Positions 1 through 35,989 of a stretch of 35,989 nucleotides of DNA are shown here, piece by piece. The stretch is taken from NCBI GenBank assembly GCA_964457815.1, contig CAYWFA010000001.1, positions 1 to 35,989 on the forward strand. Reading direction: 5' to 3'. Within the stretch, counting starts at the first letter, position 1, and every line of letters begins with the position of its first letter. A program made the position numbers and the translations under genes. Source of the DNA: Candidatus Woesearchaeota archaeon (GTDB taxonomy: Archaea; Nanobdellota; Nanobdellia; Pacearchaeales; GW2011-AR1). The notes under the pieces were generated by a model. That model worked only from the letters and a program-made list of their open reading frames with translations, was not told where the DNA came from and ran no database searches.

Positions 1-640
1 AAAGCCAAACAAAATTATTTTCAACTCCTCTTGCAACCTTGAATTCACCAGAAGGAAGCAAAACTCCCACATCCACCTTTTTACCATCATAATTATCAAA
101 AGCAAAGATATAATCTTCTGCAAAAACAAAGTGAGGCAGCCCTTCAGCGTTAAATTGAACAGCGCAATCCTTCCCTGTTTTGAAAGAATGGAAAAGAAGA
201 GATTTTGGTTTGGAGTTTTCTTGATCAAAATAAAAGTACTCTTCTTTACCCACTATCCAATAATCCCATCCAGAGACATCAGAACTTACATCAACTACAG
301 TAAAATCGGGTAATTCTCCTATTTTATAATCAAGGGCAATTTCAACTGAGGTAACTTTATCTGAAATAATGCTTACTCCTGAAGAAAAAACAGGATTCAA
401 ATCAAGTAAAACTTCAAATTTTTTGACTCCTTCAGAAAGTTTGCCGAATTCAAAATACCCGTTAGCATCAGTATAAGTAAGAGCATTTCCTCCTACTCTT
501 ATTCCATATCCTACAAGAGGGTCACTCTTTTGCTTGAAATACAAATATCCCTCAAGTCCTCCAAAACCGCTTGGAGAATATTCTGGCTCACAGGACACTG
601 CAAAAAGTGCCACAAATGAAAACAAGATTAGCTTTTTCAT
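1..640 (-). CDS. Putative secreted lipoprotein with carboxypeptidase-regulatory-like beta-sandwich; C-terminal end runs off the window (absent from the supplied ORF track)
   Basis: Hand translation of the minus strand from the ATG at 640-638 gives MKKLILFSFVALFAVSCEPEYSPSGFGGLEGYLYFKQKSDPLVGYGIRVGGNALTYTDANGYFEFGKLSEGVKKFEVLLD... No stop was found in the part translated (640 down to about 240). Signal peptide ends in a lipobox-like AVSC. TDANGYFEF is the typical CarboxypepD_reg-like motif. Confidence 0.6.
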   Translation of the reverse strand, partial: MKKLILFSFVALFAVSCEPEYSPSGFGGLEGYLYFKQKSDPLVGYGIRVGGNALTYTDANGYFEFGKLSEGVKKFEVLLDLNPVFSSGVSIISDKVTSVEIALDYKIGELPDFTVVDVSSDVSGWDYWIVGKEEYFYFDQENSKPKSLLFHSFKTGKDCAVQFNAEGLPHFVFAEDYIFAFDNYDGKKVDVGVLLPSGEFKVARGVENNFVWL

Positions 641-651
641 CTCTTTATTTT

Positions 652-819
652 TTAATTGTTAACTTCTTTTTTTGGGAATTTCGGAAATTTTGAAATTCCT
701 TTTCTTTCCTGTTTGCCAACACGATTAACATGGGCAAGGAAGGAGGGAGCAATGAAATCTGAAAGATTTTCATTAACTGCTGCTTTCTCAAAGCGGCAAT
801 AAGATTTTGATGTTTTCAT
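652..819 (-). CDS. Small hypothetical protein (55 aa from the first ATG; the track ORF 652..858 begins at a TTG)
   Basis: ORF sits between the 112-aa gene and the lipoprotein gene on the same strand, 11 nt upstream of the lipoprotein ATG. No recognisable motifs. Confidence 0.3.
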   Translation of the reverse strand: MKTSKSYCRFEKAAVNENLSDFIAPSFLAHVNRVGKQERKGISKFPKFPKKEVNN

Positions 820-847
820 GACTTTATTTATTAAGTTAATATTTATG

Positions 848-1186
848 TTAATAATCAATTTTATTTAGTATGCCTTTGAAAATAAATCCAAAGATAAGTG
901 AGAGTGCAAATATTGCAATAACTAGTTGAAATTGGCTAATTTGAAAATCAAGATATAAAAGATCAAATAAAGAATTTAAGATATTCTTTAAAGTATTCCA
1001 AAAATCACTTATCAGATTATTTGTGTAAAAACTATCTGCATATTGGTTAGTGGAATAGAGCTCATTCGTATAAGCATTTCTTGGGCTTCCCATCTCTATA
1101 AATGGAATTGAGAGAATTGAAAAGACGCTTAGGATAAATGATGAGTACATCATTACTTTCCAGAAATTAGTGAAGAAATTTTTCAT
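848..1186 (-). CDS. Hypothetical small membrane protein (two predicted TM segments)
   Basis: ATG start. Hydrophobic stretches MMYSSFILSVFSILSIPFI and LVIAIFALSLIFGFIF. Same strand as its neighbours. Confidence 0.45.
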   Translation of the reverse strand: MKNFFTNFWKVMMYSSFILSVFSILSIPFIEMGSPRNAYTNELYSTNQYADSFYTNNLISDFWNTLKNILNSLFDLLYLDFQISQFQLVIAIFALSLIFGFIFKGILNKIDY

Positions 1187-1657
1187 GACTTTAGTTTTTA
1201 AATTGTTATTGATTTTGGTTTGTTATTTCTTGTTTTTAAGTTTGTTTTTTATTATTTTTATTTAATATTTTTTTGGTTTTTTATTGGATGGATAATTGGG
1301 TGTTTTATCAAGGATATTTTAAGGTATTTCGGGTTATTTCAAGTGAAATAAGGTAAAGGTTATTACTTATAGTAAGTAGAAGTTTTTTGTTTTTCTGTGT
1401 TTTTCTATGGTTTGTGCAGTGTCTGATGCGACAGCGCAGGTATTTCACATTGTTTAAATCAACAAAGTGAATTTCAAATCAAATTTAATTCAAAATCTTG
1501 TTATTATTCAGCTGTTTAATTTCTTTTTATTGAAATGTGGTGTGCTGAGTTGTTTGTGTTCGATTTTGTGTTTATTTGAAATGTTTTTCGTTTGGTTGTT
1601 GTTTTGTTTTATTTGGTGAATATTATTTTGTTGTTTGAGTTTTATTTGTTTTAAGTT

Positions 1658-3673
1658 TTAATTTAATCTTATTATTTTTTTCCATCCTTTGTCGCTTCTT
1701 TGTTCATATACTTTAATTGCTCCTTTAGACAGTAAATTGTTTTTAGCTATGTTTCCTTTTCTTGTAGAAAGTCCGATATTTTTGTATATTTCAACTGTGC
1801 TTAAAGCGTGATCGGGATTTCTTGAAAGAAACTCTATGAAGATATTTTCATCAAAAGAATCATTTAAAATTGAATTTTCTGGTTTCTCATTTGAAATTGT
1901 CTCAGAAATATTTTCAGATAACTTGACTTCACTTGTTGAATCAAAATAAGAGGGTTTGTTTATGGCTCTCTTAAGAAAAGAGTTTGTTGCTAAAAATATA
2001 TCAGTTTCATGATAAAGATTTTCAGAAAGACCATCTTGAAGCATATTTTCAGCTTCTTTAATTGAAATTCCTTTTTCTTGAACTTGCTTTTTTATGAAAT
2101 CATAAAGAACTTGCTGTACACTTGTTAACTCGCTTATTTCGTTTATATTTTTATTATTTGAATTGGGAATCTTTACTTCTTTTGATTTATCTTGAATATT
2201 TAAAGGTATTTCTGGTATTTCGTCTTGGATTTCAATTGTTTTTTCTTGTCCAATGAGTGCTTCTTTGAATTCAGGATCGTTTTTTTCAACTTCTAAACCT
2301 TGAACAACGCAATCCATTTTCAAGTTTATTTTATCATCAGAAATTGTATGGTCTCTTAAATCTGTGTAAGGAACTTTAATTAAAAAAGGACTGTTGTATC
2401 TTTCAGAAAGTTTAACTACAGCATGTCCAACAGGAAGCTGAGTGAAAATCTCTTTTTTTTCTGCTATCTGCATTATAGAGCTTATATCATAAACATCTTG
2501 AGGTAATTGCTGCTGAAATGCGATATGGCAAGCGCTATTTCCTTTAACAGTATCGCTTAATTTAGAGATATGTTGATCTAAACAAATCAAGCAGGTTCCA
2601 TACTCCCTCATTTCTCTGTAAATCATATCCGTTATAGATTCGGAAACAAAGTAAGTTTTTCCTTTAAGAAAAATATTATGAGCTTCATCAACTAAAATAG
2701 CATGATTGAACCCTTCAGTTGTTTTTTCAGAGTTGGCTTTTTTTAATTTGAAAATATAAGTTAAGATATATTCTGAAAAGAATTTTTTTTCTATATTTCC
2801 TAGTGAATTTAATTCAAAAATAACCTTTTTATCAAAGAGCTCTTCAACAGAAAGACTTTTTTTACCATCATAATTTATTACTTTTCCGAAATCTCCAAAA
2901 GTAAGTACAGACGCTATTCTAAGTGCACTTTCATACCATGTTGCTTCTCTTCCTCTTGATTCTCTTGCTTTTATTTCAAGCATCTTTTTGATGTGTTGCC
3001 AATTAGGATAATGAGGTGAACCTTTGTAAACTCCCCAACCTTCAAAAACCTCATCTAAGGTTTCAAGCAATATCTTGTGAACTCCAAAAGAAACACAAAA
3101 ACTTTCAGTTAACAAATCACACAAAGTGTTTATCCATTCTTTAGGTGAAATGCCTTTGGGGGGAATATTGATGTTTGTTTTAAATAAATTGCTAGTTGAA
3201 TCATTTCCAACAGTGAAACACATTACTTCTGGGTCTGAATTTATCAAGGATCTAAAACTTTTTTTCCAATCAAAAACCAAGAAAGGTTTATCTTTTTCTA
3301 TGAATCTTTCAAGAATATTCAAAGCTAAATTTGTTTTCCCTGAACCACTCATACCGCTAATACACACATGTCTTGGCCAATCTTGTTCTCTTAAAGAAAA
3401 AGGAAACAATTCCTTGCCGGCATAAACTACTTTGGAAAGCTCATATTCTCCTGAAACCTCTGATTGTTGTGGGGGTTCAAGCAAAACTTTCTTGTCTAAA
3501 AATTGTCCTAAATATTTTTGGTATAAAACGCTTAAAATCTGAATTATTTGATTTCTTTCTTCGGGAGATTCAGACATAGAATATTTGAAATAAAGCTCGT
3601 CTATTTTTCTTCCAAGTATCGGTTTAAGTTTTGAGCTTATTTCTTCTATTGAAAATGTTTTTTGATAAGACAT
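1658..3673 (-). CDS. HerA/FtsK-superfamily (DUF87-like) P-loop ATPase with C-terminal winged-helix-like tail
   Basis: 671-aa ORF with ATG start. Walker A is GMSGSGKT and Walker B is AILVDEAHNIF. HerA/DUF87-type segment REMREYGTCLICLDQHISKLSDTVKGNSACHIAFQQ. The last ~70 aa (LSTVEIYKNIGLSTRKGNIAKNNLLSKGAIKVYEQRSDKGWKKIIRL) look like a wHTH. No TM segment. Confidence 0.85.
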   Translation of the reverse strand: MSYQKTFSIEEISSKLKPILGRKIDELYFKYSMSESPEERNQIIQILSVLYQKYLGQFLDKKVLLEPPQQSEVSGEYELSKVVYAGKELFPFSLREQDWPRHVCISGMSGSGKTNLALNILERFIEKDKPFLVFDWKKSFRSLINSDPEVMCFTVGNDSTSNLFKTNINIPPKGISPKEWINTLCDLLTESFCVSFGVHKILLETLDEVFEGWGVYKGSPHYPNWQHIKKMLEIKARESRGREATWYESALRIASVLTFGDFGKVINYDGKKSLSVEELFDKKVIFELNSLGNIEKKFFSEYILTYIFKLKKANSEKTTEGFNHAILVDEAHNIFLKGKTYFVSESITDMIYREMREYGTCLICLDQHISKLSDTVKGNSACHIAFQQQLPQDVYDISSIMQIAEKKEIFTQLPVGHAVVKLSERYNSPFLIKVPYTDLRDHTISDDKINLKMDCVVQGLEVEKNDPEFKEALIGQEKTIEIQDEIPEIPLNIQDKSKEVKIPNSNNKNINEISELTSVQQVLYDFIKKQVQEKGISIKEAENMLQDGLSENLYHETDIFLATNSFLKRAINKPSYFDSTSEVKLSENISETISNEKPENSILNDSFDENIFIEFLSRNPDHALSTVEIYKNIGLSTRKGNIAKNNLLSKGAIKVYEQRSDKGWKKIIRLN

Positions 3674-4132
3674 TTAATCCTCTTCTCTTAAAATATCGTT
3701 TAATTCTTTGATTCTGCCTTGTTTTTCACTTAATTCTTTTTCATATGTTCTAAGTTCTTTTTTCAACAAAGCTATGTCTTTCCAACAATCGATTTTTTCG
3801 TTTAATTGAAGTTCAGAAATTTCTACTTGTTTGTTTCTTAGTGCATTCTTTTCGATAAGAGCTTCATTTTGTCCAAGAGCTCTTAAAGTATTTTCATTGA
3901 TTAAAATTAAATTGCTTATTTCAGATTTTATTGATTCTCCTTCTTTTATGAATTCCAAGCTCAATTTTTTTCTTTCTTCTATAAGCTGCTTTATTTCTGA
4001 GACTGCTTTTTTCAAAGAATCTATTCTTTCTTGTCCCACACTATCAATTAAACTTGATTCTGAAAAACCAGTTATTCTGGGTTTTTCAAGCCCTACTAGT
4101 GAAGATTTGTTTTTAATCTCTTTAATTTCCAT
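3674..4132 (-). CDS. Coiled-coil protein, directly abutting the downstream ATPase gene
   Basis: 152-aa ORF, ATG start, heptad-like K/E/L-rich sequence. Its stop codon (3674-3676) directly abuts the ATPase ATG (3673-3671), implying an operon. Confidence 0.7.
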   Translation of the reverse strand: MEIKEIKNKSSLVGLEKPRITGFSESSLIDSVGQERIDSLKKAVSEIKQLIEERKKLSLEFIKEGESIKSEISNLILINENTLRALGQNEALIEKNALRNKQVEISELQLNEKIDCWKDIALLKKELRTYEKELSEKQGRIKELNDILREED

Positions 4133-4210
4133 AATTATATAGTAGTGACAATATTTATAAACCTTTCCATTTTATACCTACTAAGTAGTTACATCAAATC
4201 AAAGATAAAG

Positions 4211-4220
4211 CTTTTTATAG
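4211..4220 (+). promoter_or_regulatory. Candidate archaeal TATA box for tRNA-Leu
   Basis: ctttttatag is centred about 30 nt upstream of the mature tRNA 5' end at 4248, which is the usual archaeal TATA spacing. Confidence 0.35.
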
Positions 4221-4247
4221 AGTTTTAATTTTGTAAATAAGCATTGA

Positions 4248-4331
4248 GTGGGTGTGCCGGAGCGGTCAAACGGGACAGACTCAAGATCTGTTAGCTTAGT
4301 GCTTACCTAGGTTCGAATCCTAGCACCCACA
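4248..4331 (+). tRNA. tRNA-Leu (anticodon CAA), class II, no encoded CCA
   Basis: Cloverleaf folded by hand. Acceptor GTGGGTG/CACCCAC. 3-bp D stem CCG/CGG with an 11-nt loop containing GG. Anticodon stem ACAGA/TCTGT with loop CT-CAA-GA. 15-nt variable arm (AGC-TTAGT-GCT). T arm CTAGG-TTCGAAT-CCTAG. Discriminator A. Confidence 0.93.
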
Positions 4332-4384
4332 TGTCAAATCTTTATATCAAAAGATTTATAAAAGAAATAATTCTAGGCTTTTTA

Positions 4385-4482
4385 TCTGCGAGCGAAAAGG
4401 CGCTCACAGGTTCTGCGAGCGCAAGCGATAGTAGAGTTAGTGTATTCTAAACTCTATTTGTCTTGTTTGATTTACCGCTTGC
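4385..4482 (+). promoter_or_regulatory. Candidate structured 5' leader of the rpl18e-rpl13-rps9 operon
   Basis: GC-rich island in AT-rich DNA. Direct repeat tctgcgagcg at 4385-4394 and 4412-4421. Mutually exclusive hairpins gagcg/cgctc (4390-4394/4401-4405) and gcgctc/gagcgc (4400-4405/4417-4422). Nested helices gcaagcg/cgcttgc (4421-4427/4476-4482) and tagagtt/aactcta (4432-4438/4450-4456). A TATA-like gatttataaaag at about 4353-4364 would place the transcript start near 4385. Confidence 0.3.
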
Positions 4483-4497
4483 TGAAAATAAAGTAAA

Positions 4498-4869
4498 ATG
4501 AAATCCAAAACAAAAATATCAAAACAACTAGAAAGAAAAACAAATTCAGATTTAGTGAAATCTATACTTGAAAGTAAAAAACAAGAAGCTTGGATTGAAG
4601 TTGCAAGAATTTTATCTGGTTCAAGAAGAAACAGAATAAGCATGAATCTTGATGAAATCAACTCAAAATGTAAGGAAGGAGAGAACATTGTAATTCCTGG
4701 AAAAGTTTTATCTCAAGGAGAGATTGATAAAAAAATAAAAATCATTGCCTTAAACTTCTCAGAAAAAGCAAAAGAAAAATTATTAAGTTCAAAATGCCAG
4801 ATATCTTATATTCAAGATGAAATTAAATCAAACCCTTCTGCAAAAGGAATTAGAATACTGAAAAAATGA
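4498..4869 (+). CDS. rpl18e: 50S ribosomal protein eL18 (L18e)
   Basis: 123 aa. Shows ...SGSRRNRISMNLDEIN...IVIPGKVLSQGEIDKKIKIIALNFSEKAKEKL...KGIRIL, typical of archaeal L18e. Overlaps the next gene by 4 nt (ATGA). Confidence 0.95.
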   Translation: MKSKTKISKQLERKTNSDLVKSILESKKQEAWIEVARILSGSRRNRISMNLDEINSKCKEGENIVIPGKVLSQGEIDKKIKIIALNFSEKAKEKLLSSKCQISYIQDEIKSNPSAKGIRILKK

Positions 4870-5258
4870 AAGTTATAGATGGTACAAATGCTGTTCTTGG
4901 AAGATTGGCTAGCTTTGTTGCAAAAGAAGCACTTAAAGGAGAAGAAATAAAAATAATTAACTGCGAAAAAATTATTATTACGGGAAATAAAAAGTCAATA
5001 GAAAAAGAATTTTTTGAAACAAGAAACAGAGTGGGTACAAGGCAAATAGGGCCAAAGGTTTCAAGGGTAAGTGAAAAGATAGTTAAAAGAACTATAAGAG
5101 GGATGCTTCCTGATCACAGACAAGGAAGAGGAAGACAAGCATTTAAAAGAATAATGTGTTATAATAAAGTTCCCCAAGAATTAAAAGACTTGAAAGCTAT
5201 TTCATTGAATGAAAAGGAAAAAAGAAAGTATATTGAAGTTAAGGAGATTTCAAAATGA
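4866..5258 (+). CDS. rpl13: 50S ribosomal protein uL13
   Basis: 130 aa. MKVIDGTNAVLGRLASFVAKEALKGEEIKIINCEKIIITG...RGMLP motifs match archaeal L13. Conserved position between L18e and S9. Confidence 0.95.
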   Translation: MKVIDGTNAVLGRLASFVAKEALKGEEIKIINCEKIIITGNKKSIEKEFFETRNRVGTRQIGPKVSRVSEKIVKRTIRGMLPDHRQGRGRQAFKRIMCYNKVPQELKDLKAISLNEKEKRKYIEVKEISK

Positions 5259-5656
5259 ATAAAATAATGACATCTGGCAAAAGAAAAACTGCAATAGCAA
5301 GAGCCGAAATAAAAGAAGGGACAGGAAAAATTACATTAAATAAAATTAATTATGAAAATTTACATAAATTTGATGTTTTAAGGATAAAAGAACCTTTACT
5401 TATTGCAGAAAAAATATTAGGAAAAATTAACTTTGATGTTGCTATTAATGTTAAAGGCGGAGGAGAAAAAGGACAAGTTGATGCAGCTAGACTTGCTCTT
5501 GCAAGAGCAATAGTTAAATTCACAGGTTCAGAACAAGTAGAAGACGCATTTTTTGATTATGATAGAAACCTTTTAGTTGCAGATGTAAGAAGAAAGGAGC
5601 CAAACAAACCTGGAGATTCCAAAGCAAGAGCTAAAAGGCAAACTTCTTACAGATAA
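5255..5656 (+). CDS. rps9: 30S ribosomal protein uS9
   Basis: 133 aa. SGKRKTAIARA...GGGEKGQVDAARLALARAI...DVRRKEPNKPGDSKARAKRQTSYR. AAGGAG ribosome-binding site 8 nt upstream of the ATG. Confidence 0.95.
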   Translation: MNKIMTSGKRKTAIARAEIKEGTGKITLNKINYENLHKFDVLRIKEPLLIAEKILGKINFDVAINVKGGGEKGQVDAARLALARAIVKFTGSEQVEDAFFDYDRNLLVADVRRKEPNKPGDSKARAKRQTSYR

Positions 5657-5720
5657 GGAGATTTAAGGGGTATTTCAGATATTTCAAAGCATTTATAAAA
5701 CTTGAAGTTTAATTATTGAA

Positions 5721-6014
5721 ATGAAAAAGGGTGAAGAAAAAGCAAAAAAAGAAAGAGAAGAAGCTTGGATGAGAATTCCAATAGGGATTGTTTCGGGAGT
5801 AATCATTTATGTTTGGGCTTACTTAATTGGAATATTTTTCCTTGTTAATTTCTTTTACAAGATATTTACTGGTAAAAGAATAGATGATTTAGCAAGAATG
5901 TCTGAATGCTGGAACACTCAACAGTATCATTTCTTTAGATATATGACATTTTCAACAAATGAAAGACCTTTTCCTTTTGTTGAACTTAAAAAAGACTTGA
6001 ATAAATTGCAATAA
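5721..6014 (+). CDS. Small membrane protein, DUF4389-like
   Basis: 97 aa. RIPIGIVSGVIIYVWAYLIGIFFLVNFFYKIFTGKR...RYMTFSTNERPFPF resembles the DUF4389 pattern (R-IP...TG+...Y...D.YPPF). Assignment is from memory of the family consensus. Confidence 0.5.
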   Translation: MKKGEEKAKKEREEAWMRIPIGIVSGVIIYVWAYLIGIFFLVNFFYKIFTGKRIDDLARMSECWNTQQYHFFRYMTFSTNERPFPFVELKKDLNKLQ

Positions 6015-6015
6015 A

Positions 6016-6435
6016 TTAATTTTTCTTTGTTTTTAATTGCTCTAATTTATCTTGAACATGATTGAAAAGAATTGTTGAAACCAAGGGTTTGTGCTTGCCT
6101 TCATGAATTTGTCCGTCAAATTTAACTTTTCCAACATAAGCAAAATTCCTAAGAATTTTCTTTAAGCCATTCACAGAAAGTTTATGTTTTTGAGCTAAGA
6201 TAGAAAGATTTGTTTCGGGTTTTAAAAATTCTTCAAAGATTTCCTCTACTTCTCTGGAATTCTGGGCAGGAGTTAATATTTTGTTTCGTAAATCCCATTC
6301 ATAACCAAAAGGGGCTCGGGACATATGTTTTCCTTCTGAAAACTTCTTTATCATACCCTTTTTTTGAGAAATCCCTCTATTTTCTTTCTTGGGTTGTTCT
6401 ATTTCAAATTCATGTCCACATTTTGGGCATTTCAT
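6016..6435 (-). CDS. Stand-alone serine-recombinase 'Recombinase' (PF07508-like) DNA-binding domain protein with N-terminal CxxC; no resolvase catalytic domain
   Basis: 139 aa. CPKCGHEF, then RAPFGYEWD...EVEEIFEEFL...LSILAQKHKLS...LKKILRNFAYVGKVKF...HEGKHKPLVSTILFNHVQDKL matches the recombinase-domain consensus (PfGY ... iL.n..Y.G ... H.plis...f..vq). Its ATG overlaps the xerA stop (ATGA at 6432-6435). Confidence 0.7.
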   Translation of the reverse strand: MKCPKCGHEFEIEQPKKENRGISQKKGMIKKFSEGKHMSRAPFGYEWDLRNKILTPAQNSREVEEIFEEFLKPETNLSILAQKHKLSVNGLKKILRNFAYVGKVKFDGQIHEGKHKPLVSTILFNHVQDKLEQLKTKKN

Positions 6436-7265
6436 TTCATTACCTCGTCTATAGGAGATTTAATTTTTTTAAGTTCTTCTCTTGAAATATGAGTATAAAT
6501 TTGGGTAGTTGAAAGGTCACTATGTCCAAGCAATTCTTGTATCTTTCTTATATCTGTTCCATTCTCTAAAAGATGTGTGGCAAAACTGTGCCTTAAAGTG
6601 TGGCAATGAACATCTTTTTGTATACCTGCACGCTTTCCTGCCTTGGATATTATCTTTTGTAAATTTCTTTCTGAAAGTTTGTCTTTTGGGCCACTAAAAA
6701 GATATTCTTGTTTCAATTCTTTTTGTTTTTCAACCTGTATTTTCAAATCTTCCAATAAAAATTCTGGAATATTGAAAACTCGATCTTTCTTGCCTTTCCC
6801 TTGTCTAACGCTTCCAATTTTTTCTTGAAAATTCAAATCTTTGACTTTCAAATTAACTAATTCAGATACTCTGAAACCACAAGCATACATAAAAGAAACC
6901 ATTAACTTTGATTTTTTTGTATCAATAACTTCAATTAATTTCTTTATTTCTTCTTTTGTTAAAACTGTTGGTATTTTCTTTTCTTTTTTTGGACGTTTTA
7001 TATTTACAGTTATATCTTTATGCAAAATATTGGAAAATGAGTACCTTAATGCTGAAAGAAAAACGATCAATGAAGATGAAGAGGATTCATTGAATTTGTT
7101 TGCAAGATATGTTTTCACATCATCTTCATCTATATCTTCTGGATTTTTTTTCACTGAATCTAAAAACTTTCTGTTGCAATCCAAATAGTTCCTAAGAGTA
7201 TATTCTGAATTCTTTGAAATTTTCAGTTCAACCTCAAGTTTTTTTAAAAAATCTTCTTTATCCAT
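6432..7265 (-). CDS. xerA: Tyrosine recombinase, XerA/XerCD-like
   Basis: 277 aa. N-terminal SAM-like domain (YTLRNYLDCNRKFL). Catalytic signature ACGFRVSEL ... HCHTLRHSFATHLLENGTDIRKIQELLGHSDLSTTQIYTHI (R, H-x-x-R, H, Y). Length is typical of archaeal XerA. Confidence 0.9.
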   Translation of the reverse strand: MDKEDFLKKLEVELKISKNSEYTLRNYLDCNRKFLDSVKKNPEDIDEDDVKTYLANKFNESSSSSLIVFLSALRYSFSNILHKDITVNIKRPKKEKKIPTVLTKEEIKKLIEVIDTKKSKLMVSFMYACGFRVSELVNLKVKDLNFQEKIGSVRQGKGKKDRVFNIPEFLLEDLKIQVEKQKELKQEYLFSGPKDKLSERNLQKIISKAGKRAGIQKDVHCHTLRHSFATHLLENGTDIRKIQELLGHSDLSTTQIYTHISREELKKIKSPIDEVMK

Positions 7266-7336
7266 AAATCCCCCTTTATATTAATAATAAAAATTGTACG
7301 AACCTATTTAAATATATTTGAATTATGTATAATTAA

Positions 7337-7492
7337 TCACTTCTTTTTGTTTTTTGTGGAATTCATGAGCTCTCTTTGATTGATTAATACAATAATTACT
7401 GCTCCTGCAATAAACCAGGGATTTATTGTAAAAGATAAAACTAAAAAAATTAAAGCAAGTATAGAAAGAAAAAACAATCTTGGGTTTATCAT
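7337..7492 (-). CDS. Possible 51-aa membrane peptide (below the ORF-track cutoff)
   Basis: Hand translation gives MINPRLFFLSILALIFLVLSFTINPWFIAGAVIIVLINQRELMNSTKNKKK. Two hydrophobic segments. Same strand as the flanking genes. Confidence 0.3.
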   Translation of the reverse strand: MINPRLFFLSILALIFLVLSFTINPWFIAGAVIIVLINQRELMNSTKNKKK

Positions 7493-7510
7493 TCTAAAAC
7501 CTATTTAATA

Positions 7511-8473
7511 TTATACTCCAGGGCCAACTGTGGCTCCAAATATGATATTACCTTGACAAGTACCTGCAACCCCCAAGGGAACATAAATTCTCCAATAAGT
7601 AGTATTAATTGCCTCATTAAAAGTGTCGTTTTGTCTGTATTCAAGATTAAATACTTTGACCACTGGAGCAGAAGTTAAATTAGTGTAATTTGCAATAAAT
7701 TGAGATAAATCCAAAACTCCGGGATTGCTGTTTGTTAAATTATATTTTTCGTGTTCAATAGAAATGTTTTTTATTGCACCTAATGTACAATTCATTGCAT
7801 TTCCGTCTTCAAGTGCAAACCCATATCCACTTAAAGACAAATTAATTTTAACATTTCCATAATTGGTTACATTAGAAATGTTTTCAAGAGATACTTCTGT
7901 TGCATTAACAGTGCCGTAATCTATGTAATCGGGAAGCCCCAATCCAAGTAAACTAGAAACTGTAATATTATCATTTCCATAGCCCAATTTATTATAAGAA
8001 TCATTAACAGTGATTAAACAATTCCAATTTCCAGGGTTTGCATAATACCAAACATCAAAAGTACAATTAATCCAATTGGTGTATGTTCCTTCTTGTGTTA
8101 TAGTACAAGAGGAATTAGTGTAATGAAGATTATTATCATCTGCTGCTCCAGAAGTTGAATTAGCAAAATCAAAAAATACTGCTGAAGCATGATCAACATC
8201 GACCCAACCATTATAATCTGTTACAAGTCCAGAACAAAAAACAAACTTTGTAGAATTGGGTATTAAAGCTAAAGTGGAATCATTATTTTGTATGGTTACA
8301 TTAGAAAGTTCTGGGTATACATTGCCTACAGTCAAATTTGTAATTACAGTAACATTATGCTCTCCAACACCTGCAAAAACTCCTTTAGGAAAAAAAGAAA
8401 ACAAAATTATGAATAGAAAAACTTCTAGAAAAATAAAAAAAATAAGTGTTTTTTTTTGAAATTGTTTGTTCAT
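7511..8473 (-). CDS. Secreted Asn-rich beta-rich protein (320 aa from MNKQ; the track's longer N-terminus overlaps the upstream gene)
   Basis: The ATG at 8473-8471 lies 1 nt after the upstream stop (8475-8477). Sec-type signal MNKQFQKKTLIFFIFLEVFLFIILFSFFPKGVFA. Many N-x-S/T sequons and several Cys. No TM anchor. Confidence 0.75.
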   Translation of the reverse strand: MNKQFQKKTLIFFIFLEVFLFIILFSFFPKGVFAGVGEHNVTVITNLTVGNVYPELSNVTIQNNDSTLALIPNSTKFVFCSGLVTDYNGWVDVDHASAVFFDFANSTSGAADDNNLHYTNSSCTITQEGTYTNWINCTFDVWYYANPGNWNCLITVNDSYNKLGYGNDNITVSSLLGLGLPDYIDYGTVNATEVSLENISNVTNYGNVKINLSLSGYGFALEDGNAMNCTLGAIKNISIEHEKYNLTNSNPGVLDLSQFIANYTNLTSAPVVKVFNLEYRQNDTFNEAINTTYWRIYVPLGVAGTCQGNIIFGATVGPGV

Positions 8474-8474
8474 T

Positions 8475-9218
8475 TTAATCCAACTCCACATACAAATAAT
8501 AAGCTGTTGCACCTGTGAAACCTTGAGAACCGTTTTCAGGAACCAACATTTGGAAATCGTAAGTTTGCCCATCATAACCTGCCAAATTGTCTTCTAAGAT
8601 TGTAGCATATATTATGCTAGTTCCATCATACAAAGCCATTTCTTCGAAATCATCATCTTGGGGATTATCATTTGTGTAAGTGTTTAAAGTTGGACATGCA
8701 TTTGCTCCAATGTTTGTGATTGCAACGGGAAAAGCATCGTGTGTACTAGGATAAGAGAAAGTTGCAGTTATATTGTCTGAAGTTCTATTATGAAACATTG
8801 CAGCATTTTCTGCCTCTAAATTAGTTGTTATATTTGCACATTCAATGGAAGACCATTCAATTGTATTGGAATCTCTTGTAGAATAAACTCTTCCTGTGGT
8901 TACACTTAAACTCCAATCATAAATTGTTGAACCTGCAGAATCATCCAAGGTAAATGCTCCATTTACCCATCCTACAAATGCTTTCCAATGAGTGTTTTGA
9001 ACGGAAGTGGTTAAATTTAAAGCAGCTATATATCCTCCTGAAATATTGAAGAATCCAGCAGAAGAGGTATTTTTAGTTTCATTCCAAACAGAATCCAAAT
9101 CATCTATTCCGCTCGGGTCTGCAGATAAAAAAACGTTTGAAAATAAAAAAACGGATAATAAAAATATCCCCGTTATCAAAATTCCAAATATAAGGTTATT
9201 TTTCTCATTTTTAAACAT
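8475..9218 (-). CDS. Secreted protein, divergent member (D) of the SW-G-YFG/YDFEMLV/FWVELE family
   Basis: 247 aa with a signal peptide. HWKAFVGWVNGAFTLDDSAGSTIYDWSL...GRVYST...EWSSIEC...FEEMALYDGTSIIYATILEDNLAGYDGQTYDFQMLVPENG...AYYLYVELD is collinear with paralogs A-C. Confidence 0.8.
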   Translation of the reverse strand: MFKNEKNNLIFGILITGIFLLSVFLFSNVFLSADPSGIDDLDSVWNETKNTSSAGFFNISGGYIAALNLTTSVQNTHWKAFVGWVNGAFTLDDSAGSTIYDWSLSVTTGRVYSTRDSNTIEWSSIECANITTNLEAENAAMFHNRTSDNITATFSYPSTHDAFPVAITNIGANACPTLNTYTNDNPQDDDFEEMALYDGTSIIYATILEDNLAGYDGQTYDFQMLVPENGSQGFTGATAYYLYVELD

Positions 9219-9300
9219 GTTTTTGTTTTTTTAATTTTCCTCCTTGTTCATTTTACTATTGGTTTTTCTTCTAAAAATTGTAAAAAATAAAAATAAAAAT

Positions 9301-10059
9301 TTATTCTAATTCTACCCAGAAGAAATAGGTAGTTGTAGCTGTATCTGTTAAGTGTCCGTTTTCCAATACAAGCATCTCGAAATCATGGGCTCTTCCATCA
9401 AATCCTAATGGACTTTCTTCATCTAAGATAGATGTGAAAATTACACTTGATGTTGAAGTTTCATACAATAAAACTTCTTGGAAGGTGCTGTCTGTAGCAT
9501 TTTGATTTGCTGCAAATATATGTGTACTTGCACAAGCTCCTGCTGCAAATTCTCTGTTGTTTGTATAAAACAAATCATGCACAAGACCAAAACCATTTTC
9601 ATGAGTTCCATCAGTTGAGAATGTTTCATTCACTCCATCAACATCATCATAAGCAATTCCAAACTCTGCTTCTAAGTCTTCGAAATAAGTTCCTTTTTCA
9701 TCTTCAAGGCATTTAACTGCACTCCAATTCAAGGAACCGTTTGTAGAAGCGTAAATTTCACCCTCTGGTGAAGCTAGAGACCAATTGTACATTACATTAT
9801 CTGCATTATCAGCCAACATAATTGTACCTGTAACATTACCAAAATAACCTTGCCAAGACTGAGTTATTGAATAACCAGAAATTGCAAGTTCAGTTACGTT
9901 TCCTGCAATAGCAGTGGTATTTCCTGCAGCACTAGCGTTCATCCTTGAACTTGTTAGATTAACTACATTTGCTCCGAAGGGTTCAACTGCTGAAACCAAT
10001 GCAAACAAAAAGATGCTTAAAACTATTGTTAATAGGAACAATCTATTTAATTTATTCAT
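9301..10059 (-). CDS. Secreted protein, paralog A of the SW-G-YFG/YDFEMLV/FWVELE family
   Basis: 252 aa. Sec signal ...FALVSA/VEPFG. Invariant core GYSITQSWQGYFGNVTGTIMLADNADNVMYNWSLASPEGEIYAS. C-terminus HDFEMLVLENGHLTDTATTTYFFWVELE. GGAGGG lies upstream of the ATG. Confidence 0.85.
   Translation of the reverse strand: MNKLNRLFLLTIVLSIFLFALVSAVEPFGANVVNLTSSRMNASAAGNTTAIAGNVTELAISGYSITQSWQGYFGNVTGTIMLADNADNVMYNWSLASPEGEIYASTNGSLNWSAVKCLEDEKGTYFEDLEAEFGIAYDDVDGVNETFSTDGTHENGFGLVHDLFYTNNREFAAGACASTHIFAANQNATDSTFQEVLLYETSTSSVIFTSILDEESPLGFDGRAHDFEMLVLENGHLTDTATTTYFFWVELE
9749..9914 (-). repeat. Conserved DNA segment R-A, shared with 20969-21134 and 22535-22663
   Basis: Hand alignment to 20969-21134 gives 155/166 identical bases, including most third-codon positions. 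Confidence 0.85.
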
Positions 10060-10227
10060 CTCTTTTATTTTACCCTCCTTTCAATTTTATAAAACTTTTT
10101 AAGTTTATAGTATAAAATGCAGTTATTAATTTATAAATCTTTCCAAATTAGTAACTATTATAAAATTTATATTAATTTAAATACAATTCAACAAAAATTA
10201 AATAATAAAATAAATATTTTATTGAAA

Positions 10228-13200
10228 TTAAAATATTTCTACGTAAAAAACTGCGCTTTTTGAATCTTGTGCATTATATTCTCTTAATCTTGCTGGAACC
10301 CTTAATTCATAATCATAAATTCCGTATGTTCCTTGTTCATGTTTGTTGATCGGAGAAACAAAAACTAAATCTTCTTTGTCTGCTAAATCGAATTCTCCCT
10401 CTGTTCCATTTGTATCGTCTGAAAAATCCCAAAGTATTCCTGTTACAAAATTGGAATTGTTTGTTGAATTAATTATCGGAACATTTTGTATTAAGCTTTT
10501 AAACGAATAAATATCTTGAGAATATTTTGGAACTCCAGAATTTGTATAAACGTTGTAAACAGAATCTTCAAAAGAACTGGTATTTAATGCTAAATCAATT
10601 TCTGAAAAATCTGAATTGCTGTTTGAATTAATTTTGTTTTTTCCTATAGCTTGTAAACTTGTCCAAGAAACATAAGAATCATAATCTGCAACGTAGATAT
10701 TTCCTTGATTGAAATTTTCTGTACTCCAGTTAATTAATTTGGTTGAATCATTGTTTGCTAGAACTAGATTACTTGAAGTTAAAACATCTCCATAAAAGAA
10801 ATGCCATGAACCCACATTAATCGTTTTTGAAGCCTTGTTGTTGGATTCATTTAATTCTATATAGCTTCCATTTGTTGTTAAAGGAGGATCAACTACAACA
10901 AAAACTTCTGAAGAACCTATTGAAGCAATTAATTCTTGAGAAACATTTCTCTCGCTGAATTTAGAAAGATTAATGAAAATGTCTTCTCCAATCTTTTCTC
11001 CTCCTGAATCTGGATCTCCTTTGTAAAAATTAACTGTAACATTTGAAATATCTGCTCCTGCAAGATTACGTATTGTTGCAGTTATTTCTATTAACTGATT
11101 TTCTTTAGGAGAACTTTCATTTAAAAATATTTCAGAAGAATTAACTGAAAAATCCGGATAAGTTAAATTAAATGTTCTTAACTCGCTTATGTTTGTATTT
11201 TTCATTTGATCCCAACAAGTTACATTCCACCAATGCTCTCCCTGTCCTAAAATAGAGGTAAGAACGTATTCTCTTTTTGATATATTGCTTGAAACCCAAA
11301 CGTTGGGTCTTCTAACTATTCCATCTACTGTTAAATTACATTGCAAAACTGTATCTAATGTATCTATTGCTGTCCAGTTGAAATAAACTCTGTCTTCGTT
11401 GAAATCAATTCCAGATTCATTTTCAGGAGAATTAAGAATTATTGAAGGAGGGGAAAAATCCATTGAAAAATATTTTGAGGTTGCATTTGCACTAGAAGGA
11501 ACAGGATTATTTGTATCATAACATTCAACTGTCCAATTATGTAACCCTTCTGGAATTCCTGAGATTGTGAAATTTGGATTTATTATTAATTCTGCAGAAG
11601 ATTTAGATTCATTCGAAACTTCATCTATATACAAGGTACAATTGTTTATTATCTGTGCATCTTCTGCAAGATAATGAAATGTTACTGCACTTCCAAAACC
11701 ATAAAAATCGTCATCTGGTGTGTAAAGAGTTATTTGTGGGGGGGCATATACTGTGAAATTTCTTGTTTCACTTGTATTGGAATTTTCGGCAGAGTCTGCA
11801 CATTCAATTGTCCAATTGTAATCTCCATCATCTAACAAATAAGGATATATTTCTGGAGTTGAATTCTCTGCAATAACTTGATCATAAAAAATATTATTGA
11901 TGAAAACATTACAAGAGATATTTTCATTTAAATTGTCTTCCACTGTGAAATTAAATAAAACTTCATTCCAATCTAATGTTTCGTTTGGTTCGGGTGAATT
12001 AAGGACAATTTTTGGAGCTTCTATGTCGATGTACAAGGTTCTATTTTCATCACTACCTATTACCCCTAAAGAATCCGCACAATAAACATTCCAAGTATGA
12101 TTTCCTTGAGAAAGAATTTCCGTGAAATAATTTGAATTATCATTAATTATTGGTGTTGAATTAACTTTTACAAATTCGTTGTCTATATACAAAGAACAAT
12201 TAACTATATCCTCTTCATATTTGTAAGCATAATATTCAAATTCAACTTCTGTGTAATTAAGCCAAGAATCTGGTTCCGGAGAAATCAAAATAACATCTGG
12301 GGGAGCAAAGGTAGTGAATTTTCTTGTTTCACTAATATTTAAATTTCCTGAATAGTCTGAACAAGAAACATTCCAATAATGCTCTCCAGAAATAAATGAT
12401 CTTGAAATCAAATTTGTAGAGCCATTCTCTGCAATTATAGAAGTAATATTTCCATCAACCGTGAAATTACAAGTTAAATTTTGTGCTAAGTTATCAGTTG
12501 CGGTGAAATTAAATGTTATCTGAGAAGAATAAATTATATCCTCGTCTCCAGGATAAAATAAGTTTACTTGGGGAGTAGAATTGTCTTTATAAAAAAACCT
12601 TGTTTCCGAATTATTTTCTAATCCATAGGTATCAAAACAATTGATTGTCCAATTGTAAAAACCATCGGATAAATCGTTTATAGAAAAGTTGGTTTGTTGG
12701 TTGTTTAAAGGAGAATAAGTTATATTTTCAAAGGAGCCATTTATATAAATTGAACAATTTGATAAATTGGTATTGTCTGAAGGGAGATATTCCAATAAGA
12801 CTTGGTCTTTAAACCAGTATACGTCTTCTGTAATCAAAGAAATTTCAGGAAGTTCTCTTATTGTTATTTCCCTGTTTTCACTTATGCCATAACGTCCTGC
12901 AGAATCAATACAACTTACATTCCAAACTTTTAAACCATCTGTTAAATCTGTAATTAATATGCTTGTATTTGCATTATTACTTGCAAGCAAATTATTTTCT
13001 GATTTTTCTCCGATACTTAAATTGCAATTTAATTCTGAATCAAGATTATCAGTTACATTGAAATAAAAATTCAAAGAAGAAAATTGAGAAGTTGTTGAAG
13101 TTTCTGGATGTAAAAGATAAACAACAGGATTTTGTGTATCTACATAGAAACGTCTTGTATTCGCAATAACGCTATATTCCCCTGTGTCGGTTATATTGAC

Positions 13201-16200
13201 TGTCCAATTATAAAATCCATCTGGGAGAGTGAGTGTAAAATTATTGTATGCTTTATTTATAATTTGAGATTGATTGGACTGGTTGTATGTACCATTTAAA
13301 TATAAGTCTGCAATTGTTAAGTTGTTGTTGTCTGAAGCGTTATAAATTAAACTTATTGTTGATTCATTGAACCACCAAAAATCTGGAGTTATCAAAAATA
13401 TTTCTGGAGGAACATCATTTATATTGAAATGAAAAGTTTCGCTTGTATATGATCTTAAAGAAGAATCAAAACAAGTTACGTTCCAATAATGAGTCCCAAC
13501 TGTTAAATATCCTGAATTACGACTTACATTTGTTGCGTTTTCAACAATAATTCCAGGATAAATAATTTCACCATCCAAAACAATATCACATGTAAGATTT
13601 AATGCCATATTGTCAGTTGCATTAAATTCTAAATCAAGATTGTTTACAAGATTGTTTGCTCCGTCTTCAGGATAAATGAGATTTACAAAAGGATTTTCTA
13701 AATCAACATAAAATATTCTTGTTTCATTTGAAGCGGCTTCTAAACTAGTTGTGTCTGTTACATTCACACTCCAATTATAAATTCCTTGCCCAAGAGAAAC
13801 TGTAAAATTGTTTATAACATTATTTATTATTGACGATTGATTTGTTTGATTTAAATTTCCATTCAATATCAGTGTTGAATTTGCAAGATTATCGTTTATA
13901 TCTGAAACATTATAATAAAGAATTACTTGAGAAGAATTAAACCAACTTAGATTTATTGGAGAAGTTAAATTTACGTTTGGAGGTGTTGCTCCTGCAGAAG
14001 TAACTGTTATAGGAGTTGTAGTTGTACCGTTATAACTGTCATATGTTCCTACAGCAATACATCTAATGTTGTTGTCTGAAGAAAAAGTGTTACCTTCTAT
14101 TGTAAATGTTGTGTTTTGAGAGATATTTGTTACATTTCCTAAATAATGGGGATTTGTTTCTCCCGAATCTAAAACAATATTGCCTGAAGAGCCAATATTT
14201 TGCCATCCAGAAGTGGAAGTATTTCTTTGAATATAAACATTAACATTTCTACATGTTCCAGAAGAGCAATTGACTTGACAAACTGCATCGAATGTATCTT
14301 CTTGAGCAACATAGGGGTCTGTTAAAGGAGAAACCAAATCAGCATGTAAAAATCCTTCAGTGGTTAAGTTAACAATAACATAAGAATTTGTTCCGGAATC
14401 CCAAGAATGGGTCAAAGTTTTTTGGCTGGTATGTGTGTTGTATGCGTTGACAACTAATTTCAATCTATCACTCGGTCCAAGATAAATATCTTGATTTATA
14501 CATGTTGAATTTGTACCTGATGCAGCATTTTCAAATATTCCGCTATTTGCATCATTCCCTAATTGACAAATTAAAGTGTCTCCACTTGAGCCAGAAACAT
14601 AAAGTTTCCAAGTTATTGCTATTTTCCCTGTAGGAGTTGAAGAAGAAAAGGTTCCTGAAAAACTAATGGGGCTTCCGGAAGGAATAACCGCTCCATTATA
14701 ACCCATATACTGGGAAGTCGCACTAACAACATTTACTAATTGTCCTGCGCCAATATCAAATACTACAGAGTTTGAGGTTGCATCTTGGCTGCTTTTCAGT
14801 TTTATTTCTGCTAAAGTGTTTCTTGAAGGATTAAAATTAGAACTTTCATATAATGTTCCTGTAAATAATTCTGGAGTTATTGAAACATTTATTGTTTTAT
14901 TCTCACTGAAACCCGTTCTTCCCCCTTCATCTGTACAAGAAACATACCAAGAATAAACTCCATTATCTAAAAATTCGTTGAATGTTAAATTTATATCTTT
15001 TGTTATAGATGTTTCTGTTTTTTTTAATTGATTATTGATATATAAAGAACAATTTTCAACTGAAGAAGCATCAGAAACATTATATATAAAATACAAGTTA
15101 CTATCATCTGTAATTGTTGAAGAATTTGAAGGATAAACAAGATTAACTGAGGGAGATTCCAAGTCAAAAGAAAAAGTATAATTTGAAGTTCCAAAGAAAC
15201 ACCCATTAGAATTGTCGCAACATTGCACATTCCAGATATAATTTCCGGAAGAAGTATAAGTTTTATTTATGAAATTAAAAGTATTGTTAACTATTGAAGA
15301 TTGATTTGTTGAATTCATATGCCATAACCCCGTAGAATTATCCCACAAACTACAATTCAAAAAAGTTGCAGAAGAAATAGGGGTAAAATTAAAAACAACA
15401 TCTTGGGAATAAAGTATATCTGTGTCTAAAGGAGATCTTAAAAGAACTTCAAATGCTCCTGCTTCATAAATGCTATAACTAATTCTTAAATAACCTGCAG
15501 CCCCTGGACCTCCATTTCTTGAACCTCCAGAAGAAGTTTTAATTGCCCCAGAACCTCCACCTCCATAATTATTACCAGAATTTCCTGCCCCTGTAGTTGT
15601 TCTTCCTGCTCCTCCATCTCCCCCTAATTCAGACGTTCCTGTTCCTGCAGTTCCTCCAGTTGCATTTCCTCCAATCCCTGTTGAACCTGCACCTCCACCA
15701 CCTGCACCGGAATAGCCTCCTGATTGGGTCCCCCCTTTTCCTCCCATATAAATTATGTCCCCTATAGAATTTGCAACACTTCCTCCTTCTCCTCCTGTTC
15801 CTGCACTTAAACCTCCACTTCCCCCTGCAGCATATAATTCGGAACCATCATCAAAATATGTAGGATTTCCTGTTGCCCCATTCCCTGTTCCACCTGCAAC
15901 TCCTGAAGCTACAGCAACTGTATAATTTTCATAGGGGCTAACTGAAAAAGTTTTTTTAACATAAGCTCCTCCTCCACCTCCTCCTGCTCTTCCACTGCCT
16001 CCTCCTGGACGTCCTCCACCAGCACCCCCTCCACCCCAGGCTTCAACAGTAATTTCATAAACTCCTGCTGGAACCATCCAAGTTGTGCTTGAAGAAAAAT
16101 TTACAAGATAATATGTATAAGGATCAACAATATAATCAAATTCAACACTTCCCCCTACAACTTTTAAATCAAAGGTATCCTGAGGGTTTTGTAAATTTGT

Positions 16201-17601
16201 TAAATATATTTTATTGTATTCATTAGAGGTTATAGAAGTAAATTCTGCTATTTTTTCAGTTCCATTCTTTTCATAAACTTCAATAGTTGGATTTCCTGAA
16301 ATTATTCTTGGGTAGAGGGTTATATCTCTTGTATTATCTAAAGGAACTTCAAATGTGACTCTTACATACTCTTGATTTGCAATGGTTTCGGACCAAACAT
16401 CATCTAAATCTTTAACTTCCGGGTAAATATCTGAAATAAGAGTTCTGTTTGAAGATAAATGATCTGCCTTTGTTATGAGAATTATTTCAAAAGTCTGATT
16501 GGATAAATGGGGAACAATCCACTCAACATAATCAAATAACCCATTACCATCTTTATCATATGCATTAAAATCAAGATATACTCCTTCTTCCTTCCAATAA
16601 ACTTGAATTAAATCTATGCTTGAAATCTCTCTTGGAAGACTTGTATAAGATAAAACCTCTTCATAGTGGAGATAGTCTGGAGAAGAAATAATAACTTCTT
16701 TTTTATTTGTTGAAATTAATTTTTCTTGAACTATTGGAGGAGAAGTAGAATATTCTAGGAGAATAATTTCTTGAACATCATCATTTATCAAAATATAATC
16801 TTTTTCTTGAATATTTACTTGAGTGTAATCATTGAAAATTTCTCCATTTTCTTTTTTTAAAACGAAATTTAAAAAATTTGAAACTTCTAAAAAATTGCCT
16901 TCTTCCAATAAACTTACTTTTTTAATCCAATTTACAGGTTTTCCTATTTCGGCATTTCCTTGAATTAATTTATTTTCAACATATCTAACTGCATAAAAAG
17001 TATATGACGTTTTTCCATTTCCCCTTATTAAATCAACAGAATATTCTCCTTCCTCTAAAATCTCAAATAAAAAGATATCGTTAGAACCTAGTCTAGAGAT
17101 TCTTTTACCGGATGGTGAAATTATTCTTAATTCGTAATTTCCTAATCCCTGAAGATTAAATTCCAATGAACTCTCTGAAAAATAAGTGTTGGAATTTTGA
17201 AAATTAAAAGAATAATAATCTGAGAATTTGTTTAAAGAAATATTCGTTGAATAACTTTCAGAATAAACTGATTCTTCTCCTCCAGAGATAAAGTTTTTTT
17301 CGTTCACTTGAAATTCCAGTCTTTCAAATGTTTCTAAAGATTCTATGTCAAAAATATAACTTCCAGATTCTTGAAATAAAAAAGAAAATTCATTTTCACA
17401 GTTGAACTGAAGTTCGTTTGAAGGGGTTTTAACTTTGATGAAACAAGATTCAGAATCTTGAAAATTTAAAAAAAGTTTATCTCCAACAAAATAAGAATTT
17501 TCTTCAGATGCGGAACTAAAAAATAAAGAAAACACCAAAATTAAAACAAGTAAAACAAATAAAATTCCTGCACTTAATCTAATTATCCCCCCTTTGTTCA
17601 T
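10228..17601 (-). CDS. Giant secreted surface/adhesin-like protein (about 2457 aa): N-terminal beta domains, glycine-rich domain, tandem Ig-like modules, CARDB-like domain, C-terminal SW-G-YFG/FYVEIF domain
   Basis: Uninterrupted ORF. The track start at 17622 is a TTG. The ATG at 17601 is preceded by AAGGGAGA and overlaps the upstream wHTH stop (ATGA). Signal/TM is IIRLSAGILFVLLVLILVFSLFFSSA. Domain evidence is given under the sub-features. Confidence 0.9.
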   Translation of the reverse strand: MNKGGIIRLSAGILFVLLVLILVFSLFFSSASEENSYFVGDKLFLNFQDSESCFIKVKTPSNELQFNCENEFSFLFQESGSYIFDIESLETFERLEFQVNEKNFISGGEESVYSESYSTNISLNKFSDYYSFNFQNSNTYFSESSLEFNLQGLGNYELRIISPSGKRISRLGSNDIFLFEILEEGEYSVDLIRGNGKTSYTFYAVRYVENKLIQGNAEIGKPVNWIKKVSLLEEGNFLEVSNFLNFVLKKENGEIFNDYTQVNIQEKDYILINDDVQEIILLEYSTSPPIVQEKLISTNKKEVIISSPDYLHYEEVLSYTSLPREISSIDLIQVYWKEEGVYLDFNAYDKDGNGLFDYVEWIVPHLSNQTFEIILITKADHLSSNRTLISDIYPEVKDLDDVWSETIANQEYVRVTFEVPLDNTRDITLYPRIISGNPTIEVYEKNGTEKIAEFTSITSNEYNKIYLTNLQNPQDTFDLKVVGGSVEFDYIVDPYTYYLVNFSSSTTWMVPAGVYEITVEAWGGGGAGGGRPGGGSGRAGGGGGGAYVKKTFSVSPYENYTVAVASGVAGGTGNGATGNPTYFDDGSELYAAGGSGGLSAGTGGEGGSVANSIGDIIYMGGKGGTQSGGYSGAGGGGAGSTGIGGNATGGTAGTGTSELGGDGGAGRTTTGAGNSGNNYGGGGSGAIKTSSGGSRNGGPGAAGYLRISYSIYEAGAFEVLLRSPLDTDILYSQDVVFNFTPISSATFLNCSLWDNSTGLWHMNSTNQSSIVNNTFNFINKTYTSSGNYIWNVQCCDNSNGCFFGTSNYTFSFDLESPSVNLVYPSNSSTITDDSNLYFIYNVSDASSVENCSLYINNQLKKTETSITKDINLTFNEFLDNGVYSWYVSCTDEGGRTGFSENKTINVSITPELFTGTLYESSNFNPSRNTLAEIKLKSSQDATSNSVVFDIGAGQLVNVVSATSQYMGYNGAVIPSGSPISFSGTFSSSTPTGKIAITWKLYVSGSSGDTLICQLGNDANSGIFENAASGTNSTCINQDIYLGPSDRLKLVVNAYNTHTSQKTLTHSWDSGTNSYVIVNLTTEGFLHADLVSPLTDPYVAQEDTFDAVCQVNCSSGTCRNVNVYIQRNTSTSGWQNIGSSGNIVLDSGETNPHYLGNVTNISQNTTFTIEGNTFSSDNNIRCIAVGTYDSYNGTTTTPITVTSAGATPPNVNLTSPINLSWFNSSQVILYYNVSDINDNLANSTLILNGNLNQTNQSSIINNVINNFTVSLGQGIYNWSVNVTDTTSLEAASNETRIFYVDLENPFVNLIYPEDGANNLVNNLDLEFNATDNMALNLTCDIVLDGEIIYPGIIVENATNVSRNSGYLTVGTHYWNVTCFDSSLRSYTSETFHFNINDVPPEIFLITPDFWWFNESTISLIYNASDNNNLTIADLYLNGTYNQSNQSQIINKAYNNFTLTLPDGFYNWTVNITDTGEYSVIANTRRFYVDTQNPVVYLLHPETSTTSQFSSLNFYFNVTDNLDSELNCNLSIGEKSENNLLASNNANTSILITDLTDGLKVWNVSCIDSAGRYGISENREITIRELPEISLITEDVYWFKDQVLLEYLPSDNTNLSNCSIYINGSFENITYSPLNNQQTNFSINDLSDGFYNWTINCFDTYGLENNSETRFFYKDNSTPQVNLFYPGDEDIIYSSQITFNFTATDNLAQNLTCNFTVDGNITSIIAENGSTNLISRSFISGEHYWNVSCSDYSGNLNISETRKFTTFAPPDVILISPEPDSWLNYTEVEFEYYAYKYEEDIVNCSLYIDNEFVKVNSTPIINDNSNYFTEILSQGNHTWNVYCADSLGVIGSDENRTLYIDIEAPKIVLNSPEPNETLDWNEVLFNFTVEDNLNENISCNVFINNIFYDQVIAENSTPEIYPYLLDDGDYNWTIECADSAENSNTSETRNFTVYAPPQITLYTPDDDFYGFGSAVTFHYLAEDAQIINNCTLYIDEVSNESKSSAELIINPNFTISGIPEGLHNWTVECYDTNNPVPSSANATSKYFSMDFSPPSIILNSPENESGIDFNEDRVYFNWTAIDTLDTVLQCNLTVDGIVRRPNVWVSSNISKREYVLTSILGQGEHWWNVTCWDQMKNTNISELRTFNLTYPDFSVNSSEIFLNESSPKENQLIEITATIRNLAGADISNVTVNFYKGDPDSGGEKIGEDIFINLSKFSERNVSQELIASIGSSEVFVVVDPPLTTNGSYIELNESNNKASKTINVGSWHFFYGDVLTSSNLVLANNDSTKLINWSTENFNQGNIYVADYDSYVSWTSLQAIGKNKINSNSNSDFSEIDLALNTSSFEDSVYNVYTNSGVPKYSQDIYSFKSLIQNVPIINSTNNSNFVTGILWDFSDDTNGTEGEFDLADKEDLVFVSPINKHEQGTYGIYDYELRVPARLREYNAQDSKSAVFYVEIF
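10231..10809 (-). other. C-terminal 193-aa domain of the giant protein, homologous to the small secreted paralogs
   Basis: SWHFFYGDVLTSSNLVLANNDSTKLINWSTENFNQGNIYVADYDSYVSWTSL ... EDLVFVSPINKHEQGTYGIYDYELRVPARL...KSAVFYVEIF is collinear with SWQGYFGNVTGTIMLADNADNVMYNWSLASPEGEIYASTNGSLNWSAV ... SSVIFTSILDEESPLGFDGRAHDFEMLVLENG...TTYFFWVELE. Confidence 0.65.
10810..11160 (-). other. CARDB-like domain within the giant protein
   Basis: IEITATIRNLAGADISNVTVNFYKGDP...EVFVVVDP...IELNESNNKASKTI. The E-x-NE-x-NN ending and overall pattern are typical of CARDB. Confidence 0.6.
11161..13990 (-). repeat. Ten consecutive ~94-aa (about 283-bp) Ig-like modules arranged as five alternating A-B pairs
   Basis: Each module starts with a P-x-[VI]-x-L-x-x-P-like boundary. 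Each contains ...[FY]-x-[FY]-x-x-x-D...C-x-[LI]...G-x-[YH]-x-W-x-V-x-C-x-D...SE-x-R-x-F. A-type modules (L-x-x-P..W[FL]N...LNG..NQSNQS.IIN..NNFT...G.YNW) alternate with B-type modules (...ATDN...L.C...). Confidence 0.8.
15475..16085 (-). other. Glycine-rich domain (locally GC-rich) within the giant protein
   Basis: TWMVPAGVYEITVEAWGGGGAGGGRPGGGSGRAGGGGGGAY...GGSGG...GGGGAGSTGIGGNATGG...GGPGAAGYLRISY. The W-x-VPAGV...WGGGG...start and the Y-x-R-I-x-Y end match the glycine-rich domain recalled from phage tail-fibre-like and bacterial surface proteins. Confidence 0.6.
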
Positions 17602-17837
17602 TTTTCTCCCTTTATTTGCCAAAGATTTATTCTTCCTACACGAAAGCCATTAATCCTGTTATTTATTTGAAGTCTTAGACAACGAGTTTGAATGGAATGC
17701 CAAGGTTTTTTAATTTCATCTGCAATTTCCTGGGTAGATTTTGGATTAACGGAGCTAGAAAGAGACTTGACTATTTCTAATTCTAACACATCCTCTTTTT
17801 TGCGATTAACCGTACGGTTAATCTTACTTTTAATCAT
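17598..17837 (-). CDS. Small winged-helix DNA-binding protein; its stop overlaps the ATG of the giant gene
   Basis: 79 aa. SVNPKSTQEIADEIKKPWHSIQTRCLRLQINNRINGFRVGRINLWQI fits helix-turn-helix plus wing. Its TGA stop overlaps the giant-gene ATG (ATGA, 17598-17601). Confidence 0.7.
   Translation of the reverse strand: MIKSKINRTVNRKKEDVLELEIVKSLSSSVNPKSTQEIADEIKKPWHSIQTRCLRLQINNRINGFRVGRINLWQIKGEK
17805..17822. promoter_or_regulatory. Perfect 18-bp palindrome attaaccgt|acggttaat, candidate operator
   Basis: Read directly from the sequence. It lies 15-32 nt downstream of the wHTH ATG (17837), inside codons 6-11. Confidence 0.35.
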
Positions 17838-17860
17838 ACTATATAACGCAAGAAGAATTG

Positions 17861-17869
17861 ATTTAAATA
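17861..17869 (-). promoter_or_regulatory. Candidate TATA box for the wHTH/giant-protein transcription unit
   Basis: The minus strand reads tatttaaat centred about 28 nt upstream of the ATG at 17837, consistent with a leaderless or short-leader archaeal mRNA. Confidence 0.35.
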
Positions 17870-17937
17870 CCTTTTGTATATTATTTATATTTCAATTGAT
17901 TTATAAGCCTAGGAAATAGTTGAAAAAGTATCTTTTT

Positions 17938-19311
17938 TTAAAAGATTTTAACTGTGAAAGGGCCTTTTTCGTTAACATAAGCAAAGTAATAAAAATAATT
18001 CTCGTCCTGCTCATAAAATGTTAAAGGAATCTCTTTTTCTCCTGAAAATACGTTGATTGATTTTTTCTTTTCTACTTTAAAGACAAGGAAAATCTTATCT
18101 ATATCCCCGGGAGGCAAATTTGTTAATATTTTAAAGGAATTTTCCTCTTTTTTTGCAGATTTTTTTGTTTCAAATTCCAAATAGGAATAAGAATTGAAAA
18201 TTTGTTTTTTTGGAAATATTGCAACTGTTTTAAGATAATCTTCTGTTGAATGTAAAATTATTGGATGGTCTTGGGAGCCCATTTGAACCACCGGGAAATT
18301 AAAATAACCTTTTGCAAAATGATTTGTCTTGTGAAAAGGAATAAATTTGAACCTGAAAAGAAGAACTTTGTTAATTGATTCTTTGTTTTCAATCCTCTGA
18401 TAGAATGGGTATTCCTGTTTAATAAAAGTTTCTGGACTTTTTAATGTGTAATTTGCTGTGAACTCCATTCTATTTGTTATGTTTTCTGTTAAAATATTGT
18501 GTGTGGAACTGAAATCCTTTGTTATGAAATAATTAAAAAATTTCCAATCAGATGGAAAATAAAATAAAAATTCTCCTGAAATATTGTGTGAGGCGTTAAA
18601 TGAGGAGGAAAAAATAATATTTTCGTTGGAAGGAACATAAAAATAATTTGGTTTTATTTTACATTTCTTACAAAAAACTTCCAAGTTAAAATTAAGATAA
18701 TCTAAATTGTAAAAAATTATCTTCTCGGAAATCTCTCTTGGGCCGTAAGCCGTAAAAATTATTTCGTTTTTTCCTTTGTCAAGGCTCATAGGAAACTCAA
18801 CAGTTGTACAATTTGTGCAAATATTTCCTTCTGAAAATCCTTCAGAAGAGTTTAAAGAATATTTCAAATTATTGTAATGTTCAGCAAGTGCGATATTTAA
18901 AATAATTGAAGATTGATTGACAAATATTTTTTCAATTGGAGAATTAATTGTTATTGCCTTCTGCAAATTCATCTGGGGGAATAAATCATATCCTTCTCCG
19001 GTTAGATACAAATTAACGGGTCCCGCAACAAATCCTGCATCCTGATCAAAAACCTCGGCAAAAATTTTTTTTCCAACAGAATAATTGAATGCGGGAAGTT
19101 CCTCTGTATCACAACAAAACTTGTTTTCTGGATTAATTTCACACTGGATAATTTTGGAATGATTCTCATCTGGATAAATAATAACTTTGGACCAGGAAGA
19201 TGAAAAATTCTGAGAATCGTTTACAAAACCGCAAACAAAATTGGAACTAACATGAGACAAACTAAAAAGAATAATAAAAAATACCGCCAAAAAAAGATAT
19301 CCCCTAGTCAT
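17938..19311 (-). CDS. Secreted Cys- and Asn-rich hypothetical protein
   Basis: 457 aa, ATG start, signal peptide MTRGYLFLAVFFIILFSLSHVSS. No TM anchor and no recognised domain. Lies 34 nt downstream of the HExxH membrane-protein gene. Confidence 0.75.
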   Translation of the reverse strand: MTRGYLFLAVFFIILFSLSHVSSNFVCGFVNDSQNFSSSWSKVIIYPDENHSKIIQCEINPENKFCCDTEELPAFNYSVGKKIFAEVFDQDAGFVAGPVNLYLTGEGYDLFPQMNLQKAITINSPIEKIFVNQSSIILNIALAEHYNNLKYSLNSSEGFSEGNICTNCTTVEFPMSLDKGKNEIIFTAYGPREISEKIIFYNLDYLNFNLEVFCKKCKIKPNYFYVPSNENIIFSSSFNASHNISGEFLFYFPSDWKFFNYFITKDFSSTHNILTENITNRMEFTANYTLKSPETFIKQEYPFYQRIENKESINKVLLFRFKFIPFHKTNHFAKGYFNFPVVQMGSQDHPIILHSTEDYLKTVAIFPKKQIFNSYSYLEFETKKSAKKEENSFKILTNLPPGDIDKIFLVFKVEKKKSINVFSGEKEIPLTFYEQDENYFYYFAYVNEKGPFTVKIF

Positions 19312-19345
19312 AGAAAATGAAAATTAACTGAGTATAAAAGATTTT

Positions 19346-20446
19346 CTAAACTCCAGTTAAATGAATAAATTCTTCTTCTGTTGTCCTGGATTTTGCAAGG
19401 ATGAGTATGCCTAAAATAATTATTGCTCCTCCGAACATTGAAAAGAAAGAAGACAAAACATTTGAAAATCCCAAATCTATGAAATCTTTGTAGGATATAA
19501 CTATATTGAATCCCAATATCAACAAAGAAATTTCTTTCATGAAAGTACCTCCTCCAAAAAAGAACAAGAAAGCAACAAGAACGGGAACAAAAATCCCCCC
19601 CAAAATTATTATACCTAGAGAATCTGGAGAATTGCCACATAGTATTTCGGTGTGGGGGAGGCTCCCTTCGTAAACAATCCTTTCCAAATCACAATCTGTG
19701 AAAAGTTTGGAAACAAAAAAATGTCCCGATTCATGAATAGCAATGGTCCCTATAAAAACAAAATTAGTTAAGATAACTATAAAAATAAAATATCGAATAA
19801 AATCAAATAGATAGTATTTTTTTTTAAAACTATGTTTTTTTTCGCTGGAAGAAAAAGGAATCTTTTTTAAATCTATTACAAAAAATAAAATAAATACAAA
19901 GAAAAACAAATTAGAAATTAAACTCATCAAAATTGAAGATTGATTTTTAAAGATAAGAATAACCTCCAATAAAAGTGAAATGGAACAGTAAAAAATTGCA
20001 AACTTAGAAATTCTTGCAAATTGGGGGATTGAAATTAACAAGATAAATAATATCATTATAAGCATTAAAGAAGAAATTAAAAGGAAGTTTGGAAAATTCC
20101 ATCCCATTAAAATTGAGAATATGAAAATTAAATAAATAAAAAGAAGGTAGAATATTTTCTTATTTTTTCTTATATTGTAAATTAGTATAAGAAGGAAGAT
20201 AGATTCAACAGATATTAAAATTGAATGAATGAATAAAAAATCTGAAGGATTATACGTAGTTACATTAAATACCACTAAAGAAAAAACTAAAGAATAAATC
20301 AAAAAAATGAATCCCATTAAAAACAATAAAAGGAATGCATTCCCTAATTTAGGATATTTCTTGTTATTTATTATAAAATTGAAAATTAAAAAGATTGCAA
20401 TTGCTAATGAAATTAAAGCATTTAACAAAAATAAAAAATTTATCAT
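19346..20446 (-). CDS. Polytopic membrane protein with HExxH motif (putative intramembrane zinc metalloprotease)
   Basis: 366 aa and hydrophobic throughout, with about 8-9 predicted TM segments. IAIHESGHFFVSK (HESGH encoded at 19721-19735) lies at the edge of a TM segment, as in M50/S2P-like proteases. The second (NxxPxxxxDG) motif was not recognised. Confidence 0.7.
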   Translation of the reverse strand: MINFLFLLNALISLAIAIFLIFNFIINNKKYPKLGNAFLLLFLMGFIFLIYSLVFSLVVFNVTTYNPSDFLFIHSILISVESIFLLILIYNIRKNKKIFYLLFIYLIFIFSILMGWNFPNFLLISSLMLIMILFILLISIPQFARISKFAIFYCSISLLLEVILIFKNQSSILMSLISNLFFFVFILFFVIDLKKIPFSSSEKKHSFKKKYYLFDFIRYFIFIVILTNFVFIGTIAIHESGHFFVSKLFTDCDLERIVYEGSLPHTEILCGNSPDSLGIIILGGIFVPVLVAFLFFFGGGTFMKEISLLILGFNIVISYKDFIDLGFSNVLSSFFSMFGGAIIILGILILAKSRTTEEEFIHLTGV

Positions 20447-20571
20447 CTTCTTAATAAACAGTTCTTAACGATTAAAAATAACTGATGTTCCATACAAAAA
20501 AAGGTTTAAAAGTATATTTAAATGTTTTTTAAAAATGAATAATAAGGGCAAAAAATAAAAAAAATGCGCCC

Positions 20572-21273
20572 TTATTCAAGTTCTACCCAAAAGTAGTATG
20601 TTGTTGGATTTGTATCTATTCCATGGCCGTCTTCAAGAACCATCATTTCAAAGTCGTGAGGGTTGTTATCAAAACCATCTGCATCATTTAATAAAAGAGA
20701 TGCAAAGATTATATTTGGACCATCTGTAAGCAAAACTTCATCAAATGTTCCCGTTCCCACGCTGTTATACAATTTTGTGCTATTACATAAGCCTGTAGTA
20801 AATTGTTTGTTGTTTGTGAAAAACTCTGCGTGATTGTTTAAATTAAATGTTTCATTCAATCCATCTGCATCAGCAGTAGAAATTCCAAACATGTTTTCAA
20901 AAAAAGTCATATTTGTAGGCTCATCATAACATTGAATACCTTCCCAAGCTACAGAAGAGGAATTAGATGCGTAAATTTCACCCTCTGGTGAAGCCAGAGA
21001 CCAATTGTACATAACATTATCTGAATTATCTGCCAACATAATTGTACCTGTAACGTTACCGAAATAACCTTGCCAAGACTGGGTTATCGAATAACCAGAA
21101 ATTGCAAGTTCTGTTATATTTCCTGCAATAGCAGAATCATTTCCTGCAGAAGTAACGTTAGCCCGTGAGCTTGTCAAGTTGGTCACGACAGCTCCATTAG
21201 GTAATGCAGACACCAATGAAGACAATATCAAGATTGTACAAAAAACCAATACAAAATTAATTATTTTTCTCAT
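20572..21273 (-). CDS. Secreted protein, paralog B of the SW-G-YFG/YDFEMLV/FWVELE family
   Basis: 233 aa. Signal ...LSSLVSA/LPNG. Core GYSITQSWQGYFGNVTGTIMLADNSDNVMYNWSLASPEGEIYAS. C-terminus HDFEMMVLEDGHGIDTNPTTYYFWVELE. GGAGGT lies 7 nt upstream of the ATG. Confidence 0.85.
   Translation of the reverse strand: MRKIINFVLVFCTILILSSLVSALPNGAVVTNLTSSRANVTSAGNDSAIAGNITELAISGYSITQSWQGYFGNVTGTIMLADNSDNVMYNWSLASPEGEIYASNSSSVAWEGIQCYDEPTNMTFFENMFGISTADADGLNETFNLNNHAEFFTNNKQFTTGLCNSTKLYNSVGTGTFDEVLLTDGPNIIFASLLLNDADGFDNNPHDFEMMVLEDGHGIDTNPTTYYFWVELE
20969..21134 (-). repeat. Conserved DNA segment R-B
   Basis: 155/166 identical to 9749-9914. Positions 20975-21097 are 121/123 identical to 22541-22663. 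Confidence 0.85.
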
Positions 21274-21892
21274 TTTGTTTACCTCCTTTCATCTCTATAA
21301 TTTTTTTTAAAAAAACAGGATTTTGGTAAATTGGAAAAAGAGAAGAAAAAGAAATATTATTTATTTCATTTAAAGAATAAAATTCAAGCTTAACACTGTT
21401 CTCTTGCTTTTTAGAAATATTTTCTATTGTTTGTTGGATTTTTTTATCTTCCAAAAATATGATTAAAGAAGAATTTGATTTTTTTATATCCGCAAAAATT
21501 GCATATATGCTCTTAAAGTTGTCTTTAACCTTATAAATAAACTCCTCTAGAAAGAATTGTGAAGATTTATTCTCCAAGAGCCAAATTTTAAAGATTGATT
21601 TTTGATAATCTTCTAAATCTAGATTTTTTTTCTCTCCAAAACCATTGGTAAGTAAAATTGAATAACAAATATCTTTTGAAATTGAAAAGAGATTCCTTGG
21701 TTTTCCTTTTTCAAAAGCACCCGTCTTTTCCTTGGAAACAATTTGAGCTGCTTCAAGCAATTTTAACTGCTGACTGATAAATGAAACTGTTGTTTTTGTT
21801 TTTTCTGCAATCTCAATTGGGGAGGAAGGCTTCTCCGAGATAATTTTGAGAATTTCCCACCTCGGAGATGCCAGAAAAGAATCAAGTTCCAT
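21257..21892 (-). CDS. ArsR-like winged-helix transcriptional regulator with C-terminal extension
   Basis: 211 aa. SPRWEILKIISEKPSSPIEIAEKTKTTVSFISQQLKLLEAAQIVSKEKTG...PRNLFSI is a typical ArsR/SmtB-type HTH. Its 3' end overlaps the paralog B start by 17 nt. Confidence 0.75.
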   Translation of the reverse strand: MELDSFLASPRWEILKIISEKPSSPIEIAEKTKTTVSFISQQLKLLEAAQIVSKEKTGAFEKGKPRNLFSISKDICYSILLTNGFGEKKNLDLEDYQKSIFKIWLLENKSSQFFLEEFIYKVKDNFKSIYAIFADIKKSNSSLIIFLEDKKIQQTIENISKKQENSVKLEFYSLNEINNISFSSLFPIYQNPVFLKKIIEMKGGKQNEKNN

Positions 21893-22062
21893 TAGTTAAT
21901 AGATATCTCAAAAGCTATTTAAATGTTTTGTTTAATTAATTAACTTAATTTTTTTACTAATGAGGGTAAAAAATTATAAAGGCTTATTAACTAAATAAAG
22001 TAAATAGTTAAATAGTTTATAAAAAATAAAGGGAATTTTATTTAAAATCTAAAAAAAAGAAA

Positions 22063-22851
22063 TTATTCTAATTCAATCCAAAAGTAATAAGTTGTTGTTT
22101 CCGTATCTGTTAAATGCCCGTTTTCAAGAACAAGCATTTCAAAATCATGGGGATTGTTATCAAAACCAAAAACATTTTCATTTAACAAAGAGGTAAATAT
22201 GATACTACGTGTAGTTGGTTCATATAAAAGAACTTCTTCAAATTTATTGTCTTCGCCTTGTCCAGAATTGGTGAAAACTTGAGTGTTTCTACATTCTCCT
22301 TCTGAAAAATTAAGATTATTTGTATAAAATGTATTATGGCCTGAACCTAAAAGGGTGAAGGTTTCGTTTACTCCATCCACATCATCATCAGCAATTCCAA
22401 ACATTGCTTCCAAAATTGTTAAATTGGTTCCATGTTGATTTGTATCTCCGGGAGTTTCTGCTCCAATGTAAGTTCCATCTGCGTCAAAATTAAAACATTG
22501 AACATCTGCCCAAGAAATTGAGTCATTTGTAGAAGCATAGATTTCACCCTCTGGTGAAGCCAGAGACCAATTGTACATAACATTATCTGAATTATCTGCC
22601 AACATAATTGTACCTGTAACATTACCAAAATAACCTTGCCAAGACTGGGTTATCGAATAACCAAATATACTTAGCTCCGTAACATTTCCCGCCAAAGCTG
22701 GAATACCTGTTGCGTCATCTGAATCTGCCCTGCTAGAGGATAAATTAACAACATTTGCTCCAAAGGGTTCAATTGCTAAAACCAAGGAAATGTTCAATAA
22801 AAATATTAGCACAGCAACGAAAAGTATTACTTGTTTCATCCTCTTTACCAT
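22063..22851 (-). CDS. Secreted protein, paralog C of the SW-G-YFG/YDFEMLV/FWVELE family
   Basis: The track ORF starts at a TTG (22866). The first ATGs are at 22851 (MVKRMKQ...) and 22839. Signal ...ISLVLA/IEPFG. Core GYSITQSWQGYFGNVTGTIMLADNSDNVMYNWSLASPEGEIYAS. C-terminus HDFEMLVLENGHLTDTETTTYYFWIELE. Confidence 0.85.
   Translation of the reverse strand: MVKRMKQVILFVAVLIFLLNISLVLAIEPFGANVVNLSSSRADSDDATGIPALAGNVTELSIFGYSITQSWQGYFGNVTGTIMLADNSDNVMYNWSLASPEGEIYASTNDSISWADVQCFNFDADGTYIGAETPGDTNQHGTNLTILEAMFGIADDDVDGVNETFTLLGSGHNTFYTNNLNFSEGECRNTQVFTNSGQGEDNKFEEVLLYEPTTRSIIFTSLLNENVFGFDNNPHDFEMLVLENGHLTDTETTTYYFWIELE
22535..22663 (-). repeat. Conserved DNA segment R-C
   Basis: Positions 22541-22663 are 121/123 identical to 20975-21097. 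Similarity drops sharply outside this segment. Confidence 0.85.
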
Positions 22852-22895
22852 CGATAAAATAAACAAAAAGAGCTTTATAATTCTTTCTTTTTTAA

Positions 22896-23765
22896 TTAAT
22901 TTATTTCTCCTAATAGAGTTTTAAGTCTTTCAATGTCCCTTGATAAAGGGCTCTTTTTCTGTATTTCTTTTAAAGCTTCTGTGTATTTTTGAACTTTGTC
23001 TAAAACTTTATCCAACTCTTCTTTTTCCGCAAAATTCAAGATCTTTGTTTTTAAATTATCTACGTCTTTTGAGTTTTGTTCTATATTTGCCTTAGATTCT
23101 TGAAGCTGAGAATTAAAAGTATCTAAATCTTGTATTTTCTTTCTCATTTCGCTGTAAATTGTTTGGACTTTATCTGTTTGGATATTGATTGTTCCTTCTA
23201 TCTTTTTTATTCCAATGAGTTCTTTTTTTATTTCTTCGCTAAGTTTAATTATTTCTTCTATTCCTCTGAAAAAGCTCATTTTACGCCGTGTTTCTTTTAG
23301 TTCTTCCATAACTTGGTCCAATATAGCTTCATTTCCTTCAAGATTTGCTTTGAGTGCTTCTATTTTAACGTTCTGCCTTTCTAAATCCATCATGAATTTA
23401 TCCGGTTTTATTGATTCTACCAAATCAATGGCTTTTATAGATTTCAGCTCCATTGTTTGAATTGTTCTATCTCTATCAAGAATCATTGATCTCAATTCTC
23501 CAATCTGTTCGCTTACCCTTGTAAATCTTTCTGTGAATGATTTCCTTACTTCTTGAAAAGCTTCTTGGCTTGCTTTCAACTTGTCTATTTCTGTAGATAA
23601 TTTAAGAATATTTTGGGAATCTGAAGAAACAGAAGAAACAATTGGTTTTTCTTCCTGAGGAGGTTTTGAAACTTGCTCTTTATTTTCTTCTATGTTTTCA
23701 CTACTTGGATCCGTTTCTTCTTGATTTTCACTTTCTTTTTTCTTTGATTTCAAAAAATCAAACAT
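22896..23765 (-). CDS. Coiled-coil protein with acidic low-complexity N-terminus
   Basis: 289 aa, ATG start. MFDFLKSKKKESENQEETDPSSENIEENKEQ, then about 230 aa of heptad-like K/E/L/I-rich sequence. No TM segment. Confidence 0.7.
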   Translation of the reverse strand: MFDFLKSKKKESENQEETDPSSENIEENKEQVSKPPQEEKPIVSSVSSDSQNILKLSTEIDKLKASQEAFQEVRKSFTERFTRVSEQIGELRSMILDRDRTIQTMELKSIKAIDLVESIKPDKFMMDLERQNVKIEALKANLEGNEAILDQVMEELKETRRKMSFFRGIEEIIKLSEEIKKELIGIKKIEGTINIQTDKVQTIYSEMRKKIQDLDTFNSQLQESKANIEQNSKDVDNLKTKILNFAEKEELDKVLDKVQKYTEALKEIQKKSPLSRDIERLKTLLGEIN

Positions 23766-24081
23766 TGGATATCTCCTCTTCTAGCTTATTTAACAAAGAA
23801 TCTATTTTTTTAAAATCTTTCTCATTGAAACCTGTACGTAATAAAAGTATCTTGGAATGAATTATATGGGATTTTGAAGAAAGTAACCTTTTAATCTTTT
23901 TTTCTTTTATTTTTTTTATTTTTAAATCTAAATTTAATTGTTTTAATTTTAACTCTGAAATAAGAGAATTTTGAAGAACGTCTAATCTTTCATTTTTATC
24001 TTTTATCTTGTTTATTTTTTTATGCTTTTTTTTATCAATAAACGAAGAAGATATCTTCTTTAACCTCTTTAATTTTTCCAT
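23758..24081 (-). CDS. Small Lys-rich coiled-coil protein
   Basis: 107 aa, ATG start. Its 3' end overlaps the start of the next gene by 8 nt. Lies immediately downstream of the 1120-aa ATPase gene. Confidence 0.55.
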   Translation of the reverse strand: MEKLKRLKKISSSFIDKKKHKKINKIKDKNERLDVLQNSLISELKLKQLNLDLKIKKIKEKKIKRLLSSKSHIIHSKILLLRTGFNEKDFKKIDSLLNKLEEEISNV

Positions 24082-24148
24082 AAATAAAATAAATGAATCT
24101 GGTTTTTATCTCTTTTGTTTTTAAATTATTAAATACAACTAACAAAAT

Positions 24149-27100
24149 TTACTCTTTCTTCTTTTTTTTCTGTTCTTCTTTTTCATAAATCTCTCTAGCT
24201 TTTTTTGCTTCTTCAACAGATTTTTCTATTTCTGAAGCATCCAATAATTTCTTTTCAACCTTTTTTGGTTTTTTTCCTATCTTTTCCCATTGCTTTTGTA
24301 ATCTCGGTCCAAGTCCTTCAACATAAATATCCACAACAGAGAAATTTCCAGTCATAAGTTTATCTTTTATTAGTTTAAGTTCCATCTTGAAATCAAAAAT
24401 GTCTATCTTTTCTTTTTCAAGCTGATTTACTTGATTCTCAAAATCATCTATTATATCATTGTATTTATTGTATTTTTCCAGCTCTTCATCTGAAAGCCTT
24501 CTTGTATTGTGAAGGATTGGCCTGAAATTTACAAAATAAGGTTTACCTTTATTGTATTCTGCATTTTGAAACATTGCAACTCCAACTTCTGCTCTAACTA
24601 AAGATTTCAAAAATTCTTCTCCGTATTTTGTTTTTATTCTTTCTAAATCAGATTCTTCTATTGTTCTTGTTTGAATTTCAGTATTAATGTTTGCTTTAAC
24701 TTCTCCAACAAAATCGCTTAATACCTGTGAAATTAAAACTACTCCCATTCCCCATTTTCTAAACTCTCTACAAGCTCTTTCAATTTGCAAGAAACCTTCA
24801 CCACTTCCACCAAATTTTGAAAGAAGTCTATGAACTTCATCGAAAACAAGTAGGACCTTAAGTTCTTGGGCTTCTTTTGGATCTGATTTAAATATTTGTC
24901 TAATTACACTTGCAATAAAAGTGTCAATATCCTTGGGATCAAGTTTATTTAGTGCGAATATTTGTATCTGTCCTGGATGAATATATTTTTCTATTTCAAT
25001 TATTTCTCTCGCATGTGAAATTTGCCTTATATTTCCGGGGAAAGCTCTGGAATCAGAAGGTTTTAATCCAAACTTAGGATAAAAAGACATCATTTTTTTA
25101 TCTTCGCATTTTCTCAATAACCCAGACCATTGTGCTGTTGGATCAAAAACAATAACTGCTACGTTTTTTAATAAGGCTTCTTCAACCAATACTTGTGCAG
25201 AAATACTTTTACCCATACCTGTAGCTCCTGCAACGATTGCGTGGGTTTTTAATTTCTCTGGTTCAAGATAAACAGGATATTTTGATTCAGCAATTAATCC
25301 TAATTTAAAAAAACTTTTGTTTGCCTTTGGAAGAGTAGATAAATCCAAAGAAATCCCATATCTTTTTCTTTTTTCTTTGTATCTTTTATAAAGAAAAACA
25401 TTAAGTAAAATGAAACTTATGAAAGAAAGTATTGCAAAGAAAATCCAAAGAGGTATCCCTAGAAAAGAATAAAGATAAAGAGGTTTACGCACTGAAAAAG
25501 GTGCTGTGGCACTGGAAGAAAATCCTAAATATTTTGCATTCACAACAAACAAATAATCTCCTTCAGAAAAATTTGAAGGAATATTAATGTAATCAACTAT
25601 TGACAAAGCTTTTTTTATTTCAACTTCTTGGATTTCTCTGAAAGAAACTGTTGAATCTTTCTCATTAATGATTAATTTTTCCAATAAAACTTTGTATTCC
25701 TGATCAATCAACAAATTTTGTAAATTAAGTTTATAATTCAAATTTTCTCCTGGGTTAACAATGTTTTTAAACAAATCTATTTCCATCAAAAGGGTTTCTA
25801 TTGGCAATCTGTTTTCAATTATTTTTATTTTTATGGGGATTTCTTTTTCTACATCTCCTGTTAATTTTAAAATACCTTCATAAGTGCCTACTGGCTTTGT
25901 TCCATAAAAAGTTATTTTTATTTCTTCCCCATTTCCAGGTTCCAATATAAGAGCGTCTCTATCTAATTTTACAAAATCTGTTAATTCTGGAGAAAGAGAT
26001 AAAAGAAGATTAATGTTTGAAAGTTTAAAATTGTAAATACCTATTGTATCTTCAACAAAAGTGTTTTGTCTTATTTCTTTGAAAATATCTTTTGTGCTTA
26101 TCCAAAAATCTTCTCCCGATTTTTGTAATTCTTCGATAATTTGTTTGACATCTTCTCCGGGCTCTTCATCATATGGGCCGGTTTCATAAGGATTGTTTGT
26201 TGATCCCAAGTTCATTAAAGTTAAAGTTATATTGTGGCTTAAAAAAGTGGTATTTTGATAAAAAGTGAGGAGATCATAATAATTATTATATCCCAAAAGA
26301 GTTGCTATTATAGGATATTGTTGAGGAATAATTTCTGGTGTTAATTCGTAATATCCTAATTCATTGCTTGTGGTGGAATCTCCTGCAATGTAAACACTAA
26401 CTGAATCTAATGGATTTCCCAAGGAATCTTTAACATATCCTGAAACAAGAGGAAAAATCACCTCTTCTGTGCTAGGAGTAACTGTTTGCAAAGTAATATT
26501 GTGGTTTATTGTGTTGTTTGTGAAATTAACGGTTATATTTGAAAAATAGCTATCATATCCTTCACCATATGCAATTAGATTGTGTGTTCCGGGCATTAAA
26601 TTTAAAGAAATGTTGTAAAATCCATTTATGTCTGTGGTTGCATTTGTACCCGCAACAACCACTGTGATGTTTTCTATAGGAGAATTGCTTGAATTTACAA
26701 CATATCCGTAAATATTTGTGTTTATAACCTCTCCCATCCCTCCTGCGGGACATTCGTCATAGGGATCTGTGAAAAAGTAATACCTTATATTTGAAGATGG
26801 AAGCATAGGCAAAATCATTTGAAAATTAACTGTTGTATTTGGACTGTAACCTTTTTGTAACTCTTCAATATGTGTTACATAAACTAAATTTCCTCCTCCA
26901 TCAACCAAAATTCCCAAATCAAATATCCCGTAATTTCCATCCCATCTGTAAGTGTGTGTAGAGGGGATATTTGTGATATTTCTTGTTCCCACCATCACCC
27001 ACATTGTATCATAAAAAGTGTTTGAAGCACAATCTACCCCTGAAGAACACCCTGTCCAAGAATCAATCTGGACAGCAGTGGCAGGAATTAATGAATCAAA

Positions 27101-27511
27101 ATCAATTGTTGAAGAAGTGGAAGCATAAACTTCCTTTCCCCCTATTGCATCCTGTTGGATACAATTAAAAAACAAACCGGTTGTTGAAATTTCTCCAGAA
27201 TTAACATCTTCAAATAAAAGCTCTGTGTATCCTGGAACTCTTAAAGCCAAGCCATACAATCCATGCCAATAAGAGGTTTGAAATTTAATTGTTACGTTTA
27301 ATTCAGAAATATATCCTGCTTGTGAAGGAACATAAGTTAAGAAACCTGTGGAAAGAATGTTTGTTATAAACAAAACACAAATTACAAATGTCGAAAATAA
27401 AGCAAATGCGAGCAATAAAAACTCAAAAGTATCTTCTTTCTTTTTTTGACGTAATTCTCTTCTTGCAATGGCAATTGCTTTTTTAGAAACTCTTTCACCT
27501 TTCTTATGCAT
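24149..27511 (-). CDS. Two-TM membrane protein: extracellular paralog-like domain, two CarboxypepD_reg-like and further beta-sandwich domains, and a cytoplasmic HerA/FtsK-superfamily (DUF87-like) ATPase
   Basis: 1120 aa. Basic N-terminus, TM1 (aa 29-53), ectodomain of about 625 aa, TM2 (aa about 678-708, LYLYSFLGIPLWIFFAILSFISFILLNVFLY). Walker A AGATGMGKS (25205-25231), Walker B LLVFDEVHRL, and REFRKWGMGVVLISQVLSDFVGEVKANINTEIQTRT. K/E-rich coiled-coil tail. TDINGFYN and SNELGYYEL mark the CarboxypepD_reg-like repeats. Confidence 0.9.
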   Translation of the reverse strand: MHKKGERVSKKAIAIARRELRQKKKEDTFEFLLLAFALFSTFVICVLFITNILSTGFLTYVPSQAGYISELNVTIKFQTSYWHGLYGLALRVPGYTELLFEDVNSGEISTTGLFFNCIQQDAIGGKEVYASTSSTIDFDSLIPATAVQIDSWTGCSSGVDCASNTFYDTMWVMVGTRNITNIPSTHTYRWDGNYGIFDLGILVDGGGNLVYVTHIEELQKGYSPNTTVNFQMILPMLPSSNIRYYFFTDPYDECPAGGMGEVINTNIYGYVVNSSNSPIENITVVVAGTNATTDINGFYNISLNLMPGTHNLIAYGEGYDSYFSNITVNFTNNTINHNITLQTVTPSTEEVIFPLVSGYVKDSLGNPLDSVSVYIAGDSTTSNELGYYELTPEIIPQQYPIIATLLGYNNYYDLLTFYQNTTFLSHNITLTLMNLGSTNNPYETGPYDEEPGEDVKQIIEELQKSGEDFWISTKDIFKEIRQNTFVEDTIGIYNFKLSNINLLLSLSPELTDFVKLDRDALILEPGNGEEIKITFYGTKPVGTYEGILKLTGDVEKEIPIKIKIIENRLPIETLLMEIDLFKNIVNPGENLNYKLNLQNLLIDQEYKVLLEKLIINEKDSTVSFREIQEVEIKKALSIVDYINIPSNFSEGDYLFVVNAKYLGFSSSATAPFSVRKPLYLYSFLGIPLWIFFAILSFISFILLNVFLYKRYKEKRKRYGISLDLSTLPKANKSFFKLGLIAESKYPVYLEPEKLKTHAIVAGATGMGKSISAQVLVEEALLKNVAVIVFDPTAQWSGLLRKCEDKKMMSFYPKFGLKPSDSRAFPGNIRQISHAREIIEIEKYIHPGQIQIFALNKLDPKDIDTFIASVIRQIFKSDPKEAQELKVLLVFDEVHRLLSKFGGSGEGFLQIERACREFRKWGMGVVLISQVLSDFVGEVKANINTEIQTRTIEESDLERIKTKYGEEFLKSLVRAEVGVAMFQNAEYNKGKPYFVNFRPILHNTRRLSDEELEKYNKYNDIIDDFENQVNQLEKEKIDIFDFKMELKLIKDKLMTGNFSVVDIYVEGLGPRLQKQWEKIGKKPKKVEKKLLDASEIEKSVEEAKKAREIYEKEEQKKKKKE
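26765..27322 (-). other. Ectodomain segment (aa about 64-249) of the ATPase protein, homologous to the small secreted paralogs
   Basis: AGYISELNVTIKFQTSYWHGLYG ... GGKEVYASTSSTIDFDSL ... NLVYVTHIEELQKGYSPNTTVNFQMILPMLPSSNIRYYFFTD is collinear with AGNVTELAISGYSITQSWQGYFG ... EGEIYASTNGSLNWSAV ... SVIFTSILDEESPLGFDGRAHDFEMLVLENG...TTYFFWVE. Confidence 0.6.
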
Positions 27512-27530
27512 CTTATAATCGCGTAAAGAA

Positions 27531-27583
27531 AATTAATAAAGTTTCCTATAAGAAAAATATAAATCACCAAAAAGTATTTAAAG
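27531..27583. promoter_or_regulatory. Divergent promoter region with two TATA-like boxes
   Basis: The minus strand reads tttattaatt (27531-27540) about 25 nt upstream of the ATPase ATG (27511). The plus strand reads tatttaaa (27575-27582) about 40 nt upstream of the ATG at 27620. Confidence 0.3.
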
Positions 27584-27619
27584 AATTTTCAGCTTTTCAT
27601 CAAGTAAAAGAGATGAAAA

Positions 27620-28369
27620 ATGGCGTTAACAAAAATGTTTAAAAAATCTGATGCTCCCGATGAACTTCCGGATTTGGCAATAGATGAATTAAAGAAAGAT
27701 TTAAAGAAAGATTATTCTGAAAAACCTCAAGAATCAGGAGCAACTCAAGAAGCCGTTGAAACAAAACAAGAAACTGAAAAAACGGAAGAAAAAGAAGAAG
27801 TCCCAAAAAAAGAACAAGAAACACCTGAAGAATCTCAGGAGGAAAATACTGAAGAAGGAACAACTGAACAAGAAACAGATAATGAAAGTGACAAACAAGA
27901 AGAAATAGAAAGAACAGAAATCGAAGAAGTTGAAGAAAAGCCAAAAGAAACAATAGAAGAAAAAGTAAACTTGGAAAAAAGTTTTTTCAATCCTTTAATA
28001 AATGAATTAAAAAAAGATGATTTTGATCCTGCAAAAATAAACGCGTGGTATCAAAAAAGATTTTCTGATAAAAGTGTAATTGAAGAAATGAAAGAATACT
28101 GGGAAACTCAAAAAAATGAATTTATAACTGAAACAGTTGAAAAAGAGTTCAAAGCAAGGATAAAAGAAAGGATGAATAAACTGCAACAATTAGAAACCGA
28201 ATGGCAGGAAATTTACATAAAGTTGGCTGAAAAAGAAGAAGAAATGAAGAAGGAAGAAAAAAATGTCAAAAAAATAATAAAAGATTTTTCTGCTATTGTT
28301 GGTAAAAAGGGAAATCTTAAAAAAGCGCATAAATCTAAGATAAGTAATGAAAAGAAAAAGAAAAGCTAA
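27620..28369 (+). CDS. Highly acidic E/K-rich coiled-coil protein
   Basis: 249 aa, ATG start. Long E/T/K/Q low-complexity stretch, then a helical K/E-rich C-terminal half. Divergent from the ATPase gene. Confidence 0.65.
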   Translation: MALTKMFKKSDAPDELPDLAIDELKKDLKKDYSEKPQESGATQEAVETKQETEKTEEKEEVPKKEQETPEESQEENTEEGTTEQETDNESDKQEEIERTEIEEVEEKPKETIEEKVNLEKSFFNPLINELKKDDFDPAKINAWYQKRFSDKSVIEEMKEYWETQKNEFITETVEKEFKARIKERMNKLQQLETEWQEIYIKLAEKEEEMKKEEKNVKKIIKDFSAIVGKKGNLKKAHKSKISNEKKKKS

Positions 28370-28652
28370 AAAATTATTAAATGTTATACTTTTACTTATA
28401 TTTGTTCTTGTAATTTTAATTTTTGTTGAAGTAAAATTTTGGGAATTGCTTGAAAAAAAAGAAATAAAAATGATTTCTCTTGAAGATAGGTGTTCGATAA
28501 TGTTTGAAAATGTTTTACATGCAATAAAAGATAGTTCTGGATGTGAGAATTACTGTAGGGCAGAGTGTATAACAAGGGAAATGGATTTTTACAAATCTGA
28601 ATTTGAAAAAATAGAAAATTCATGTAATAATTGTAATTGTTATTGTAAATAA
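28347..28652 (+). CDS. Small N-terminally anchored Cys-rich protein
   Basis: 101 aa. TM segment LLNVILLLIFVLVILIFV, then 8 Cys (C..C.NYC.AEC....C.NC.C.C). Its start overlaps the previous gene by 23 nt. Confidence 0.55.
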   Translation: MKRKRKAKKLLNVILLLIFVLVILIFVEVKFWELLEKKEIKMISLEDRCSIMFENVLHAIKDSSGCENYCRAECITREMDFYKSEFEKIENSCNNCNCYCK

Positions 28653-28653
28653 A

Positions 28654-29262
28654 ATGGATGATTTGGAAGAAAGGTATCTTGAAGGCGTTGAAAAAGAGGG
28701 AGAGATTTTATTAGAGGGTCTTAAAGGCAATAAAAGTCTGGGGGAATTAGAAAAGGAATATTCAAAAAAAGTGAAAGAAATAAGAAAGATATATGAAAAA
28801 TCCTTGAAAAAAGAGCTGAAAAAAGAAAAAGAAAATCCTTCAACTAAAAAATCAAAGAAAGATAAAGAAAAAACCAAGGAATTTAAAGCAGAAGGCGTGG
28901 AGTTGGAAAGGGGTTGGATTGAAGATAAAAAAATTAAAACAGAAGTAAATTCTTATAATTTTAAAAGAAAAATTAAAAATTTTTTTTATAAAATAAGTCC
29001 AAACAAAATAATTTACTTGTTTCATAGATTAAAAATAATTAAAATTAATTTTTTCAAACAAATTAATTTTTCGTTTAAACGAACATTTAATAAAATTTCT
29101 ACAAAAGTAATTACTATTTTAACATACATAAAAGAAGGGTTTATGAAAGTTGTATCTGAATTTAAAAGATTGTTTTCATTTTTTTCAAAACAAAAAAAGA
29201 AAGAAAAAACTGAAAAACAAGAAAAAGATAAAGAAGAAAAAGATGGAAATAAAAACAAGTAA
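28654..29262 (+). CDS. Lys/Glu-rich hypothetical protein
   Basis: 202 aa. The ATG lies 1 nt after the previous stop. Charged helical N- and C-termini flank an amphipathic, basic middle section. Confidence 0.55.
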   Translation: MDDLEERYLEGVEKEGEILLEGLKGNKSLGELEKEYSKKVKEIRKIYEKSLKKELKKEKENPSTKKSKKDKEKTKEFKAEGVELERGWIEDKKIKTEVNSYNFKRKIKNFFYKISPNKIIYLFHRLKIIKINFFKQINFSFKRTFNKISTKVITILTYIKEGFMKVVSEFKRLFSFFSKQKKKEKTEKQEKDKEEKDGNKNK

Positions 29263-29632
29263 AACCAAGATAACCAAAGAAGAAGCCTTGGAATTTAAAT
29301 TGAAAGGTATTGAGAAAAACTTAAGAGAAGTTTTTTTATTTTTTGCTTCAGAAGGTTTAATTGATATAAGAAAAATACAAATAAACGAGGAATTTGAAAA
29401 CAATTTAAAACAAAAAATAAATGATTATCTTAAAGAAAAAAACCAAGATTTAAATGAAAGGTTTTCTGAATTAAGAAAAAAAGGCGAAGATTTGGGAGTT
29501 TTAAATTTTAAATTGGTTATGATTCCCTTAAAAATAAAGGTTTTTATGGCTAGTTACAACAAAAAAGATGCTGAAAATGTTTTAAGAAGGATAAATGAGA
29601 TCGAAACAGAAATCAATAAAATAAAAGACTAG
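29243..29632 (+). CDS. Small helical K/E-rich protein (129 aa from MEIKTSK)
   Basis: The track ORF 29150..29632 overlaps the previous gene for 113 nt in another frame. The internal ATG at 29243 reduces the overlap to 20 nt. Confidence 0.5.
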   Translation: MEIKTSKTKITKEEALEFKLKGIEKNLREVFLFFASEGLIDIRKIQINEEFENNLKQKINDYLKEKNQDLNERFSELRKKGEDLGVLNFKLVMIPLKIKVFMASYNKKDAENVLRRINEIETEINKIKD

Positions 29633-31302
29633 TCCTCATCTTTGTTTTCTCTTCTTCTTGCTATTATAAAGAAAATTATAAATATTAAAATGATAAATAT
29701 CAATCCAAAGATTATGTAGGTTAAAGGATTAAATCTTTGATAATTTAATTCCATTCTTATTTCTTTGGTATTTACCAATGAATCTCTTCTCTCACCATAA
29801 TATGATACCACCCTTACAAAATTATTCTTGCTTAAATCTGATTCAGTTAATACTTCATAAATAAATATTTTCTTTGATCTTCCTGGAAGCAATCTTTCAG
29901 GGGTTTCTGTTCCAAGAGTTTGGGTTAATCTGTTTATTACGATATCTTTTAATTCCACACTTGTCCAACATTCTACATTTTCTGTATTTTTCAATTTAAT
30001 TACAAAAGAATTTTCTTGTTGGTTGTATTTCAACCATTTTATATCTAAATCACATCTATCTATAATATTAACCATTTCTACTTCATATGTTCCTTCTAAG
30101 ACTCTATCCAAGGAAGAAGGGGATTCTCCATAAAGGACATAAATCTCTGCAGATGCTTCTTCTCCCGAAAGAACTACCCCTTCATAAACAACTGTTTTGA
30201 AATCTCCGGGAGCAATAAATATTTCTTCTAAATCTCCCACCCTTATGGTTCCTGAAGGAGTTACAAGAGTTATTGTTCCTCTGAAATAAGCAGGCATATT
30301 TGAATCACTTTTATAAGTTATTTCAAGTCTTGAATTTGCTTTGTTGTATTTCACAGAATAAACTGAAAGATTTAAATTTGGAACTGGAATATAAAATAAA
30401 TCTAAACCTTCAACAGGAGAAACTCCGGTGGTCCTTTCTCTTGCACTCCTAGCAAATTTAACCATCACGTTTATTCCTGTAGATTGTCTGATATTTGTTG
30501 CGGCACCAATTAATTCGTTCCCAATAAGAACCCCTATTTCAATGTTTGAAGATTTTATATATTCTGCAATTTTTGCTGGAACATTTTCTCTTCCTGTAAA
30601 TAAAAGAGTGTTCTTTCCTTGCATAATTTCTTTTTCTATGAACTCTCCATTGCTAAGAATAATTTGGCTTATAGAACCCACTTCTGAGTACTTCTTTACA
30701 ATCTCAATGTTATCTTGAAATCTATCTCCGCTGTTAATTATTTCGGGATTGTATTTTGATAAAGTTTCTGTCACTTCGGAATCAACATACCCATATAAAA
30801 GCAACTTATCGGTTCGTCCATTTAAAATTGAATCAATATCTCCTACATTTACTCTGTTTGCCAAAAAAACCCAAGAATTTGTCGCTAAAGCATAAGCAAC
30901 TACTGCCATTGAATTATACCCATACGAGTCCCCCACCACAATGAAATTCCTTATATTCGGCAATTCGTTGATTAATTCTAAATTTCCTGAAGAAACTTCT
31001 ATTTCTTGAACAGAATTGAACCCTCTTGAATTTGCCAAAGAAGGATAATTGAATACGAGAGGGTCATCTTTAGAAGAAACAATCAACAAATCGTAATTCT
31101 TATTTATTCCGTCAAGCAAAGTTGGGCCATGAGAGGTACTAACTAAAAAATCAGAATTTAATCCTCTTAAATTGGCATATAAAATGCTAGAATAAACATC
31201 CTGCCAATTTGCAGAATTAGAAACGATATAATCTTCTGCAAGTACAAAAGAAGAGAAGAATACAATACAAAAAACAAAAACTACAATAAATCTCTTTTTC
31301 AT
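29629..31302 (-). CDS. Surface protein with signal peptide, three Rossmann-like repeats (possibly CWB2-like), two beta-sandwich domains and a C-terminal TM anchor
   Basis: 557 aa. Signal MKKRFIVVFVFCIVFFSSFVLA. C-terminal LTYIIFGLIFIILIFIIFFIIARRRENKDED. Three-fold pattern (NWQDVYSSILYANLRGLNSDFLVS.../GYNSMAVVAYALATNSWVFLAN.../DRFQDNIEIVKKYS...QIILSNG) recalls cell-wall-binding repeat 2. This assignment is tentative. Confidence 0.8.
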   Translation of the reverse strand: MKKRFIVVFVFCIVFFSSFVLAEDYIVSNSANWQDVYSSILYANLRGLNSDFLVSTSHGPTLLDGINKNYDLLIVSSKDDPLVFNYPSLANSRGFNSVQEIEVSSGNLELINELPNIRNFIVVGDSYGYNSMAVVAYALATNSWVFLANRVNVGDIDSILNGRTDKLLLYGYVDSEVTETLSKYNPEIINSGDRFQDNIEIVKKYSEVGSISQIILSNGEFIEKEIMQGKNTLLFTGRENVPAKIAEYIKSSNIEIGVLIGNELIGAATNIRQSTGINVMVKFARSARERTTGVSPVEGLDLFYIPVPNLNLSVYSVKYNKANSRLEITYKSDSNMPAYFRGTITLVTPSGTIRVGDLEEIFIAPGDFKTVVYEGVVLSGEEASAEIYVLYGESPSSLDRVLEGTYEVEMVNIIDRCDLDIKWLKYNQQENSFVIKLKNTENVECWTSVELKDIVINRLTQTLGTETPERLLPGRSKKIFIYEVLTESDLSKNNFVRVVSYYGERRDSLVNTKEIRMELNYQRFNPLTYIIFGLIFIILIFIIFFIIARRRENKDED

Positions 31303-31336
31303 ATTAATAACTTTAAATAATAATATTTAAAACTTT

Positions 31337-34300
31337 CTAGGCTTGAGTATACATTGAATCTTGGGTTATTGAAACTTCGTAACCTTTTTCTGGTTCAAGC
31401 AAGAAGTTTAATCCAACATAAGGAGGAATCCAAGGGAAAGGAGAGCCTGTAGAAATATATCCTTCTGAAATTTGATTAAGCCCATTCCAATTAGTTACTG
31501 CATCTGAATAAGAAACAGAATTGATTAGATTGTTGGCATTTTTAATAGAAGAGTTGTAATACAAAGAAACCCAATTTTTTCCAGAAGAAGTTGAATTTCT
31601 AATTAATTGAACGCTTGTAGGTGAATTAACTATTCCCACTAAACTCCAGTTAGTAAATACAGAAGAAGTTGAATTGAGATTCATTTCATAACCTGCACCT
31701 TCTTCTATATTGAAGTTGCAATTATTAAGGGTGCAACTTGGATAATCTGGACACGAGAAATCATTACAAGTTACTCTTTTTTGAATTGTGCTATTCCACA
31801 TTGTAAATGAAGTGATATTGTTTATCTCTGCAAGAGCATCCTTTGCATCTGCAAGATTTGTTTCAAGATACAATCCCATCCAATTTCTGGTATTTAGTGA
31901 AGGTTTTCTGTGCATATAATATACTGTCTTGCCTATAATATCTGGATTAATTTCTTCTGATATCGGATTCCAAGAAGAGATTTTGTAAAACTTTCTTCTG
32001 GTTTGGTTGGAAGTTAAATCAGTATAATTTAAATCAGAGGTTTCTGCTAAAAATAAAAAGGGCGATAAAACATCTTCTGTGGAATACACCCGGTATTTAA
32101 GAGAATGATTTGAACTATTCCAAGACAAAAATGCATTTCCTGTACCGTCATTAATTGTCATATAGGTTATAAATTCGGAACTGTTTAATGGTTCAACAGG
32201 TAAAAAAGAAGAAAAAGTATAATTTGTTGAATTAAATGCAGAATTTCCATGATCATCAAAACACAAAACATTCCAATTATAATATCCATCTCCTGCTGTA
32301 TATAAAGAAGAAAAATTATTAACAATTTCTTTGGTAGGAGAAAGGACAGTTTGATTTTTCAACCAAGTGAGATTGAAATCTCCATAAAGGGAACAGTTTG
32401 ATATTTCGTTTGAATCATTTACAGAATAATTAAAATAATCAATTAAATATCCTGAAAAATTAGAATAGTTTTCAGGGTAAATTAAATTAACAGTGGGTGG
32501 CAAAGTATCAATTGAAAAAGATTTGTTGAATACCGAAAAATCACAATTTCCTGCAAAATCGCACACATAACAATTCCATTCAAAAAATCCTTGTTCGGAT
32601 ATTGTTTTACTAAAAGTATAATTTACTTTATTTATTCCAGAAGAGTTTGTTTCATTCAAATGCCAATTGCCCCCTGTCCAGTTTCCGTACAAAGAAACAT
32701 TTGCAATCTTATAATTATCATCTGTGTAACAGCTAAAATCAACTAAAAAATTATTTGTTTTTAAATTATCAGGATAATTTAATGTTACATCAGGGAAAAG
32801 AATATCTGAACGAACTTCTAACTGAATATAATCTGTTTCTACATATACCCATGCAGATGAGGGAGGATTTCCAGGACGAGTGCTCTGACTTCTTACTCTG
32901 AATTGAAGATAACCGCTTGAATTGATATACTCTGAAAAATTCACAGAGGCATAAGCAAAAGATTCAGTTCTGTCTGCATTTGTTGTATGTGATGCTATTT
33001 GAATCCAGCTTCCAGAAGTTTGATTATAGATATACAAAATATACCCATCGGTTCCACTTCCAACATCTCCTCTTCCTTTCCAAGTGAGATTTATATAAGT
33101 AATTTCATTTAAATTTTCATTAATTTTAAATTCAAACCTTTGGTTAGCATAACTTCCTGAAGTGGGTGGAGAATAACGTAAATAAACACCGTTGGGAGAT
33201 TCGACAAGATATTCATTGGAATCTTCTGTTGTTGGATAATCTTCTGTTCCCACATAAATTTTATGATTATTTGGAAAAAGATAATTATAAACCTTTGAGG
33301 CATAACCAATTCCTAAAACAACACTTTTCTCGTTATTCTCGGATGAAGAATAATATTTGGAAGCGTCTTCAGAAATATTACATGTTATCTCTTTTGAACC
33401 AACTTCATTATTTTCAGAAATTAAAAATTGGGCATAACCCTCTGAATCTGTTAAATTACTTCCTAGATACTCTCCTCCCTCATAAAATGAAACATTGTAT
33501 CCAGATATTTTTTGTTGTGTATAGTTGTTTAATACACTACAATAAAATGTTGAGTTATACCCTACTTTTACGCCCTTTGGGATAAAAAATGCATCGCCTA
33601 TTTCAGAATATCCCCAAATTCTGAAAGTCATTTCATTTGTAAAGTTTTCCCATCCTACAGAATCATTTGCATATATTTTCCAAGAAATAATATTTCCAAC
33701 ATCGAGAGAATTATTTTGCCATATAAAACTGCTTAAATCTGTTGTTCCTGATAATTCTTGAGGAGAATTATAAGTGGTTTTATTTTCCCATGTTCCTGTT
33801 TCATTTGTTGATAGCCATGCTTTTTCAAGTAAAAATTCATCCTCCCAACTTGCAGACAAATTCAAATAATCTTCTACATAGAATCTTTCTATATAAACTC
33901 CATTTCGTGTTTGATTTTGTTCTGTCCAAAATGGAGGAGTTAAATCCACAATAAATTCTATGCTCTCCTTATTTAAATTACCTAGGGTATCGTTTGAATA
34001 AAGATTTATTTTATTGTCCCCTTCCAATGCATTAAAGGTGGTATTTTGTCCACAACCAATTGAATTATTTATTCCATCGTTTAAATTCCACCAGCATTCA
34101 TAAAGAGTGCCTATTCCTTCGTCATAAACAGTGTAATTTAAAGGTAAACTGATGCTGTAATTATAAATTATATTTTCTGGTCTTGTTACATTTATGACTG
34201 GTCCAGTTGTATCCAGCTTAATTTTTCTTGTTTCTGTATAATTTAACTTATTAACAGAATCATAAACTGAAACATTATAATAATAAACTCCATCTGATAA

Positions 34301-35989
34301 TCCTGTCCAGTTTATTGTCCTGACTGGATTTGTATAAGTTGTAGCATTTATAGGATTCCCAAGAGAATTAAACAAGCTAAAGGTCATATTTGCCTCATTA
34401 ATTTCATCAACACTAACATTGACAAAAATCCAATTTCTTGAAAAATTGCTGTTATTCTGGGGGGTTCCAGTAATTCCACCTATATCATTTACGAATTCAA
34501 TTTTTGGGAAGGTTGTGTCAATTGTAAATGAAAAGTTTGCAATTGCGAATGAATAGCTTCCAATAGAGTTATTACACCAGACATTCCAAAGATAATCTCC
34601 ATCTCCATAAGAACTTAAATCAATATTATTAAAGTAATTTAAAGACACATTTTCAACTTCATAGTCAAAAATCTTTTCTTCCCATCCTCCCCAGTTTCCA
34701 TACAAGATACAAGCATCTATTCCCCTTTTATCTTCGGGAGTATAACTAAAATCAATTAAGTTATAATCTAAAAAATCGTCATCTTCTGGGGAATTTAGCT
34801 CGATTGAAGGAACATTTGTGTCTACAAAAAAATCTACTTTTGAATACGAGGGGTTTCCTAAAGTATCGTTTGAAAAGAACCATATCGTATTTTCACCTTC
34901 TTCATCAATATTAAAGGTTGTGTTTTGTCCGCAGGTAATTGAATTATTTGCTCCATTGTTTAGATTCCACCAACAATGAGACAGGGTTCCTACTCCTGAA
35001 TCATATATATTGTAATTGAGAGGCAAACTTGTATTTATGTTATAAAGGATTGGTTTTGGGTCAACAATATTTATTACTGGCCCGGTTGTGTCTAACTGAA
35101 TATTTCTTGTTTCAGTTGAATTAACATTTACAACAACGTCTGAAACAGAAACATTGTAATGATAAACTCCGTCTGATAATCCTGTCCAATTTATTGTTCT
35201 TCTTAAATCTGTGTACGTTGAGGAGTTTATTGAAAGATAGTTTGAATCATATAAATTAAAAGTTATATTTGCCTCGTTAATTTCATCAACACTAACATTG
35301 ACAAAAATCCAATTTCTTGAAAAATTAGCATTATTTAAGGGGGTTCCAGCAATTCCACTGATATCATTTACGAAATCAATCTTTGGAAAAGTTGTGTCAA
35401 TCTCAAAATCAACTTCTATAGAATCATTTAAGTTACCATATTCATCCCAGACATAAAATTTAACGGTATTTTCTCCATCACTTAAGCTTCTTGAACCTGA
35501 AAATCCGGTATTAGTACCATTTGGGGTTAAAGTGTAATTTGTTGAACCTCCATCAATGGTATAGTTTGCTACAGCCCAAATATTTGTTGTTATATTAAAC
35601 CAAATCAAAGAGTTTCCATAATACTTATCTTGCTCTGGAGACAAAACATTTACTTTTGGAGGGGTTAAATCTACTGAAAAAGATATTGAATTATTTACCC
35701 CCCATTTTCCTCTACTATCGTTTCCATAAACAATCAGATTGTAACTTCCATTATCCAGCTGCAAAGAGGTGTTTATATTTGGAAGAGTTATATTTGTTCC
35801 ATTATAATTTATTATCCATGTGTGAATATTATCATTTGCTGTTGCATTAAACCACATTGTTGAACTTCTGTAGAGGTTATTTAAAGGAGAAGTAACATTG
35901 ATTACTATTGGTATAAACTCATCATAAGAAATCCTAACATAGCCTGGAGCTGAACTACCTCCCGCAACAGAAGTTGCTCCTCCTTTTTT
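31337..35989 (-). CDS. Second giant surface/adhesin-like protein, N-terminus outside the window (>1550 aa)
   Basis: The track starts it at M (35857). Hand translation shows the frame stays open to the window edge: ...KKGGATSVAGGSSAPGYVRISYDEFIPIVINVTSPLNNLYRSSTMWFNATAND. GYVRISY matches the end of the glycine-rich domain (GYLRISY) of the first giant protein. It is followed by Ig-like modules, an FN3-like segment (LSWNSSNHSLKYRVYS) and a distinct C-terminal domain. Confidence 0.9.
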   Translation of the reverse strand, partial: KKGGATSVAGGSSAPGYVRISYDEFIPIVINVTSPLNNLYRSSTMWFNATANDNIHTWIINYNGTNITLPNINTSLQLDNGSYNLIVYGNDSRGKWGVNNSISFSVDLTPPKVNVLSPEQDKYYGNSLIWFNITTNIWAVANYTIDGGSTNYTLTPNGTNTGFSGSRSLSDGENTVKFYVWDEYGNLNDSIEVDFEIDTTFPKIDFVNDISGIAGTPLNNANFSRNWIFVNVSVDEINEANITFNLYDSNYLSINSSTYTDLRRTINWTGLSDGVYHYNVSVSDVVVNVNSTETRNIQLDTTGPVINIVDPKPILYNINTSLPLNYNIYDSGVGTLSHCWWNLNNGANNSITCGQNTTFNIDEEGENTIWFFSNDTLGNPSYSKVDFFVDTNVPSIELNSPEDDDFLDYNLIDFSYTPEDKRGIDACILYGNWGGWEEKIFDYEVENVSLNYFNNIDLSSYGDGDYLWNVWCNNSIGSYSFAIANFSFTIDTTFPKIEFVNDIGGITGTPQNNSNFSRNWIFVNVSVDEINEANMTFSLFNSLGNPINATTYTNPVRTINWTGLSDGVYYYNVSVYDSVNKLNYTETRKIKLDTTGPVINVTRPENIIYNYSISLPLNYTVYDEGIGTLYECWWNLNDGINNSIGCGQNTTFNALEGDNKINLYSNDTLGNLNKESIEFIVDLTPPFWTEQNQTRNGVYIERFYVEDYLNLSASWEDEFLLEKAWLSTNETGTWENKTTYNSPQELSGTTDLSSFIWQNNSLDVGNIISWKIYANDSVGWENFTNEMTFRIWGYSEIGDAFFIPKGVKVGYNSTFYCSVLNNYTQQKISGYNVSFYEGGEYLGSNLTDSEGYAQFLISENNEVGSKEITCNISEDASKYYSSSENNEKSVVLGIGYASKVYNYLFPNNHKIYVGTEDYPTTEDSNEYLVESPNGVYLRYSPPTSGSYANQRFEFKINENLNEITYINLTWKGRGDVGSGTDGYILYIYNQTSGSWIQIASHTTNADRTESFAYASVNFSEYINSSGYLQFRVRSQSTRPGNPPSSAWVYVETDYIQLEVRSDILFPDVTLNYPDNLKTNNFLVDFSCYTDDNYKIANVSLYGNWTGGNWHLNETNSSGINKVNYTFSKTISEQGFFEWNCYVCDFAGNCDFSVFNKSFSIDTLPPTVNLIYPENYSNFSGYLIDYFNYSVNDSNEISNCSLYGDFNLTWLKNQTVLSPTKEIVNNFSSLYTAGDGYYNWNVLCFDDHGNSAFNSTNYTFSSFLPVEPLNSSEFITYMTINDGTGNAFLSWNSSNHSLKYRVYSTEDVLSPFLFLAETSDLNYTDLTSNQTRRKFYKISSWNPISEEINPDIIGKTVYYMHRKPSLNTRNWMGLYLETNLADAKDALAEINNITSFTMWNSTIQKRVTCNDFSCPDYPSCTLNNCNFNIEEGAGYEMNLNSTSSVFTNWSLVGIVNSPTSVQLIRNSTSSGKNWVSLYYNSSIKNANNLINSVSYSDAVTNWNGLNQISEGYISTGSPFPWIPPYVGLNFLLEPEKGYEVSITQDSMYTQA
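33944..35398 (-). repeat. Internal segmental duplication (two ~193-aa units, 879-bp period) inside the second giant gene
   Basis: Copy 1 (35398-34820) starts DTTFPKIDFVNDISGIAGTP...NFSRNWIFVNVSVDEINEANITF...RTINWTGLSDGVYHYNVSV...LDTTGPVINIV. Copy 2 (34519-33944) starts DTTFPKIEFVNDIGGITGTP...NFSRNWIFVNVSVDEINEANMTF...RTINWTGLSDGVYYYNVSV...LDTTGPVINVT. Long stretches are identical at DNA level, for example 35281-35325 against 34402-34446. Confidence 0.85.

What the first reader, a model, noticed from the sequence alone, without database searches (positions are those of the whole stretch)
7511..27511. 20-kb same-strand cluster that looks like an undescribed surface filament or translocation system
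All 13 called genes from 7511 to 27511 (14 counting the doubtful 51-aa ORF at 7337-7492) are on the minus strand with short gaps or overlaps. In transcription order they are listed below.
- the membrane-anchored HerA-like ATPase with a large ectodomain
- two coiled-coil proteins
- secreted paralog C
- the ArsR-like regulator
- secreted paralog B
- the polytopic HExxH membrane protein
- the 457-aa secreted protein
- the small wHTH protein
- the 2457-aa giant adhesin-like protein
- secreted paralogs A and D
- the 320-aa secreted protein

No known pilus, archaellum or secretion machinery is present: no PilB/FlaI-type ATPase, prepilin peptidase, sortase or archaeosortase. All signal peptides look Sec-type, not class III. 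A motor, a candidate processing protease, multiple small subunits, a giant adhesin and embedded regulators together are what a dedicated surface appendage or cell-cell contact apparatus would need. Such an apparatus could mediate host attachment or DNA/nutrient transfer in an episymbiotic archaeon. The functional reading is hypothesis only.
Basis: inference. Interest (0 to 1): 0.9.

Follow-up and report, generated by a model that had tools for sequence, protein, structure and literature searches.

The report
Undescribed DPANN motor-anchored surface assembly
A conserved gene cluster of tiny symbiotic (DPANN) archaea encodes a membrane motor, small secreted proteins and a giant adhesin-like protein that all share one previously unknown building block. 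This looks like an undescribed cell-surface machine and is a concrete candidate for how these cells hold on to, or exchange material with, their hosts.

Summary
Thirteen genes (14 with a 51-aa ORF) lie head-to-tail on the minus strand from 7337/7511 to 27511, with the predicted features.

- The gene order recurs in about 50 species-level Woese-, Pace- and Nanoarchaeota MAGs, down to 28% identity.
- No component falls into a known pilus, secretion, defence or viral system.

The main new result is that the "paralog" β-domain is not confined to the four small secreted proteins. It has over 1000 relatives, no Pfam family and no PDB or viral fold match. It also forms the first extracellular domain of the HerA-family ATPase (hhalign 97%, E 1e-11; present in 92 of 93 family members) and the C-terminal domain of the 2457-aa giant protein (96%, E 6.5e-9).

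The core proteins are about as conserved as ribosomal proteins, while S457 and usually the giant diverge faster. The HExxH protein is a sub-threshold M50/site-2-protease-like enzyme.

Best reading: a motor-anchored, glycosylated surface stalk or fibre tipped by a variable adhesin. Filament formation and translocation remain inferred. The conserved unit probably extends to about 31.3 kb, and transcription is probably in several units.

The parts
24149..27511 (-). Membrane HerA/FtsK-superfamily ATPase, 1120 aa. Layout: basic cytoplasmic N-terminus, TM1, ~620-aa extracellular region of five beta-sandwich domains, TM2, P-loop ATPase, C-terminal helical tail.
   Evidence: Pfam DUF87 45.2 bits (cut-off 23.2), HerA_C 38.5 (cut-off 22), CarboxypepD_reg 58.6. 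TM segments 27-61 and 677-709. AF2 model pLDDT 76.5 with this domain order. Walker A 761-769 and Walker B 889-894 invariant. Sequons concentrated in the ectodomain.
26768..27340 (-). Paralog-like beta-domain of the ATPase (aa ~58-248). It is the first extracellular domain, joined to TM1 by a conserved but model-disordered linker (aa 56-76).
   Evidence: hhalign against the paralog family: probability 97.4%, E 1.1e-11, 177 columns. Present in 92 of 93 ATPase-family proteins. A distant ortholog's ectodomain hits the pD HMM at 2.4e-13. pLDDT 85-93.
24512..25309 (-). Cytoplasmic P-loop ATPase domain (aa ~735-1000).
   Evidence: Best solved relatives by profile are HerA 4d2i (7.5e-8) and other HerA hexamers. 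Best NCBIfam hits are CedD 1.8e-9, HerA, TraD and TraC, all far below cut-offs.
23758..24081 (-). CC1: small basic helical or coiled-coil cytoplasmic protein, 107 aa.
   Evidence: No TM or signal peptide. Found in 21 loci directly after the ATPase. CC1-like ORFs follow the most divergent ATPases.
22896..23765 (-). CC2: cytoplasmic coiled-coil protein, 289 aa. The most conserved partner of the ATPase.
   Evidence: Only generic coiled-coil hits. 497 relatives, none with a Pfam domain. 78-90% identity in close genomes. E 1e-67 and 1e-71 next to the most divergent ATPases.
22063..22866 (-). Secreted paralog C: Sec-type signal peptide, conserved tail motif (IEPFGANV), beta-domain.
   Evidence: E 1e-129 to the family HMM. 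9 sequons. Oligo-T run directly downstream.
21257..21892 (-). ArsR-family wHTH regulator with a ~140-aa C-terminal extension of unknown function.
   Evidence: HTH_5 27.6 bits against a cut-off of 22. Found in 33 loci, nearly always between two paralog genes.
20572..21273 (-). Secreted paralog B.
   Evidence: E 4e-92. Overlaps the ArsR stop by 17 nt. GC-rich hairpin-like sequence plus T-runs downstream.
19346..20446 (-). Polytopic membrane protein: an N-terminal ~7-TM region plus a C-terminal M50/site-2-protease-like domain. Conserved features are HExGH, a GFN...D motif and two conserved Cys.
   Evidence: H238, E239, G241, H242, C252, C270, G312, F313 and D321 are at least 90% conserved down to 28% identity. 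Orthologs hit Peptidase_M50, M50B and DUF3267 just below threshold, best 26.7 against 27.1. Top PDB profile hits are S2P MJ0392 (E 0.026) and SpoIVFB.
17938..19311 (-). S457: secreted 457-aa protein of unknown fold and the fastest-evolving component.
   Evidence: Signal peptide. No family hits. 36-64% identity where the ATPase is 66-85%.
17598..17837 (-). Small basic protein, 79 aa, possible wHTH. It overlaps the start of the giant gene by 4 nt.
   Evidence: Weak HTH_12 hit, E 0.012. Conserved immediately upstream of the giant gene in 12 loci. 63-86% identity.
10228..17601 (-). Giant secreted protein (2457 aa from the ATG) with Ig-like, CARDB-like and Gly-rich domains, 110 sequons and no C-terminal membrane anchor.
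   Evidence: Big_13, Gly_rich_2, Big_7 and Big_3_3. Sequons and TM. C-terminus lacks a TM or sorting signal. Giant-like ORF upstream of 31 of 33 paralog-pD-S320 triplets.
10231..10815 (-). C-terminal paralog-like domain of the giant protein (last ~195 aa). It lacks the paralogs' N-terminal tail and first strand.
   Evidence: hmmsearch i-E 1.1e-4. hhalign probability 95.8%, E 6.5e-9, 173 columns. Starts directly after a CARDB-like 'E.NESNN' domain end.
9301..10059 (-). Secreted paralog A: signal peptide 1-23, conserved tail 24-53, beta-domain 54-252.
   Evidence: AF2 pLDDT 77.8, beta-rich, residues 30-51 disordered. Tail motif information 3.3 bits against 3.2-3.6 for the core. Over 1000 relatives.
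8475..9218 (-). Secreted paralog D, a divergent subfamily that always follows another paralog.
   Evidence: 31% identity to A. Family HMM E 2e-68. Part of the paralog-pD-S320 triplet in 36 places.
7511..8473 (-). S320: secreted, Cys-containing protein with 5.9 sequons per 100 aa. Constant third member of the triplet, with no detectable homology to the paralogs.
   Evidence: Found in 50 loci. hhalign probability 3% against the paralogs.
7337..7492 (-). 51-aa hydrophobic ORF, a possible small membrane protein.
   Evidence: Conserved after S320 in 11 loci of closer relatives, so probably a real gene.
27620..29632 (+). Divergently transcribed conserved partners. u249 is an acidic coiled-coil protein, u101 has an N-terminal TM and an 8-Cys domain, and u202 and u160 are Lys-rich helical proteins.
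   Evidence: They co-occur with the ATPase in 8-13 loci. In distant loci L044 and L062, u249 and u101 (plus u202 in L044) lie on the same strand directly upstream of the ATPase.
29629..31302 (-). d557: signal peptide, ~490-aa ectodomain and a C-terminal TM anchor. Probable additional component.
   Evidence: As conserved as the ATPase at 60-86% identity. Adjacent to cluster genes in rearranged distant loci L034 and L081.
31337..35857 (-). d1506: second giant Ig-like, sequon-rich protein, possibly truncated at the window edge. Its C-terminus is not paralog-like.
   Evidence: Big_13. 83 sequons. hhalign probability 0.1% against the paralogs. 879-nt internal tandem duplication.

Best explanation
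This is a conserved cell-envelope assembly specific to DPANN archaea (Woese-, Pace- and Nanoarchaeota).

**Proposed mechanism.** A hexameric-type HerA/FtsK-superfamily ATPase sits in the membrane. Its motor and coiled-coil tail face the cytoplasm, next to the coiled-coil partners CC1 and CC2 and probably u249 and u202. A stalk of five beta-sandwich domains faces outward. The first extracellular domain of that stalk, the four small Sec-secreted N-glycosylated proteins and the C-terminal domain of the anchor-less giant Ig-rich protein are all built from one and the same novel beta-domain.

I propose that these homologous modules bind each other, possibly by strand complementation using the conserved but monomer-disordered N-terminal tail. 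That would chain motor ectodomain, small subunits (stalk or fibre) and giant adhesin (tip) into one surface structure. An M50-like membrane protease would process or clear the subunits' N-terminal signal or TM segments. ArsR and a small HTH protein would regulate expression. ATP hydrolysis would be coupled either to translocation of a polymer (DNA is the family precedent) through the membrane ring, or to mechanical assembly and remodelling of the outer structure.

**Shown.** Gene content, topology, shared domain, co-conservation, strong purifying selection, and absence of known machinery.

**Inferred.** Module-module binding, filament formation, protease substrate, and what the ATPase moves.
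For: - **Conserved order.** ATPase-CC1-CC2-paralog-ArsR-paralog-HExxH-S457-wH-giant-paralog-pD-S320 recurs across 51 assemblies.
- **Linkage counts.** 31 of 33 triplets lie behind a giant protein. 10 of 10 paralog-ArsR pairs have the ATPase upstream and 15 of 15 have the HExxH protein downstream.
- **Shared domain.** ATPase ectodomain: probability 97.4%, E 1e-11. Giant C-terminus: 95.8%, E 6.5e-9, with matching motifs. Found in 92 of 93 ATPase relatives. Independently, a distant ATPase hits the pD HMM at 2.4e-13.
- **C-terminal appendage.** In the wider family the domain recurs at the extreme C-terminus of otherwise unrelated larger secreted proteins, with the tail motif retained at the junction.
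- **No other anchor.** The giant has a signal peptide but no membrane anchor or sorting signal.
- **Tail.** It is as conserved as the core yet disordered in monomer models of both the paralog and the ATPase.
- **Topology.** Supported by the positive-inside rule and by sequon density.
- **Active motor.** Walker A and B motifs are invariant.
- **Selection.** The core proteins are as conserved as r-proteins S9 and L13, while S457 and mostly the giant are faster.
- **Protease.** HExGH and a downstream Asp are conserved, with M50-clan near-threshold hits.
Against: - No direct evidence shows that the modules interact or polymerise. No multimer prediction was possible.
- The paralog model has only moderate confidence (pLDDT 78). 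It shows no fold similarity to any solved donor-strand filament subunit.
- Free paralogs were not detected within 10 kb of the most divergent ATPases, so they may be a lineage-specific elaboration.
- All exported components have Sec signals, so the ATPase is not needed for their export.
- No substrate-related genes (relaxase, nuclease, DNA-binding partners) lie in the cluster.
- S320, S457 and d557 remain without any assignment.
Confidence: 0.5

Rival explanations
1. General envelope neighbourhood plus an unrelated DNA pump. The secreted glycoproteins and giant proteins would be S-layer or glycocalyx constituents. The membrane HerA/FtsK-like ATPase would work separately as an FtsK-like chromosome-segregation or division translocase, perhaps with the nearby Xer recombinase.
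For: - A Xer-type recombinase (6432-7265; Phage_integrase 164 bits) lies directly downstream in the window and in close relatives.
- The core genes evolve as slowly as housekeeping genes.
- Archaea lack a canonical FtsK (established knowledge).
Against: - The ATPase carries the same extracellular module as the secreted proteins in 92 of 93 relatives.
- ATPase-CC2-giant linkage persists where no Xer was called in the locus (L082, L083).
- Several more distant loci (L017-L019, L024) also lack a Xer match.
- A 620-aa glycosylated five-domain ectodomain is not expected for a division DNA pump.
Confidence: 0.15
2. Dedicated export or assembly ATPase. The motor would act as a protein translocase or assembly chaperone, analogous to the FtsK-like EssC of type VII secretion. 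It would export or fold the giant adhesin and subunits, with no role in DNA or nutrient transfer.
For: - FtsK/HerA-superfamily ATPases include protein translocases (established knowledge).
- Giant proteins are consistently linked to the ATPase.
- The ATPase has a two-TM topology with a cytoplasmic motor.
Against: - All exported proteins carry ordinary Sec-type signal peptides.
- No WXG-like or signal-less substrates are present in the cluster.
- Pfam FtsK_SpoIIIE scores only 16.9 bits, below its cut-off of 24.
Confidence: 0.15
3. Ced-, Ted- or type-IV-secretion-like conjugative DNA-transfer system, or an integrated mobile element or provirus. The beta-domain proteins would then be capsid or pilus proteins.
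For: - The nearest named ATPase families are CedD (1.8e-9) and the conjugation ATPases TraD and TraC.
- FtsK-like ATPases accompany jelly-roll capsid proteins in membrane-containing viruses (PMC4158269).
- A recombinase gene is adjacent.
Against: - All family scores are far below cut-offs: CedD 36.8 against 600, TraC 22.8 against 567.
- No VirB2-, CedA1-, VirB6- or relaxase-like protein was detected.
- No relative of the paralogs occurs in 2.9 million viral contigs, and there is no BFVD fold match.
- The same chromosomal context next to S9, L13 and L18e recurs across many of the genomes sampled.
- Base composition is uniform and there are no att-like flanking repeats.
- The paralogs have Sec signals and dense sequons.
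Confidence: 0.07
4. HerA-based anti-virus defence system.
For: PADLOC HerA and mad8 models hit the P-loop domain at 1e-13.
Against: - Only the generic ATPase domain matches.
- No Sir2, DUF4297, NurA or other effector partner is present, and none of the other cluster proteins scanned (HExxH, pA, S320, S457, CC2) hits any defence model.
- The extracellular architecture and r-protein-like conservation are atypical for defence islands.
Confidence: 0.03

Closest known systems
FtsK-HerA superfamily membrane translocases of DNA-transfer systems: CedB/CedD of the crenarchaeal Ced DNA-import system, and the VirB4 and VirD4/TraD ATPases of type IV secretion
   Same: - P-loop ATPase of the HerA clade (DUF87 and HerA_C above threshold).
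- CedD is the best NCBIfam hit.
- Membrane-anchored with a cytoplasmic motor.
- The N-terminal two-TM topology resembles coupling proteins.
- CedD is likewise TM + N-terminal domain + HerA-like ATPase and imports DNA (PMC11868833).
   Different: - Scores are far below family cut-offs.
- A ~620-aa five-domain glycosylated ectodomain lies between the TMs.
- No VirB2-, CedA1-, VirB6- or CedA-like partners were found.
- The partners are novel secreted beta-domain proteins, coiled-coil proteins and a giant adhesin.
Archaeal Sec-dependent, donor-strand-complemented filaments: Sulfolobus threads (Saci_0406), TasA-like bundling pili and Pyrodictium cannulae
   Same: - Sec/SPI-type signal peptide.
- A strongly conserved short motif right after the cleavage site.
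- An N-terminal tail on a beta-sandwich body.
- Heavy N-glycosylation and paralogous minor subunits encoded alongside (PMC9715654; window).
   Different: - No sequence or fold similarity to any of them.
- The thread paper describes no ATPase in its gene cluster (its only mention of an ATPase concerns type IV filament assembly), whereas here the subunit module is fused to an ATPase.
- Donor-strand exchange is untested.
Tip-adhesin logic of chaperone-usher pili (FimH/PapG: receptor-binding part plus a pilin domain that lacks its own donor strand)
   Same: - The giant protein ends in a subunit-like domain that lacks the subunits' N-terminal tail and first strand.
- Many relatives carry the domain as a C-terminal appendage on variable N-terminal regions.
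   Different: - No chaperone, usher or outer membrane.
- The resemblance is architectural only. This comparison comes from general knowledge and was not tested.
Site-2 proteases (Peptidase M50; MJ0392, SpoIVFB, RseP)
   Same: - HExGH in a TM helix plus a downstream conserved Asp-containing motif.
- The best Pfam and PDB matches are all M50-clan.
- S2P enzymes cleave N-in TM or signal segments (general knowledge), which is the orientation of the paralogs' signal peptides.
   Different: - All scores are below gathering thresholds.
- There is an extra N-terminal ~7-TM region.
- No PDZ or CBS domains.
- Two conserved Cys in a loop.

Membership tests
FtsK-HerA superfamily (HerA clade) P-loop ATPase | Walker A and B motifs and a DUF87/HerA-type core scoring above curated thresholds | tested here: met
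   DUF87 45.2 bits (cut-off 23.2) and HerA_C 38.5 (cut-off 22). Invariant GATGMGKS and VFDEVH. Best PDB profile hits are HerA hexamers.
HerA-NurA DNA-end-resection helicase | Equivalog-level similarity to HerA, and a NurA/Mre11/Rad50 neighbourhood | tested here: not met
   NF040937 scores 33.9 bits against a cut-off of 800. No NurA, Mre11 or Rad50 domain in any window protein. The protein is membrane-embedded with an ectodomain.
Ced/Ted DNA-import system | CedB/CedD-type ATPase at family score, plus CedA (VirB6-like) and CedA1 (VirB2-like pilin) partners | tested here: not met
   CedD NF053655 scores 36.8 bits against a cut-off of 600. No Ced- or VirB-type hit for the polytopic or small proteins.
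Type IV secretion or conjugation | VirB4/TraC or VirD4/TraD at family score, plus relaxase, VirB2 and VirB6 | tested here: not met
   TraC 22.8 against 567. TraD 26 against 366. TrwB_AAD_bind 16.9 against 20.5. No partner families detected.
Type IV filament superfamily (pili, archaellum) | PilB/FlaI ATPase, PilC/FlaJ platform, class III signal peptides and a prepilin peptidase | tested here: not met
   None of these domains occurs in any window protein. No FlaFind-type motif in the secreted proteins. The rest of the genome could not be examined.
Donor-strand-complemented archaeal filaments (threads, TasA-like pili, cannulae) | Subunit fold related to solved subunits | tested here: not met
   Foldseek against the PDB gave no hit at E <= 0.001 and TM-scores <= 0.2. 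Sequence and profile searches against the PDB gave no significant match (two hits at E ~0.5) and none at all.
Donor-strand-complemented archaeal filaments (threads, TasA-like pili, cannulae) | Inter-subunit donor-strand insertion of the N-terminal tail | not testable with these tools
   Only monomer prediction was available. Indirect evidence: the tail is conserved (3.3 bits) but disordered in monomer models.
Peptidase M50 (site-2 protease) | HExxH in a TM helix, a second metal-ligand Asp motif, and a score above the gathering threshold | tested here: inconclusive
   HExGH and GFN..D are conserved. The best scores are 24.4 (M50, cut-off 27.2) and 26.7 (DUF3267, cut-off 27.1). PDB S2P MJ0392 scores E 0.026.
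ArsR/SmtB transcription regulators | HTH_5 domain above threshold | tested here: met
   27.6 bits against a cut-off of 22. The metal-binding motifs were not examined.
HerA-containing anti-phage defence systems | HerA plus a cognate effector (Sir2, DUF4297 and others) | tested here: not met
   Only HerA P-loop hits were found, with no effector hit among the scanned cluster proteins.
Integrated virus or mobile element | Presence in viral or mobile contexts, flanking att repeats, and atypical composition | tested here: not met
   No relatives in IMG/VR. No BFVD fold match. No flanking direct repeats. Uniform GC. Fixed chromosomal context.

The most novel reading that the evidence does not exclude
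The cluster encodes a previously unknown kind of archaeal cell-surface nanomachine. A membrane HerA-type hexameric translocase would be physically continuous with a glycoprotein stalk and a giant, fast-evolving adhesin, through a shared self-associating beta-module. Woese- and Pacearchaeota would use it to attach to host cells and to move DNA or other macromolecules across the contact in an ATP-dependent way. That would make it the missing attachment and transfer apparatus of a major DPANN lineage.
Probability: 0.25. Interest if true: 0.92.

Novelty: categorically new. Interest (0 to 1): 0.82.

Why it matters
Woese- and Pacearchaeota are abundant, uncultured, genome-reduced archaea thought to live attached to hosts. 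Pacearchaeota in particular show strong physical attachment, and pili-like appendages have been imaged on ultrasmall cells of unknown genetic basis (PMC7906910).

No attachment or transfer machinery has been assigned to these lineages in the literature I could search. In the one DPANN co-culture studied by cryo-ET, the intercellular nanotubes came from the host and no genes were identified (PMC11329633).

This cluster supplies a defined, strongly conserved set of candidate genes:
- a motor
- a new module family with more than 1000 members
- a giant adhesin
- an M50-like protease

It also makes a specific, testable architectural prediction: base, shaft and tip are linked by one module. Even if the translocation idea fails, a HerA-family ATPase fused to an extracellular module that it shares with secreted partners was not found in any curated library or paper searched here.

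Tried and rejected
- **Fold search of the paralog model.** Nothing significant against the PDB or viral structures. The only pattern was weak type-II-cohesin-like beta-sandwich hits (E 0.5-3, TM <= 0.24), which I did not use.
- **Fold search of the full ATPase model.** It returned only generic Ig-array proteins (macroglobulins, RbmA, transglutaminase) and said nothing about the ATPase clade.
- **S320, S457, d557 and the d1506 C-terminus as hidden paralog-family members.** Rejected by hhalign, probability below 4%.
- **The extra ~590-aa gene of distant loci as an equivalent of d557 or S457.** Rejected.
- **CC2 homolog search.** No recognisable domain, only automatic coiled-coil names.
- **CC1 and u160 as homologs.** Pairwise BLAST was not significant, although one distant ORF hits both HMMs. 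Left open.
- **The second HerA-like ATPase (1658-3673) as a recent duplicate of the motor.** Rejected. The two share only Walker A similarity.
- **Virus, mobile-element and defence readings.** Rejected.
- **Literature.** Searches for a prior description found none. A Pacearchaeota metaproteome paper gave no usable expression data.

Full report
**1. What is in the sequence**

The window is low-GC (about 30%) archaeal DNA. It carries the ribosomal protein genes L18e, L13 and S9 at 4.5-5.7 kb. Its proteins match MAGs labelled Woesearchaeota, Pacearchaeota, Nanoarchaeota or Nanobdellota. The window itself is a public NCBI contig (P0121 is 100% identical, contig length 35989).

From 27511 down to 7337, every substantial ORF is on the minus strand with gaps of -17 to 170 nt.

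- **ATPase (1120 aa).** It has a basic N-terminus, TM1 (27-61), a ~620-aa segment, TM2 (677-709) and a P-loop domain. That domain scores above Pfam thresholds for DUF87 and HerA_C, and Walker A and B are invariant across 35 homologs.
- **Topology.** It follows from the positive-inside rule and from the need for the ATPase to be cytoplasmic. Sequon density supports it: 2.3 per 100 aa in the ectodomain against 0.46 in the cytoplasmic parts. Window-wide the figures are 4.15 for secreted proteins and 0.55 for cytoplasmic ones.
- **AF2 model of the ATPase.** At pLDDT 76.5 it shows five beta-sandwich domains outside, the ATPase inside and a long helical C-terminal tail.
- **Signal peptides.** None of the secreted proteins has a class III (prepilin) motif.
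- **Known machinery.** No window protein has a PilB/FlaI, PilC, prepilin-peptidase or sortase domain.

**2.

A scan of one genome per GTDB species with the paralog profile gave 157 confirmed stretches. The best 80 loci came from 51 assemblies. I labelled their six-frame ORFs with the window proteins.

The order ATPase-CC1-CC2-paralog-ArsR-paralog-(pD/S320)-HExxH-S457-wH-giant-paralog-pD-S320 recurs again and again. HExxH orthologs go down to 28% identity. Counting only places with enough flanking DNA:

- 31 of 33 paralog-pD-S320 triplets sit directly behind a giant protein.
- 10 of 10 paralog-ArsR pairs have the ATPase within 5 kb upstream.
- 15 of 15 of those pairs have the HExxH protein downstream.
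- 13 of 15 have a giant-like protein downstream.

The divergently transcribed genes upstream of the ATPase also belong to the neighbourhood. In distant loci L044 and L062, u249 and u101 (plus u202 in L044) sit on the same strand directly in front of the ATPase. d557 also reappears next to cluster genes in rearranged loci (L034, L081).

Around the most divergent ATPases (40-47% identity), the ATPase is still followed by a CC1-like gene, CC2 (E 1e-67 and 1e-71) and a giant protein of 4002 or 5105 aa. No free paralog was detected within 10 kb there.

The deepest core is therefore ATPase + CC1-like + CC2 + giant. The full 13-gene set characterises the Woese/Pace subset represented here.

**3. The key new finding: one module in motor, subunits and giant**

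An HMM of the paralog family picked up the ATPase just after TM1 and the C-terminus of the giant. I then ran profile-profile comparisons with profiles built from orthologs in the fetched loci.

| Region | Matches paralog residues | Probability | E-value |
|---|---|---|---|
| ATPase residues ~58-248 | 45-249 | 97.4% | 1.1e-11 |
| Last ~195 residues of the giant | 66-251 | 95.8% | 6.5e-9 |

The motifs line up as follows:

| Paralogs | ATPase | Giant |
|---|---|---|
| TQSWQGYFG | TSYWHGLYG | VGSWHFFYG |
| GEIYAS | KEVYAS | GNIYVA |
| DFEMLVLE...YYFWVEL | NFQMILP...YYFFT | DYELRVP...FYVEI |

Further support:

- The module is present in 92 of 93 ATPase-family proteins. The exception is an unrelated bacterial protein.
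- A distant ATPase ectodomain hits the pD-subfamily HMM at 2.4e-13.
- S320, S457, d557 and the d1506 C-terminus are not detectably related.

In an exhaustive search of 1.84 billion representatives, the domain has 1191 clusters at E <= 1e-3 and 354 at E <= 1e-30. Most are free proteins of 240-290 aa. A recurrent minority (343-1635 aa) carries the domain at the extreme C-terminus behind unrelated N-terminal regions, and the conserved tail motif is retained at the junction.

The domain has no Pfam family and no PDB sequence match even at E <= 5. It has no significant fold match in the PDB or among predicted viral structures. The model confidence is moderate (pLDDT 77.8, pTM 0.69).

**4. Other components**

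- **HExxH protein.** HExGH, two Cys and a downstream GFN...D motif are conserved at 90% or more. Orthologs score just under threshold for Peptidase_M50, M50B and DUF3267, the best being 26.7 bits against 27.1. The best PDB profile hits are site-2 proteases: MJ0392 at E 0.026, then SpoIVFB. It is best described as M50-like, with membership unproven.
- **ArsR.** A bona fide HTH_5 protein.
- **CC2.** A very conserved DPANN-only coiled-coil family of 497 relatives, none with a Pfam domain.
- **ATPase motor.** It belongs to the HerA clade. The nearest named families are CedD (the DNA-import ATPase of Sulfolobales, PMC11868833), HerA, TraD and TraC. All score orders of magnitude below family cut-offs.
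- **Anchors.** The giant has no C-terminal anchor or sorting signal. Only d557 has a C-terminal TM.

**5. Evolutionary behaviour**

Within the same genome pairs, the ATPase, CC2, pC, pA, wH and d557 are as conserved as ribosomal proteins S9 and L13. For the closest pair the figures are 85-90% against 82-88%.

S457 is always the most divergent at 36-64%. The giant is usually much more divergent at 41-55%, over the roughly half of its length that the loci cover. It also varies in length from 2457 to more than 5000 aa, although one pair reaches 75%.

This pattern fits an indispensable core machine with a variable outward-facing part.

**6. How it most likely works**

*Shown:*
- A membrane HerA-type ATPase whose first extracellular domain is homologous to a family of small Sec-secreted glycoproteins and to the C-terminal domain of an anchor-less giant Ig-rich protein.
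- All of these are encoded together, with cytoplasmic coiled-coil partners, an M50-like membrane protein and two regulators.

*Inferred:*
- The homologous modules associate with one another. That would tether the giant protein to the motor through the small subunits, giving a base-shaft-tip arrangement.
- The paralogs' N-terminal tail (A-x-EPFGANV...) is as conserved as the core, at 3.3 bits against 3.2-3.6. Yet it is disordered in the monomer model.
- The equivalent conserved linker in the ATPase is disordered too.
- The giant's module lacks both the tail and the first strand.

Solved donor-strand filaments show the same pattern, namely archaeal threads (PMC9715654) and, from general knowledge, the FimH-type tip adhesin. 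However, the fold is unrelated to those, and strand exchange could not be tested here.

The M50-like protein could cleave the N-in signal or TM segments. This is known S2P behaviour from general knowledge, and it is untested here.

The ATPase, by family precedent, threads a polymer through a hexameric ring. Whether that is DNA, a protein, or simply mechanical work on the ectodomain is unknown.

Oligo-T runs directly follow each of pC, pB and pA, and TATA-like boxes lie about 30 nt before ArsR and pA. This suggests several transcription units, but the evidence is weak in AT-rich DNA.

**7. Rivals**

- **(a) Envelope genes plus an unrelated FtsK-like division pump working with the adjacent Xer.** Weakened by the shared module, and by persistence of the ATPase-CC2-giant linkage where Xer is absent.
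- **(b) A dedicated protein-export or assembly ATPase.** Possible, but every exported protein has a Sec signal.
- **(c) A Ced- or T4SS-like system, or a mobile element or virus.** Membership tests fail. There are no relatives in viral contigs, the chromosomal context is fixed, composition is uniform and there are no att repeats.
- **(d) A defence system.** Only generic P-loop hits.

**8. Novelty and verdict**

I found no description of this cluster, of the module family or of this ATPase architecture. I looked in the curated libraries (Pfam, NCBIfam, PADLOC, PDB, BFVD) and in the searchable literature. Public annotations read 'hypothetical protein' or 'DUF87 domain-containing protein'.

The parts list includes members of known superfamilies: a HerA-clade ATPase, Ig-like domains, an M50-like domain and ArsR. 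The system as a whole meets the defining features of none of the known filament, secretion, DNA-transfer or defence systems that I tested.

I therefore rate it as a new kind of system whose existence and architecture are well supported. Its function (attachment fibre and/or translocation apparatus) remains a hypothesis, held at roughly even odds for the structural part and lower for translocation.

Noticed in passing
window 1658-4132 (minus strand): A second, soluble HerA-like ATPase of 671 aa (DUF87; CedD-like at E 1.7e-16; C-terminal region that looks wHTH-like by eye), preceded by a 152-aa coiled-coil protein. The pair is syntenic in many related MAGs. It shares only Walker A similarity with the cluster's motor. 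A motor plus coiled-coil pairing therefore occurs twice in the window.
   Followed up: partly
proteins P0237, P0257, P0262, P0264, P0290 (relatives): Larger proteins that end in the paralog domain. Several of them (P0257, P0262, P0264, P0290) carry a near-threshold Nup98-type S59 autopeptidase-like domain (up to 27.5 bits against a cut-off of 28.4). P0262 also has an 'HF|T' site like the Nup98 autocleavage site, which hints at self-cleaving precursors.
   Followed up: partly
L044, L048, L050, L053, L055, L059, L060, L062, L066, L069, L071 (between CC2 and the first paralog): More distant clusters contain an extra ~590-aa gene: signal peptide, ~400-aa ectodomain, TM and ~170-aa cytoplasmic domain. 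It has no detectable counterpart in the window.
   Followed up: partly
window 6016-7265 (minus strand): A Xer-type tyrosine recombinase (Phage_integrase 164 bits) and a small zinc-ribbon protein with a 'Recombinase' domain lie directly downstream of the cluster. They are conserved there in closer relatives only.
   Followed up: partly
window 31337-35857 and 34031-35401: The second giant protein (d1506) starts at an ATG without a signal peptide, only 132 nt from the window edge, so it may be truncated or disrupted. It contains an 879-nt tandem duplication at 73-86% identity.
   Followed up: no
window 11196-14962: Diverged repeats spaced roughly 280-585 nt apart lie inside the giant gene (families D2, D11, D12). 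They may reflect repeated domains within the protein.
   Followed up: no
window 9219-9300, 20447-20571, 21893-22062: Each of the paralog genes pA, pB and pC is followed immediately by runs of T. After pB there is also a GC-rich inverted repeat (GGGCGCA...TGCCC). These look like archaeal terminators.
   Followed up: partly
window 19308-19640 (minus strand): A 110-aa ORF overlaps the 3' end of the HExxH gene in another frame. It is low-complexity and its few 'hits' in other loci coincide with the HExxH gene, so it is probably not a gene.
   Followed up: partly
window 4248-4331 (+): tRNA-Leu (CAA) lies between the coiled-coil/HerA2 pair and the ribosomal protein genes. It is the only tRNA in the window.
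   Followed up: no
L082 13957-15183; L083 8904-9688: Neighbours of the most divergent ATPases carry weak or faint DUF5752 (PF19027) hits. One of them also matches the CC1 profile. The small helical partners may belong to that uncharacterised Pfam family.
   Followed up: no

What the first reader, a model, noticed from the sequence alone, without database searches (positions are those of the whole stretch)
8475..22866. Four-member family of small secreted proteins with an invariant 44-aa core
The ORFs at 9301-10059 (A), 20572-21273 (B), 22063-22851 (C) and, more distantly, 8475-9218 (D) are 233-262 aa. Each has a Sec signal peptide and the same layout. The N-terminal half holds ...ELAISGYSITQSWQGYFGNVTGTIMLADN(S/A)DNVMYNWSLASPEGEIYAS, identical in B and C and one substitution away in A. 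A variable middle contains a conserved Cys pair. The conserved C-terminus reads HDFEM(L/M)VLE(N/D)GH...TTY(Y/F)FW(V/I)ELE. I do not recognise the family. A conserved terminal beta-strand-like motif plus several paralogs would fit filament subunits (for example donor-strand-type assembly) or a variable lectin family.
Basis: partly seen in the sequence, partly recalled or inferred. Interest (0 to 1): 0.7.

Follow-up and report, generated by a model that had tools for sequence, protein, structure and literature searches.

The report
Uncharacterised surface-protein module of DPANN archaea
The four small secreted proteins are real and belong to a large, unannotated protein family of tiny symbiotic (DPANN) archaea whose domain also ends a giant adhesin and sits on the outside of a membrane ATPase in the same gene cluster, so it is probably a building or docking block of an undescribed cell-surface apparatus.

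Summary
A (9301-10059), B (20572-21273), C (22063-22851) and D (8475-9218) are paralogs with Sec-type signal peptides. A, B and C share the 44-aa core; D is 27-31% identical.

The family has at least 1,000 homologs, all unannotated, and every named source is a Woesearchaeota, Pacearchaeota or Nanoarchaeota MAG. It has no Pfam, NCBIfam or PDB sequence match. A fairly confident AlphaFold model has no Foldseek match.

Three new findings:
- The domain also forms the C-terminal ~190 aa of the adjacent 2,464-aa giant surface protein (hhalign 96.8%). It also forms the first ectodomain of a two-TM HerA-type ATPase (98.8%).
- The paralogs hold fixed positions in two syntenic modules: giant→A→D→E and ATPase→…→C→HTH→B→M50-like protease. 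This argues against a copy-number-variable lectin family.
- The core evolves in concert among the A/B/C types within each genome.

Residues shared by all three contexts are structural, not catalytic.

Best reading (about 0.45): a self-associating extracellular module that ties the adhesin, the small subunits and the ATPase into one surface apparatus. Donor-strand assembly is plausible, because the giant's copy lacks the N-terminal strands. It is untested, because no multimer prediction was possible.

The parts
9301..10059 (-). Paralog A (252 aa). A secreted single-domain family member and the first gene after the giant protein (module 1).
   Evidence: AlphaFold gives pLDDT 78 overall and >90 for residues 100-230.
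8475..9218 (-). Paralog D (247 aa). A divergent, distinct orthogroup that always follows the A-type gene.
   Evidence: 27-31% identity to A/B/C. hhalign to the family profile gives E 9e-48. D-type orthologs are 45-84% identical and sit at the same position in about 35 loci.
22063..22851 (-). Paralog C (262 aa). It sits in module 2, after the ATPase and two coiled-coil genes.
20572..21273 (-). Paralog B (233 aa). It sits in module 2, and its start overlaps the end of the HTH gene.
10231..10812 (-). C-terminal ~190 aa of the giant surface protein. It is a divergent copy of the family domain that lacks the N-terminal strands (beta0 'GAxV..' and beta1 'AGNVTEL').
   Evidence: hhalign of the family profile against a 24-sequence giant C-terminus profile gives prob 96.8%, E 2.4e-10 over 173 columns, end to end. 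The reversed control gives 0.1%. Weak HMM hits recur at the same place in more than 20 giants.
10228..17622 (-). Giant surface protein (2,464 aa). It has an N-terminal signal/anchor, a Gly-rich domain, many Ig-like domains and a CARDB-like domain, followed by the family-like C-terminal domain.
   Evidence: Pfam finds Big_13, Gly_rich_2, Big_7 and Big_3_3. Orthologs carry Laminin_G_3, DUF2341 and CARDB.
26768..27337 (-). Family-like domain (residues ~59-248) in the ectodomain of the HerA-type ATPase, directly after TM1. It has beta1 but not beta0.
   Evidence: hhalign of the family profile against a 13-sequence ATPase N-terminus profile gives prob 98.8%, E 5.3e-17 over 172 columns. The reversed control gives 0.1%.
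24149..27511 (-). 1,120-aa membrane protein. Layout: cytoplasmic tail, TM1, large ectodomain (family-like domain plus CarboxypepD_reg repeats), TM2, cytoplasmic HerA/FtsK-type P-loop ATPase.
   Evidence: Pfam finds DUF87, HerA_C and CarboxypepD_reg. PDB sequence hits are HerA helicases.
7511..8473 (-). Protein E (320 aa, secreted). It always follows D, with start and stop abutting, and has two tandem Ig-like beta-sandwiches.
   Evidence: Synteny. There are 516 homologs, all hypothetical. AlphaFold pLDDT is 83. Foldseek hits are generic two-Ig proteins: MSCRAMM N2N3, RbmA and Fab, at E ~1e-5 and TM ~0.2. E is not homologous to the family.
19346..20446 (-). Polytopic membrane protein (366 aa) with an invariant HExGH. 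A likely M50-like intramembrane metalloprotease, and the conserved gene after B.
   Evidence: Invariant H238, E239, G241 and H242 in 12 orthologs. Weak Peptidase_M50 hits in 3 of 12.
17938..19311 (-). 457-aa secreted protein with no known family. A conserved member of module 2.
21257..21892 (-). ArsR-type winged-helix regulator (211 aa), conserved between the C-type and B-type genes.
   Evidence: Pfam HTH_5 at 2.6e-6. Synteny.
22896..24081 (-). Two cytoplasmic coiled-coil proteins (289 aa at 22896-23765 and 107 aa at 23758-24081), conserved between the ATPase and the C-type gene.

Best explanation
The four ORFs are N-glycosylated, Sec-secreted, single-domain members of a Woesearchaeota/Pacearchaeota-specific beta-rich extracellular domain family. 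I propose that this domain is a self-associating assembly or docking module.

The same module occurs in three places:
(i) as free small subunits (A, B, C, D);
(ii) at the extreme C-terminus of secreted multidomain surface proteins, including the adjacent giant adhesin;
(iii) next to the membrane in the ectodomain of a two-TM HerA-type ATPase.

Contacts between these modules would hold secreted adhesins on a cell that has no wall or outer membrane. They would build one surface apparatus, encoded by the co-directional cluster 27511->7511.

The most likely contact mechanism is beta-strand augmentation or donation by the conserved N-terminal segment of the small subunits. This segment comprises beta0 'EPFGAxV..' and beta1 'AGNVTELxIxGYS' and is disordered or low confidence in the monomer model. 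It would insert into module copies that lack those strands. That gives two chains that mirror gene order: giant <- A <- D, and ATPase <- C <- B.

Shown: the family, its distribution, the three contexts, the synteny, concerted evolution of the core, and the lack of catalytic conservation. Inferred: oligomerisation, strand donation, and the order of subunits.
For: - Homology of the domain in three contexts within one cluster: hhalign 96.8% (giant C-terminus) and 98.8% (ATPase ectodomain), with clean reversed and neighbour controls.
- In every larger homolog (443-1,635 aa) the domain is at the very C-terminus.
- The giant has a cleavable-looking signal (..FFSSA|SEEN) and no other anchor.
- Fixed positional orthogroups in two modules recur in dozens of MAGs, and the modules are adjacent on the same contig in at least 5 MAGs.
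- The giant's copy starts at 'SW..' and lacks beta0 and beta1. The ATPase copy has beta1 only. The small proteins have both.
- Residues 23-54 of A include the >90% conserved P27 yet are modelled as disordered. The most conserved segment (55-105) has pLDDT 54-78, against >90 for the rest.
- The core is homogenised among A/B/C-type paralogs within genomes. Nucleotide identity is 93-96% in the core against 64-70% gene-wide. Codon sharing is 0.79-0.88 in the core against 0.51-0.58 outside. Lineage-specific substitutions are shared. Paralogs are more alike than positional orthologs in 83% of 277 quartets for the core, against 56% elsewhere.
- Columns conserved across all contexts are aromatic, Gly or hydrophobic. 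The His residues of HDFEM..ENGH are absent from D, the giant and the ATPase.
- Sequons are conserved (N54 98%, N75 93%, N144 76%) and occur at 3.4 per 100 aa, against 1.4 in shuffled sequences.
Against: - No oligomer could be modelled, and no experimental data exist for any member.
- The monomer core is already predicted with pLDDT >90 without a donated strand, so an 'incomplete fold' is not demonstrated.
- In the model, beta1 pairs with the protein's own beta2.
- Foldseek found no similarity to any solved donor-strand filament.
- Core homogenisation could reflect gene conversion alone, or binding of a common lineage-specific ligand.
- The apparent absence of beta0 and beta1 from the giant rests on where a remote alignment begins.
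- Two acceptor-only ends do not explain how the two chains would join.
Confidence: 0.45

Rival explanations
1. Ligand- or carbohydrate-binding (lectin-like) module. The domain is the distal binding head of surface proteins. The free paralogs are soluble or loosely bound lectins that recognise host or self glycans.
For: - The domain is a beta-sandwich at the far end (C-terminus) of proteins that are N-terminally anchored or secreted.
- The middle region is variable and flanked by a conserved Cys pair.
- The weak top Foldseek rows are CBM51, SPRY and phage or adenovirus knob-type domains.
- Concerted core changes could track a lineage-specific ligand.
Against: - All Foldseek rows are non-significant (E>=0.09, prob<=0.2, TM<=0.2).
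- No Pfam lectin or CBM hit recurs in 116 members.
- The hyper-conserved part is the core, not a variable binding loop.
- Paralogs are fixed orthogroups in operon-like synteny rather than an expanding or variable family.
- The reading gives no reason for a copy beside the membrane on a HerA-type ATPase.
Confidence: 0.2
2. Two-dimensional surface-lattice (S-layer-like) protein. The small paralogs form the cell's protein coat, and larger proteins insert into that lattice through the same domain.
For: - The proteins are secreted, heavily sequon-decorated and universally present in these genomes, which have no recognised S-layer gene.
- Sharing a domain between the main coat protein and accessory surface proteins has precedent in bacteria (SLH and CWB2 domains; my own knowledge).
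- Makarova et al. 2019 (PMC6393860) list a DPANN-specific secreted family next to 'S-layer-like proteins'. I could not verify that it is this family.
Against: - 210-240 mature residues is small for an archaeal S-layer protein.
- Four non-redundant paralogs in two modules, plus an ATPase-linked copy, suggest a discrete machine rather than a coat.
- No lattice evidence is available.
Confidence: 0.15
3. Secreted metal-dependent enzyme, with the HDFEM(L/M)VLE(N/D)GH motif as the active site.
For: H161, H225, D226, E233 and H236 are conserved within the A/B/C-type sequences.
Against: - H225 and H236 are replaced in D (YDFQMLVPENGS), in the giant (YDYELRVPA) and in the ATPase (VNFQMLLP).
- No enzyme family was found in Pfam, NCBIfam or PDB.
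Confidence: 0.03

Closest known systems
Chaperone-usher pili (FimH/FimG/FimF/FimA logic)
   Same: The suggested logic is the same. A large adhesin's C-terminal module is of the subunit type but lacks the N-terminal donor segment. Several small non-redundant paralogous subunits with N-terminal extensions are encoded beside it. A two-Ig-domain protein (E) lies in the same operon.
   Different: - No sequence or fold similarity: FimA scores Foldseek E 3.7, prob 0.01.
- The organism is an archaeon without an outer membrane or usher.
- E does not match PapD specifically.
- An ATPase is present, whereas chaperone-usher assembly is ATP-independent.
- Strand donation is not demonstrated.
Archaeal and bacterial donor-strand filaments without chaperones (TasA, AbpA bundling pili, Sulfolobus threads, Pyrodictium cannulae)
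   Same: These are Sec-secreted, glycosylated, beta-rich subunits of ~200-250 aa with an N-terminal donor strand that is free in the monomer. Several are archaeal surface filaments (PMC9245690; bioRxiv 10.1101/2022.04.26.489512 and 10.1101/2024.12.30.630787, listed; the abstracts were seen there but the papers were not read).
   Different: There is no Pfam Peptidase_M73 hit, no PDB sequence hit and no Foldseek hit, although these structures are in the PDB. None of those systems shares its subunit domain with a giant adhesin or a membrane ATPase.
Shared anchoring domains of surface proteins (SLH, CWB2)
   Same: One terminal domain recurs on many otherwise unrelated secreted proteins of the same organism, as expected for a common attachment module.
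   Different: Those domains bind cell-wall polymers that these archaea lack. Here there are also free single-domain copies and a copy on a membrane ATPase. There is no sequence relation.
Membrane-anchored FtsK/HerA-superfamily translocases (FtsK/SpoIIIE, EssC, VirB4, archaeal CedB)
   Same: The neighbouring 1,120-aa protein combines TM segments with a cytoplasmic HerA-type P-loop ATPase.
   Different: I know of no described member with a ~620-residue ectodomain between two TMs, nor one whose ectodomain is homologous to co-encoded secreted subunits. This rests on my own knowledge; literature searches found none.

Membership tests
Any curated protein family (Pfam-A, NCBIfam) | Score above the family's curated threshold | tested here: not met
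   No hits for A-D at E<=1 in Pfam or E<=0.1 in NCBIfam. No recurrent hit among 116 diverse members.
Chaperone-usher / donor-strand pilins | Incomplete Ig-like pilin fold | tested here: not met
   Foldseek against PDB gives no hit with E<0.6. FimA scores E 3.7-4.9 at prob 0.01.
Chaperone-usher / donor-strand pilins | N-terminal extension that completes the neighbour's fold | not testable with these tools
   A conserved N-terminal segment is unstructured in the monomer model. The giant's copy lacks it. No multimer prediction was available.
Chaperone-usher / donor-strand pilins | Dedicated PapD-like chaperone and outer-membrane usher | tested here: not met
   No Pfam PapD or usher domains were found in the cluster ORFs scanned. 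E is a generic two-Ig protein.
TasA/camelysin - archaeal bundling pilin (AbpA) | Peptidase_M73/TasA jelly-roll fold | tested here: not met
   No Pfam hit, no PDB sequence hit with two profiles and no Foldseek hit.
Type IV pilins / archaellins | Class III signal peptide (cleaved before the hydrophobic helix) and a long N-terminal alpha-helix, with a PilB/PilC-type machinery | tested here: not met
   The signal has a Sec-type n-h-c layout with a small-x-small site after the hydrophobic stretch. The model has only a 20-residue N-terminal helix. The ATPases in the window are HerA-type, not PilB/FlaI.
Lectins / carbohydrate-binding modules | Recognisable CBM or ConA-like fold or family | tested here: not met
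   The best rows (CBM51, SPRY) score E>=1.3, prob<=0.02. No Pfam CBM or lectin hit recurs.
Lectins / carbohydrate-binding modules | Sugar binding | not testable with these tools
   This needs glycan arrays or a structure with ligand.
DPANN-specific cluster cls.004306 (NEQ255) of Makarova et al. 2019 | Sequence homology to NEQ255; secreted; encoded next to Ig-domain 'S-layer-like' proteins | not tested
Either the A/D family or protein E could correspond.

The most novel reading that the evidence does not exclude
The cluster encodes a previously unknown type of archaeal envelope machine. A hexameric HerA/FtsK-type membrane translocase has an extracellular ring made partly of this domain. That ring nucleates a stalk or conduit of the small paralogs, built by strand exchange and tipped by the giant adhesin. 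Woesearchaeota and Pacearchaeota episymbionts would use it to attach to hosts and possibly to move DNA or other macromolecules.
Probability: 0.1. Interest if true: 0.9.

Novelty: categorically new. Interest (0 to 1): 0.62.

Why it matters
Woesearchaeota and Pacearchaeota are abundant, uncultured, genome-reduced archaea presumed to live attached to hosts. How they attach, and what their surface is made of, is unknown.

This analysis turns four 'hypothetical proteins' into a defined, widespread domain family with no known relatives. The domain links a giant adhesin, a set of small secreted subunits and a membrane-spanning HerA-type ATPase within one conserved gene cluster.

That gives concrete, testable candidates for the host-attachment or envelope apparatus of these organisms. 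It also suggests a possible new way of anchoring secreted proteins on a wall-less cell. If the strand-exchange idea holds, it would be an independent origin of donor-strand-type assembly.

The classification 'categorically new' refers to the protein family and fold. The function remains inferred.

Tried and rejected
- Pfam and NCBIfam scans of A-D and 116 diverse members found nothing recurrent.
- PDB sequence searches with 4-sequence and 116-sequence profiles found nothing, apart from spurious fatty-acid synthase at E~2.
- Foldseek of the A model against PDB and BFVD found no hit at E<=0.001.
- I tested whether neighbours E (354-aa ORF, 320-aa protein) and the 457-aa protein are family members. 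They are not.
- I looked for family members on viral contigs and found none.
- The search with the giant's C-terminal domain returned mostly gene fragments and added little.
- Literature searches for this family, or for a HerA ATPase-adhesin cluster in DPANN, found no description. The only lead is NEQ255/cls.004306, which is unverified.
- The ~600-aa proteins that replace the ATPase position in some lineages are secreted proteins without a Walker A motif.
- The enzyme reading was rejected because the His residues are not conserved across contexts.
- The type IV pilin reading was rejected on signal-peptide type.
- Natural tandem fusions that might reveal subunit packing were sought. None of the top 150 has two full copies of the domain.
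Full report
**1. Observation**

The minus strand carries the four ORFs exactly as described. A is 9301-10059 (252 aa), B is 20572-21273 (233 aa), C is 22063-22851 (262 aa from the ATG; the ORF runs on to a TTG at 22866) and D is 8475-9218 (247 aa). Identity to A is 56% for B, 64% for C and 31% for D.

The 44-aa stretch GYSITQ...EIYAS is identical in B and C and one substitution away in A. The Cys pair and the C-terminal motif are present, and in D the motif is degenerate. All four begin with a basic n-region, a hydrophobic h-region and a small-x-small cleavage site. This is Sec type, not the class III pilin type. I read it from the sequence, with no SignalP run.

The window is ~30% G+C. It carries rpL18e/L13/S9 and a tRNA-Leu.

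**2. How big and how known is the family**

A has 1,009 database homologs at E<=1e-3. All are 'hypothetical', and every named source is Nanobdellota, Pacearchaeota or 'archaeon'. An exhaustive profile search finds 1,192 clusters at 50% identity.

A scan of one genome per species finds 185 relatives. All are in Woesearchaeota, Pacearchaeota or Nanoarchaeota MAGs, apart from one labelled Diapherotrites, and there are usually two or more loci per MAG. None lies on a viral contig.

Nothing known matches the family:
- Pfam or NCBIfam, for the four proteins or for 116 diverse members.
- PDB sequences, searched with two profiles.
- Foldseek against PDB or BFVD, using an AlphaFold model (mean pLDDT 78, >90 for residues 100-230, pTM 0.71). 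The best E-values are 0.64 and 0.09, with TM <=0.2.

By every test available here it is an undescribed family. Within Foldseek's reach, the fold is also undescribed.

**3. The domain is not confined to the four small proteins**

In the representative search, every longer homolog (443-1,635 aa) carries the domain at its extreme C-terminus. It sits behind a signal or anchor, Gly-rich linkers, Ig-like domains or a beta-helix.

An HMM scan of all ORFs in 83 related loci plus the window gave weak but recurrent hits at two fixed places. One is the last ~190 aa of the giant proteins that precede A-type genes. The other is residues ~60-250 of the ~1,120-1,275-aa HerA-type ATPases that lie upstream of C-type genes.

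Profile-profile comparison confirms both:
- Family against giant C-terminus: prob 96.8%, E 2.4e-10, 173 columns. It runs from 'SWQGYFGNV' to the terminal 'YVEL' in both.
- Family against ATPase N-terminal ectodomain: prob 98.8%, E 5.3e-17, 172 columns.

Reversed-sequence controls give 0.1%. Unrelated neighbours give 0.1-5.8%. Within the window only these six ORFs carry the domain.

The ATPase protein has this layout:
- a basic cytoplasmic tail;
- TM1 (~30-55);
- a ~620-residue ectodomain that starts with the family-like domain, followed by CarboxypepD_reg repeats;
- TM2 (~683-706);
- a cytoplasmic HerA-type P-loop ATPase (Walker A AGATGMGKS; its PDB sequence matches are HerA helicases).

**4. 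Genomic context**

Across dozens of MAGs the paralogs occupy fixed positions:
- Module 1: giant -> A-type -> D-type -> E. E is 320 aa, and its start abuts D's stop.
- Module 2: ATPase -> ~110-aa and ~285-aa coiled-coil proteins -> C-type -> ArsR-type HTH -> B-type -> ~365-aa membrane protein -> ~460-aa secreted protein.

The ~365-aa membrane protein has an invariant HExGH and weak M50 similarity. The two modules are adjacent on the same contig in the window and in at least five other MAGs. Everything from 27511 down to 7511 is co-directional.

D-type is a separate orthogroup. Copy number is roughly constant at about four, with occasional tandem duplicates. This argues against a rapidly expanding or variable lectin family. 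It argues for non-redundant parts of one system.

E is a pair of Ig-like beta-sandwiches (pLDDT 83). Its structural matches are generic: MSCRAMM N2N3, RbmA and Fab, at low TM.

**5. Anatomy and conservation**

In a 241-sequence alignment the best-conserved blocks are residues 51-105 and the C-terminal 25 residues. The middle (110-190) is variable and indel-rich.

Sequons are enriched, at 3.4 per 100 aa against 1.4 in shuffled sequences. They are positionally conserved: N54 in 98% of sequences, N75 in 93%, N144 in 76% and N92 in 62%. This fits an archaeal surface glycoprotein.

The residues shared by the small proteins, the giant and the ATPase are aromatic, Gly or hydrophobic. The two His residues of HDFEM..ENGH are lost in D, the giant and the ATPase. 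This argues against a conserved catalytic site.

The mature N-terminus ('EPFGAxV...', P27 >90% conserved) through residue 54 is modelled as disordered. The hyper-conserved 55-105 hairpins have lower confidence (54-78) than the rest.

The three contexts differ at exactly this end:
- Small proteins and mid-size fusions have beta0 (GAxV..) and beta1 (AGNVTEL..).
- The ATPase copy starts at beta1, right after TM1.
- The giant's copy starts at 'SW..', immediately after its CARDB domain, and so lacks both strands.

**6. Concerted evolution of the core (new)**

Between A, B and C the 132-nt core is 93-96% identical, against 64-70% gene-wide. At identical amino acids the same codon is used in 79-88% of core positions, against 51-58% elsewhere.

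In many MAGs the A/B/C-type paralogs share lineage-specific core substitutions. Examples are TGTIMLADN in the window's clade, IQLTDANDNVFYNWS in RFLO, and AGNVTYLE..SPSGE in CAZQGH.

In 277 two-genome quartets, within-genome paralogs are more alike than positional orthologs in the core in 83% of cases. The figure for the rest of the protein is 56%.

So the core is homogenised, probably by gene conversion, or it co-evolves among paralogs. D is excluded. This is what one expects if the cores of different paralogs must stay compatible with each other or with a common partner.

**7. Interpretation**

The best-supported reading is an extracellular, self-associating assembly or docking module. It joins small subunits, secreted multidomain adhesins and a membrane ATPase into one surface apparatus.

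The proposed contact mechanism is donation or augmentation by the N-terminal strands. This gives giant<-A<-D and ATPase<-C<-B, mirroring gene order. It is an inference from which strands are present or absent, from the disorder of that segment in the monomer model, and from analogy with FimH and the Fim subunits.

Rivals are a lectin-like binding head, an S-layer-like lattice and an enzyme. The last is the least likely.

**8. Comparison with what is known**

In logic the system resembles chaperone-usher pili and the chaperone-free donor-strand filaments: TasA, AbpA, archaeal threads and cannulae. It fails every sequence and fold membership test for them. It is not a type IV pilin.

[quoted passage not shown] S-layer-like proteins' (cls.004306/NEQ255; PMC6393860). 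I could not check whether it is this family. No paper describing this family or this ATPase-adhesin cluster was found.

**9. Verdict**

The feature is real, widespread and uncharacterised. The structural-subunit idea is plausible and now better motivated, but it is unproven. The lectin alternative is weakened.

- Interest: 0.62.
- Novelty: a protein family and fold with no detectable known relative, embedded in a conserved cluster of a kind not described.
- Confidence in the general 'assembly module' reading: ~0.45.
- Confidence in strand donation specifically: ~0.15-0.2.

Noticed in passing
window 24149-27511 (-): A 1,120-aa protein with an unusual layout: TM1, a ~620-aa ectodomain (family-like domain plus CarboxypepD_reg repeats), TM2, then a cytoplasmic HerA/FtsK-type ATPase with a C-terminal coiled coil. 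It is conserved (1,118-1,275 aa) upstream of C-type genes in at least 12 MAGs.
   Followed up: partly
window 9877-9746 (A), 21096-20965 (B), 22662-22531 (C); minus strand: The 132-nt core is 93-96% identical between paralogs, although the genes are only 64-70% identical overall. Codon sharing is in excess. This points to gene conversion or concerted evolution, and the same pattern appears in other MAGs as shared lineage-specific substitutions.
   Followed up: yes
window 19346-20446 (-): A polytopic membrane protein with an invariant HExGH plus conserved Cys, Pro and Asp residues. It shows weak Peptidase_M50 similarity in 3 of 12 orthologs and always follows the B-type gene. It may be a processing protease of the system.
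   Followed up: partly
homologs P0175, P0165, P0151, P0132 (not in the window): Mid-size fusion proteins that carry the family domain also have a region with sub-threshold similarity to the Nup98 S59 autopeptidase. That region contains an 'HF(S/T)xY(S/T)' motif like the Nup98 HFS cleavage site, ~140-190 residues upstream of the family domain. They may be self-cleaving surface proteins.
   Followed up: partly
window 7511-8473 (-): Protein E is annotated in public data as 320 aa (P0269, 100% identical). The longer 354-aa ORF that overlaps D is probably not used. E is a conserved two-Ig-domain secreted protein with 516 homologs and no annotation.
   Followed up: yes
window 1658-4132 (-): A second, soluble HerA/DUF87-type ATPase (671 aa, no TM segment) is preceded by a 152-aa coiled-coil protein. 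The same pair lies near the rpS9/L13/L18e genes in L003, so it is conserved context and not obviously part of the surface cluster.
   Followed up: no
window 6016-7265 (-): A Xer-type tyrosine recombinase (277 aa) and a small recombinase-like Zn-ribbon protein sit directly downstream of E. The same arrangement occurs in L001 and L003, so it is conserved synteny rather than a sign of a recently inserted mobile element.
   Followed up: partly
window 29629-35857 (-): Two further surface proteins. One is 1,506 aa with Big_13/Big_1 Ig-like domains and no evident signal peptide at the called start, so it may be truncated. The other is 557 aa with a signal peptide and a C-terminal TM anchor. Neither carries the family domain.
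   Followed up: no
L022 7518-8255; L014 8340-9122; L051 5911-8383: Module composition varies. A D-type gene occupies the B position in one MAG. Another MAG has an extra D-type after B. One MAG has a tandem duplicate of the A-like gene.
   Followed up: no

Follow-up and report, generated by a model that had tools for sequence, protein, structure and literature searches.

Gene conversion as the probable source of a near-identical core segment in three diverged surface-protein paralogs of a DPANN archaeon

Introduction

Gene conversion between nearby paralogs is a textbook phenomenon. Duplicated tuf genes in bacteria undergo concerted evolution, and surface variation based on gene conversion operates at pilE/pilS of Neisseria and vlsE of Borrelia, where silent cassettes donate variable segments at high frequency to a single expression site. 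Concerted evolution of bacterial rRNA operons is likewise treated in published work (PMC8022953). As outlined by Wang et al., the mtrA-1 and mtrA-2 genes of methanogenic archaea undergo domain-restricted, recurrent concerted evolution. Partial concerted evolution has already been described in archaea, and the locus analyzed here resembles mtrA-1/mtrA-2, as that outline presents them, in that the homogenized part of the gene groups by species and the remainder by ortholog.

The window is the whole stretch of DNA that was analyzed, 35,989 nucleotides of contig CAYWFA010000001.1 (GenBank assembly GCA_964457815.1). Its genome, labeled G000 in comparisons, is an 80%-complete MAG fragmented into 114 contigs. 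The archaeon is a tiny, host-dependent symbiont of the DPANN group.

Results

Three ORFs on the minus strand encode paralogs A (9301..10059), B (20572..21273) and C (22063..22866), which are small secreted proteins from a surface-structure gene cluster of this Pacearchaeota-like DPANN archaeon. The 252-residue secreted product of A carries a signal peptide of the Sec type and numerous N-x-S/T sequons. The A/B/C proteins are probably N-glycosylated. Paralog B encodes 233 residues, and its start overlaps the stop of an ArsR/wHTH-like regulator gene (21257..21892, minus strand) that lies between C and B. Paralog C encodes 267 residues when counted from a TTG start and 258 residues in public gene calls, which use the ATG at 22839. 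The regulator matched Pfam HTH_5 (2.6e-6) and the NCBIfam ArsR/SmtB model (1.5e-7, under that model's cut-off), and an ArsR-like gene also sits between the C- and B-position genes in sister species G010 and in relative R. A gene for a giant surface protein of 2464 residues (10228..17622, minus strand) is located between the A and B repeats. Two further paralogs were found: D (8475..9218, minus strand), which adjoins A, has ∼31% protein identity to C and lies outside the converted set, and E, a fourth copy on another contig of the same genome, in which the core peptide is nearly unchanged.

The A/B/C family had no match in Pfam or NCBIfam, and a PDB sequence search returned no relative. Approximately 1000 homologs of A, every one annotated "hypothetical," were recovered from Nanobdellota/Pacearchaeota, and a family HMM run over this genome matched A, B, C, D, and E only. 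Similarity of the family domain to the C terminus of the giant protein was weak (hhalign E 1.9e-4, probability 48%), and the presence of the domain in the ATPase ectodomain was unsupported (probability 1.8%). Structure prediction with AlphaFold2 gave a model of mediocre quality (pLDDT 64.5), with values below 50 in the core region (residues 34–96), where the invariant block may perhaps supply no covariation signal. Foldseek comparison of this model with the PDB gave no significant match. A, B, and C have in common a nearly invariant core of 40–50 residues that is under strong purifying selection and probably constitutes an assembly or anchoring interface.

At the DNA level, the tracts that encode this core, all on the minus strand, are nearly the same in the three genes. 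The tracts in A (9749..9914) and B (20969..21134) share 155 of 166 bases, positions 20975–21097 of B share 121 of 123 with the tract in C (22541..22663), and positions 9755–9877 of A share 117 of 123 with C. A repeat search assigned the three copies to a single direct-repeat family with spacings of 11220 and 1566. The A-B and B-C counts of the preliminary description were thus reproduced exactly, and its repeat geometry was correct, the repeats being direct and spaced by 1566 bp and 11.2–12.8 kb. An exact run between B and C spans 80 nt (20975–21054). The only two differences between the B and C tracts are both synonymous (TTC/TTT and AAC/AAT), and the peptide encoded by the tract is identical in A, B, and C except for one A/S difference.

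Silent-site difference (pS) was strongly non-uniform along the genes. In sliding 20-codon windows, pS was 0.00–0.37 and pN was 0–0.02 inside the core, versus 0.6–1.0 and 0.2–0.7, respectively, outside it, in line with the earlier description of the flanks as heavily diverged. Taken as a whole, the core gave pS values of 0.19–0.26 among A, B, and C, compared with 0.62–0.67 for the 3′ part, and silent sites in the rest of these genes were saturated. Simulation from the genome's own codon usage predicted 22 identical codons among the 40–41 codons that specify the same residue, whereas 33 were observed for A-B (P = 6.5e-5) and 34 for A-C (P = 4e-5); the 36 observed for B-C were reached in none of 200000 simulations. 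Paralog E showed no excess of identical codons over the same expectation (P 0.14–0.66). Codon bias is thereby ruled out as the cause of the A/B/C identity, and the homogenization of silent sites in A, B, and C goes beyond protein constraint or codon bias. A silent-site run test was significant for B-C (global P = 0.012) but not for A-B alone or A-C alone, because scattered later substitutions break the runs; the evidence concerning A rests on the codon-identity simulation together with the pS contrasts.

Comparison with sister species revealed opposite relationships for the two parts of the genes. Over 126 nt of the core, 4–8 nt separate the G000 paralogs from one another, and 12–30 nt separate each of them from its ortholog in the nearest relatives. 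In the last 100 codons the pattern is inverted, with 11–21 differences per 100 nt between orthologs and 33–44 between paralogs. The core tree placed A, B, and C of G000 in one clade with support of 79/71, a moderate value that reflects a core alignment of only 123 nt, and rejected monophyly of the B orthologs (AU p = 0.003). The tree of the 3′ part united the B orthologs (90/81) and rejected a G000 clade (AU p = 1e-7). Genome labels required 15 changes on the core tree (minimum of 19 in 300 shuffles) and 24 on the 3′ tree. The boundary indicated by the phylogenetic conflict between tract and flank (AU) is the same as that in the sliding pS profile.

The pattern is not confined to one genome. 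Grouping was by genome in the core tree for at least six species and by ortholog in the 3′-part tree, and in G000, G017, G018, G020, G022, and G010 the members of a paralog pair had cores closer to each other than to those of copies from any other genome. B and C of G023 include windows with 100% identity. Core homogenization was present in about half of the sampled species and was not detected in G009, G008, or G001, which indicates that the process is episodic. A, B, C, and E have syntenic orthologs in 12 species of the genus that form separate clades on both the 3′ and the 5′ parts, and A, B, and C, each with orthologs across the genus, stem from old duplications.

In sister species G010 and G001, chimeric paralogs with a junction at the core or close to it are fixed. 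Both species retain the ArsR-like and giant genes, which suggests that the chimeras arose by conversion rather than by deletion. Gene order and intervening genes are retained in all of the species, including those that bear chimeras, which also fits conversion; recombination intermediates were not observed. The preliminary description had predicted that recombination between B and C would delete the regulator and fuse a chimeric paralog, and that an A × B or A × C crossover would remove the giant gene, as follows from its position between the A and B repeats. No deletion variant of the locus was found among the genomes compared, and exact look-up among ∼15 billion proteins returned none of 9 of the 10 predicted chimeras, including the C5′-B3′ deletion product.

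One exception bears on the possibility that the core serves as the joint in a system of active variation, whereby frequent crossovers between the direct repeats would delete, circularize or duplicate DNA and create chimeric surface proteins in the living population. Logan contig SRR27584555_1332685 (L061; 1569 nt) is a perfect B5′-C3′ chimera that equals a single turn of the 1566-bp repeat unit; the crossover falls inside the 80-nt identical run. In the same sample a B3′ contig lacks the usual k−1 overlap, the loop is represented by an ordinary unitig of 1503 nt in three further samples, and three contigs from different samples begin at an identical base just past gene C; the fixed chimeras of G010 and G001 might be read in the same way. 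L061 may represent a circle or a duplication, or it may be an artifact of the k = 31 graph. The normal locus, however, contains exactly this cycle in a k = 31 de Bruijn graph, so that the contig could have arisen at low coverage without any rearrangement. Moreover, k141 and SPAdes assemblies show the parental order only, the other nine predicted chimeras are missing, and those of other species favor conversion over crossover. Active variation of this kind therefore appears improbable. Similarly low credence is given to the view that the core is a built-in recombination joint that reshuffles N- and C-terminal halves in living populations and could amplify or excise the 1566-bp C3′-ArsR-B5′ unit, with L061 being a real circle or tandem duplication.

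Identity at nearly all silent sites of the tract in three genes might alternatively reflect a nucleotide-level function of the core DNA: this part of the coding region could, for instance, harbor an RNA structure, regulatory site, or recombination signal. Sister-species orthologs, however, vary at silent core sites as freely as elsewhere (median pS of 0.59 versus 0.68), and paralog E of the same genome, despite having 31 of 35 core residues in common with A, B, and C, differs from them with a pS of 0.62. In addition, an Rfam search of the core gave no match, and core fold z-scores ranged from −0.06 to −0.81. A nucleotide-level constraint, the other explanation offered in the preliminary description, is therefore very unlikely. 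Just as unlikely is the proposal that A, B, and C are recent duplicates, with the core giving their true young age and the flanks evolving fast under diversifying selection. Fast evolution is common for surface proteins, and flank pN is high (0.24–0.34), but positive selection is not a cause of saturated silent sites in the flanks (pS 0.6–1.0), and the separate, syntenic ortholog clades of A, B, C, and E imply that the duplications are old. Finally, although the genome is a fragmented MAG and k = 31 Logan contigs break or self-close at the repeat, collapse of the repeat into a consensus by a metagenome assembler can be dismissed almost entirely, given that the tract (123–166 nt) is about one read length and set within unique flanks, that independent assemblies reproduce the locus (JGI 3300010349, ERZ27257452 and ERZ27257486 by MEGAHIT k141, and ERZ795053 by SPAdes being 100% identical through B, with paralog A intact in SRR27584552), and that the pattern recurs in other genomes with species-specific sequences.

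Discussion

Mosaic identity, silent-site homogenization, conflict between core and flank trees, recurrence in other species, and chimeras are all observed, and recurrent gene conversion among A, B, and C very probably explains the near-identical stretch of 125–165 bp. Of the two explanations first proposed for the mosaic, recombination among copies is thus the one upheld, by the non-uniform silent divergence and by the phylogenetic tests. By this model, the core would remain a substrate for homologous recombination between direct repeats because it stays alike at the DNA level. Short non-crossover tracts of ∼80–170 nt would be copied from paralog to paralog and would end where flank divergence becomes too high. 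The latest event in this genome would have involved B with C, which are separated by 1.5 kb and differ at 2 of 123 nt, and slightly older events would have brought in A, 11–13 kb away (6–8 differences). Paralog E, located far from these genes, would have been left untouched. The same process presumably ran independently in several sister species, and an occasional long tract, starting from the core or just past it, may swap an entire gene half and so produce a chimeric paralog. The genome encodes RadA, and a search for Hjc in the 80%-complete assembly was negative; we infer RadA-dependent enzymology, and likewise the direction of the tracts. Homogenization of the core would be largely a neutral by-product and not a selected device.

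The suggestion that the repeats offer a route to surface variation holds in part, as slow shuffling of modules over evolutionary time. On-going switching appears improbable, and the predicted deletion and fusion products were not observed. The A/B/C result alone provides no new mechanism, but it documents homologous recombination at work in a DPANN archaeon that is uncultured and has a reduced genome. The same result also presents an uncharacterized secreted family of ∼1000 members as modular, with an invariant core flanked by two exchangeable variable halves. The core misleads the construction of trees and ortholog sets for these surface genes, and it is the part of the family most deserving of structural study.

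The mechanism is an ordinary and well known one, for which the gene family is new. As with rRNA operons and tuf genes, recombination of the RecA/RadA type between dispersed repeats would keep the copies of one genome similar. Those conversions, in the case of rRNA operons as far as the cited account describes them, span whole genes of identical function, whereas here a short block within diverged genes is affected. In common with pilE/pilS and vlsE, partly homologous copies of surface genes would here swap segments non-reciprocally, with conserved blocks providing the homology. In contrast to those systems, every copy here is a complete gene with its own signal peptide, and it is the invariant segment that is exchanged, so that the protein is hardly altered: in this genome the swapped peptide, being the same but for a single residue, changes no exposed variable part. 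The mtrA-1/mtrA-2 pair, within the outline given by Wang et al., is similar in consisting of old paralogs that lie close together in one cluster and have one gene part homogenized by repeated conversion. Relative to that pair, the present tract is very short (∼125–165 nt) and involves three copies, the genes encode secreted DPANN surface proteins without assigned function, and homogenization is episodic, occurring in approximately half of the sampled species rather than in all of them.

Organization of the A, B, and C paralogs

Three neighboring genes for small secreted proteins, all on the minus strand, share a near-identical core: A (9301-10059, an ORF of 252 aa), B (20572-21273, an ORF of 233 aa), and C (22063-22866, 267 aa from TTG or 258 aa from the ATG of public gene calls). 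A repeat search of the window placed the core copies, at 9744, 20964, and 22530, in one direct-repeat family with spacings of 11220 and 1566 nt. The identity counts of the preliminary description were reproduced exactly (A-B 155/166, B-C 121/123, and A-C 117/123). Both B/C differences in the tract are synonymous, and an 80-nt exact run is common to these two genes. The surrounding same-strand cluster encodes giant Ig-domain proteins, a membrane HerA/FtsK-type ATPase, coiled-coil proteins, and an ArsR-like regulator, and both the size of the genome and the archaeal ribosomal protein genes present in the window fit a DPANN archaeon.

At the edge of this surface-gene cluster (6016-7265, minus strand) lie a XerC/D-type tyrosine recombinase gene and, following it, an ORF of 139 aa that contains part of a "Recombinase" domain, a pair kept at the equivalent position in a relative's contig; no connection between this pair and the A/B/C exchanges was found. 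A second giant gene contains an internal duplication (34031-35401) with a period of 879 nt and 73-86% identity.

Proteins of the A/B/C family combine a Sec-type signal peptide with many N-x-S/T sequons, and database searches revealed no Pfam, NCBIfam, or PDB relatives. The ∼1000 homologs, every one "hypothetical" and from Nanobdellota/Pacearchaeota, form 881 clusters at 50% identity, the domain being C-terminal in some proteins of up to 1724 aa in other genomes. An AlphaFold2 model (pLDDT 64.5), in which the C-terminal domain is rich in beta structure and the core is of low confidence, gave no fold match. A fourth close paralog, E, is found elsewhere in the same genome, G000 (contig C26, 3105-4682, minus strand), where it makes up the C-terminal domain of a protein of 526 aa whose long N-terminal part is of low complexity. 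The core motif also has a weak match in the C terminus of the giant protein in the window (hhalign E 1.9e-4, probability 48%).

Divergence at silent sites inside and outside the core

Silent-site divergence along the genes was non-uniform, as the preliminary description had anticipated. In 20-codon windows of an A/B/C codon alignment, the silent-site difference (pS) was 0.00-0.37 inside the core and 0.6-1.0 outside, with a replacement-site difference (pN) of about 0 in the core. Conservation of the protein sequence is by itself no explanation for the low core pS because the conserved C-terminal motifs HDFEMLVLENGH and YYFWVELE keep pS values of 0.5-1.0. Paralog E retains 31/35 core residues. 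When E is compared with A, B, and C, core pS is 0.62, the same value as in the remainder of the gene; comparisons among the latter three give a core pS of 0.21-0.26.

Codon identity was simulated by sampling codons from the usage of G000 itself (a 681-kb assembly of 114 contigs with ∼80% completeness and 30% G+C). Against ∼22 identical codons expected among 40-41 same-residue codons, 33 were observed for A-B (P 6.5e-5), 34 for A-C (P 4e-5), and 36 for B-C (0/200000 simulations). Comparison of E with A, B, or C gave 18-22 identical codons of 33-34 (P 0.14-0.66). When silent polymorphic sites were examined with a Sawyer-type run test, B-C was significant (global P 0.012); A-B and A-C were not, because later substitutions break runs.

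Constraint on the nucleotide sequence of the core, the alternative raised in the preliminary description, was rejected: median core pS between orthologs of different species is 0.59 (0.68 in the 3' part), so silent core sites are free to vary and a nucleotide-level element is excluded, and neither an Rfam scan of the window (tRNA only) nor the folding z-scores of the core (-0.06 to -0.81) gave an RNA family or fold signal.

Phylogenetic conflict and recurrence across the genus

The family was found in 12/23 other genomes of the genus, and a search of 37 genomes from other genera in the family and order did not find it; these are incomplete MAGs, in which no match means "not found" and not "absent." Orthologs of A, B, C, E, and D, a distant paralog beside A, are syntenic among genomes. 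Trees of the 3' part and of the 5' part each resolve A, B, C, and E as ortholog classes, whereas in a tree of the 123-nt core A/B/C cluster by genome, with E apart. In the IQ-TREE core tree, A, B, and C of G000 form a clade (support 79/71); here the AU test rejects the B orthologs as a monophyletic group (p=0.003). In the 3' part, B orthologs form a clade (support 90/81), and it is the grouping of A, B, and C of G000 that the AU test rejects (p=1e-7). The core tree requires 15 genome-label changes, the lowest of 300 label shuffles being 19; the 3' tree requires 24, like random.

The nearest relatives are contig ERZ27282906 k141_3939771 and genomes G009 and G014. The G000 cores differ mutually by 4-8 nt versus 12-30 nt from the orthologs in these relatives, indicating that homogenization was later than the split from them. 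Over the last 100 codons the order is reversed, the G000 genes being nearer to their orthologs than to one another.

Independent core homogenization, species-specific in sequence each time, was observed between A and C in G020 (6/123 differences), G017, G018, and G022 and between B and C in G023 (windows of 100% identity). None was seen in G009, G008, and G001, so the process is episodic. Species-specific core variants are common to paralogs in the amino acid alignment ("TIQLAD" in G017, "NND" in G020, "GVIML..VLYNWSV" in G001, and "NGD..SPQGE" in G023). Gene conversion among A/B/C, the first reading of the preliminary description, is thus supported by core versus flank pS, codon excess, the conflict between core and 3' trees, and recurrence in other genomes.

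Chimeric paralogs

In the C-position gene of G010, a sister species, a C-type 5' part is joined to a B-type 3' part. The final ∼285 nt of this gene are 100% identical to the downstream B gene, with the ArsR-like gene still intervening. The 3' part was converted very recently, giving the opposite of the window's mosaic. The cores of these two genes (274-978 and 1784-2494 of L045, the piece G010:C13:8000-10700) differ (pN 0.20). The A-position gene of G010, which adjoins D and is preceded by the giant gene's homolog, joins an A-type 5' part to a B-type 3' part, and the B-position gene of G001 joins a B-type 5' part to an A-type 3' part. Recombination therefore also shuffles gene halves. The joint is at the core or just after it, and the intervening genes kept at each chimera point to conversion, not deletion.

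Assembly and strain variants

Assembly collapse, named in the preliminary description as a possible source of the core identity, was rejected: contigs from separate assemblies (JGI 3300010349; ERZ27257452 and ERZ27257486, MEGAHIT k141; ERZ795053, SPAdes) match the window at 100% identity across B and the sequences on either side of it, and A is intact in one SRR27584552 contig. In the Logan (k=31) assemblies of SRR27584549 and SRR5007151, contigs end at the repeat and overlap by 30 nt, as expected; the inter-repeat unitig is 1503 nt (1566-123+60).

One public protein, P0052, is a perfect B5'-C3' chimera. Its 1569-nt contig (L061, Logan SRR27584555_1332685) joins window 21294->20975 (B 5' part) to 22620->21292 (C 3' part and ArsR), switching from B to C within the 80-nt identical run. 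Its length is one complete turn of the 1566-bp C3'-ArsR-B5' unit plus 3 nt, and the SRR27584555 contig with the B 3' part starts 6 nt beyond the B/C divergence, without the usual overlap. An excised circle or tandem duplication of this unit may be represented, as either would give such a contig; the same cycle is also present in every graph built at k=31 from the normal locus, and we lean towards a graph artefact. The deletion or excision variants predicted in the preliminary description are unproven: an exact look-up of the remaining nine possible A/B/C chimeras, the C5'-B3' deletion product among them, had no hit in ∼15 billion proteins.

Three contigs from different samples and assemblers (ERZ795053 NODE_86673, ERZ27257486 k141_782248, and JGI 3300025847 Ga0209607_1112280) all start exactly at window 22043, 20 nt past the stop of C, and are 100% identical downstream, which suggests that a variant among strains has its boundary at the 3' end of C. 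Between A and a 457-aa gene, the giant gene at 10228-17622 encodes about 2460 aa with Gly_rich_2 and Big domains; at the same position the closest relative (L062, ERZ27282906 k141_3939771) encodes 3939 aa with DUF2341, Laminin_G_3, and AF_1625_C matches. The giant gene is replaced as a cassette, since the flanking genes are orthologous while the giant genes differ.

Proposed mechanism and comparison with known systems

Purifying selection maintains enough similarity in the core for pairing, and putative RadA-type recombination would copy short tracts between the direct repeats until the heteroduplex was halted by divergent flanks. Conversion declines in frequency with distance (B-C > A-B/C > E, none), and rare longer tracts create new 5'/3' combinations. 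RadA is encoded in G000; Hjc was not found in this incomplete genome. The RadA (Rad51-family) match is split into N- and C-terminal halves on contigs C31 (6327-6782) and C33 (5838-6161), which may reflect a contig break or an intein/insertion in radA.

Because the exchanged peptide is identical in the G000 paralogs except at a single residue (A/S), these exchanges hardly alter the protein. The likeness to cassette-based antigenic variation extends only to the use of conserved blocks for exchange. The A/B/C pattern is the one reported in PMC4632066 for the archaeal mtrA-1/mtrA-2 pair, in which one domain is homogenized through recurrent conversion, and it agrees with further examples of concerted evolution in prokaryotes (PMC6053082). 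Conversion among A/B/C is a known process, seen here in a new gene family.

Follow-up and report, generated by a model that had tools for sequence, protein, structure and literature searches.

A domain shared by small secreted proteins, a giant adhesin-like protein and the ectodomain of a HerA-type membrane ATPase in a conserved archaeal cell-surface locus

The window analysed here, the whole stretch of 35,989 nucleotides from a Candidatus Woesearchaeota archaeon, which belongs to the Woesearchaeota/Pacearchaeota group among the very small, symbiotic DPANN archaea, contains a locus of about 30 kb that encodes cell-surface proteins and is syntenic in about 50 assemblies of Woesearchaeota, Pacearchaeota and Nanoarchaeota. 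In the initial annotation it was claimed that one domain recurs in this locus as small secreted proteins, as the C-terminus of a giant protein and as the ectodomain of an ATPase, an arrangement compared there with the anchor, shaft and tip of pili. The question raised by the locus is whether these regions are homologous and, if so, what a domain shared by secreted proteins and a membrane-bound motor may do.

One homologous domain in three protein contexts

The shared domain, extracellular, about 190 aa long and predicted to consist mostly of beta strands, is present in six copies in the window, and no more, according to HMM searches: four free paralogs, one copy in the giant protein and one in the ATPase. 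The free paralogs (on the reverse strand, like all features below unless indicated) are A (252 aa, 9301..10059), with a Sec-type signal peptide and no anchor, B (247 aa, 8475..9218), C (233 aa, 20572..21273) and D (267 aa from a TTG codon, 22063..22866, the true start probably being the ATG at 22851). The copy of the giant protein lies at its extreme C-terminus (10231..10857; giant-C HMM 272 bits, and hhalign), with a core that runs from SWHFFYG, at aa 2272, through the final residue, and that of the ATPase comprises aa 59-255 (26747..27337; ectodomain HMM 235 bits, hhalign and AlphaFold2). The narrower limits first annotated agree with the translations, 10231-10809 being the final 193 aa of the giant protein and 26765-27322 aa 64-249 of the ATPase, and the motifs quoted with them were all found in place.

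By BLASTP, paralog A matches the giant C-terminus with an E value of 1e-4 across 59 aa, and gives no significant match with the ATPase ectodomain. Such marginal or non-significant pairwise results would be expected if these low-GC secreted proteins, rich in Asn, Ser and Thr, resembled each other by chance or through their composition. The check originally suggested, an HMM of paralogs A-D, was marginal with these four sequences (ATPase 16.9 bits, giant protein 6.6 bits), and it was with deeper profiles that the matter was decided. Thus, in profile-profile comparisons with hhalign, 47 free paralogs and 45 giant-type C-termini are aligned over 175 columns (probability 97.5%, E 4.9e-12), the free paralogs and 30 ectodomains, all from proteins with a Walker A motif downstream, over 179 columns (98.9%, E 1.4e-17), and giant C-termini and ectodomains over 160 columns (97.3%, E 2.6e-11). 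Both comparisons with the paralogs are significant. Reversed and column-shuffled controls reached a probability of at most 0.6% (E >= 0.095), and six other conserved families of the locus gave, against the shared domain, only a 13-column match of signal peptides. When two AlphaFold2 models were compared, their secondary-structure elements were collinear along the hhalign alignment.

The families are also linked by library-wide matches. A profile made only from ectodomains, searched against 1.84e9 representative proteins, finds the free proteins P0278, P0288, P0317 and P0337 (E 1.4e-15 to 3.2e-9), which are 223-246 aa long and score 66-103 bits with the free-paralog HMM. The window paralogs themselves score 34.6-44.8 bits with the ATPase-only ectodomain HMM (A 37.8, B 44.8, C 42.5, D 34.6) and 22.6-26.7 bits with the giant-C HMM (C 24.9, B 26.7); with the paralog HMM, C and D reach 300 and 415 bits. 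These links, the E values of 1e-11 to 1e-17 over 160-179 collinear columns, and the negative controls and other secreted families of the locus refute chance resemblance, to which we give a negligible probability. Homology of the shared domain across the three contexts is confirmed.

Four free paralogs are found per genome, with 44-89% identity, always beside the giant protein or the ATPase, and their mean column identity is 56%. In the window, paralog B is the most divergent of the four (29% identity to A), yet the nearest to both other contexts. At the N-terminus of the free paralogs there is a conserved extension of about 30 aa (pLDDT below 50), which is absent from the ectodomain and giant copies; in the AlphaFold2 model of paralog A (pLDDT 71) it corresponds to residues 23-54. 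The ectodomain copy is modelled with high confidence (pLDDT 95, pTM 0.88), again mostly as beta strands.

The family comprises more than 1000 free members (E <= 0.001) and 67 giant-type C-termini, besides 291 matches to the ectodomain profile, with some free members among them. Paralog A alone has 1009 homologues, and none of the 120 matches listed carries a precomputed Pfam domain; likewise, no curated family was matched by paralogs A-D in Pfam, by A in NCBIfam, or by A and B in PHROGs. The profile has no match among PDB sequences, nor the domain in BFVD. Foldseek against the PDB gave no structural relative (the lowest E values being 0.37 with the pLDDT-95 model and 0.40 with that of the paralog), and none among solved pilins, S-layer proteins, lectins or CBM folds; with no neighbour among solved folds, the fold says nothing about the function of the domain. 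No published description of the shared domain was found either; it is a lineage-specific family without prior description.

Carriers of the domain and their genomic neighbourhood

The giant protein (10228..17622; 2464 aa from a TTG codon, the true start probably being the ATG at 17601) is a secreted, Ig/CARDB-rich, adhesin-like protein, as indicated by Pfam, translation, hydropathy and sequons. A signal or anchor segment lies at its N-terminus, Ig-like repeats and a glycine-rich domain are present, and N-glycosylation sequons number 110; in Pfam it matches Big_13, Gly_rich_2, Big_7 and Big_3_3. Its orthologues, of 2400-5200 aa, occupy the same position in the locus, and in many homologues CARDB (PF07705) precedes the shared domain. 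The giant protein and the free copies have Sec-type signal peptides; in the free copies, a hydrophobic stretch is followed by an A-x-A-type site, Sec/SPase I-like by inspection. Hydropathy reveals no second hydrophobic segment in the giant protein or the free copies, and they contain 3.2-4.5 sequons per 100 aa. Neither hydropathy nor sequence gives a C-terminal anchor or sorting signal for the giant protein, which ends (...YVEIF) at the last strand of the domain, and the free paralogs likewise end (...WVELE) at the last strand, with no sorting signal (PGF-CTERM, LPXTG or similar) or C-terminal hydrophobic segment. As secreted and anchorless proteins that end at the last domain strand, they would have to be held on the cell by a partner.

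The ATPase (24149..27511; 1120 aa) was identified from Pfam, hydropathy, motifs, sequon density and matches to HerA proteins in the PDB. A short basic N-terminus is followed by TM1 (about 27-61), an outside loop of 640 aa, TM2 (about 677-709), a HerA-type nucleotide-binding domain and a C-terminal coiled coil, and this predicted topology is that of the VirD4/CedD coupling proteins. The loop is made up of the shared domain, two CarboxypepD_reg domains (58.6 bits in Pfam) and two predicted Ig-like domains, and has 2.2 sequons per 100 aa versus 0.5 in the cytoplasmic part. DUF87 (45.2 bits, cutoff 23.2) and HerA_C (38.5 bits, cutoff 22) exceed the Pfam gathering thresholds, Walker A (GATGMGKS at 762) and Walker B (VLLVFDE at 886) are intact, and the closest solved structures are HerA proteins (E 6e-8 to 2e-6). 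Among the six copies in the window, this is the only one placed between two transmembrane segments; only about 10 residues separate it from TM1, which puts it near the membrane, on the outer side.

The covalent fusion of this domain to a HerA-like ATPase, which the initial annotation had pointed out as not seen described, is seen in no fewer than 30 clusters (50% identity), in every case immediately behind TM1, and no description of it was found in the literature searched. Nearly all of the best 150 of the 291 ectodomain-profile matches lie near the protein N-terminus, a Walker A motif is found downstream in 29 of the 47 full-coverage matches of at least 600 aa, and DUF87/HerA domains were confirmed in the four proteins examined. 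It has to be noted that three distinct orthologous ATPase genes (L054/L057, L068, L075) are without the shared domain and have free paralogs nearby. The ATPase copy is thus dispensable in some lineages, and it is not an obligatory anchor.

Gene order is conserved in two modules, the first being giant protein (with the C-terminal domain)-free-free and the second ATPase-coiled coils-free-HTH-free-membrane protein. Directly downstream of the ATPase are two cytoplasmic coiled-coil proteins of 107 and 289 aa (22896..24081), with lysine/glutamate-rich heptad-like repeats, which follow the ATPase in 23 and 36 loci, respectively; in the 289-aa protein, neither a transmembrane segment nor sequons were found by hydropathy and sequon scan. 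Between paralogs D and C sits an ArsR/MarR-type winged-helix regulator (21257..21892; HTH_5, 27.6 bits in Pfam), in the same place in 33 loci. The polytopic membrane protein (19346..20446; 366 aa, about 10 TM by hydropathy), conserved in 24 loci, matches no family in Pfam, NCBIfam or PHROGs, and its HESGH motif suggests that it may be an intramembrane metalloprotease.

Two further secreted proteins lack the shared domain according to hhalign: a 457-aa protein upstream of the giant one (17938..19311; signal peptide and sequons; in 14 loci) and a 354-aa protein after paralog B (7511..8575; 21 sequons; in 51 loci; true start probably near 8473), for which the signal peptide alone is matched. The upstream arm (29629..35857; Big_13 in Pfam, hydropathy), whose gene order is repeated in 9-22 loci, encodes a second giant Ig-rich protein, incomplete because it ends at the window edge, and a protein of 557 aa that has a signal peptide and is anchored by a C-terminal TM segment, both without the shared domain by HMM. 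Upstream of the ATPase gene, four small divergent genes on the forward strand (27620..29632) encode charged, coiled-coil-like proteins; their position is conserved in 8-15 loci, and the two scanned match no family.

The locus is flanked by a XerC/D-type integrase and a recombinase fragment, which could point to an integrated virus or mobile element, with the ATPase as a HerA/FtsK-type packaging enzyme and the shared domain in beta-sandwich capsid or spike proteins. The P-loop region of the ATPase does match PHROG packaging-ATPase families, and viral jelly-roll capsids are among the weak, non-significant Foldseek matches of the paralog model. However, the ribosomal protein genes L18e-L13-S9 adjoin the locus (4498-5656; Pfam-annotated in L001 and L003), and relatives keep the gene order beside them, a recurrence that indicates vertical inheritance. 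Sec-type signal peptides and glycosylation sequons, an ATPase that crosses the membrane twice and exposes a loop of 640 aa outside, PHROG matches for none of the five non-ATPase proteins scanned, and the negative BFVD result for the domain also argue against a viral origin, which we regard as very improbable.

Proposed role of the shared domain

The proteins of the locus probably make up a cell-surface apparatus of a hitherto undescribed type. We propose, giving it an even chance, that the domain is an association module, through which the secreted copies and the giant protein assemble with the ATPase ectodomains in that apparatus. The domain would associate both with itself and with its homologues. 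HerA/FtsK ATPases work as hexamers, and from its family the window ATPase would be expected to be a hexameric ring around a central pore; six membrane copies may then be arranged as a ring at the outer membrane face, onto which the free copies would assemble, and the giant protein could join through its C-terminal copy, with its adhesive repeats facing outward. Given its coupling-protein topology, the ATPase might move a substrate, either DNA or protein, through the structure or along it, or else drive its assembly. In favour of co-assembly are the homology of the three contexts, the secreted copies without anchor, the placement of the ATPase copy between two transmembrane segments, the conserved fusion and synteny, the intact Walker motifs, the sub-threshold match to CedD, and the precedent of the Sulfolobus threads. 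Counting against co-assembly are the absence of a solved-structure neighbour, the domain-less ATPases, the non-ATPase carriers, and the fact that no secretion or pilus partner genes were found in the locus.

A pilus with the logic of anchor, shaft and tip would fit the secreted anchorless copies, the C-terminal copy of the giant protein and the tight synteny, and so would a two-dimensional lattice or a shared binding module.

The non-ATPase carriers are membrane proteins with the shared domain at their N-terminus (P0249, P0250), which bring the architectures to at least four. The domain is thus a mobile module, and its function might just as well be binding. It would then be lectin-like or attach to the host surface, and would be borne, without mutual contact between copies, by free secreted proteins, an adhesin tail, an ATPase loop and type-I membrane proteins, the ATPase copy serving as receptor for the sensing or capture of a ligand. 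This modularity, the richness in conserved aromatic residues (W69, Y72, Y91, W93 and W112 vary little or not at all), the ATPase orthologues that lack the domain, and the dependence of DPANN archaea on host contact speak for such a module. However, four conserved anchorless paralogs beside the giant protein or the ATPase are hard to see as diffusible lectins, unheld free copies would diffuse off the cell, and no lectin or CBM fold is matched in the PDB; we consider this alternative rather unlikely.

Anchorless copies beside an anchored one also recall the SlaA/SlaB-type S-layers, and the free paralogs might form a two-dimensional, S-layer-like coat, with the ATPase and the giant protein inserted through the shared domain and no filament. 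A hexameric ATPase would suit a p6 lattice, and the free paralogs are highly conserved. However, archaeal S-layer proteins do not usually come as four paralogs of about 25 kDa, an S-layer anchored on an ATPase has no precedent, and neither Foldseek nor the profile search of the PDB reveals similarity to solved S-layer proteins, so that a lattice appears improbable.

Returning to the association module, its most elaborate form would be a new class of archaeal machine that spans the envelope. A fibre or tube, Sec-dependent and made of homologous free subunits with a giant-adhesin tip, would have its basal subunit joined covalently to a hexameric HerA/FtsK-type translocase, and Woesearchaeota and Pacearchaeota would use it for host attachment and DNA or protein transfer. 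This complete picture is put forward as a doubtful, speculative extension.

Woesearchaeota and Pacearchaeota are abundant, uncultured and thought to be host-attached, and we know of no molecular apparatus for host contact in them, for which this locus is a concrete, conserved candidate. In it, a motor of the HerA-FtsK superfamily, whose members pump DNA or protein, bears the same domain as secreted proteins and a giant adhesin. Should the copies assemble together, the result would be the first surface structure with a basal subunit fused to its own ATPase, and would bear on the anchoring and assembly of non-type-IV, Sec-dependent archaeal filaments. Whatever the function, a new domain family is defined, with a confidently predicted fold.

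Comparison with known systems

The ATPase shares Pfam matches, nearest structures and Walker motifs with HerA/DUF87/DUF853 (YjgR) proteins. Canonical HerA is soluble, has an N-terminal HAS barrel and partners the NurA nuclease in DNA end resection, whereas the N-terminal part of the window ATPase consists of two transmembrane segments and a large ectodomain; NurA, Mre11 and Rad50 had no match among the about 20 window proteins scanned.

The succession of TM1, outside loop, TM2 and a cytoplasmic P-loop domain of the HerA-FtsK superfamily is common to the coupling proteins VirD4/TrwB/TraD and CedD/TedD, CedD being the membrane-bound VirD4-like ATPase required for DNA import in Sulfolobus (PMC11823120). 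CedD is also the best NCBIfam match (36.8 bits, cutoff 600), with TraD at 26 bits (cutoff 366), and TrwB_AAD_bind is sub-threshold in Pfam (16.9 bits, cutoff 20.5). The outside loop of coupling proteins is short, in contrast to the 640 aa and five predicted domains found here, and these proteins work with partners of the VirB4/CedB, VirB6/CedA and VirB2/CedA1 types, whereas VirB4, VirB6/CedA, a VirB2-like pilin and PilB/PilC were not found in Pfam and NCBIfam scans of about 20 window proteins.

As regards type IV pili and related filaments, the signal peptides of the subunits are, by inspection, Sec/SPase I-like and not class III, no PilC/ArlJ platform protein was matched, and both ATPases are HerA-type, not T2SSE (PilB/ArlI-type).

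In bacterial chaperone-usher pili, the two-domain tip adhesins FimH and PapG combine an adhesive N-terminal part with a C-terminal homologue of the shaft subunits, to which the last domain of the giant protein, homologous to the free paralogs, would be analogous. Here, by contrast, usher, chaperone and outer membrane are all absent, more than 2000 aa make up the adhesive part, and the fold is unrelated by Foldseek.

In archaeal donor-strand filaments other than type IV pili, the small subunits leave the cell by the Sec pathway, are processed by signal peptidase I and carry N-glycans (PMC9715654, PMC9245690, PMC12518558). The free paralogs resemble the subunits of threads, bundling pili (AbpA/TasA-like) and Pyrodictium cannulae in being small, Sec-type and sequon-rich, and their conserved N-terminal extension, disordered in the model, may be comparable to a donor strand. 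Neither Foldseek nor the profile search of the PDB relates the shared domain in fold or sequence to threads, AbpA/TasA, CanA or chaperone-usher pilins. The Sulfolobus threads, Sec-secreted and glycosylated, with a same-fold paralog proposed as their cap, are described in a study in which their assembly machinery and anchoring are not settled (PMC9715654); the present locus differs from them in that a membrane ATPase itself contains a copy of the subunit fold.

Relationship of the free, giant and ATPase copies

The initial annotation placed one domain in the free paralogs A (9301-10059), B (8475-9218), C (20572-21273) and D (22063-22866), at the extreme C-terminus of the 2464-aa adhesin-like giant protein (10228-17622), and in the ectodomain (aa about 64-249, delimited here as aa 59-255) of the 1120-aa membrane ATPase (24149-27511), all encoded on the minus strand. 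The motifs quoted in its favour were found where it had located them. The first statistics were less conclusive. Paralog A matched the giant C-terminus by BLASTP over 59 residues (E 1e-4), and gave no significant match to the ectodomain. With the proposed HMM from paralogs A-D the ATPase scored 16.9 bits and the giant 6.6 bits, values too weak to decide, and hhalign with only four close ectodomain sequences gave probabilities of 14-37%, which are also too weak.

Because these pairwise and four-paralog statistics were weak, family alignments were built. The free-paralog family comprised 1009 homologues at E <= 1e-3, with 47 sequences in its alignment (A3); among the 120 listed, all but one are 240-295 aa long and none carries a Pfam domain. 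For the giant C-terminus 67 homologues were obtained (alignment A4), in many of which a CARDB domain precedes the shared domain. Taking into account that a word-indexed search with the ectodomain gave just three close fragments, a four-sequence profile (A2) was scanned exhaustively over 1.84e9 representative proteins, leading to 291 matches at E <= 1e-3. Among the 150 that were listed, almost all are located at target residues about 35-250. The motif GxxGxGK[ST] lies further downstream in 29 of the 47 full-coverage matches of at least 600 aa, and DUF87/HerA domains were confirmed in four proteins checked. The same scan recovered four free proteins of 223-246 aa (P0278, P0288, P0317 and P0337; library-wide E 1.4e-15 to 3.2e-9), which score 66-103 bits against the free-paralog HMM and share its build, with a signal peptide, GGYIxELNL, WQGYWG, EVYAS and a C-terminal YYxWLELS.

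When family profiles were compared by hhalign, free paralogs matched ectodomains (30 sequences, each belonging to a protein with a Walker A motif) with a probability of 98.9% over 179 columns (E 1.4e-17), giant C-termini matched ectodomains with 97.3% over 160 columns (E 2.6e-11), and free paralogs matched giant C-termini with 97.5% over 175 columns (E 4.9e-12). Reversed or column-shuffled controls reached at most 0.6% (E >= 0.095). The profile-profile scores are significant in all three pairings, one domain is common to the three contexts, as had been proposed, and a resemblance arising by chance is of negligible probability. Six other conserved families of the locus, including three secreted, glycosylated ones of the same composition, gave by hhalign either 13 signal-peptide columns or no match to the shared domain. 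The window contains exactly six copies.

The secreted 354-, 457- and 557-aa proteins of the locus were also considered as hidden members of the family, with negative results in HMM and hhalign tests.

Predicted fold and the membrane ATPase

The ectodomain copy was modelled by AlphaFold2 with high confidence (pLDDT 95, pTM 0.88) as ten beta strands and one helix, while the model of paralog A reached a pLDDT of 71, with residues 23-54, after the signal peptide, below 50. When the two models are read along the hhalign alignment, their secondary-structure elements come in the same order, a comparison confined to element order. Foldseek searches of the PDB with the ectodomain and paralog A models gave best E-values of 0.37 and 0.40, the ectodomain model had no match in BFVD below E 0.1, a profile search of PDB sequences returned no relative, and Pfam, NCBIfam and PHROGs hold no family for the domain.

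The free copies alone, and not those of the ATPase or the giant, conserve an N-terminal extension, consisting of A-x-[E/D/L]-P-x-G and about 25 residues modelled as disordered. In paralogs A-D (N-terminal 25-55 aa of each) this motif immediately follows the predicted cleavage site of signal peptidase I. Such an extension would suit a donor strand, without being evidence for one.

Hydropathy places the transmembrane segments of the ATPase at 27-61 and 677-709, and N-glycosylation sequons amount to 2.2 per 100 aa between them versus 0.5 afterwards. Within this loop the shared domain comes directly after TM1 and is followed by two CarboxypepD_reg domains and, according to our own reading of the sequence, by what appear to be two more Ig-like domains. 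Both Walker motifs, A at 762 and B at 886, are intact. The cytoplasmic part scores above threshold for Pfam DUF87 and HerA_C, its closest solved structures are HerA proteins, and the top NCBIfam match is CedD, far under the CedD cut-off; thus, the ATPase belongs to the HerA-FtsK superfamily. CedD, which Sulfolobus needs for DNA import, is a membrane-bound VirD4-like ATPase (PMC11823120). The ATPase of the window shares the topology of coupling proteins, yet falls outside their family. The fusion of the membrane copy to a HerA-like ATPase is borne out by the thresholds passed and by the Walker A motif found downstream in 29 of the 47 long matches.

Organisation and conservation of the locus

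The window has a GC content of ~30% and includes, at 4498-5656, the archaeal ribosomal genes L18e-L13-S9, and the nearest relatives of its proteins belong to MAGs labelled Woesearchaeota, Pacearchaeota, Nanoarchaeota or Nanobdellota. In order of transcription on the minus strand, a truncated second giant Ig-rich protein (31337-35857) is followed by the 557-aa protein, with a C-terminal anchor, the ATPase, two coiled-coil proteins, paralog D, a winged-helix (HTH) regulator, paralog C, a ~10-TM protein of 366 aa with a HESGH motif (19346-20446), the 457-aa secreted protein upstream of the giant, the giant itself, paralogs A and then B, the 354-aa secreted protein and, finally, a XerC/D-type integrase.

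The stop-to-stop frame of the second giant (31337-35989, minus strand) reaches base 35989, so that the gene is cut by the window end, and its translation contains a nearly duplicated segment of about 300 aa. In three cases (7511-8575, 10228-17622 and 22063-22866) the mechanical start probably makes the ORF too long: the frame of the 354-aa protein overlaps paralog B at its 3' end, its likely start being Met35 (about 8473), the giant likely begins at ATG 17601 and not at TTG 17622, and paralog D likely begins at ATG 22851. GC rises locally to 0.36 at 14001-16000, versus about 0.29, coinciding with the glycine-rich domain of the giant (Pfam Gly_rich_2, aa 511-716). The HESGH protein has no family match, and in 24 loci its conserved position is behind the second free paralog; it is possibly an intramembrane metalloprotease, and the conserved N-terminus of the free paralogs might be its substrate. 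At 6016-7265 (minus strand), adjoining the locus end, lie the 277-aa XerC/D-type tyrosine recombinase and a fragment of 139 aa that carries the 'Recombinase' domain of serine recombinases, a pair that occupies the same place, between locus and ribosomal protein genes, in the related loci L001 and L003. A second HerA-like ATPase (1658-3673, minus strand; 671 aa) is a cytoplasmic protein whose Walker motifs are intact and whose C-terminal tail resembles a winged helix (Pfam DUF87 39.8 bits; NCBIfam CedD 60 bits versus a cutoff of 600). A 152-aa coiled-coil protein precedes it, and at least 10 related loci have it as well, ~6 kb past paralog B.

When GTDB species genomes were scanned with the paralog alignment as seed, 80 loci were obtained from about 50 assemblies; these carry the labels Woese-, Pace- or Nanoarchaeota or plain "archaeon", with one exception, Diapherotrites. 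HMM annotation delimited two recurrent modules: giant (with C-domain), two free copies, 354-aa protein and integrase, in about 34 loci; and ATPase (with domain), coiled coils, free copy, HTH regulator, free copy, membrane protein and 457-aa protein, in the 15 loci holding the complete gene. Full-length giant orthologues reach 3885 and 5208 aa. The possibility that the region represents a provirus is rejected on the basis of this synteny, the signal peptides and the absence of viral matches, and is considered highly improbable.

Variant architectures were also found. Three distinct ATPase orthologues of 746-844 aa (L054/L057, which are the same gene, L068 and L075) lack the shared domain and CarboxypepD_reg; what they retain is TM1, two Ig-like domains, TM2 and the nucleotide-binding domain, with genes for free paralogs remaining close by. 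In L036, L077 and L079, ~620-aa proteins with a giant-type C-domain are encoded upstream of the ATPase, in place of the 557-aa and second giant genes. A fourth context of the domain is seen in other genomes, in the membrane proteins P0249 (1048 aa) and P0250 (762 aa), which lack an ATPase and present, in order, signal peptide, shared domain, CARDB, further domains, a C-terminal TM segment and a cytoplasmic tail of ~100 aa; their copies are intermediate in sequence between free and ATPase copies.

A possible co-assembly and its relation to known systems

In the window, five of the six copies belong to proteins that have a Sec-type signal peptide, lack any second hydrophobic segment and end at the last domain strand; the sixth is held at the membrane surface on the HerA-type ATPase, and the locus genes are tightly linked. 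An S-layer-like lattice is regarded as improbable, and a binding module shared without any co-assembly is conceivable, if unlikely. A co-assembly anchored by the ATPase is given an even chance. The shared domain would act as an association module: a hexameric ATPase would show a ring of six copies, on which the free copies could assemble, the giant adhesin would join through its own C-terminal copy, and the motor might pump a substrate or drive assembly. That this constitutes a new class of machine, with its basal subunit fused to the motor, is a more radical and rather doubtful reading.

Full-text literature searches turned up no account of the domain, the locus or any HerA-type ATPase bearing an ectodomain like this one, and the system is absent from Makarova 2014 (PMC4158269) and from a groundwater DPANN paper (PMC9938205). 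The nanotubes reported in a cryo-ET study of DPANN come from the host (PMC11329633) and are not relevant to it. The locus links a membrane HerA/FtsK-type ATPase to surface components. A precedent is the Sulfolobus thread, described in a study that leaves its anchoring and assembly machinery open: its small subunits are Sec-secreted and glycosylated, and a paralog with their fold is proposed as the cap (PMC9715654).

Follow-up and report, generated by a model that had tools for sequence, protein, structure and literature searches.

The locus

The window, that is, the whole stretch of DNA analysed (35,989 nucleotides), comes from a DPANN MAG of the Woesearchaeota/Pacearchaeota type. On its minus strand, at 24149..27511 (ATG start; stop codon 24149-24151), lies a complete open reading frame that translates to 1120 residues and is assigned by homology to the SPEARE family of DPANN archaea, as a compact member. 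The product consists, in this order, of a basic N-tail, TM1, an ectodomain of about 628 residues, TM2, a HerA-type P-loop ATPase and a K/E-rich helical tail. The original prediction, made from the letters alone, had named this frame and no strand; the frame is real, the strand has been added, and the quoted motifs (TDINGFYN, SNELGYYEL, AGATGMGKS, LLVFDEVHRL and REFRKWGMGVVLISQ) were all found in the translation. Ribosomal protein genes are located near the ATPase gene, and the context is chromosomal.

The coiled-coil partner (289 aa; 22896..23765, minus strand) is conserved and is built of an N-terminal MxxFxKKKK, a disordered acidic region and a core of helices that bears ERFTRxSEQIGELR. Its gene was found downstream of the ATPase gene in 44 of 47 long-form loci, and it also adjoins a giant member of 3000 aa. 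Short-form paralogues lack both the partner and D1, the distal ectodomain module described below, and therefore neither is essential to the core activity. A K-rich helical protein of 107 aa (23758..24081, minus strand) is encoded between the ATPase and partner genes and holds this position in 20 loci.

Small secreted D1-like paralogues are encoded, on the same strand, at 22063..22866 (signal peptide, then VEPFGA; end YYFWIELE), 20572..21273, 9301..10059 (as a query, at least 1009 relatives and no Pfam domain) and 8475..9218, the fourth being divergent (27% identical to 9301-10059); downstream location on the same strand is kept in 20 loci. The mature N-terminus of the small paralogues is conserved in sequence and modelled with low confidence; no solved fold relative of the family (at least 1009 proteins) was found. 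An HTH regulator of the ArsR/HVO_A0114 type (21257..21892, minus strand) is placed between paralogue genes and is kept there in 14-16 loci. The same co-directional array contains a surface protein of 2464 aa (10228..17622, minus strand; Gly_rich_2 and many Ig-like repeats), and large surface proteins akin to it flank the ATPase gene in most loci. On the plus strand, a divergent set (27620..29632) encodes small acidic or K/E-rich helical proteins and a TM/Cys-rich protein of 101 aa; members of this set recur beside the ATPase gene at about 18-29 of the 81 loci. All secreted neighbours carry ordinary Sec signal peptides and therefore need no dedicated exporter. No genes for NurA, Mre11, Rad50, Sir2 or DUF4297 were found among the neighbours.

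Integrity and membrane topology of the protein

The same fusion architecture was searched for elsewhere, as had been advised with the original prediction, and was seen again in full in more than 90 independent full-length homologues; in 86 of 92 homologues the TMs lie only upstream of Walker A, in a layout matching that of the target, and matches to the target were obtained in at least 574 GTDB species. A frameshift fusion of two genes was rejected on these grounds: because more than 90 independent proteins show the architecture in full, the ORF is not a fusion artefact.

Hydropathy of the whole target gave two hydrophobic peaks only, at about residues 29-55 and 684-712. Residues 1-55 (27347..27511, minus strand) comprise the basic cytoplasmic N-tail (1-28, net charge +7) and TM1 (charge, hydropathy, AlphaFold model); residues 684-712 (25376..25462, minus strand) form TM2, which is followed by the basic juxtamembrane stretch YKRYKEKRKRY (net charge +5). 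Of 16 N-X-S/T sequons in the target, 13 fall between the TMs, and the family-wide sequon density per 100 aa is 2.5 in the ectodomain vs 0.31 on the cytoplasmic side; an outside location of the middle region is also indicated by conserved cysteines and by its homology to secreted proteins with signal peptides. Hydropathy, positive-inside charge bias, sequons and homology thus agree on the N-in/C-in topology that had been proposed, with two predicted TMs and about 628 residues outside the cell. TM1 is probably an uncleaved signal anchor; position -3 has no consistent small residue across 55 homologues.

Extracellular domains

The AlphaFold model of the target (pLDDT 80.5) resolves, in its distal part, D1 (82-247), two CarboxypepD_reg sandwiches and a disordered acidic linker (435-454), and, in its proximal part, two further Ig-like sandwiches (469-674), TM2, a RecA-like ATPase (735-1000) and the helical tail. 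D1 (residues 59-250; 26762..27337, minus strand) is a homologue of the small secreted paralogues encoded in this array (HHalign 98.4%, E 6.9e-15; best HMM cross-match 1.9e-15), which bears out the 'paralog-like domain' anticipated in the ectodomain. It is found in all long-form members. The two CarboxypepD_reg-like beta-sandwiches (residues 263-430; 26222..26725, minus strand) had likewise been anticipated and were obtained both from Pfam, where they and DUF87/HerA_C are the matches on the target, and in the model. An acidic disordered linker with a short helix (residues 431-468; 26108..26221, minus strand; AlphaFold model) marks the start of the constant module common to short and giant family members; at this position the linker is Gly-rich in those members and acidic in the target. 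The two further beta-sandwich-like segments of the original prediction correspond to two membrane-proximal Ig-like sandwiches of the ASH/PapD-like type (residues 469-675; 25487..26107, minus strand), which are kept in SPEARE. No laminin-G match was given by Pfam for the target, the two CarboxypepD_reg matches being accompanied by weak Ig-like matches only; no protease-like or toxin-like regions were detected in it.

ATPase domain and tail

The ATPase (residues 735-1003; 24503..25309, minus strand) was placed in the HerA clade by Pfam, PDB comparison and motif alignment. It contains Walker A (GATGMGKS), Walker B (LLVFDEVH), the arginine motif (REFRKWG) and SQ as the sensor; across 55 homologues the key residues of Walker A, Walker B and REFRKWG do not vary, and no other segment is as well conserved as this domain, whose identity to the target averages 79%. 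Pfam DUF87 (45.2 bits, cut-off 23.2) and HerA_C (38.5 bits, cut-off 22) were matched above cut-off, and the best PDB relatives are HerA, both by sequence and by fold; the complete P-loop ATPase of the HerA/FtsK superfamily that had been claimed is therefore present by motifs and by profile.

When the domain was compared with HerA, CedD, VirB4, TrwB and FtsK by profile scores, only DUF87/HerA_C passed their cut-offs. The top NCBIfam match of the target is CedD (36.8 bits vs cut-off 600); the NCBIfam HerA equivalogs gave 27-34 bits (cut-offs 800-970), TraC 22.8 (cut-off 567) and the TraD models 16-26 bits (cut-offs 366-648). Among the Pfam models of VirB4/TraG type and TrwB, AAA_10 (20.8 vs 27.5) and TrwB_AAD_bind (16.9 vs 20.5) remained under cut-off, and HerA models outscore the VirB4/TraG-type models. 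FtsK_SpoIIIE (16.9, cut-off 24) covers the Walker A region only.

TM2 and the ATPase are separated by about 20 residues (TM2 to Walker A, about 20-45). A HAS beta-barrel is absent; only two short strands were modelled between TM2 (to 715) and Walker A (762). No winged-helix or gamma domain and no VirB4 N-terminal domain (PF03135, CagE_TrbE_VirB) was matched in the target. By its motifs, the cytoplasmic domain is predicted to be a catalytically complete HerA-clade ATPase that lacks the HAS barrel. The conserved cytoplasmic tail (residues 1004-1120; 24152..24502, minus strand; mean identity of residues 1004-1080, 73%) is helical/coiled-coil by AlphaFold model, SPEARE alignment and conservation, in line with the K/E-rich coiled coil foreseen there.

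Relationship to SPEARE proteins

[quoted passage not shown] 2019, SI Fig. S18). The L081 homologue KYK27349.1, 45% identical to the target, is already among the SPEARE proteins of Table S3 and of the published tree of Hamm et al. 2019 (PMC6642349). SPEARE in that work includes versions of 655 and 717 aa, and size is therefore not strictly defining. The plan given by La Cono et al. 2023 (PMC10266531) consists of signal peptide, ectodomain, TM, VirB4-like ATPase and coiled coil. The architecture of the target is thus not new, and the statement that no such ATPase with a large multi-domain surface portion was known is wrong: the plan of SPEARE proteins is published (PMC6642349, PMC10266531), and the target is homologous to their constant module.

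The ATPase module of the target was found on proteins from about 500 to 6873 aa. At E <= 1e-30, 341 clusters were obtained, and among the best 150 there are 49 longer than 2000 aa; in the giants P0339 and P0466, linker, two Ig domains, TM, ATPase and tail are as in the target. These five elements make up the constant module, to which distal ectodomains of about 250 to more than 6000 residues are joined. Several paralogues occur per genome, with very different ectodomains, some of them giant and adhesin-like. Apparently new are the homology of D1 to abundant small secreted proteins of the same array, the coiled-coil partner gene after the ATPase gene in long-form loci, and an ATPase that scores as HerA-clade and yet has no HAS barrel.

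Interpretation

The reading given most weight, held at somewhat less than an even chance, is that of a ring-shaped motor linked to a surface structure for host contact and most likely translocating a macromolecule. The cytoplasmic ATPase would form a hexameric ring pressed against the membrane, as in other FtsK-HerA superfamily ATPases, and six ectodomains and 6-12 TM helices would be gathered into one complex by this ring. D1 may dock onto, or nucleate, an assembly of the small secreted paralogues, giving a surface structure at the cell-cell (host) contact; the coiled-coil partner would scaffold the ring; and the ring would move, with ATP, a polymer (DNA or unfolded protein) across the symbiont's own membrane beneath the surface structure. 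Such a role is in keeping with the membrane-anchored ATPases of the FtsK-HerA superfamily (FtsK/SpoIIIE, TrwB/VirD4, VirB4, CedB/CedD, EccC), all of which are known to drive macromolecule transport. Several observations speak against it: the conserved neighbourhood contains no gene for a relaxase, a nuclease, a VirB6/CedA-like channel or a recognisable substrate, a conduit for DNA or protein may need more than two TM helices per protomer, the Sec signal peptides of the secreted neighbours make a dedicated exporter superfluous, and D1 and the partner are missing from short-form paralogues. The coupling of a surface structure or contact sensor to a translocating hexamer, as suggested originally, is plausible and near the proposal of La Cono et al. 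A bolder form, considered improbable, is that D1-type compact SPEARE, the small D1 paralogues and the coiled-coil partner make up a new kind of archaeal surface appendage that docks hosts and moves macromolecules; the target would then provide the base of a homo-oligomeric fibre or tube outside the cell, as a subunit covalently joined across the membrane to a HerA-type ring ATPase, and the machine as a whole would have no relationship to type IV filaments, chaperone-usher pili, threads, cannulae or T4SS.

It is possible, if on balance doubtful, that no substrate crosses at all and that the ATP-driven ring is a mechanical or assembly motor, which, acting from inside the cell, would cluster both the ectodomains and the paralogue assembly, put them under tension or remodel them; a sub-membrane lattice might then arise from the partner together with the helical tails that neighbouring surface proteins carry, and the logic would be that of inside-out control of adhesion or envelope architecture, by analogy with MacB/FtsEX mechanotransmission and the ArlI-ArlX archaellum scaffold. 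The conserved neighbours, nearly all envelope or cytoplasmic coiled-coil proteins with no DNA-processing enzyme among them, favour such a motor, as do the C-terminal TM and cytoplasmic helical tail of many neighbouring surface proteins, the very strong conservation of the partner and the ATPase tail as helical modules, and the use of Sec by the secreted components; a hypervariable ectodomain with a constant motor, as found here, is expected of a motor acting on its own ectodomain. No pure mechanotransducer is known in the FtsK-HerA superfamily, however, and the likeness to MacB or ArlX is functional only, homology to either having not been found. A housekeeping DNA pump of FtsK type, serving chromosome segregation or division with an incidental envelope tether, is very unlikely. 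The wide distribution and strong conservation in Woesearchaeota/Pacearchaeota (at least 574 species matches), the chromosomal context with ribosomal protein genes nearby and the reported proposal by Iyer et al. 2004 of HerA as the archaeal counterpart of FtsK would suit it; the FtsK_SpoIIIE score under cut-off, the lack of a gamma/winged-helix DNA-recognition domain and the surface proteins as neighbours argue against it, and a division role does not fit several paralogues per genome with wildly different, in part giant adhesin-like, ectodomains.

Two published readings of SPEARE bear on the same protein. In the 'straw' proposed for the nanohaloarchaeal proteins by La Cono et al. 2023 (PMC10266531), a homologue of VirB4/TraG serves as the ATPase, and effectors are injected into the host through the protein as a T4SS-like channel. 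The homology of the target to the module described there, the like architecture and a two-TM plus NBD topology resembling that of VirD4-type coupling proteins are consistent with it; it is nevertheless judged unlikely, given that AAA_10, TrwB_AAD_bind and TraC stay under cut-off with HerA models higher, that the VirB4 N-terminal domain is missing, that no T4SS components (VirB6/VirB3/VirB8, pilin-like) were recognised in the window or in related loci, and that a second VirB4-like ATPase is missing next to the gene (the remaining DUF87 gene, 1658-3673, is 20 kb away and occurs in 0 of 81 related loci). Hamm et al. 2019 (PMC6642349) originally read SPEARE as a type III restriction-like enzyme that degrades, inside the cell, DNA taken up via the surface part, and this finds an echo in a weak Pfam ResIII match over the P-loop region (E 5e-4, 20.4 bits); the match is under the cut-off (22.5) and covers generic P-loop elements only, no nuclease, methylase or protease family was matched in the target (Pfam, NCBIfam), fold and sequence indicate HerA-type ring ATPases, and in the re-analysis of SPEARE by La Cono et al. 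2023 (PMC10266531) no endonuclease domain was found and the protease/nuclease domains were disputed. This reading is largely refuted and has hardly any probability left.

Among the candidate host-interaction factors of DPANN archaea, SPEARE-type proteins stand out most, and their published readings, restriction enzyme vs VirB4-type secretion ATPase, conflict. The constant module here carries a HerA-clade ATPase (predicted ring) across hundreds of Woesearchaeota/Pacearchaeota species. Being compact and well modelled, the 1120-aa form is a far more tractable representative than a giant of 6000-9000 aa; with a strictly linked coiled-coil partner and a distal domain akin to very abundant small secreted proteins, it offers concrete handles on the coupling of a surface structure to an intracellular motor in ultra-small archaeal symbionts.

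Comparison with known systems

HerA, a hexameric DNA translocase of archaea and bacteria (PDB 4d2i, 8xau, 9x1l), is the closest match of the ATPase core by sequence and fold and has in common with it the surroundings of Walker A, a DEVH Walker B and an REGRKxG-like arginine motif; HerA is soluble, with a HAS barrel and a NurA or defence partner, whereas the target is membrane-embedded and has none of these three features. In VirD4/TrwB, the NBD forms a membrane-apposed hexamer. The order N-in, TM1, extracytoplasmic loop, TM2 and cytoplasmic FtsK-HerA superfamily NBD is common to VirD4/TrwB and the target; the loop between the TMs amounts to a few tens of residues in the former and to about 628 aa of folded domains in the latter, for which the all-alpha domain, relaxase and T4SS context are absent. 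The multi-TM N-terminus and gamma domain of FtsK/SpoIIIE were not found in the target. CedB/CedD are TM-bearing HerA-clade ATPases of crenarchaeal DNA import (PMC11868833); like VirB4 and the target, they are HerA/VirB4-clade ATPases with TM helices at the membrane. In them, a VirB4-like N-terminal domain lies in the cytoplasm and a large ectodomain is missing, the target being the reverse, and near it there are neither genes for a CedA/VirB6-like channel nor Ced pilin genes.

From the SPEARE proteins described so far in Nanohaloarchaeota and other DPANN the target differs in size (1120 aa, ectodomain 628, vs giants of 3000-12000 aa), in a distal ectodomain of D1, paralogous to small secreted proteins, and CarboxypepD_reg, and in a long basic N-tail with a putative signal-anchor TM1. 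The very long adhesin-type ectodomain of SPEARE giants, with laminin-G and further adhesion domains, is absent from it (Pfam); the downstream gene encodes the coiled-coil partner, vs a second VirB4-like ATPase reported in nanohaloarchaea; and the lineage is Woesearchaeota/Pacearchaeota. Common to both are the constant module (two Ig-like domains, TM, P-loop ATPase and helical tail), an ectodomain outside with the ATPase and coiled coil inside, a TM just upstream of the P-loop module, an intracellular part that is the most conserved, and multiple size variants per genome.

Gene integrity, topology and domain layout

The 1120-aa protein is encoded by one complete ORF (24149..27511, minus strand, ATG start); G+C of the window is ca. 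30%, the nearest relatives are MAGs bearing the label Woesearchaeota, Pacearchaeota, Nanoarchaeota or Nanobdellota, and the source of the window is a DPANN archaeon. Homologues were sought among 5.8 billion proteins; 92 were found, most of them full length, 50–85% identical and alike in Pfam content, and TM segments were located solely upstream of Walker A, in the layout of the 1120-aa protein, in 86 of them. When one genome was scanned for each GTDB species, at least 574 loci proved to encode a relative. The same full-length architecture, which the original prediction had proposed to look for in archaeal MAGs, is thus shared by over 90 proteins and by no fewer than 574 species loci, and a frameshift or two-gene fusion artefact is excluded by this repetition.

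Hydropathy revealed two membrane-spanning peaks only, at residues ca. 29–55 (TM1) and 684–712 (TM2); net charge: +7 (N-tail) and +5 (segment past TM2); 13 of 16 N-glycosylation sequons are located between TM1 and TM2, and the family-wide sequon density per 100 aa is 2.5 between the two helices vs 0.31 in the flanking parts. Pfam: two CarboxypepD_reg, DUF87 and HerA_C, the last two above the cut-offs. The AlphaFold2 model (55 homologues; mean pLDDT 80.5) displays the N-tail and TM1 helix (residues 10–55), a beta-rich first ectodomain module, D1 (82–247; pLDDT ≈90), two CarboxypepD_reg sandwiches (263–345 and 355–430), a disordered acidic linker (435–454), two more Ig-like sandwiches (469–565 and 574–674), TM2 (688–715), a RecA-like ATPase (735–1000) and a helical tail (1008–1119). 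Each of the motifs originally quoted is present in the ORF, and the anatomy and N-in/C-in topology then proposed are borne out, at the level of sequence-based prediction, by hydropathy, charge, sequons, Pfam and the model. A signal-peptidase cut after TM1 was considered and judged improbable: the 55 homologues do not share a small residue at position −3, and both the n- and the h-region are long; TM1 is probably kept.

ATPase module

The closest solved relatives by sequence are the HerA hexameric translocases (9x1l, 4d2i, 8wiv, 8xau, 9c1m), and the fold matches of the ATPase part are likewise HerA (4d2i, 8xau, 8woc, 9x1m). Motif conservation was scored over 55 sequences; invariant: G762-A763, G765 and G767-K768 of Walker A (S769 nearly so), D891 and H894 of Walker B (E892 and V893 nearly so), the key residues E911-R912 and R915-G921 (REFRKWG) of the arginine motif, and S928-Q929. 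Mean identity was highest in the ATPase (79%), with the initial part of the tail next (73%). The AAA_10 (VirB4/TraG-type), TrwB and FtsK_SpoIIIE models all scored under the gathering thresholds, and the NCBIfam equivalogs CedD, HerA and TraC/TraD all under theirs. There are only 20–45 residues between TM2 and Walker A, and therefore the N-terminal HAS barrel of HerA is absent; the module is a HerA-clade core and not a HerA orthologue. PADLOC returned generic HerA/mad8 P-loop matches only; a role in a defence system was rejected on these generic matches and the absence of partner genes.

D1 and the small secreted paralogues

Four small secreted paralogues (ca. 230–270 aa; 22063-22866, 20572-21273, 9301-10059 and 8475-9218, all on the minus strand) are encoded in the same co-directional array as the 1120-aa protein. 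The suggestion that the ectodomain holds a domain akin to them was confirmed: D1 (residues 59–250) was aligned with nearly the whole mature paralogue by HHalign (98.4% probability, E 6.9e-15), and matches of the D1 HMM reach E 1.9e-15. D1 comes after TM1 in every D1-bearing (long-form) homologue, including the most distant ones with TPR cytoplasmic tails.

The small-paralogue family comprises at least 1009 members, all named "hypothetical", and no Pfam domain was found in it. Its members have a canonical signal peptide, the invariant mature N-terminus VEPFGA, conserved sequons and the conserved C-terminus YYFWVELE; identity is 55–88%, high for surface proteins. The model of a small paralogue had pLDDT 72; residues 22–56, the first 35 of the mature chain, are conserved in sequence yet disordered in the model. 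Foldseek search of the small paralogues and D1 against PDB and viral models gave no match at E ≤ 0.001, and a profile search against PDB sequences gave none; an identity with TasA, cannulae or chaperone-usher-like proteins is therefore unsupported.

A 354-aa ORF (7511-8575, minus strand) as listed overlaps the paralogue gene 8475-9218 (minus strand) by ca. 100 nt; its true start is probably an internal Met before a signal-peptide-like stretch (MNKQFQKK...). A polytopic membrane protein of 366 aa (19346-20446, minus strand) contains an HExxH-like motif, HESGH, within the membrane region, and Pfam gave no match for it; it was observed downstream of paralogue genes in 11 loci and may be a protease dedicated to processing of the secreted paralogues.

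Coiled-coil partner and gene neighbourhood

A 289-aa coiled-coil protein (22896-23765, minus strand), hereafter the partner, is encoded downstream of the 1120-aa protein on the same strand. This arrangement was found in 44 of 47 long-form loci, and the partner is relocated but present in one more; it also adjoins a giant member of 3000 aa and is missing from all eight loci of the short paralogue described below. Its conservation is very strong (up to 92% identity across MAGs); layout: hydrophobic-basic N-terminus MxxFxKKKK, acidic disordered stretch, helical core with ERFTRxSEQIGELR. None of Pfam, PDB and PADLOC gave an assignment for the partner; in source databases it is wrongly named "chromosome segregation ATPase" or "SbcCD". 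Its N-terminus (MFDFLKSKKK; MGLFGKKK in relatives) gives the bare impression of being ESCRT-III/PspA-like.

Also recurrent in the neighbourhood are large surface proteins bearing a TM near the C-terminus plus a helical tail in the cytoplasm, short helical proteins rich in K/E, a small Cys-rich protein with a TM and an ArsR/HVO_A0114-type regulator; DNA-processing enzymes, T4SS components and nucleases were absent from the recurrent neighbours. The co-directional array of the window also encodes a 2464-aa surface protein (10228-17622, minus strand) with Gly_rich_2 (residues 511–716) and many Ig-like repeats. A "split SPEARE" was considered, SPEARE being the giant, putatively host-contacting surface proteins of DPANN archaea, and was rejected: comparison of the 2464-aa protein with the printed Nha. 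antarcticus SPEARE gave no significant similarity over the first 367 residues of the latter, which are part of its ectodomain.

Another DUF87/HerA-type ATPase (1658-3673, minus strand; 671 aa, in which no TM was seen) is adjoined by a 152-aa coiled-coil protein (3674-4132, minus strand); its context is unrelated, and it gave a weak PADLOC mad8 match. As a conserved partner, in the manner of nanohaloarchaea, it was rejected, being absent from 81 of 81 related loci. At 6016-7265 (minus strand) and 4498-5656 (plus strand) there are a tyrosine recombinase (Phage_integrase, E 4e-48) and an ORF of small size with a Recombinase/zinc-ribbon assignment; the genes beside them, by eye, look like those of ribosomal proteins L18e/L13/S9. 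The contig looks chromosomal and not like a mobile element.

Membership in the SPEARE family

The name SPEARE was given to such proteins of Nanohaloarchaeota, the intracellular part of which is the most conserved; SPEARE-like sequences were noted in Woesearchaeota, Aenigmarchaeota, Micrarchaeota and Altiarchaeales as well (Hamm et al. 2019, PMC6642349). The intracellular part was later re-read as a VirB4/TraG-like ATPase with a coiled coil after it, and a secretion channel was proposed (La Cono et al. 2023, PMC10266531). In the SI of Hamm et al., the last 662 residues of the SPEARE of Ca. Nanohaloarchaeum antarcticus are printed (OCR text, minor errors); they align with residues 493–1064 of the 1120-aa protein (38% identity, E 4e-113), a stretch that takes in the two Ig-like domains, the TM, the ATPase and the tail. 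A homologue from a related locus (L081; 45% identity over 356–1098, D1 31%) is exactly KYK27349.1, already entered in Table S3 of Hamm et al. among the relatives of the SPEARE intracellular domain. On the strength of this alignment and this entry, the 1120-aa protein is a compact member of the SPEARE family. The premise that no membrane-bound HerA/FtsK-class motor with a large ectodomain was known therefore fails, the SPEARE architecture having been published.

With the ATPase domain as the sole query, HMMER was run over the full set of 1.84 billion representative proteins and matched 341 clusters at E ≤ 1e-30; the module lies near the C-terminus of proteins of ca. 500 to 6873 aa (50–79% identity, full coverage), and 49 of the best 150 matches exceed 2000 aa. 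Of the giants, P0339 (3000 aa) and P0466 (6873 aa) were looked at in detail: both begin with a signal or anchor sequence, run on through thousands of residues of adhesin-like repeats and finish with the linker, the pair of Ig-like domains, the TM, the ATPase and the helical tail, in the order of the 1120-aa protein. Further giants with the C-terminal module (P0393, 6253 aa; P0425, 5743 aa; others) were noted in non-halophilic metagenomes.

In many genomes a short paralogue (ca. 780 aa) is also encoded, in which a signal peptide, the two Ig-like domains, the TM, the ATPase and the tail are present and D1 is missing. One such protein (786 aa; L039 11215-13575), with this layout and the same ATPase, is on the contig of L004, the locus of the closest long-form homologue; no partner lies downstream of it. 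Ahead of it is a surface protein of 679 aa (L039 9179-11218) without ATPase, the C-terminal end of which has similar Ig-like domains, TM and a cytoplasmic helical tail. In a Woesearchaeota subgroup (P0080–P0089, L002) TPR repeats are present; Walker A is at ca. residue 676 of ca. 1300, and the repeats therefore belong to an extended C-terminal tail on the cytoplasmic side and suggest further partners in the cytoplasm.

Possible function

The preferred reading, put forward tentatively, is that a ring of the ATPase with its partner translocates a polymer beneath a surface structure of D1 and the small paralogues. By analogy with the FtsK-HerA superfamily, the cytoplasmic domain would assemble as a hexameric ring that a linker of ca. 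20 residues keeps at the membrane, bundling 6–12 TM helices and six ectodomains. The partner would scaffold the ring, which would move a polymer, be it DNA or unfolded protein, through the membrane of the symbiont itself, below the surface structure made by docking of D1 onto the small-paralogue assembly; in the giants, the adhesin part would belong to the same chain as the motor. The main rival, a mechanical or assembly role with no transport, is somewhat less probable; in its favour are a neighbourhood purely of envelope and coiled-coil proteins and the Sec signal peptides on every secreted neighbour.

The published T4SS-"straw" is an unlikely description of the 1120-aa protein: VirB4/VirD4 scores are sub-threshold, and T4SS partner genes are absent. 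Still less probable is a housekeeping FtsK-like role, with which multiple paralogues carrying hypervariable ectodomains are at odds. The restriction enzyme of the original SPEARE reading is not supported and is the least credible; the ResIII match is weak (20.4 bits vs the cut-off of 22.5) and covers P-loop elements only.

Comparison with known systems

The MoxR-based "novel secretion system" (Makarova 2015, PMC5898192) was rejected as a counterpart, its components being different. HerA has an N-terminal HAS barrel, whereas the 1120-aa protein has none. The Nha. antarcticus SPEARE has a Gly-rich linker where the 1120-aa protein has the acidic disordered one (435–454); before the module of P0339 and P0466 the linker is glycine- or serine-rich (GSGGGGGGGG in P0466). 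Ecto and TM/cytoplasmic parts of SPEARE ran in different gel size fractions (Hamm et al., PMC6642349), and the linker before the constant module may for this reason be a hinge or cleavage site.

No description of the compact D1-type subfamily, the partner or the small-paralogue family was found in the literature. Within the searchable literature the following appear to be undescribed: this subfamily; the fact that its distal domain is homologous to small secreted proteins of a very large family; the close linkage to the coiled-coil partner; the affinity of the motor to the HerA clade (vs VirB4 or restriction enzyme); and how widely the family is spread among Woesearchaeota/Pacearchaeota. Proteins of this kind are already known as SPEARE, a close homologue having been tabulated in 2019, and are not categorically new; the 1120-aa protein offers a useful and tractable way into a putative host-interaction machine and is not the unprecedented architecture first assumed.
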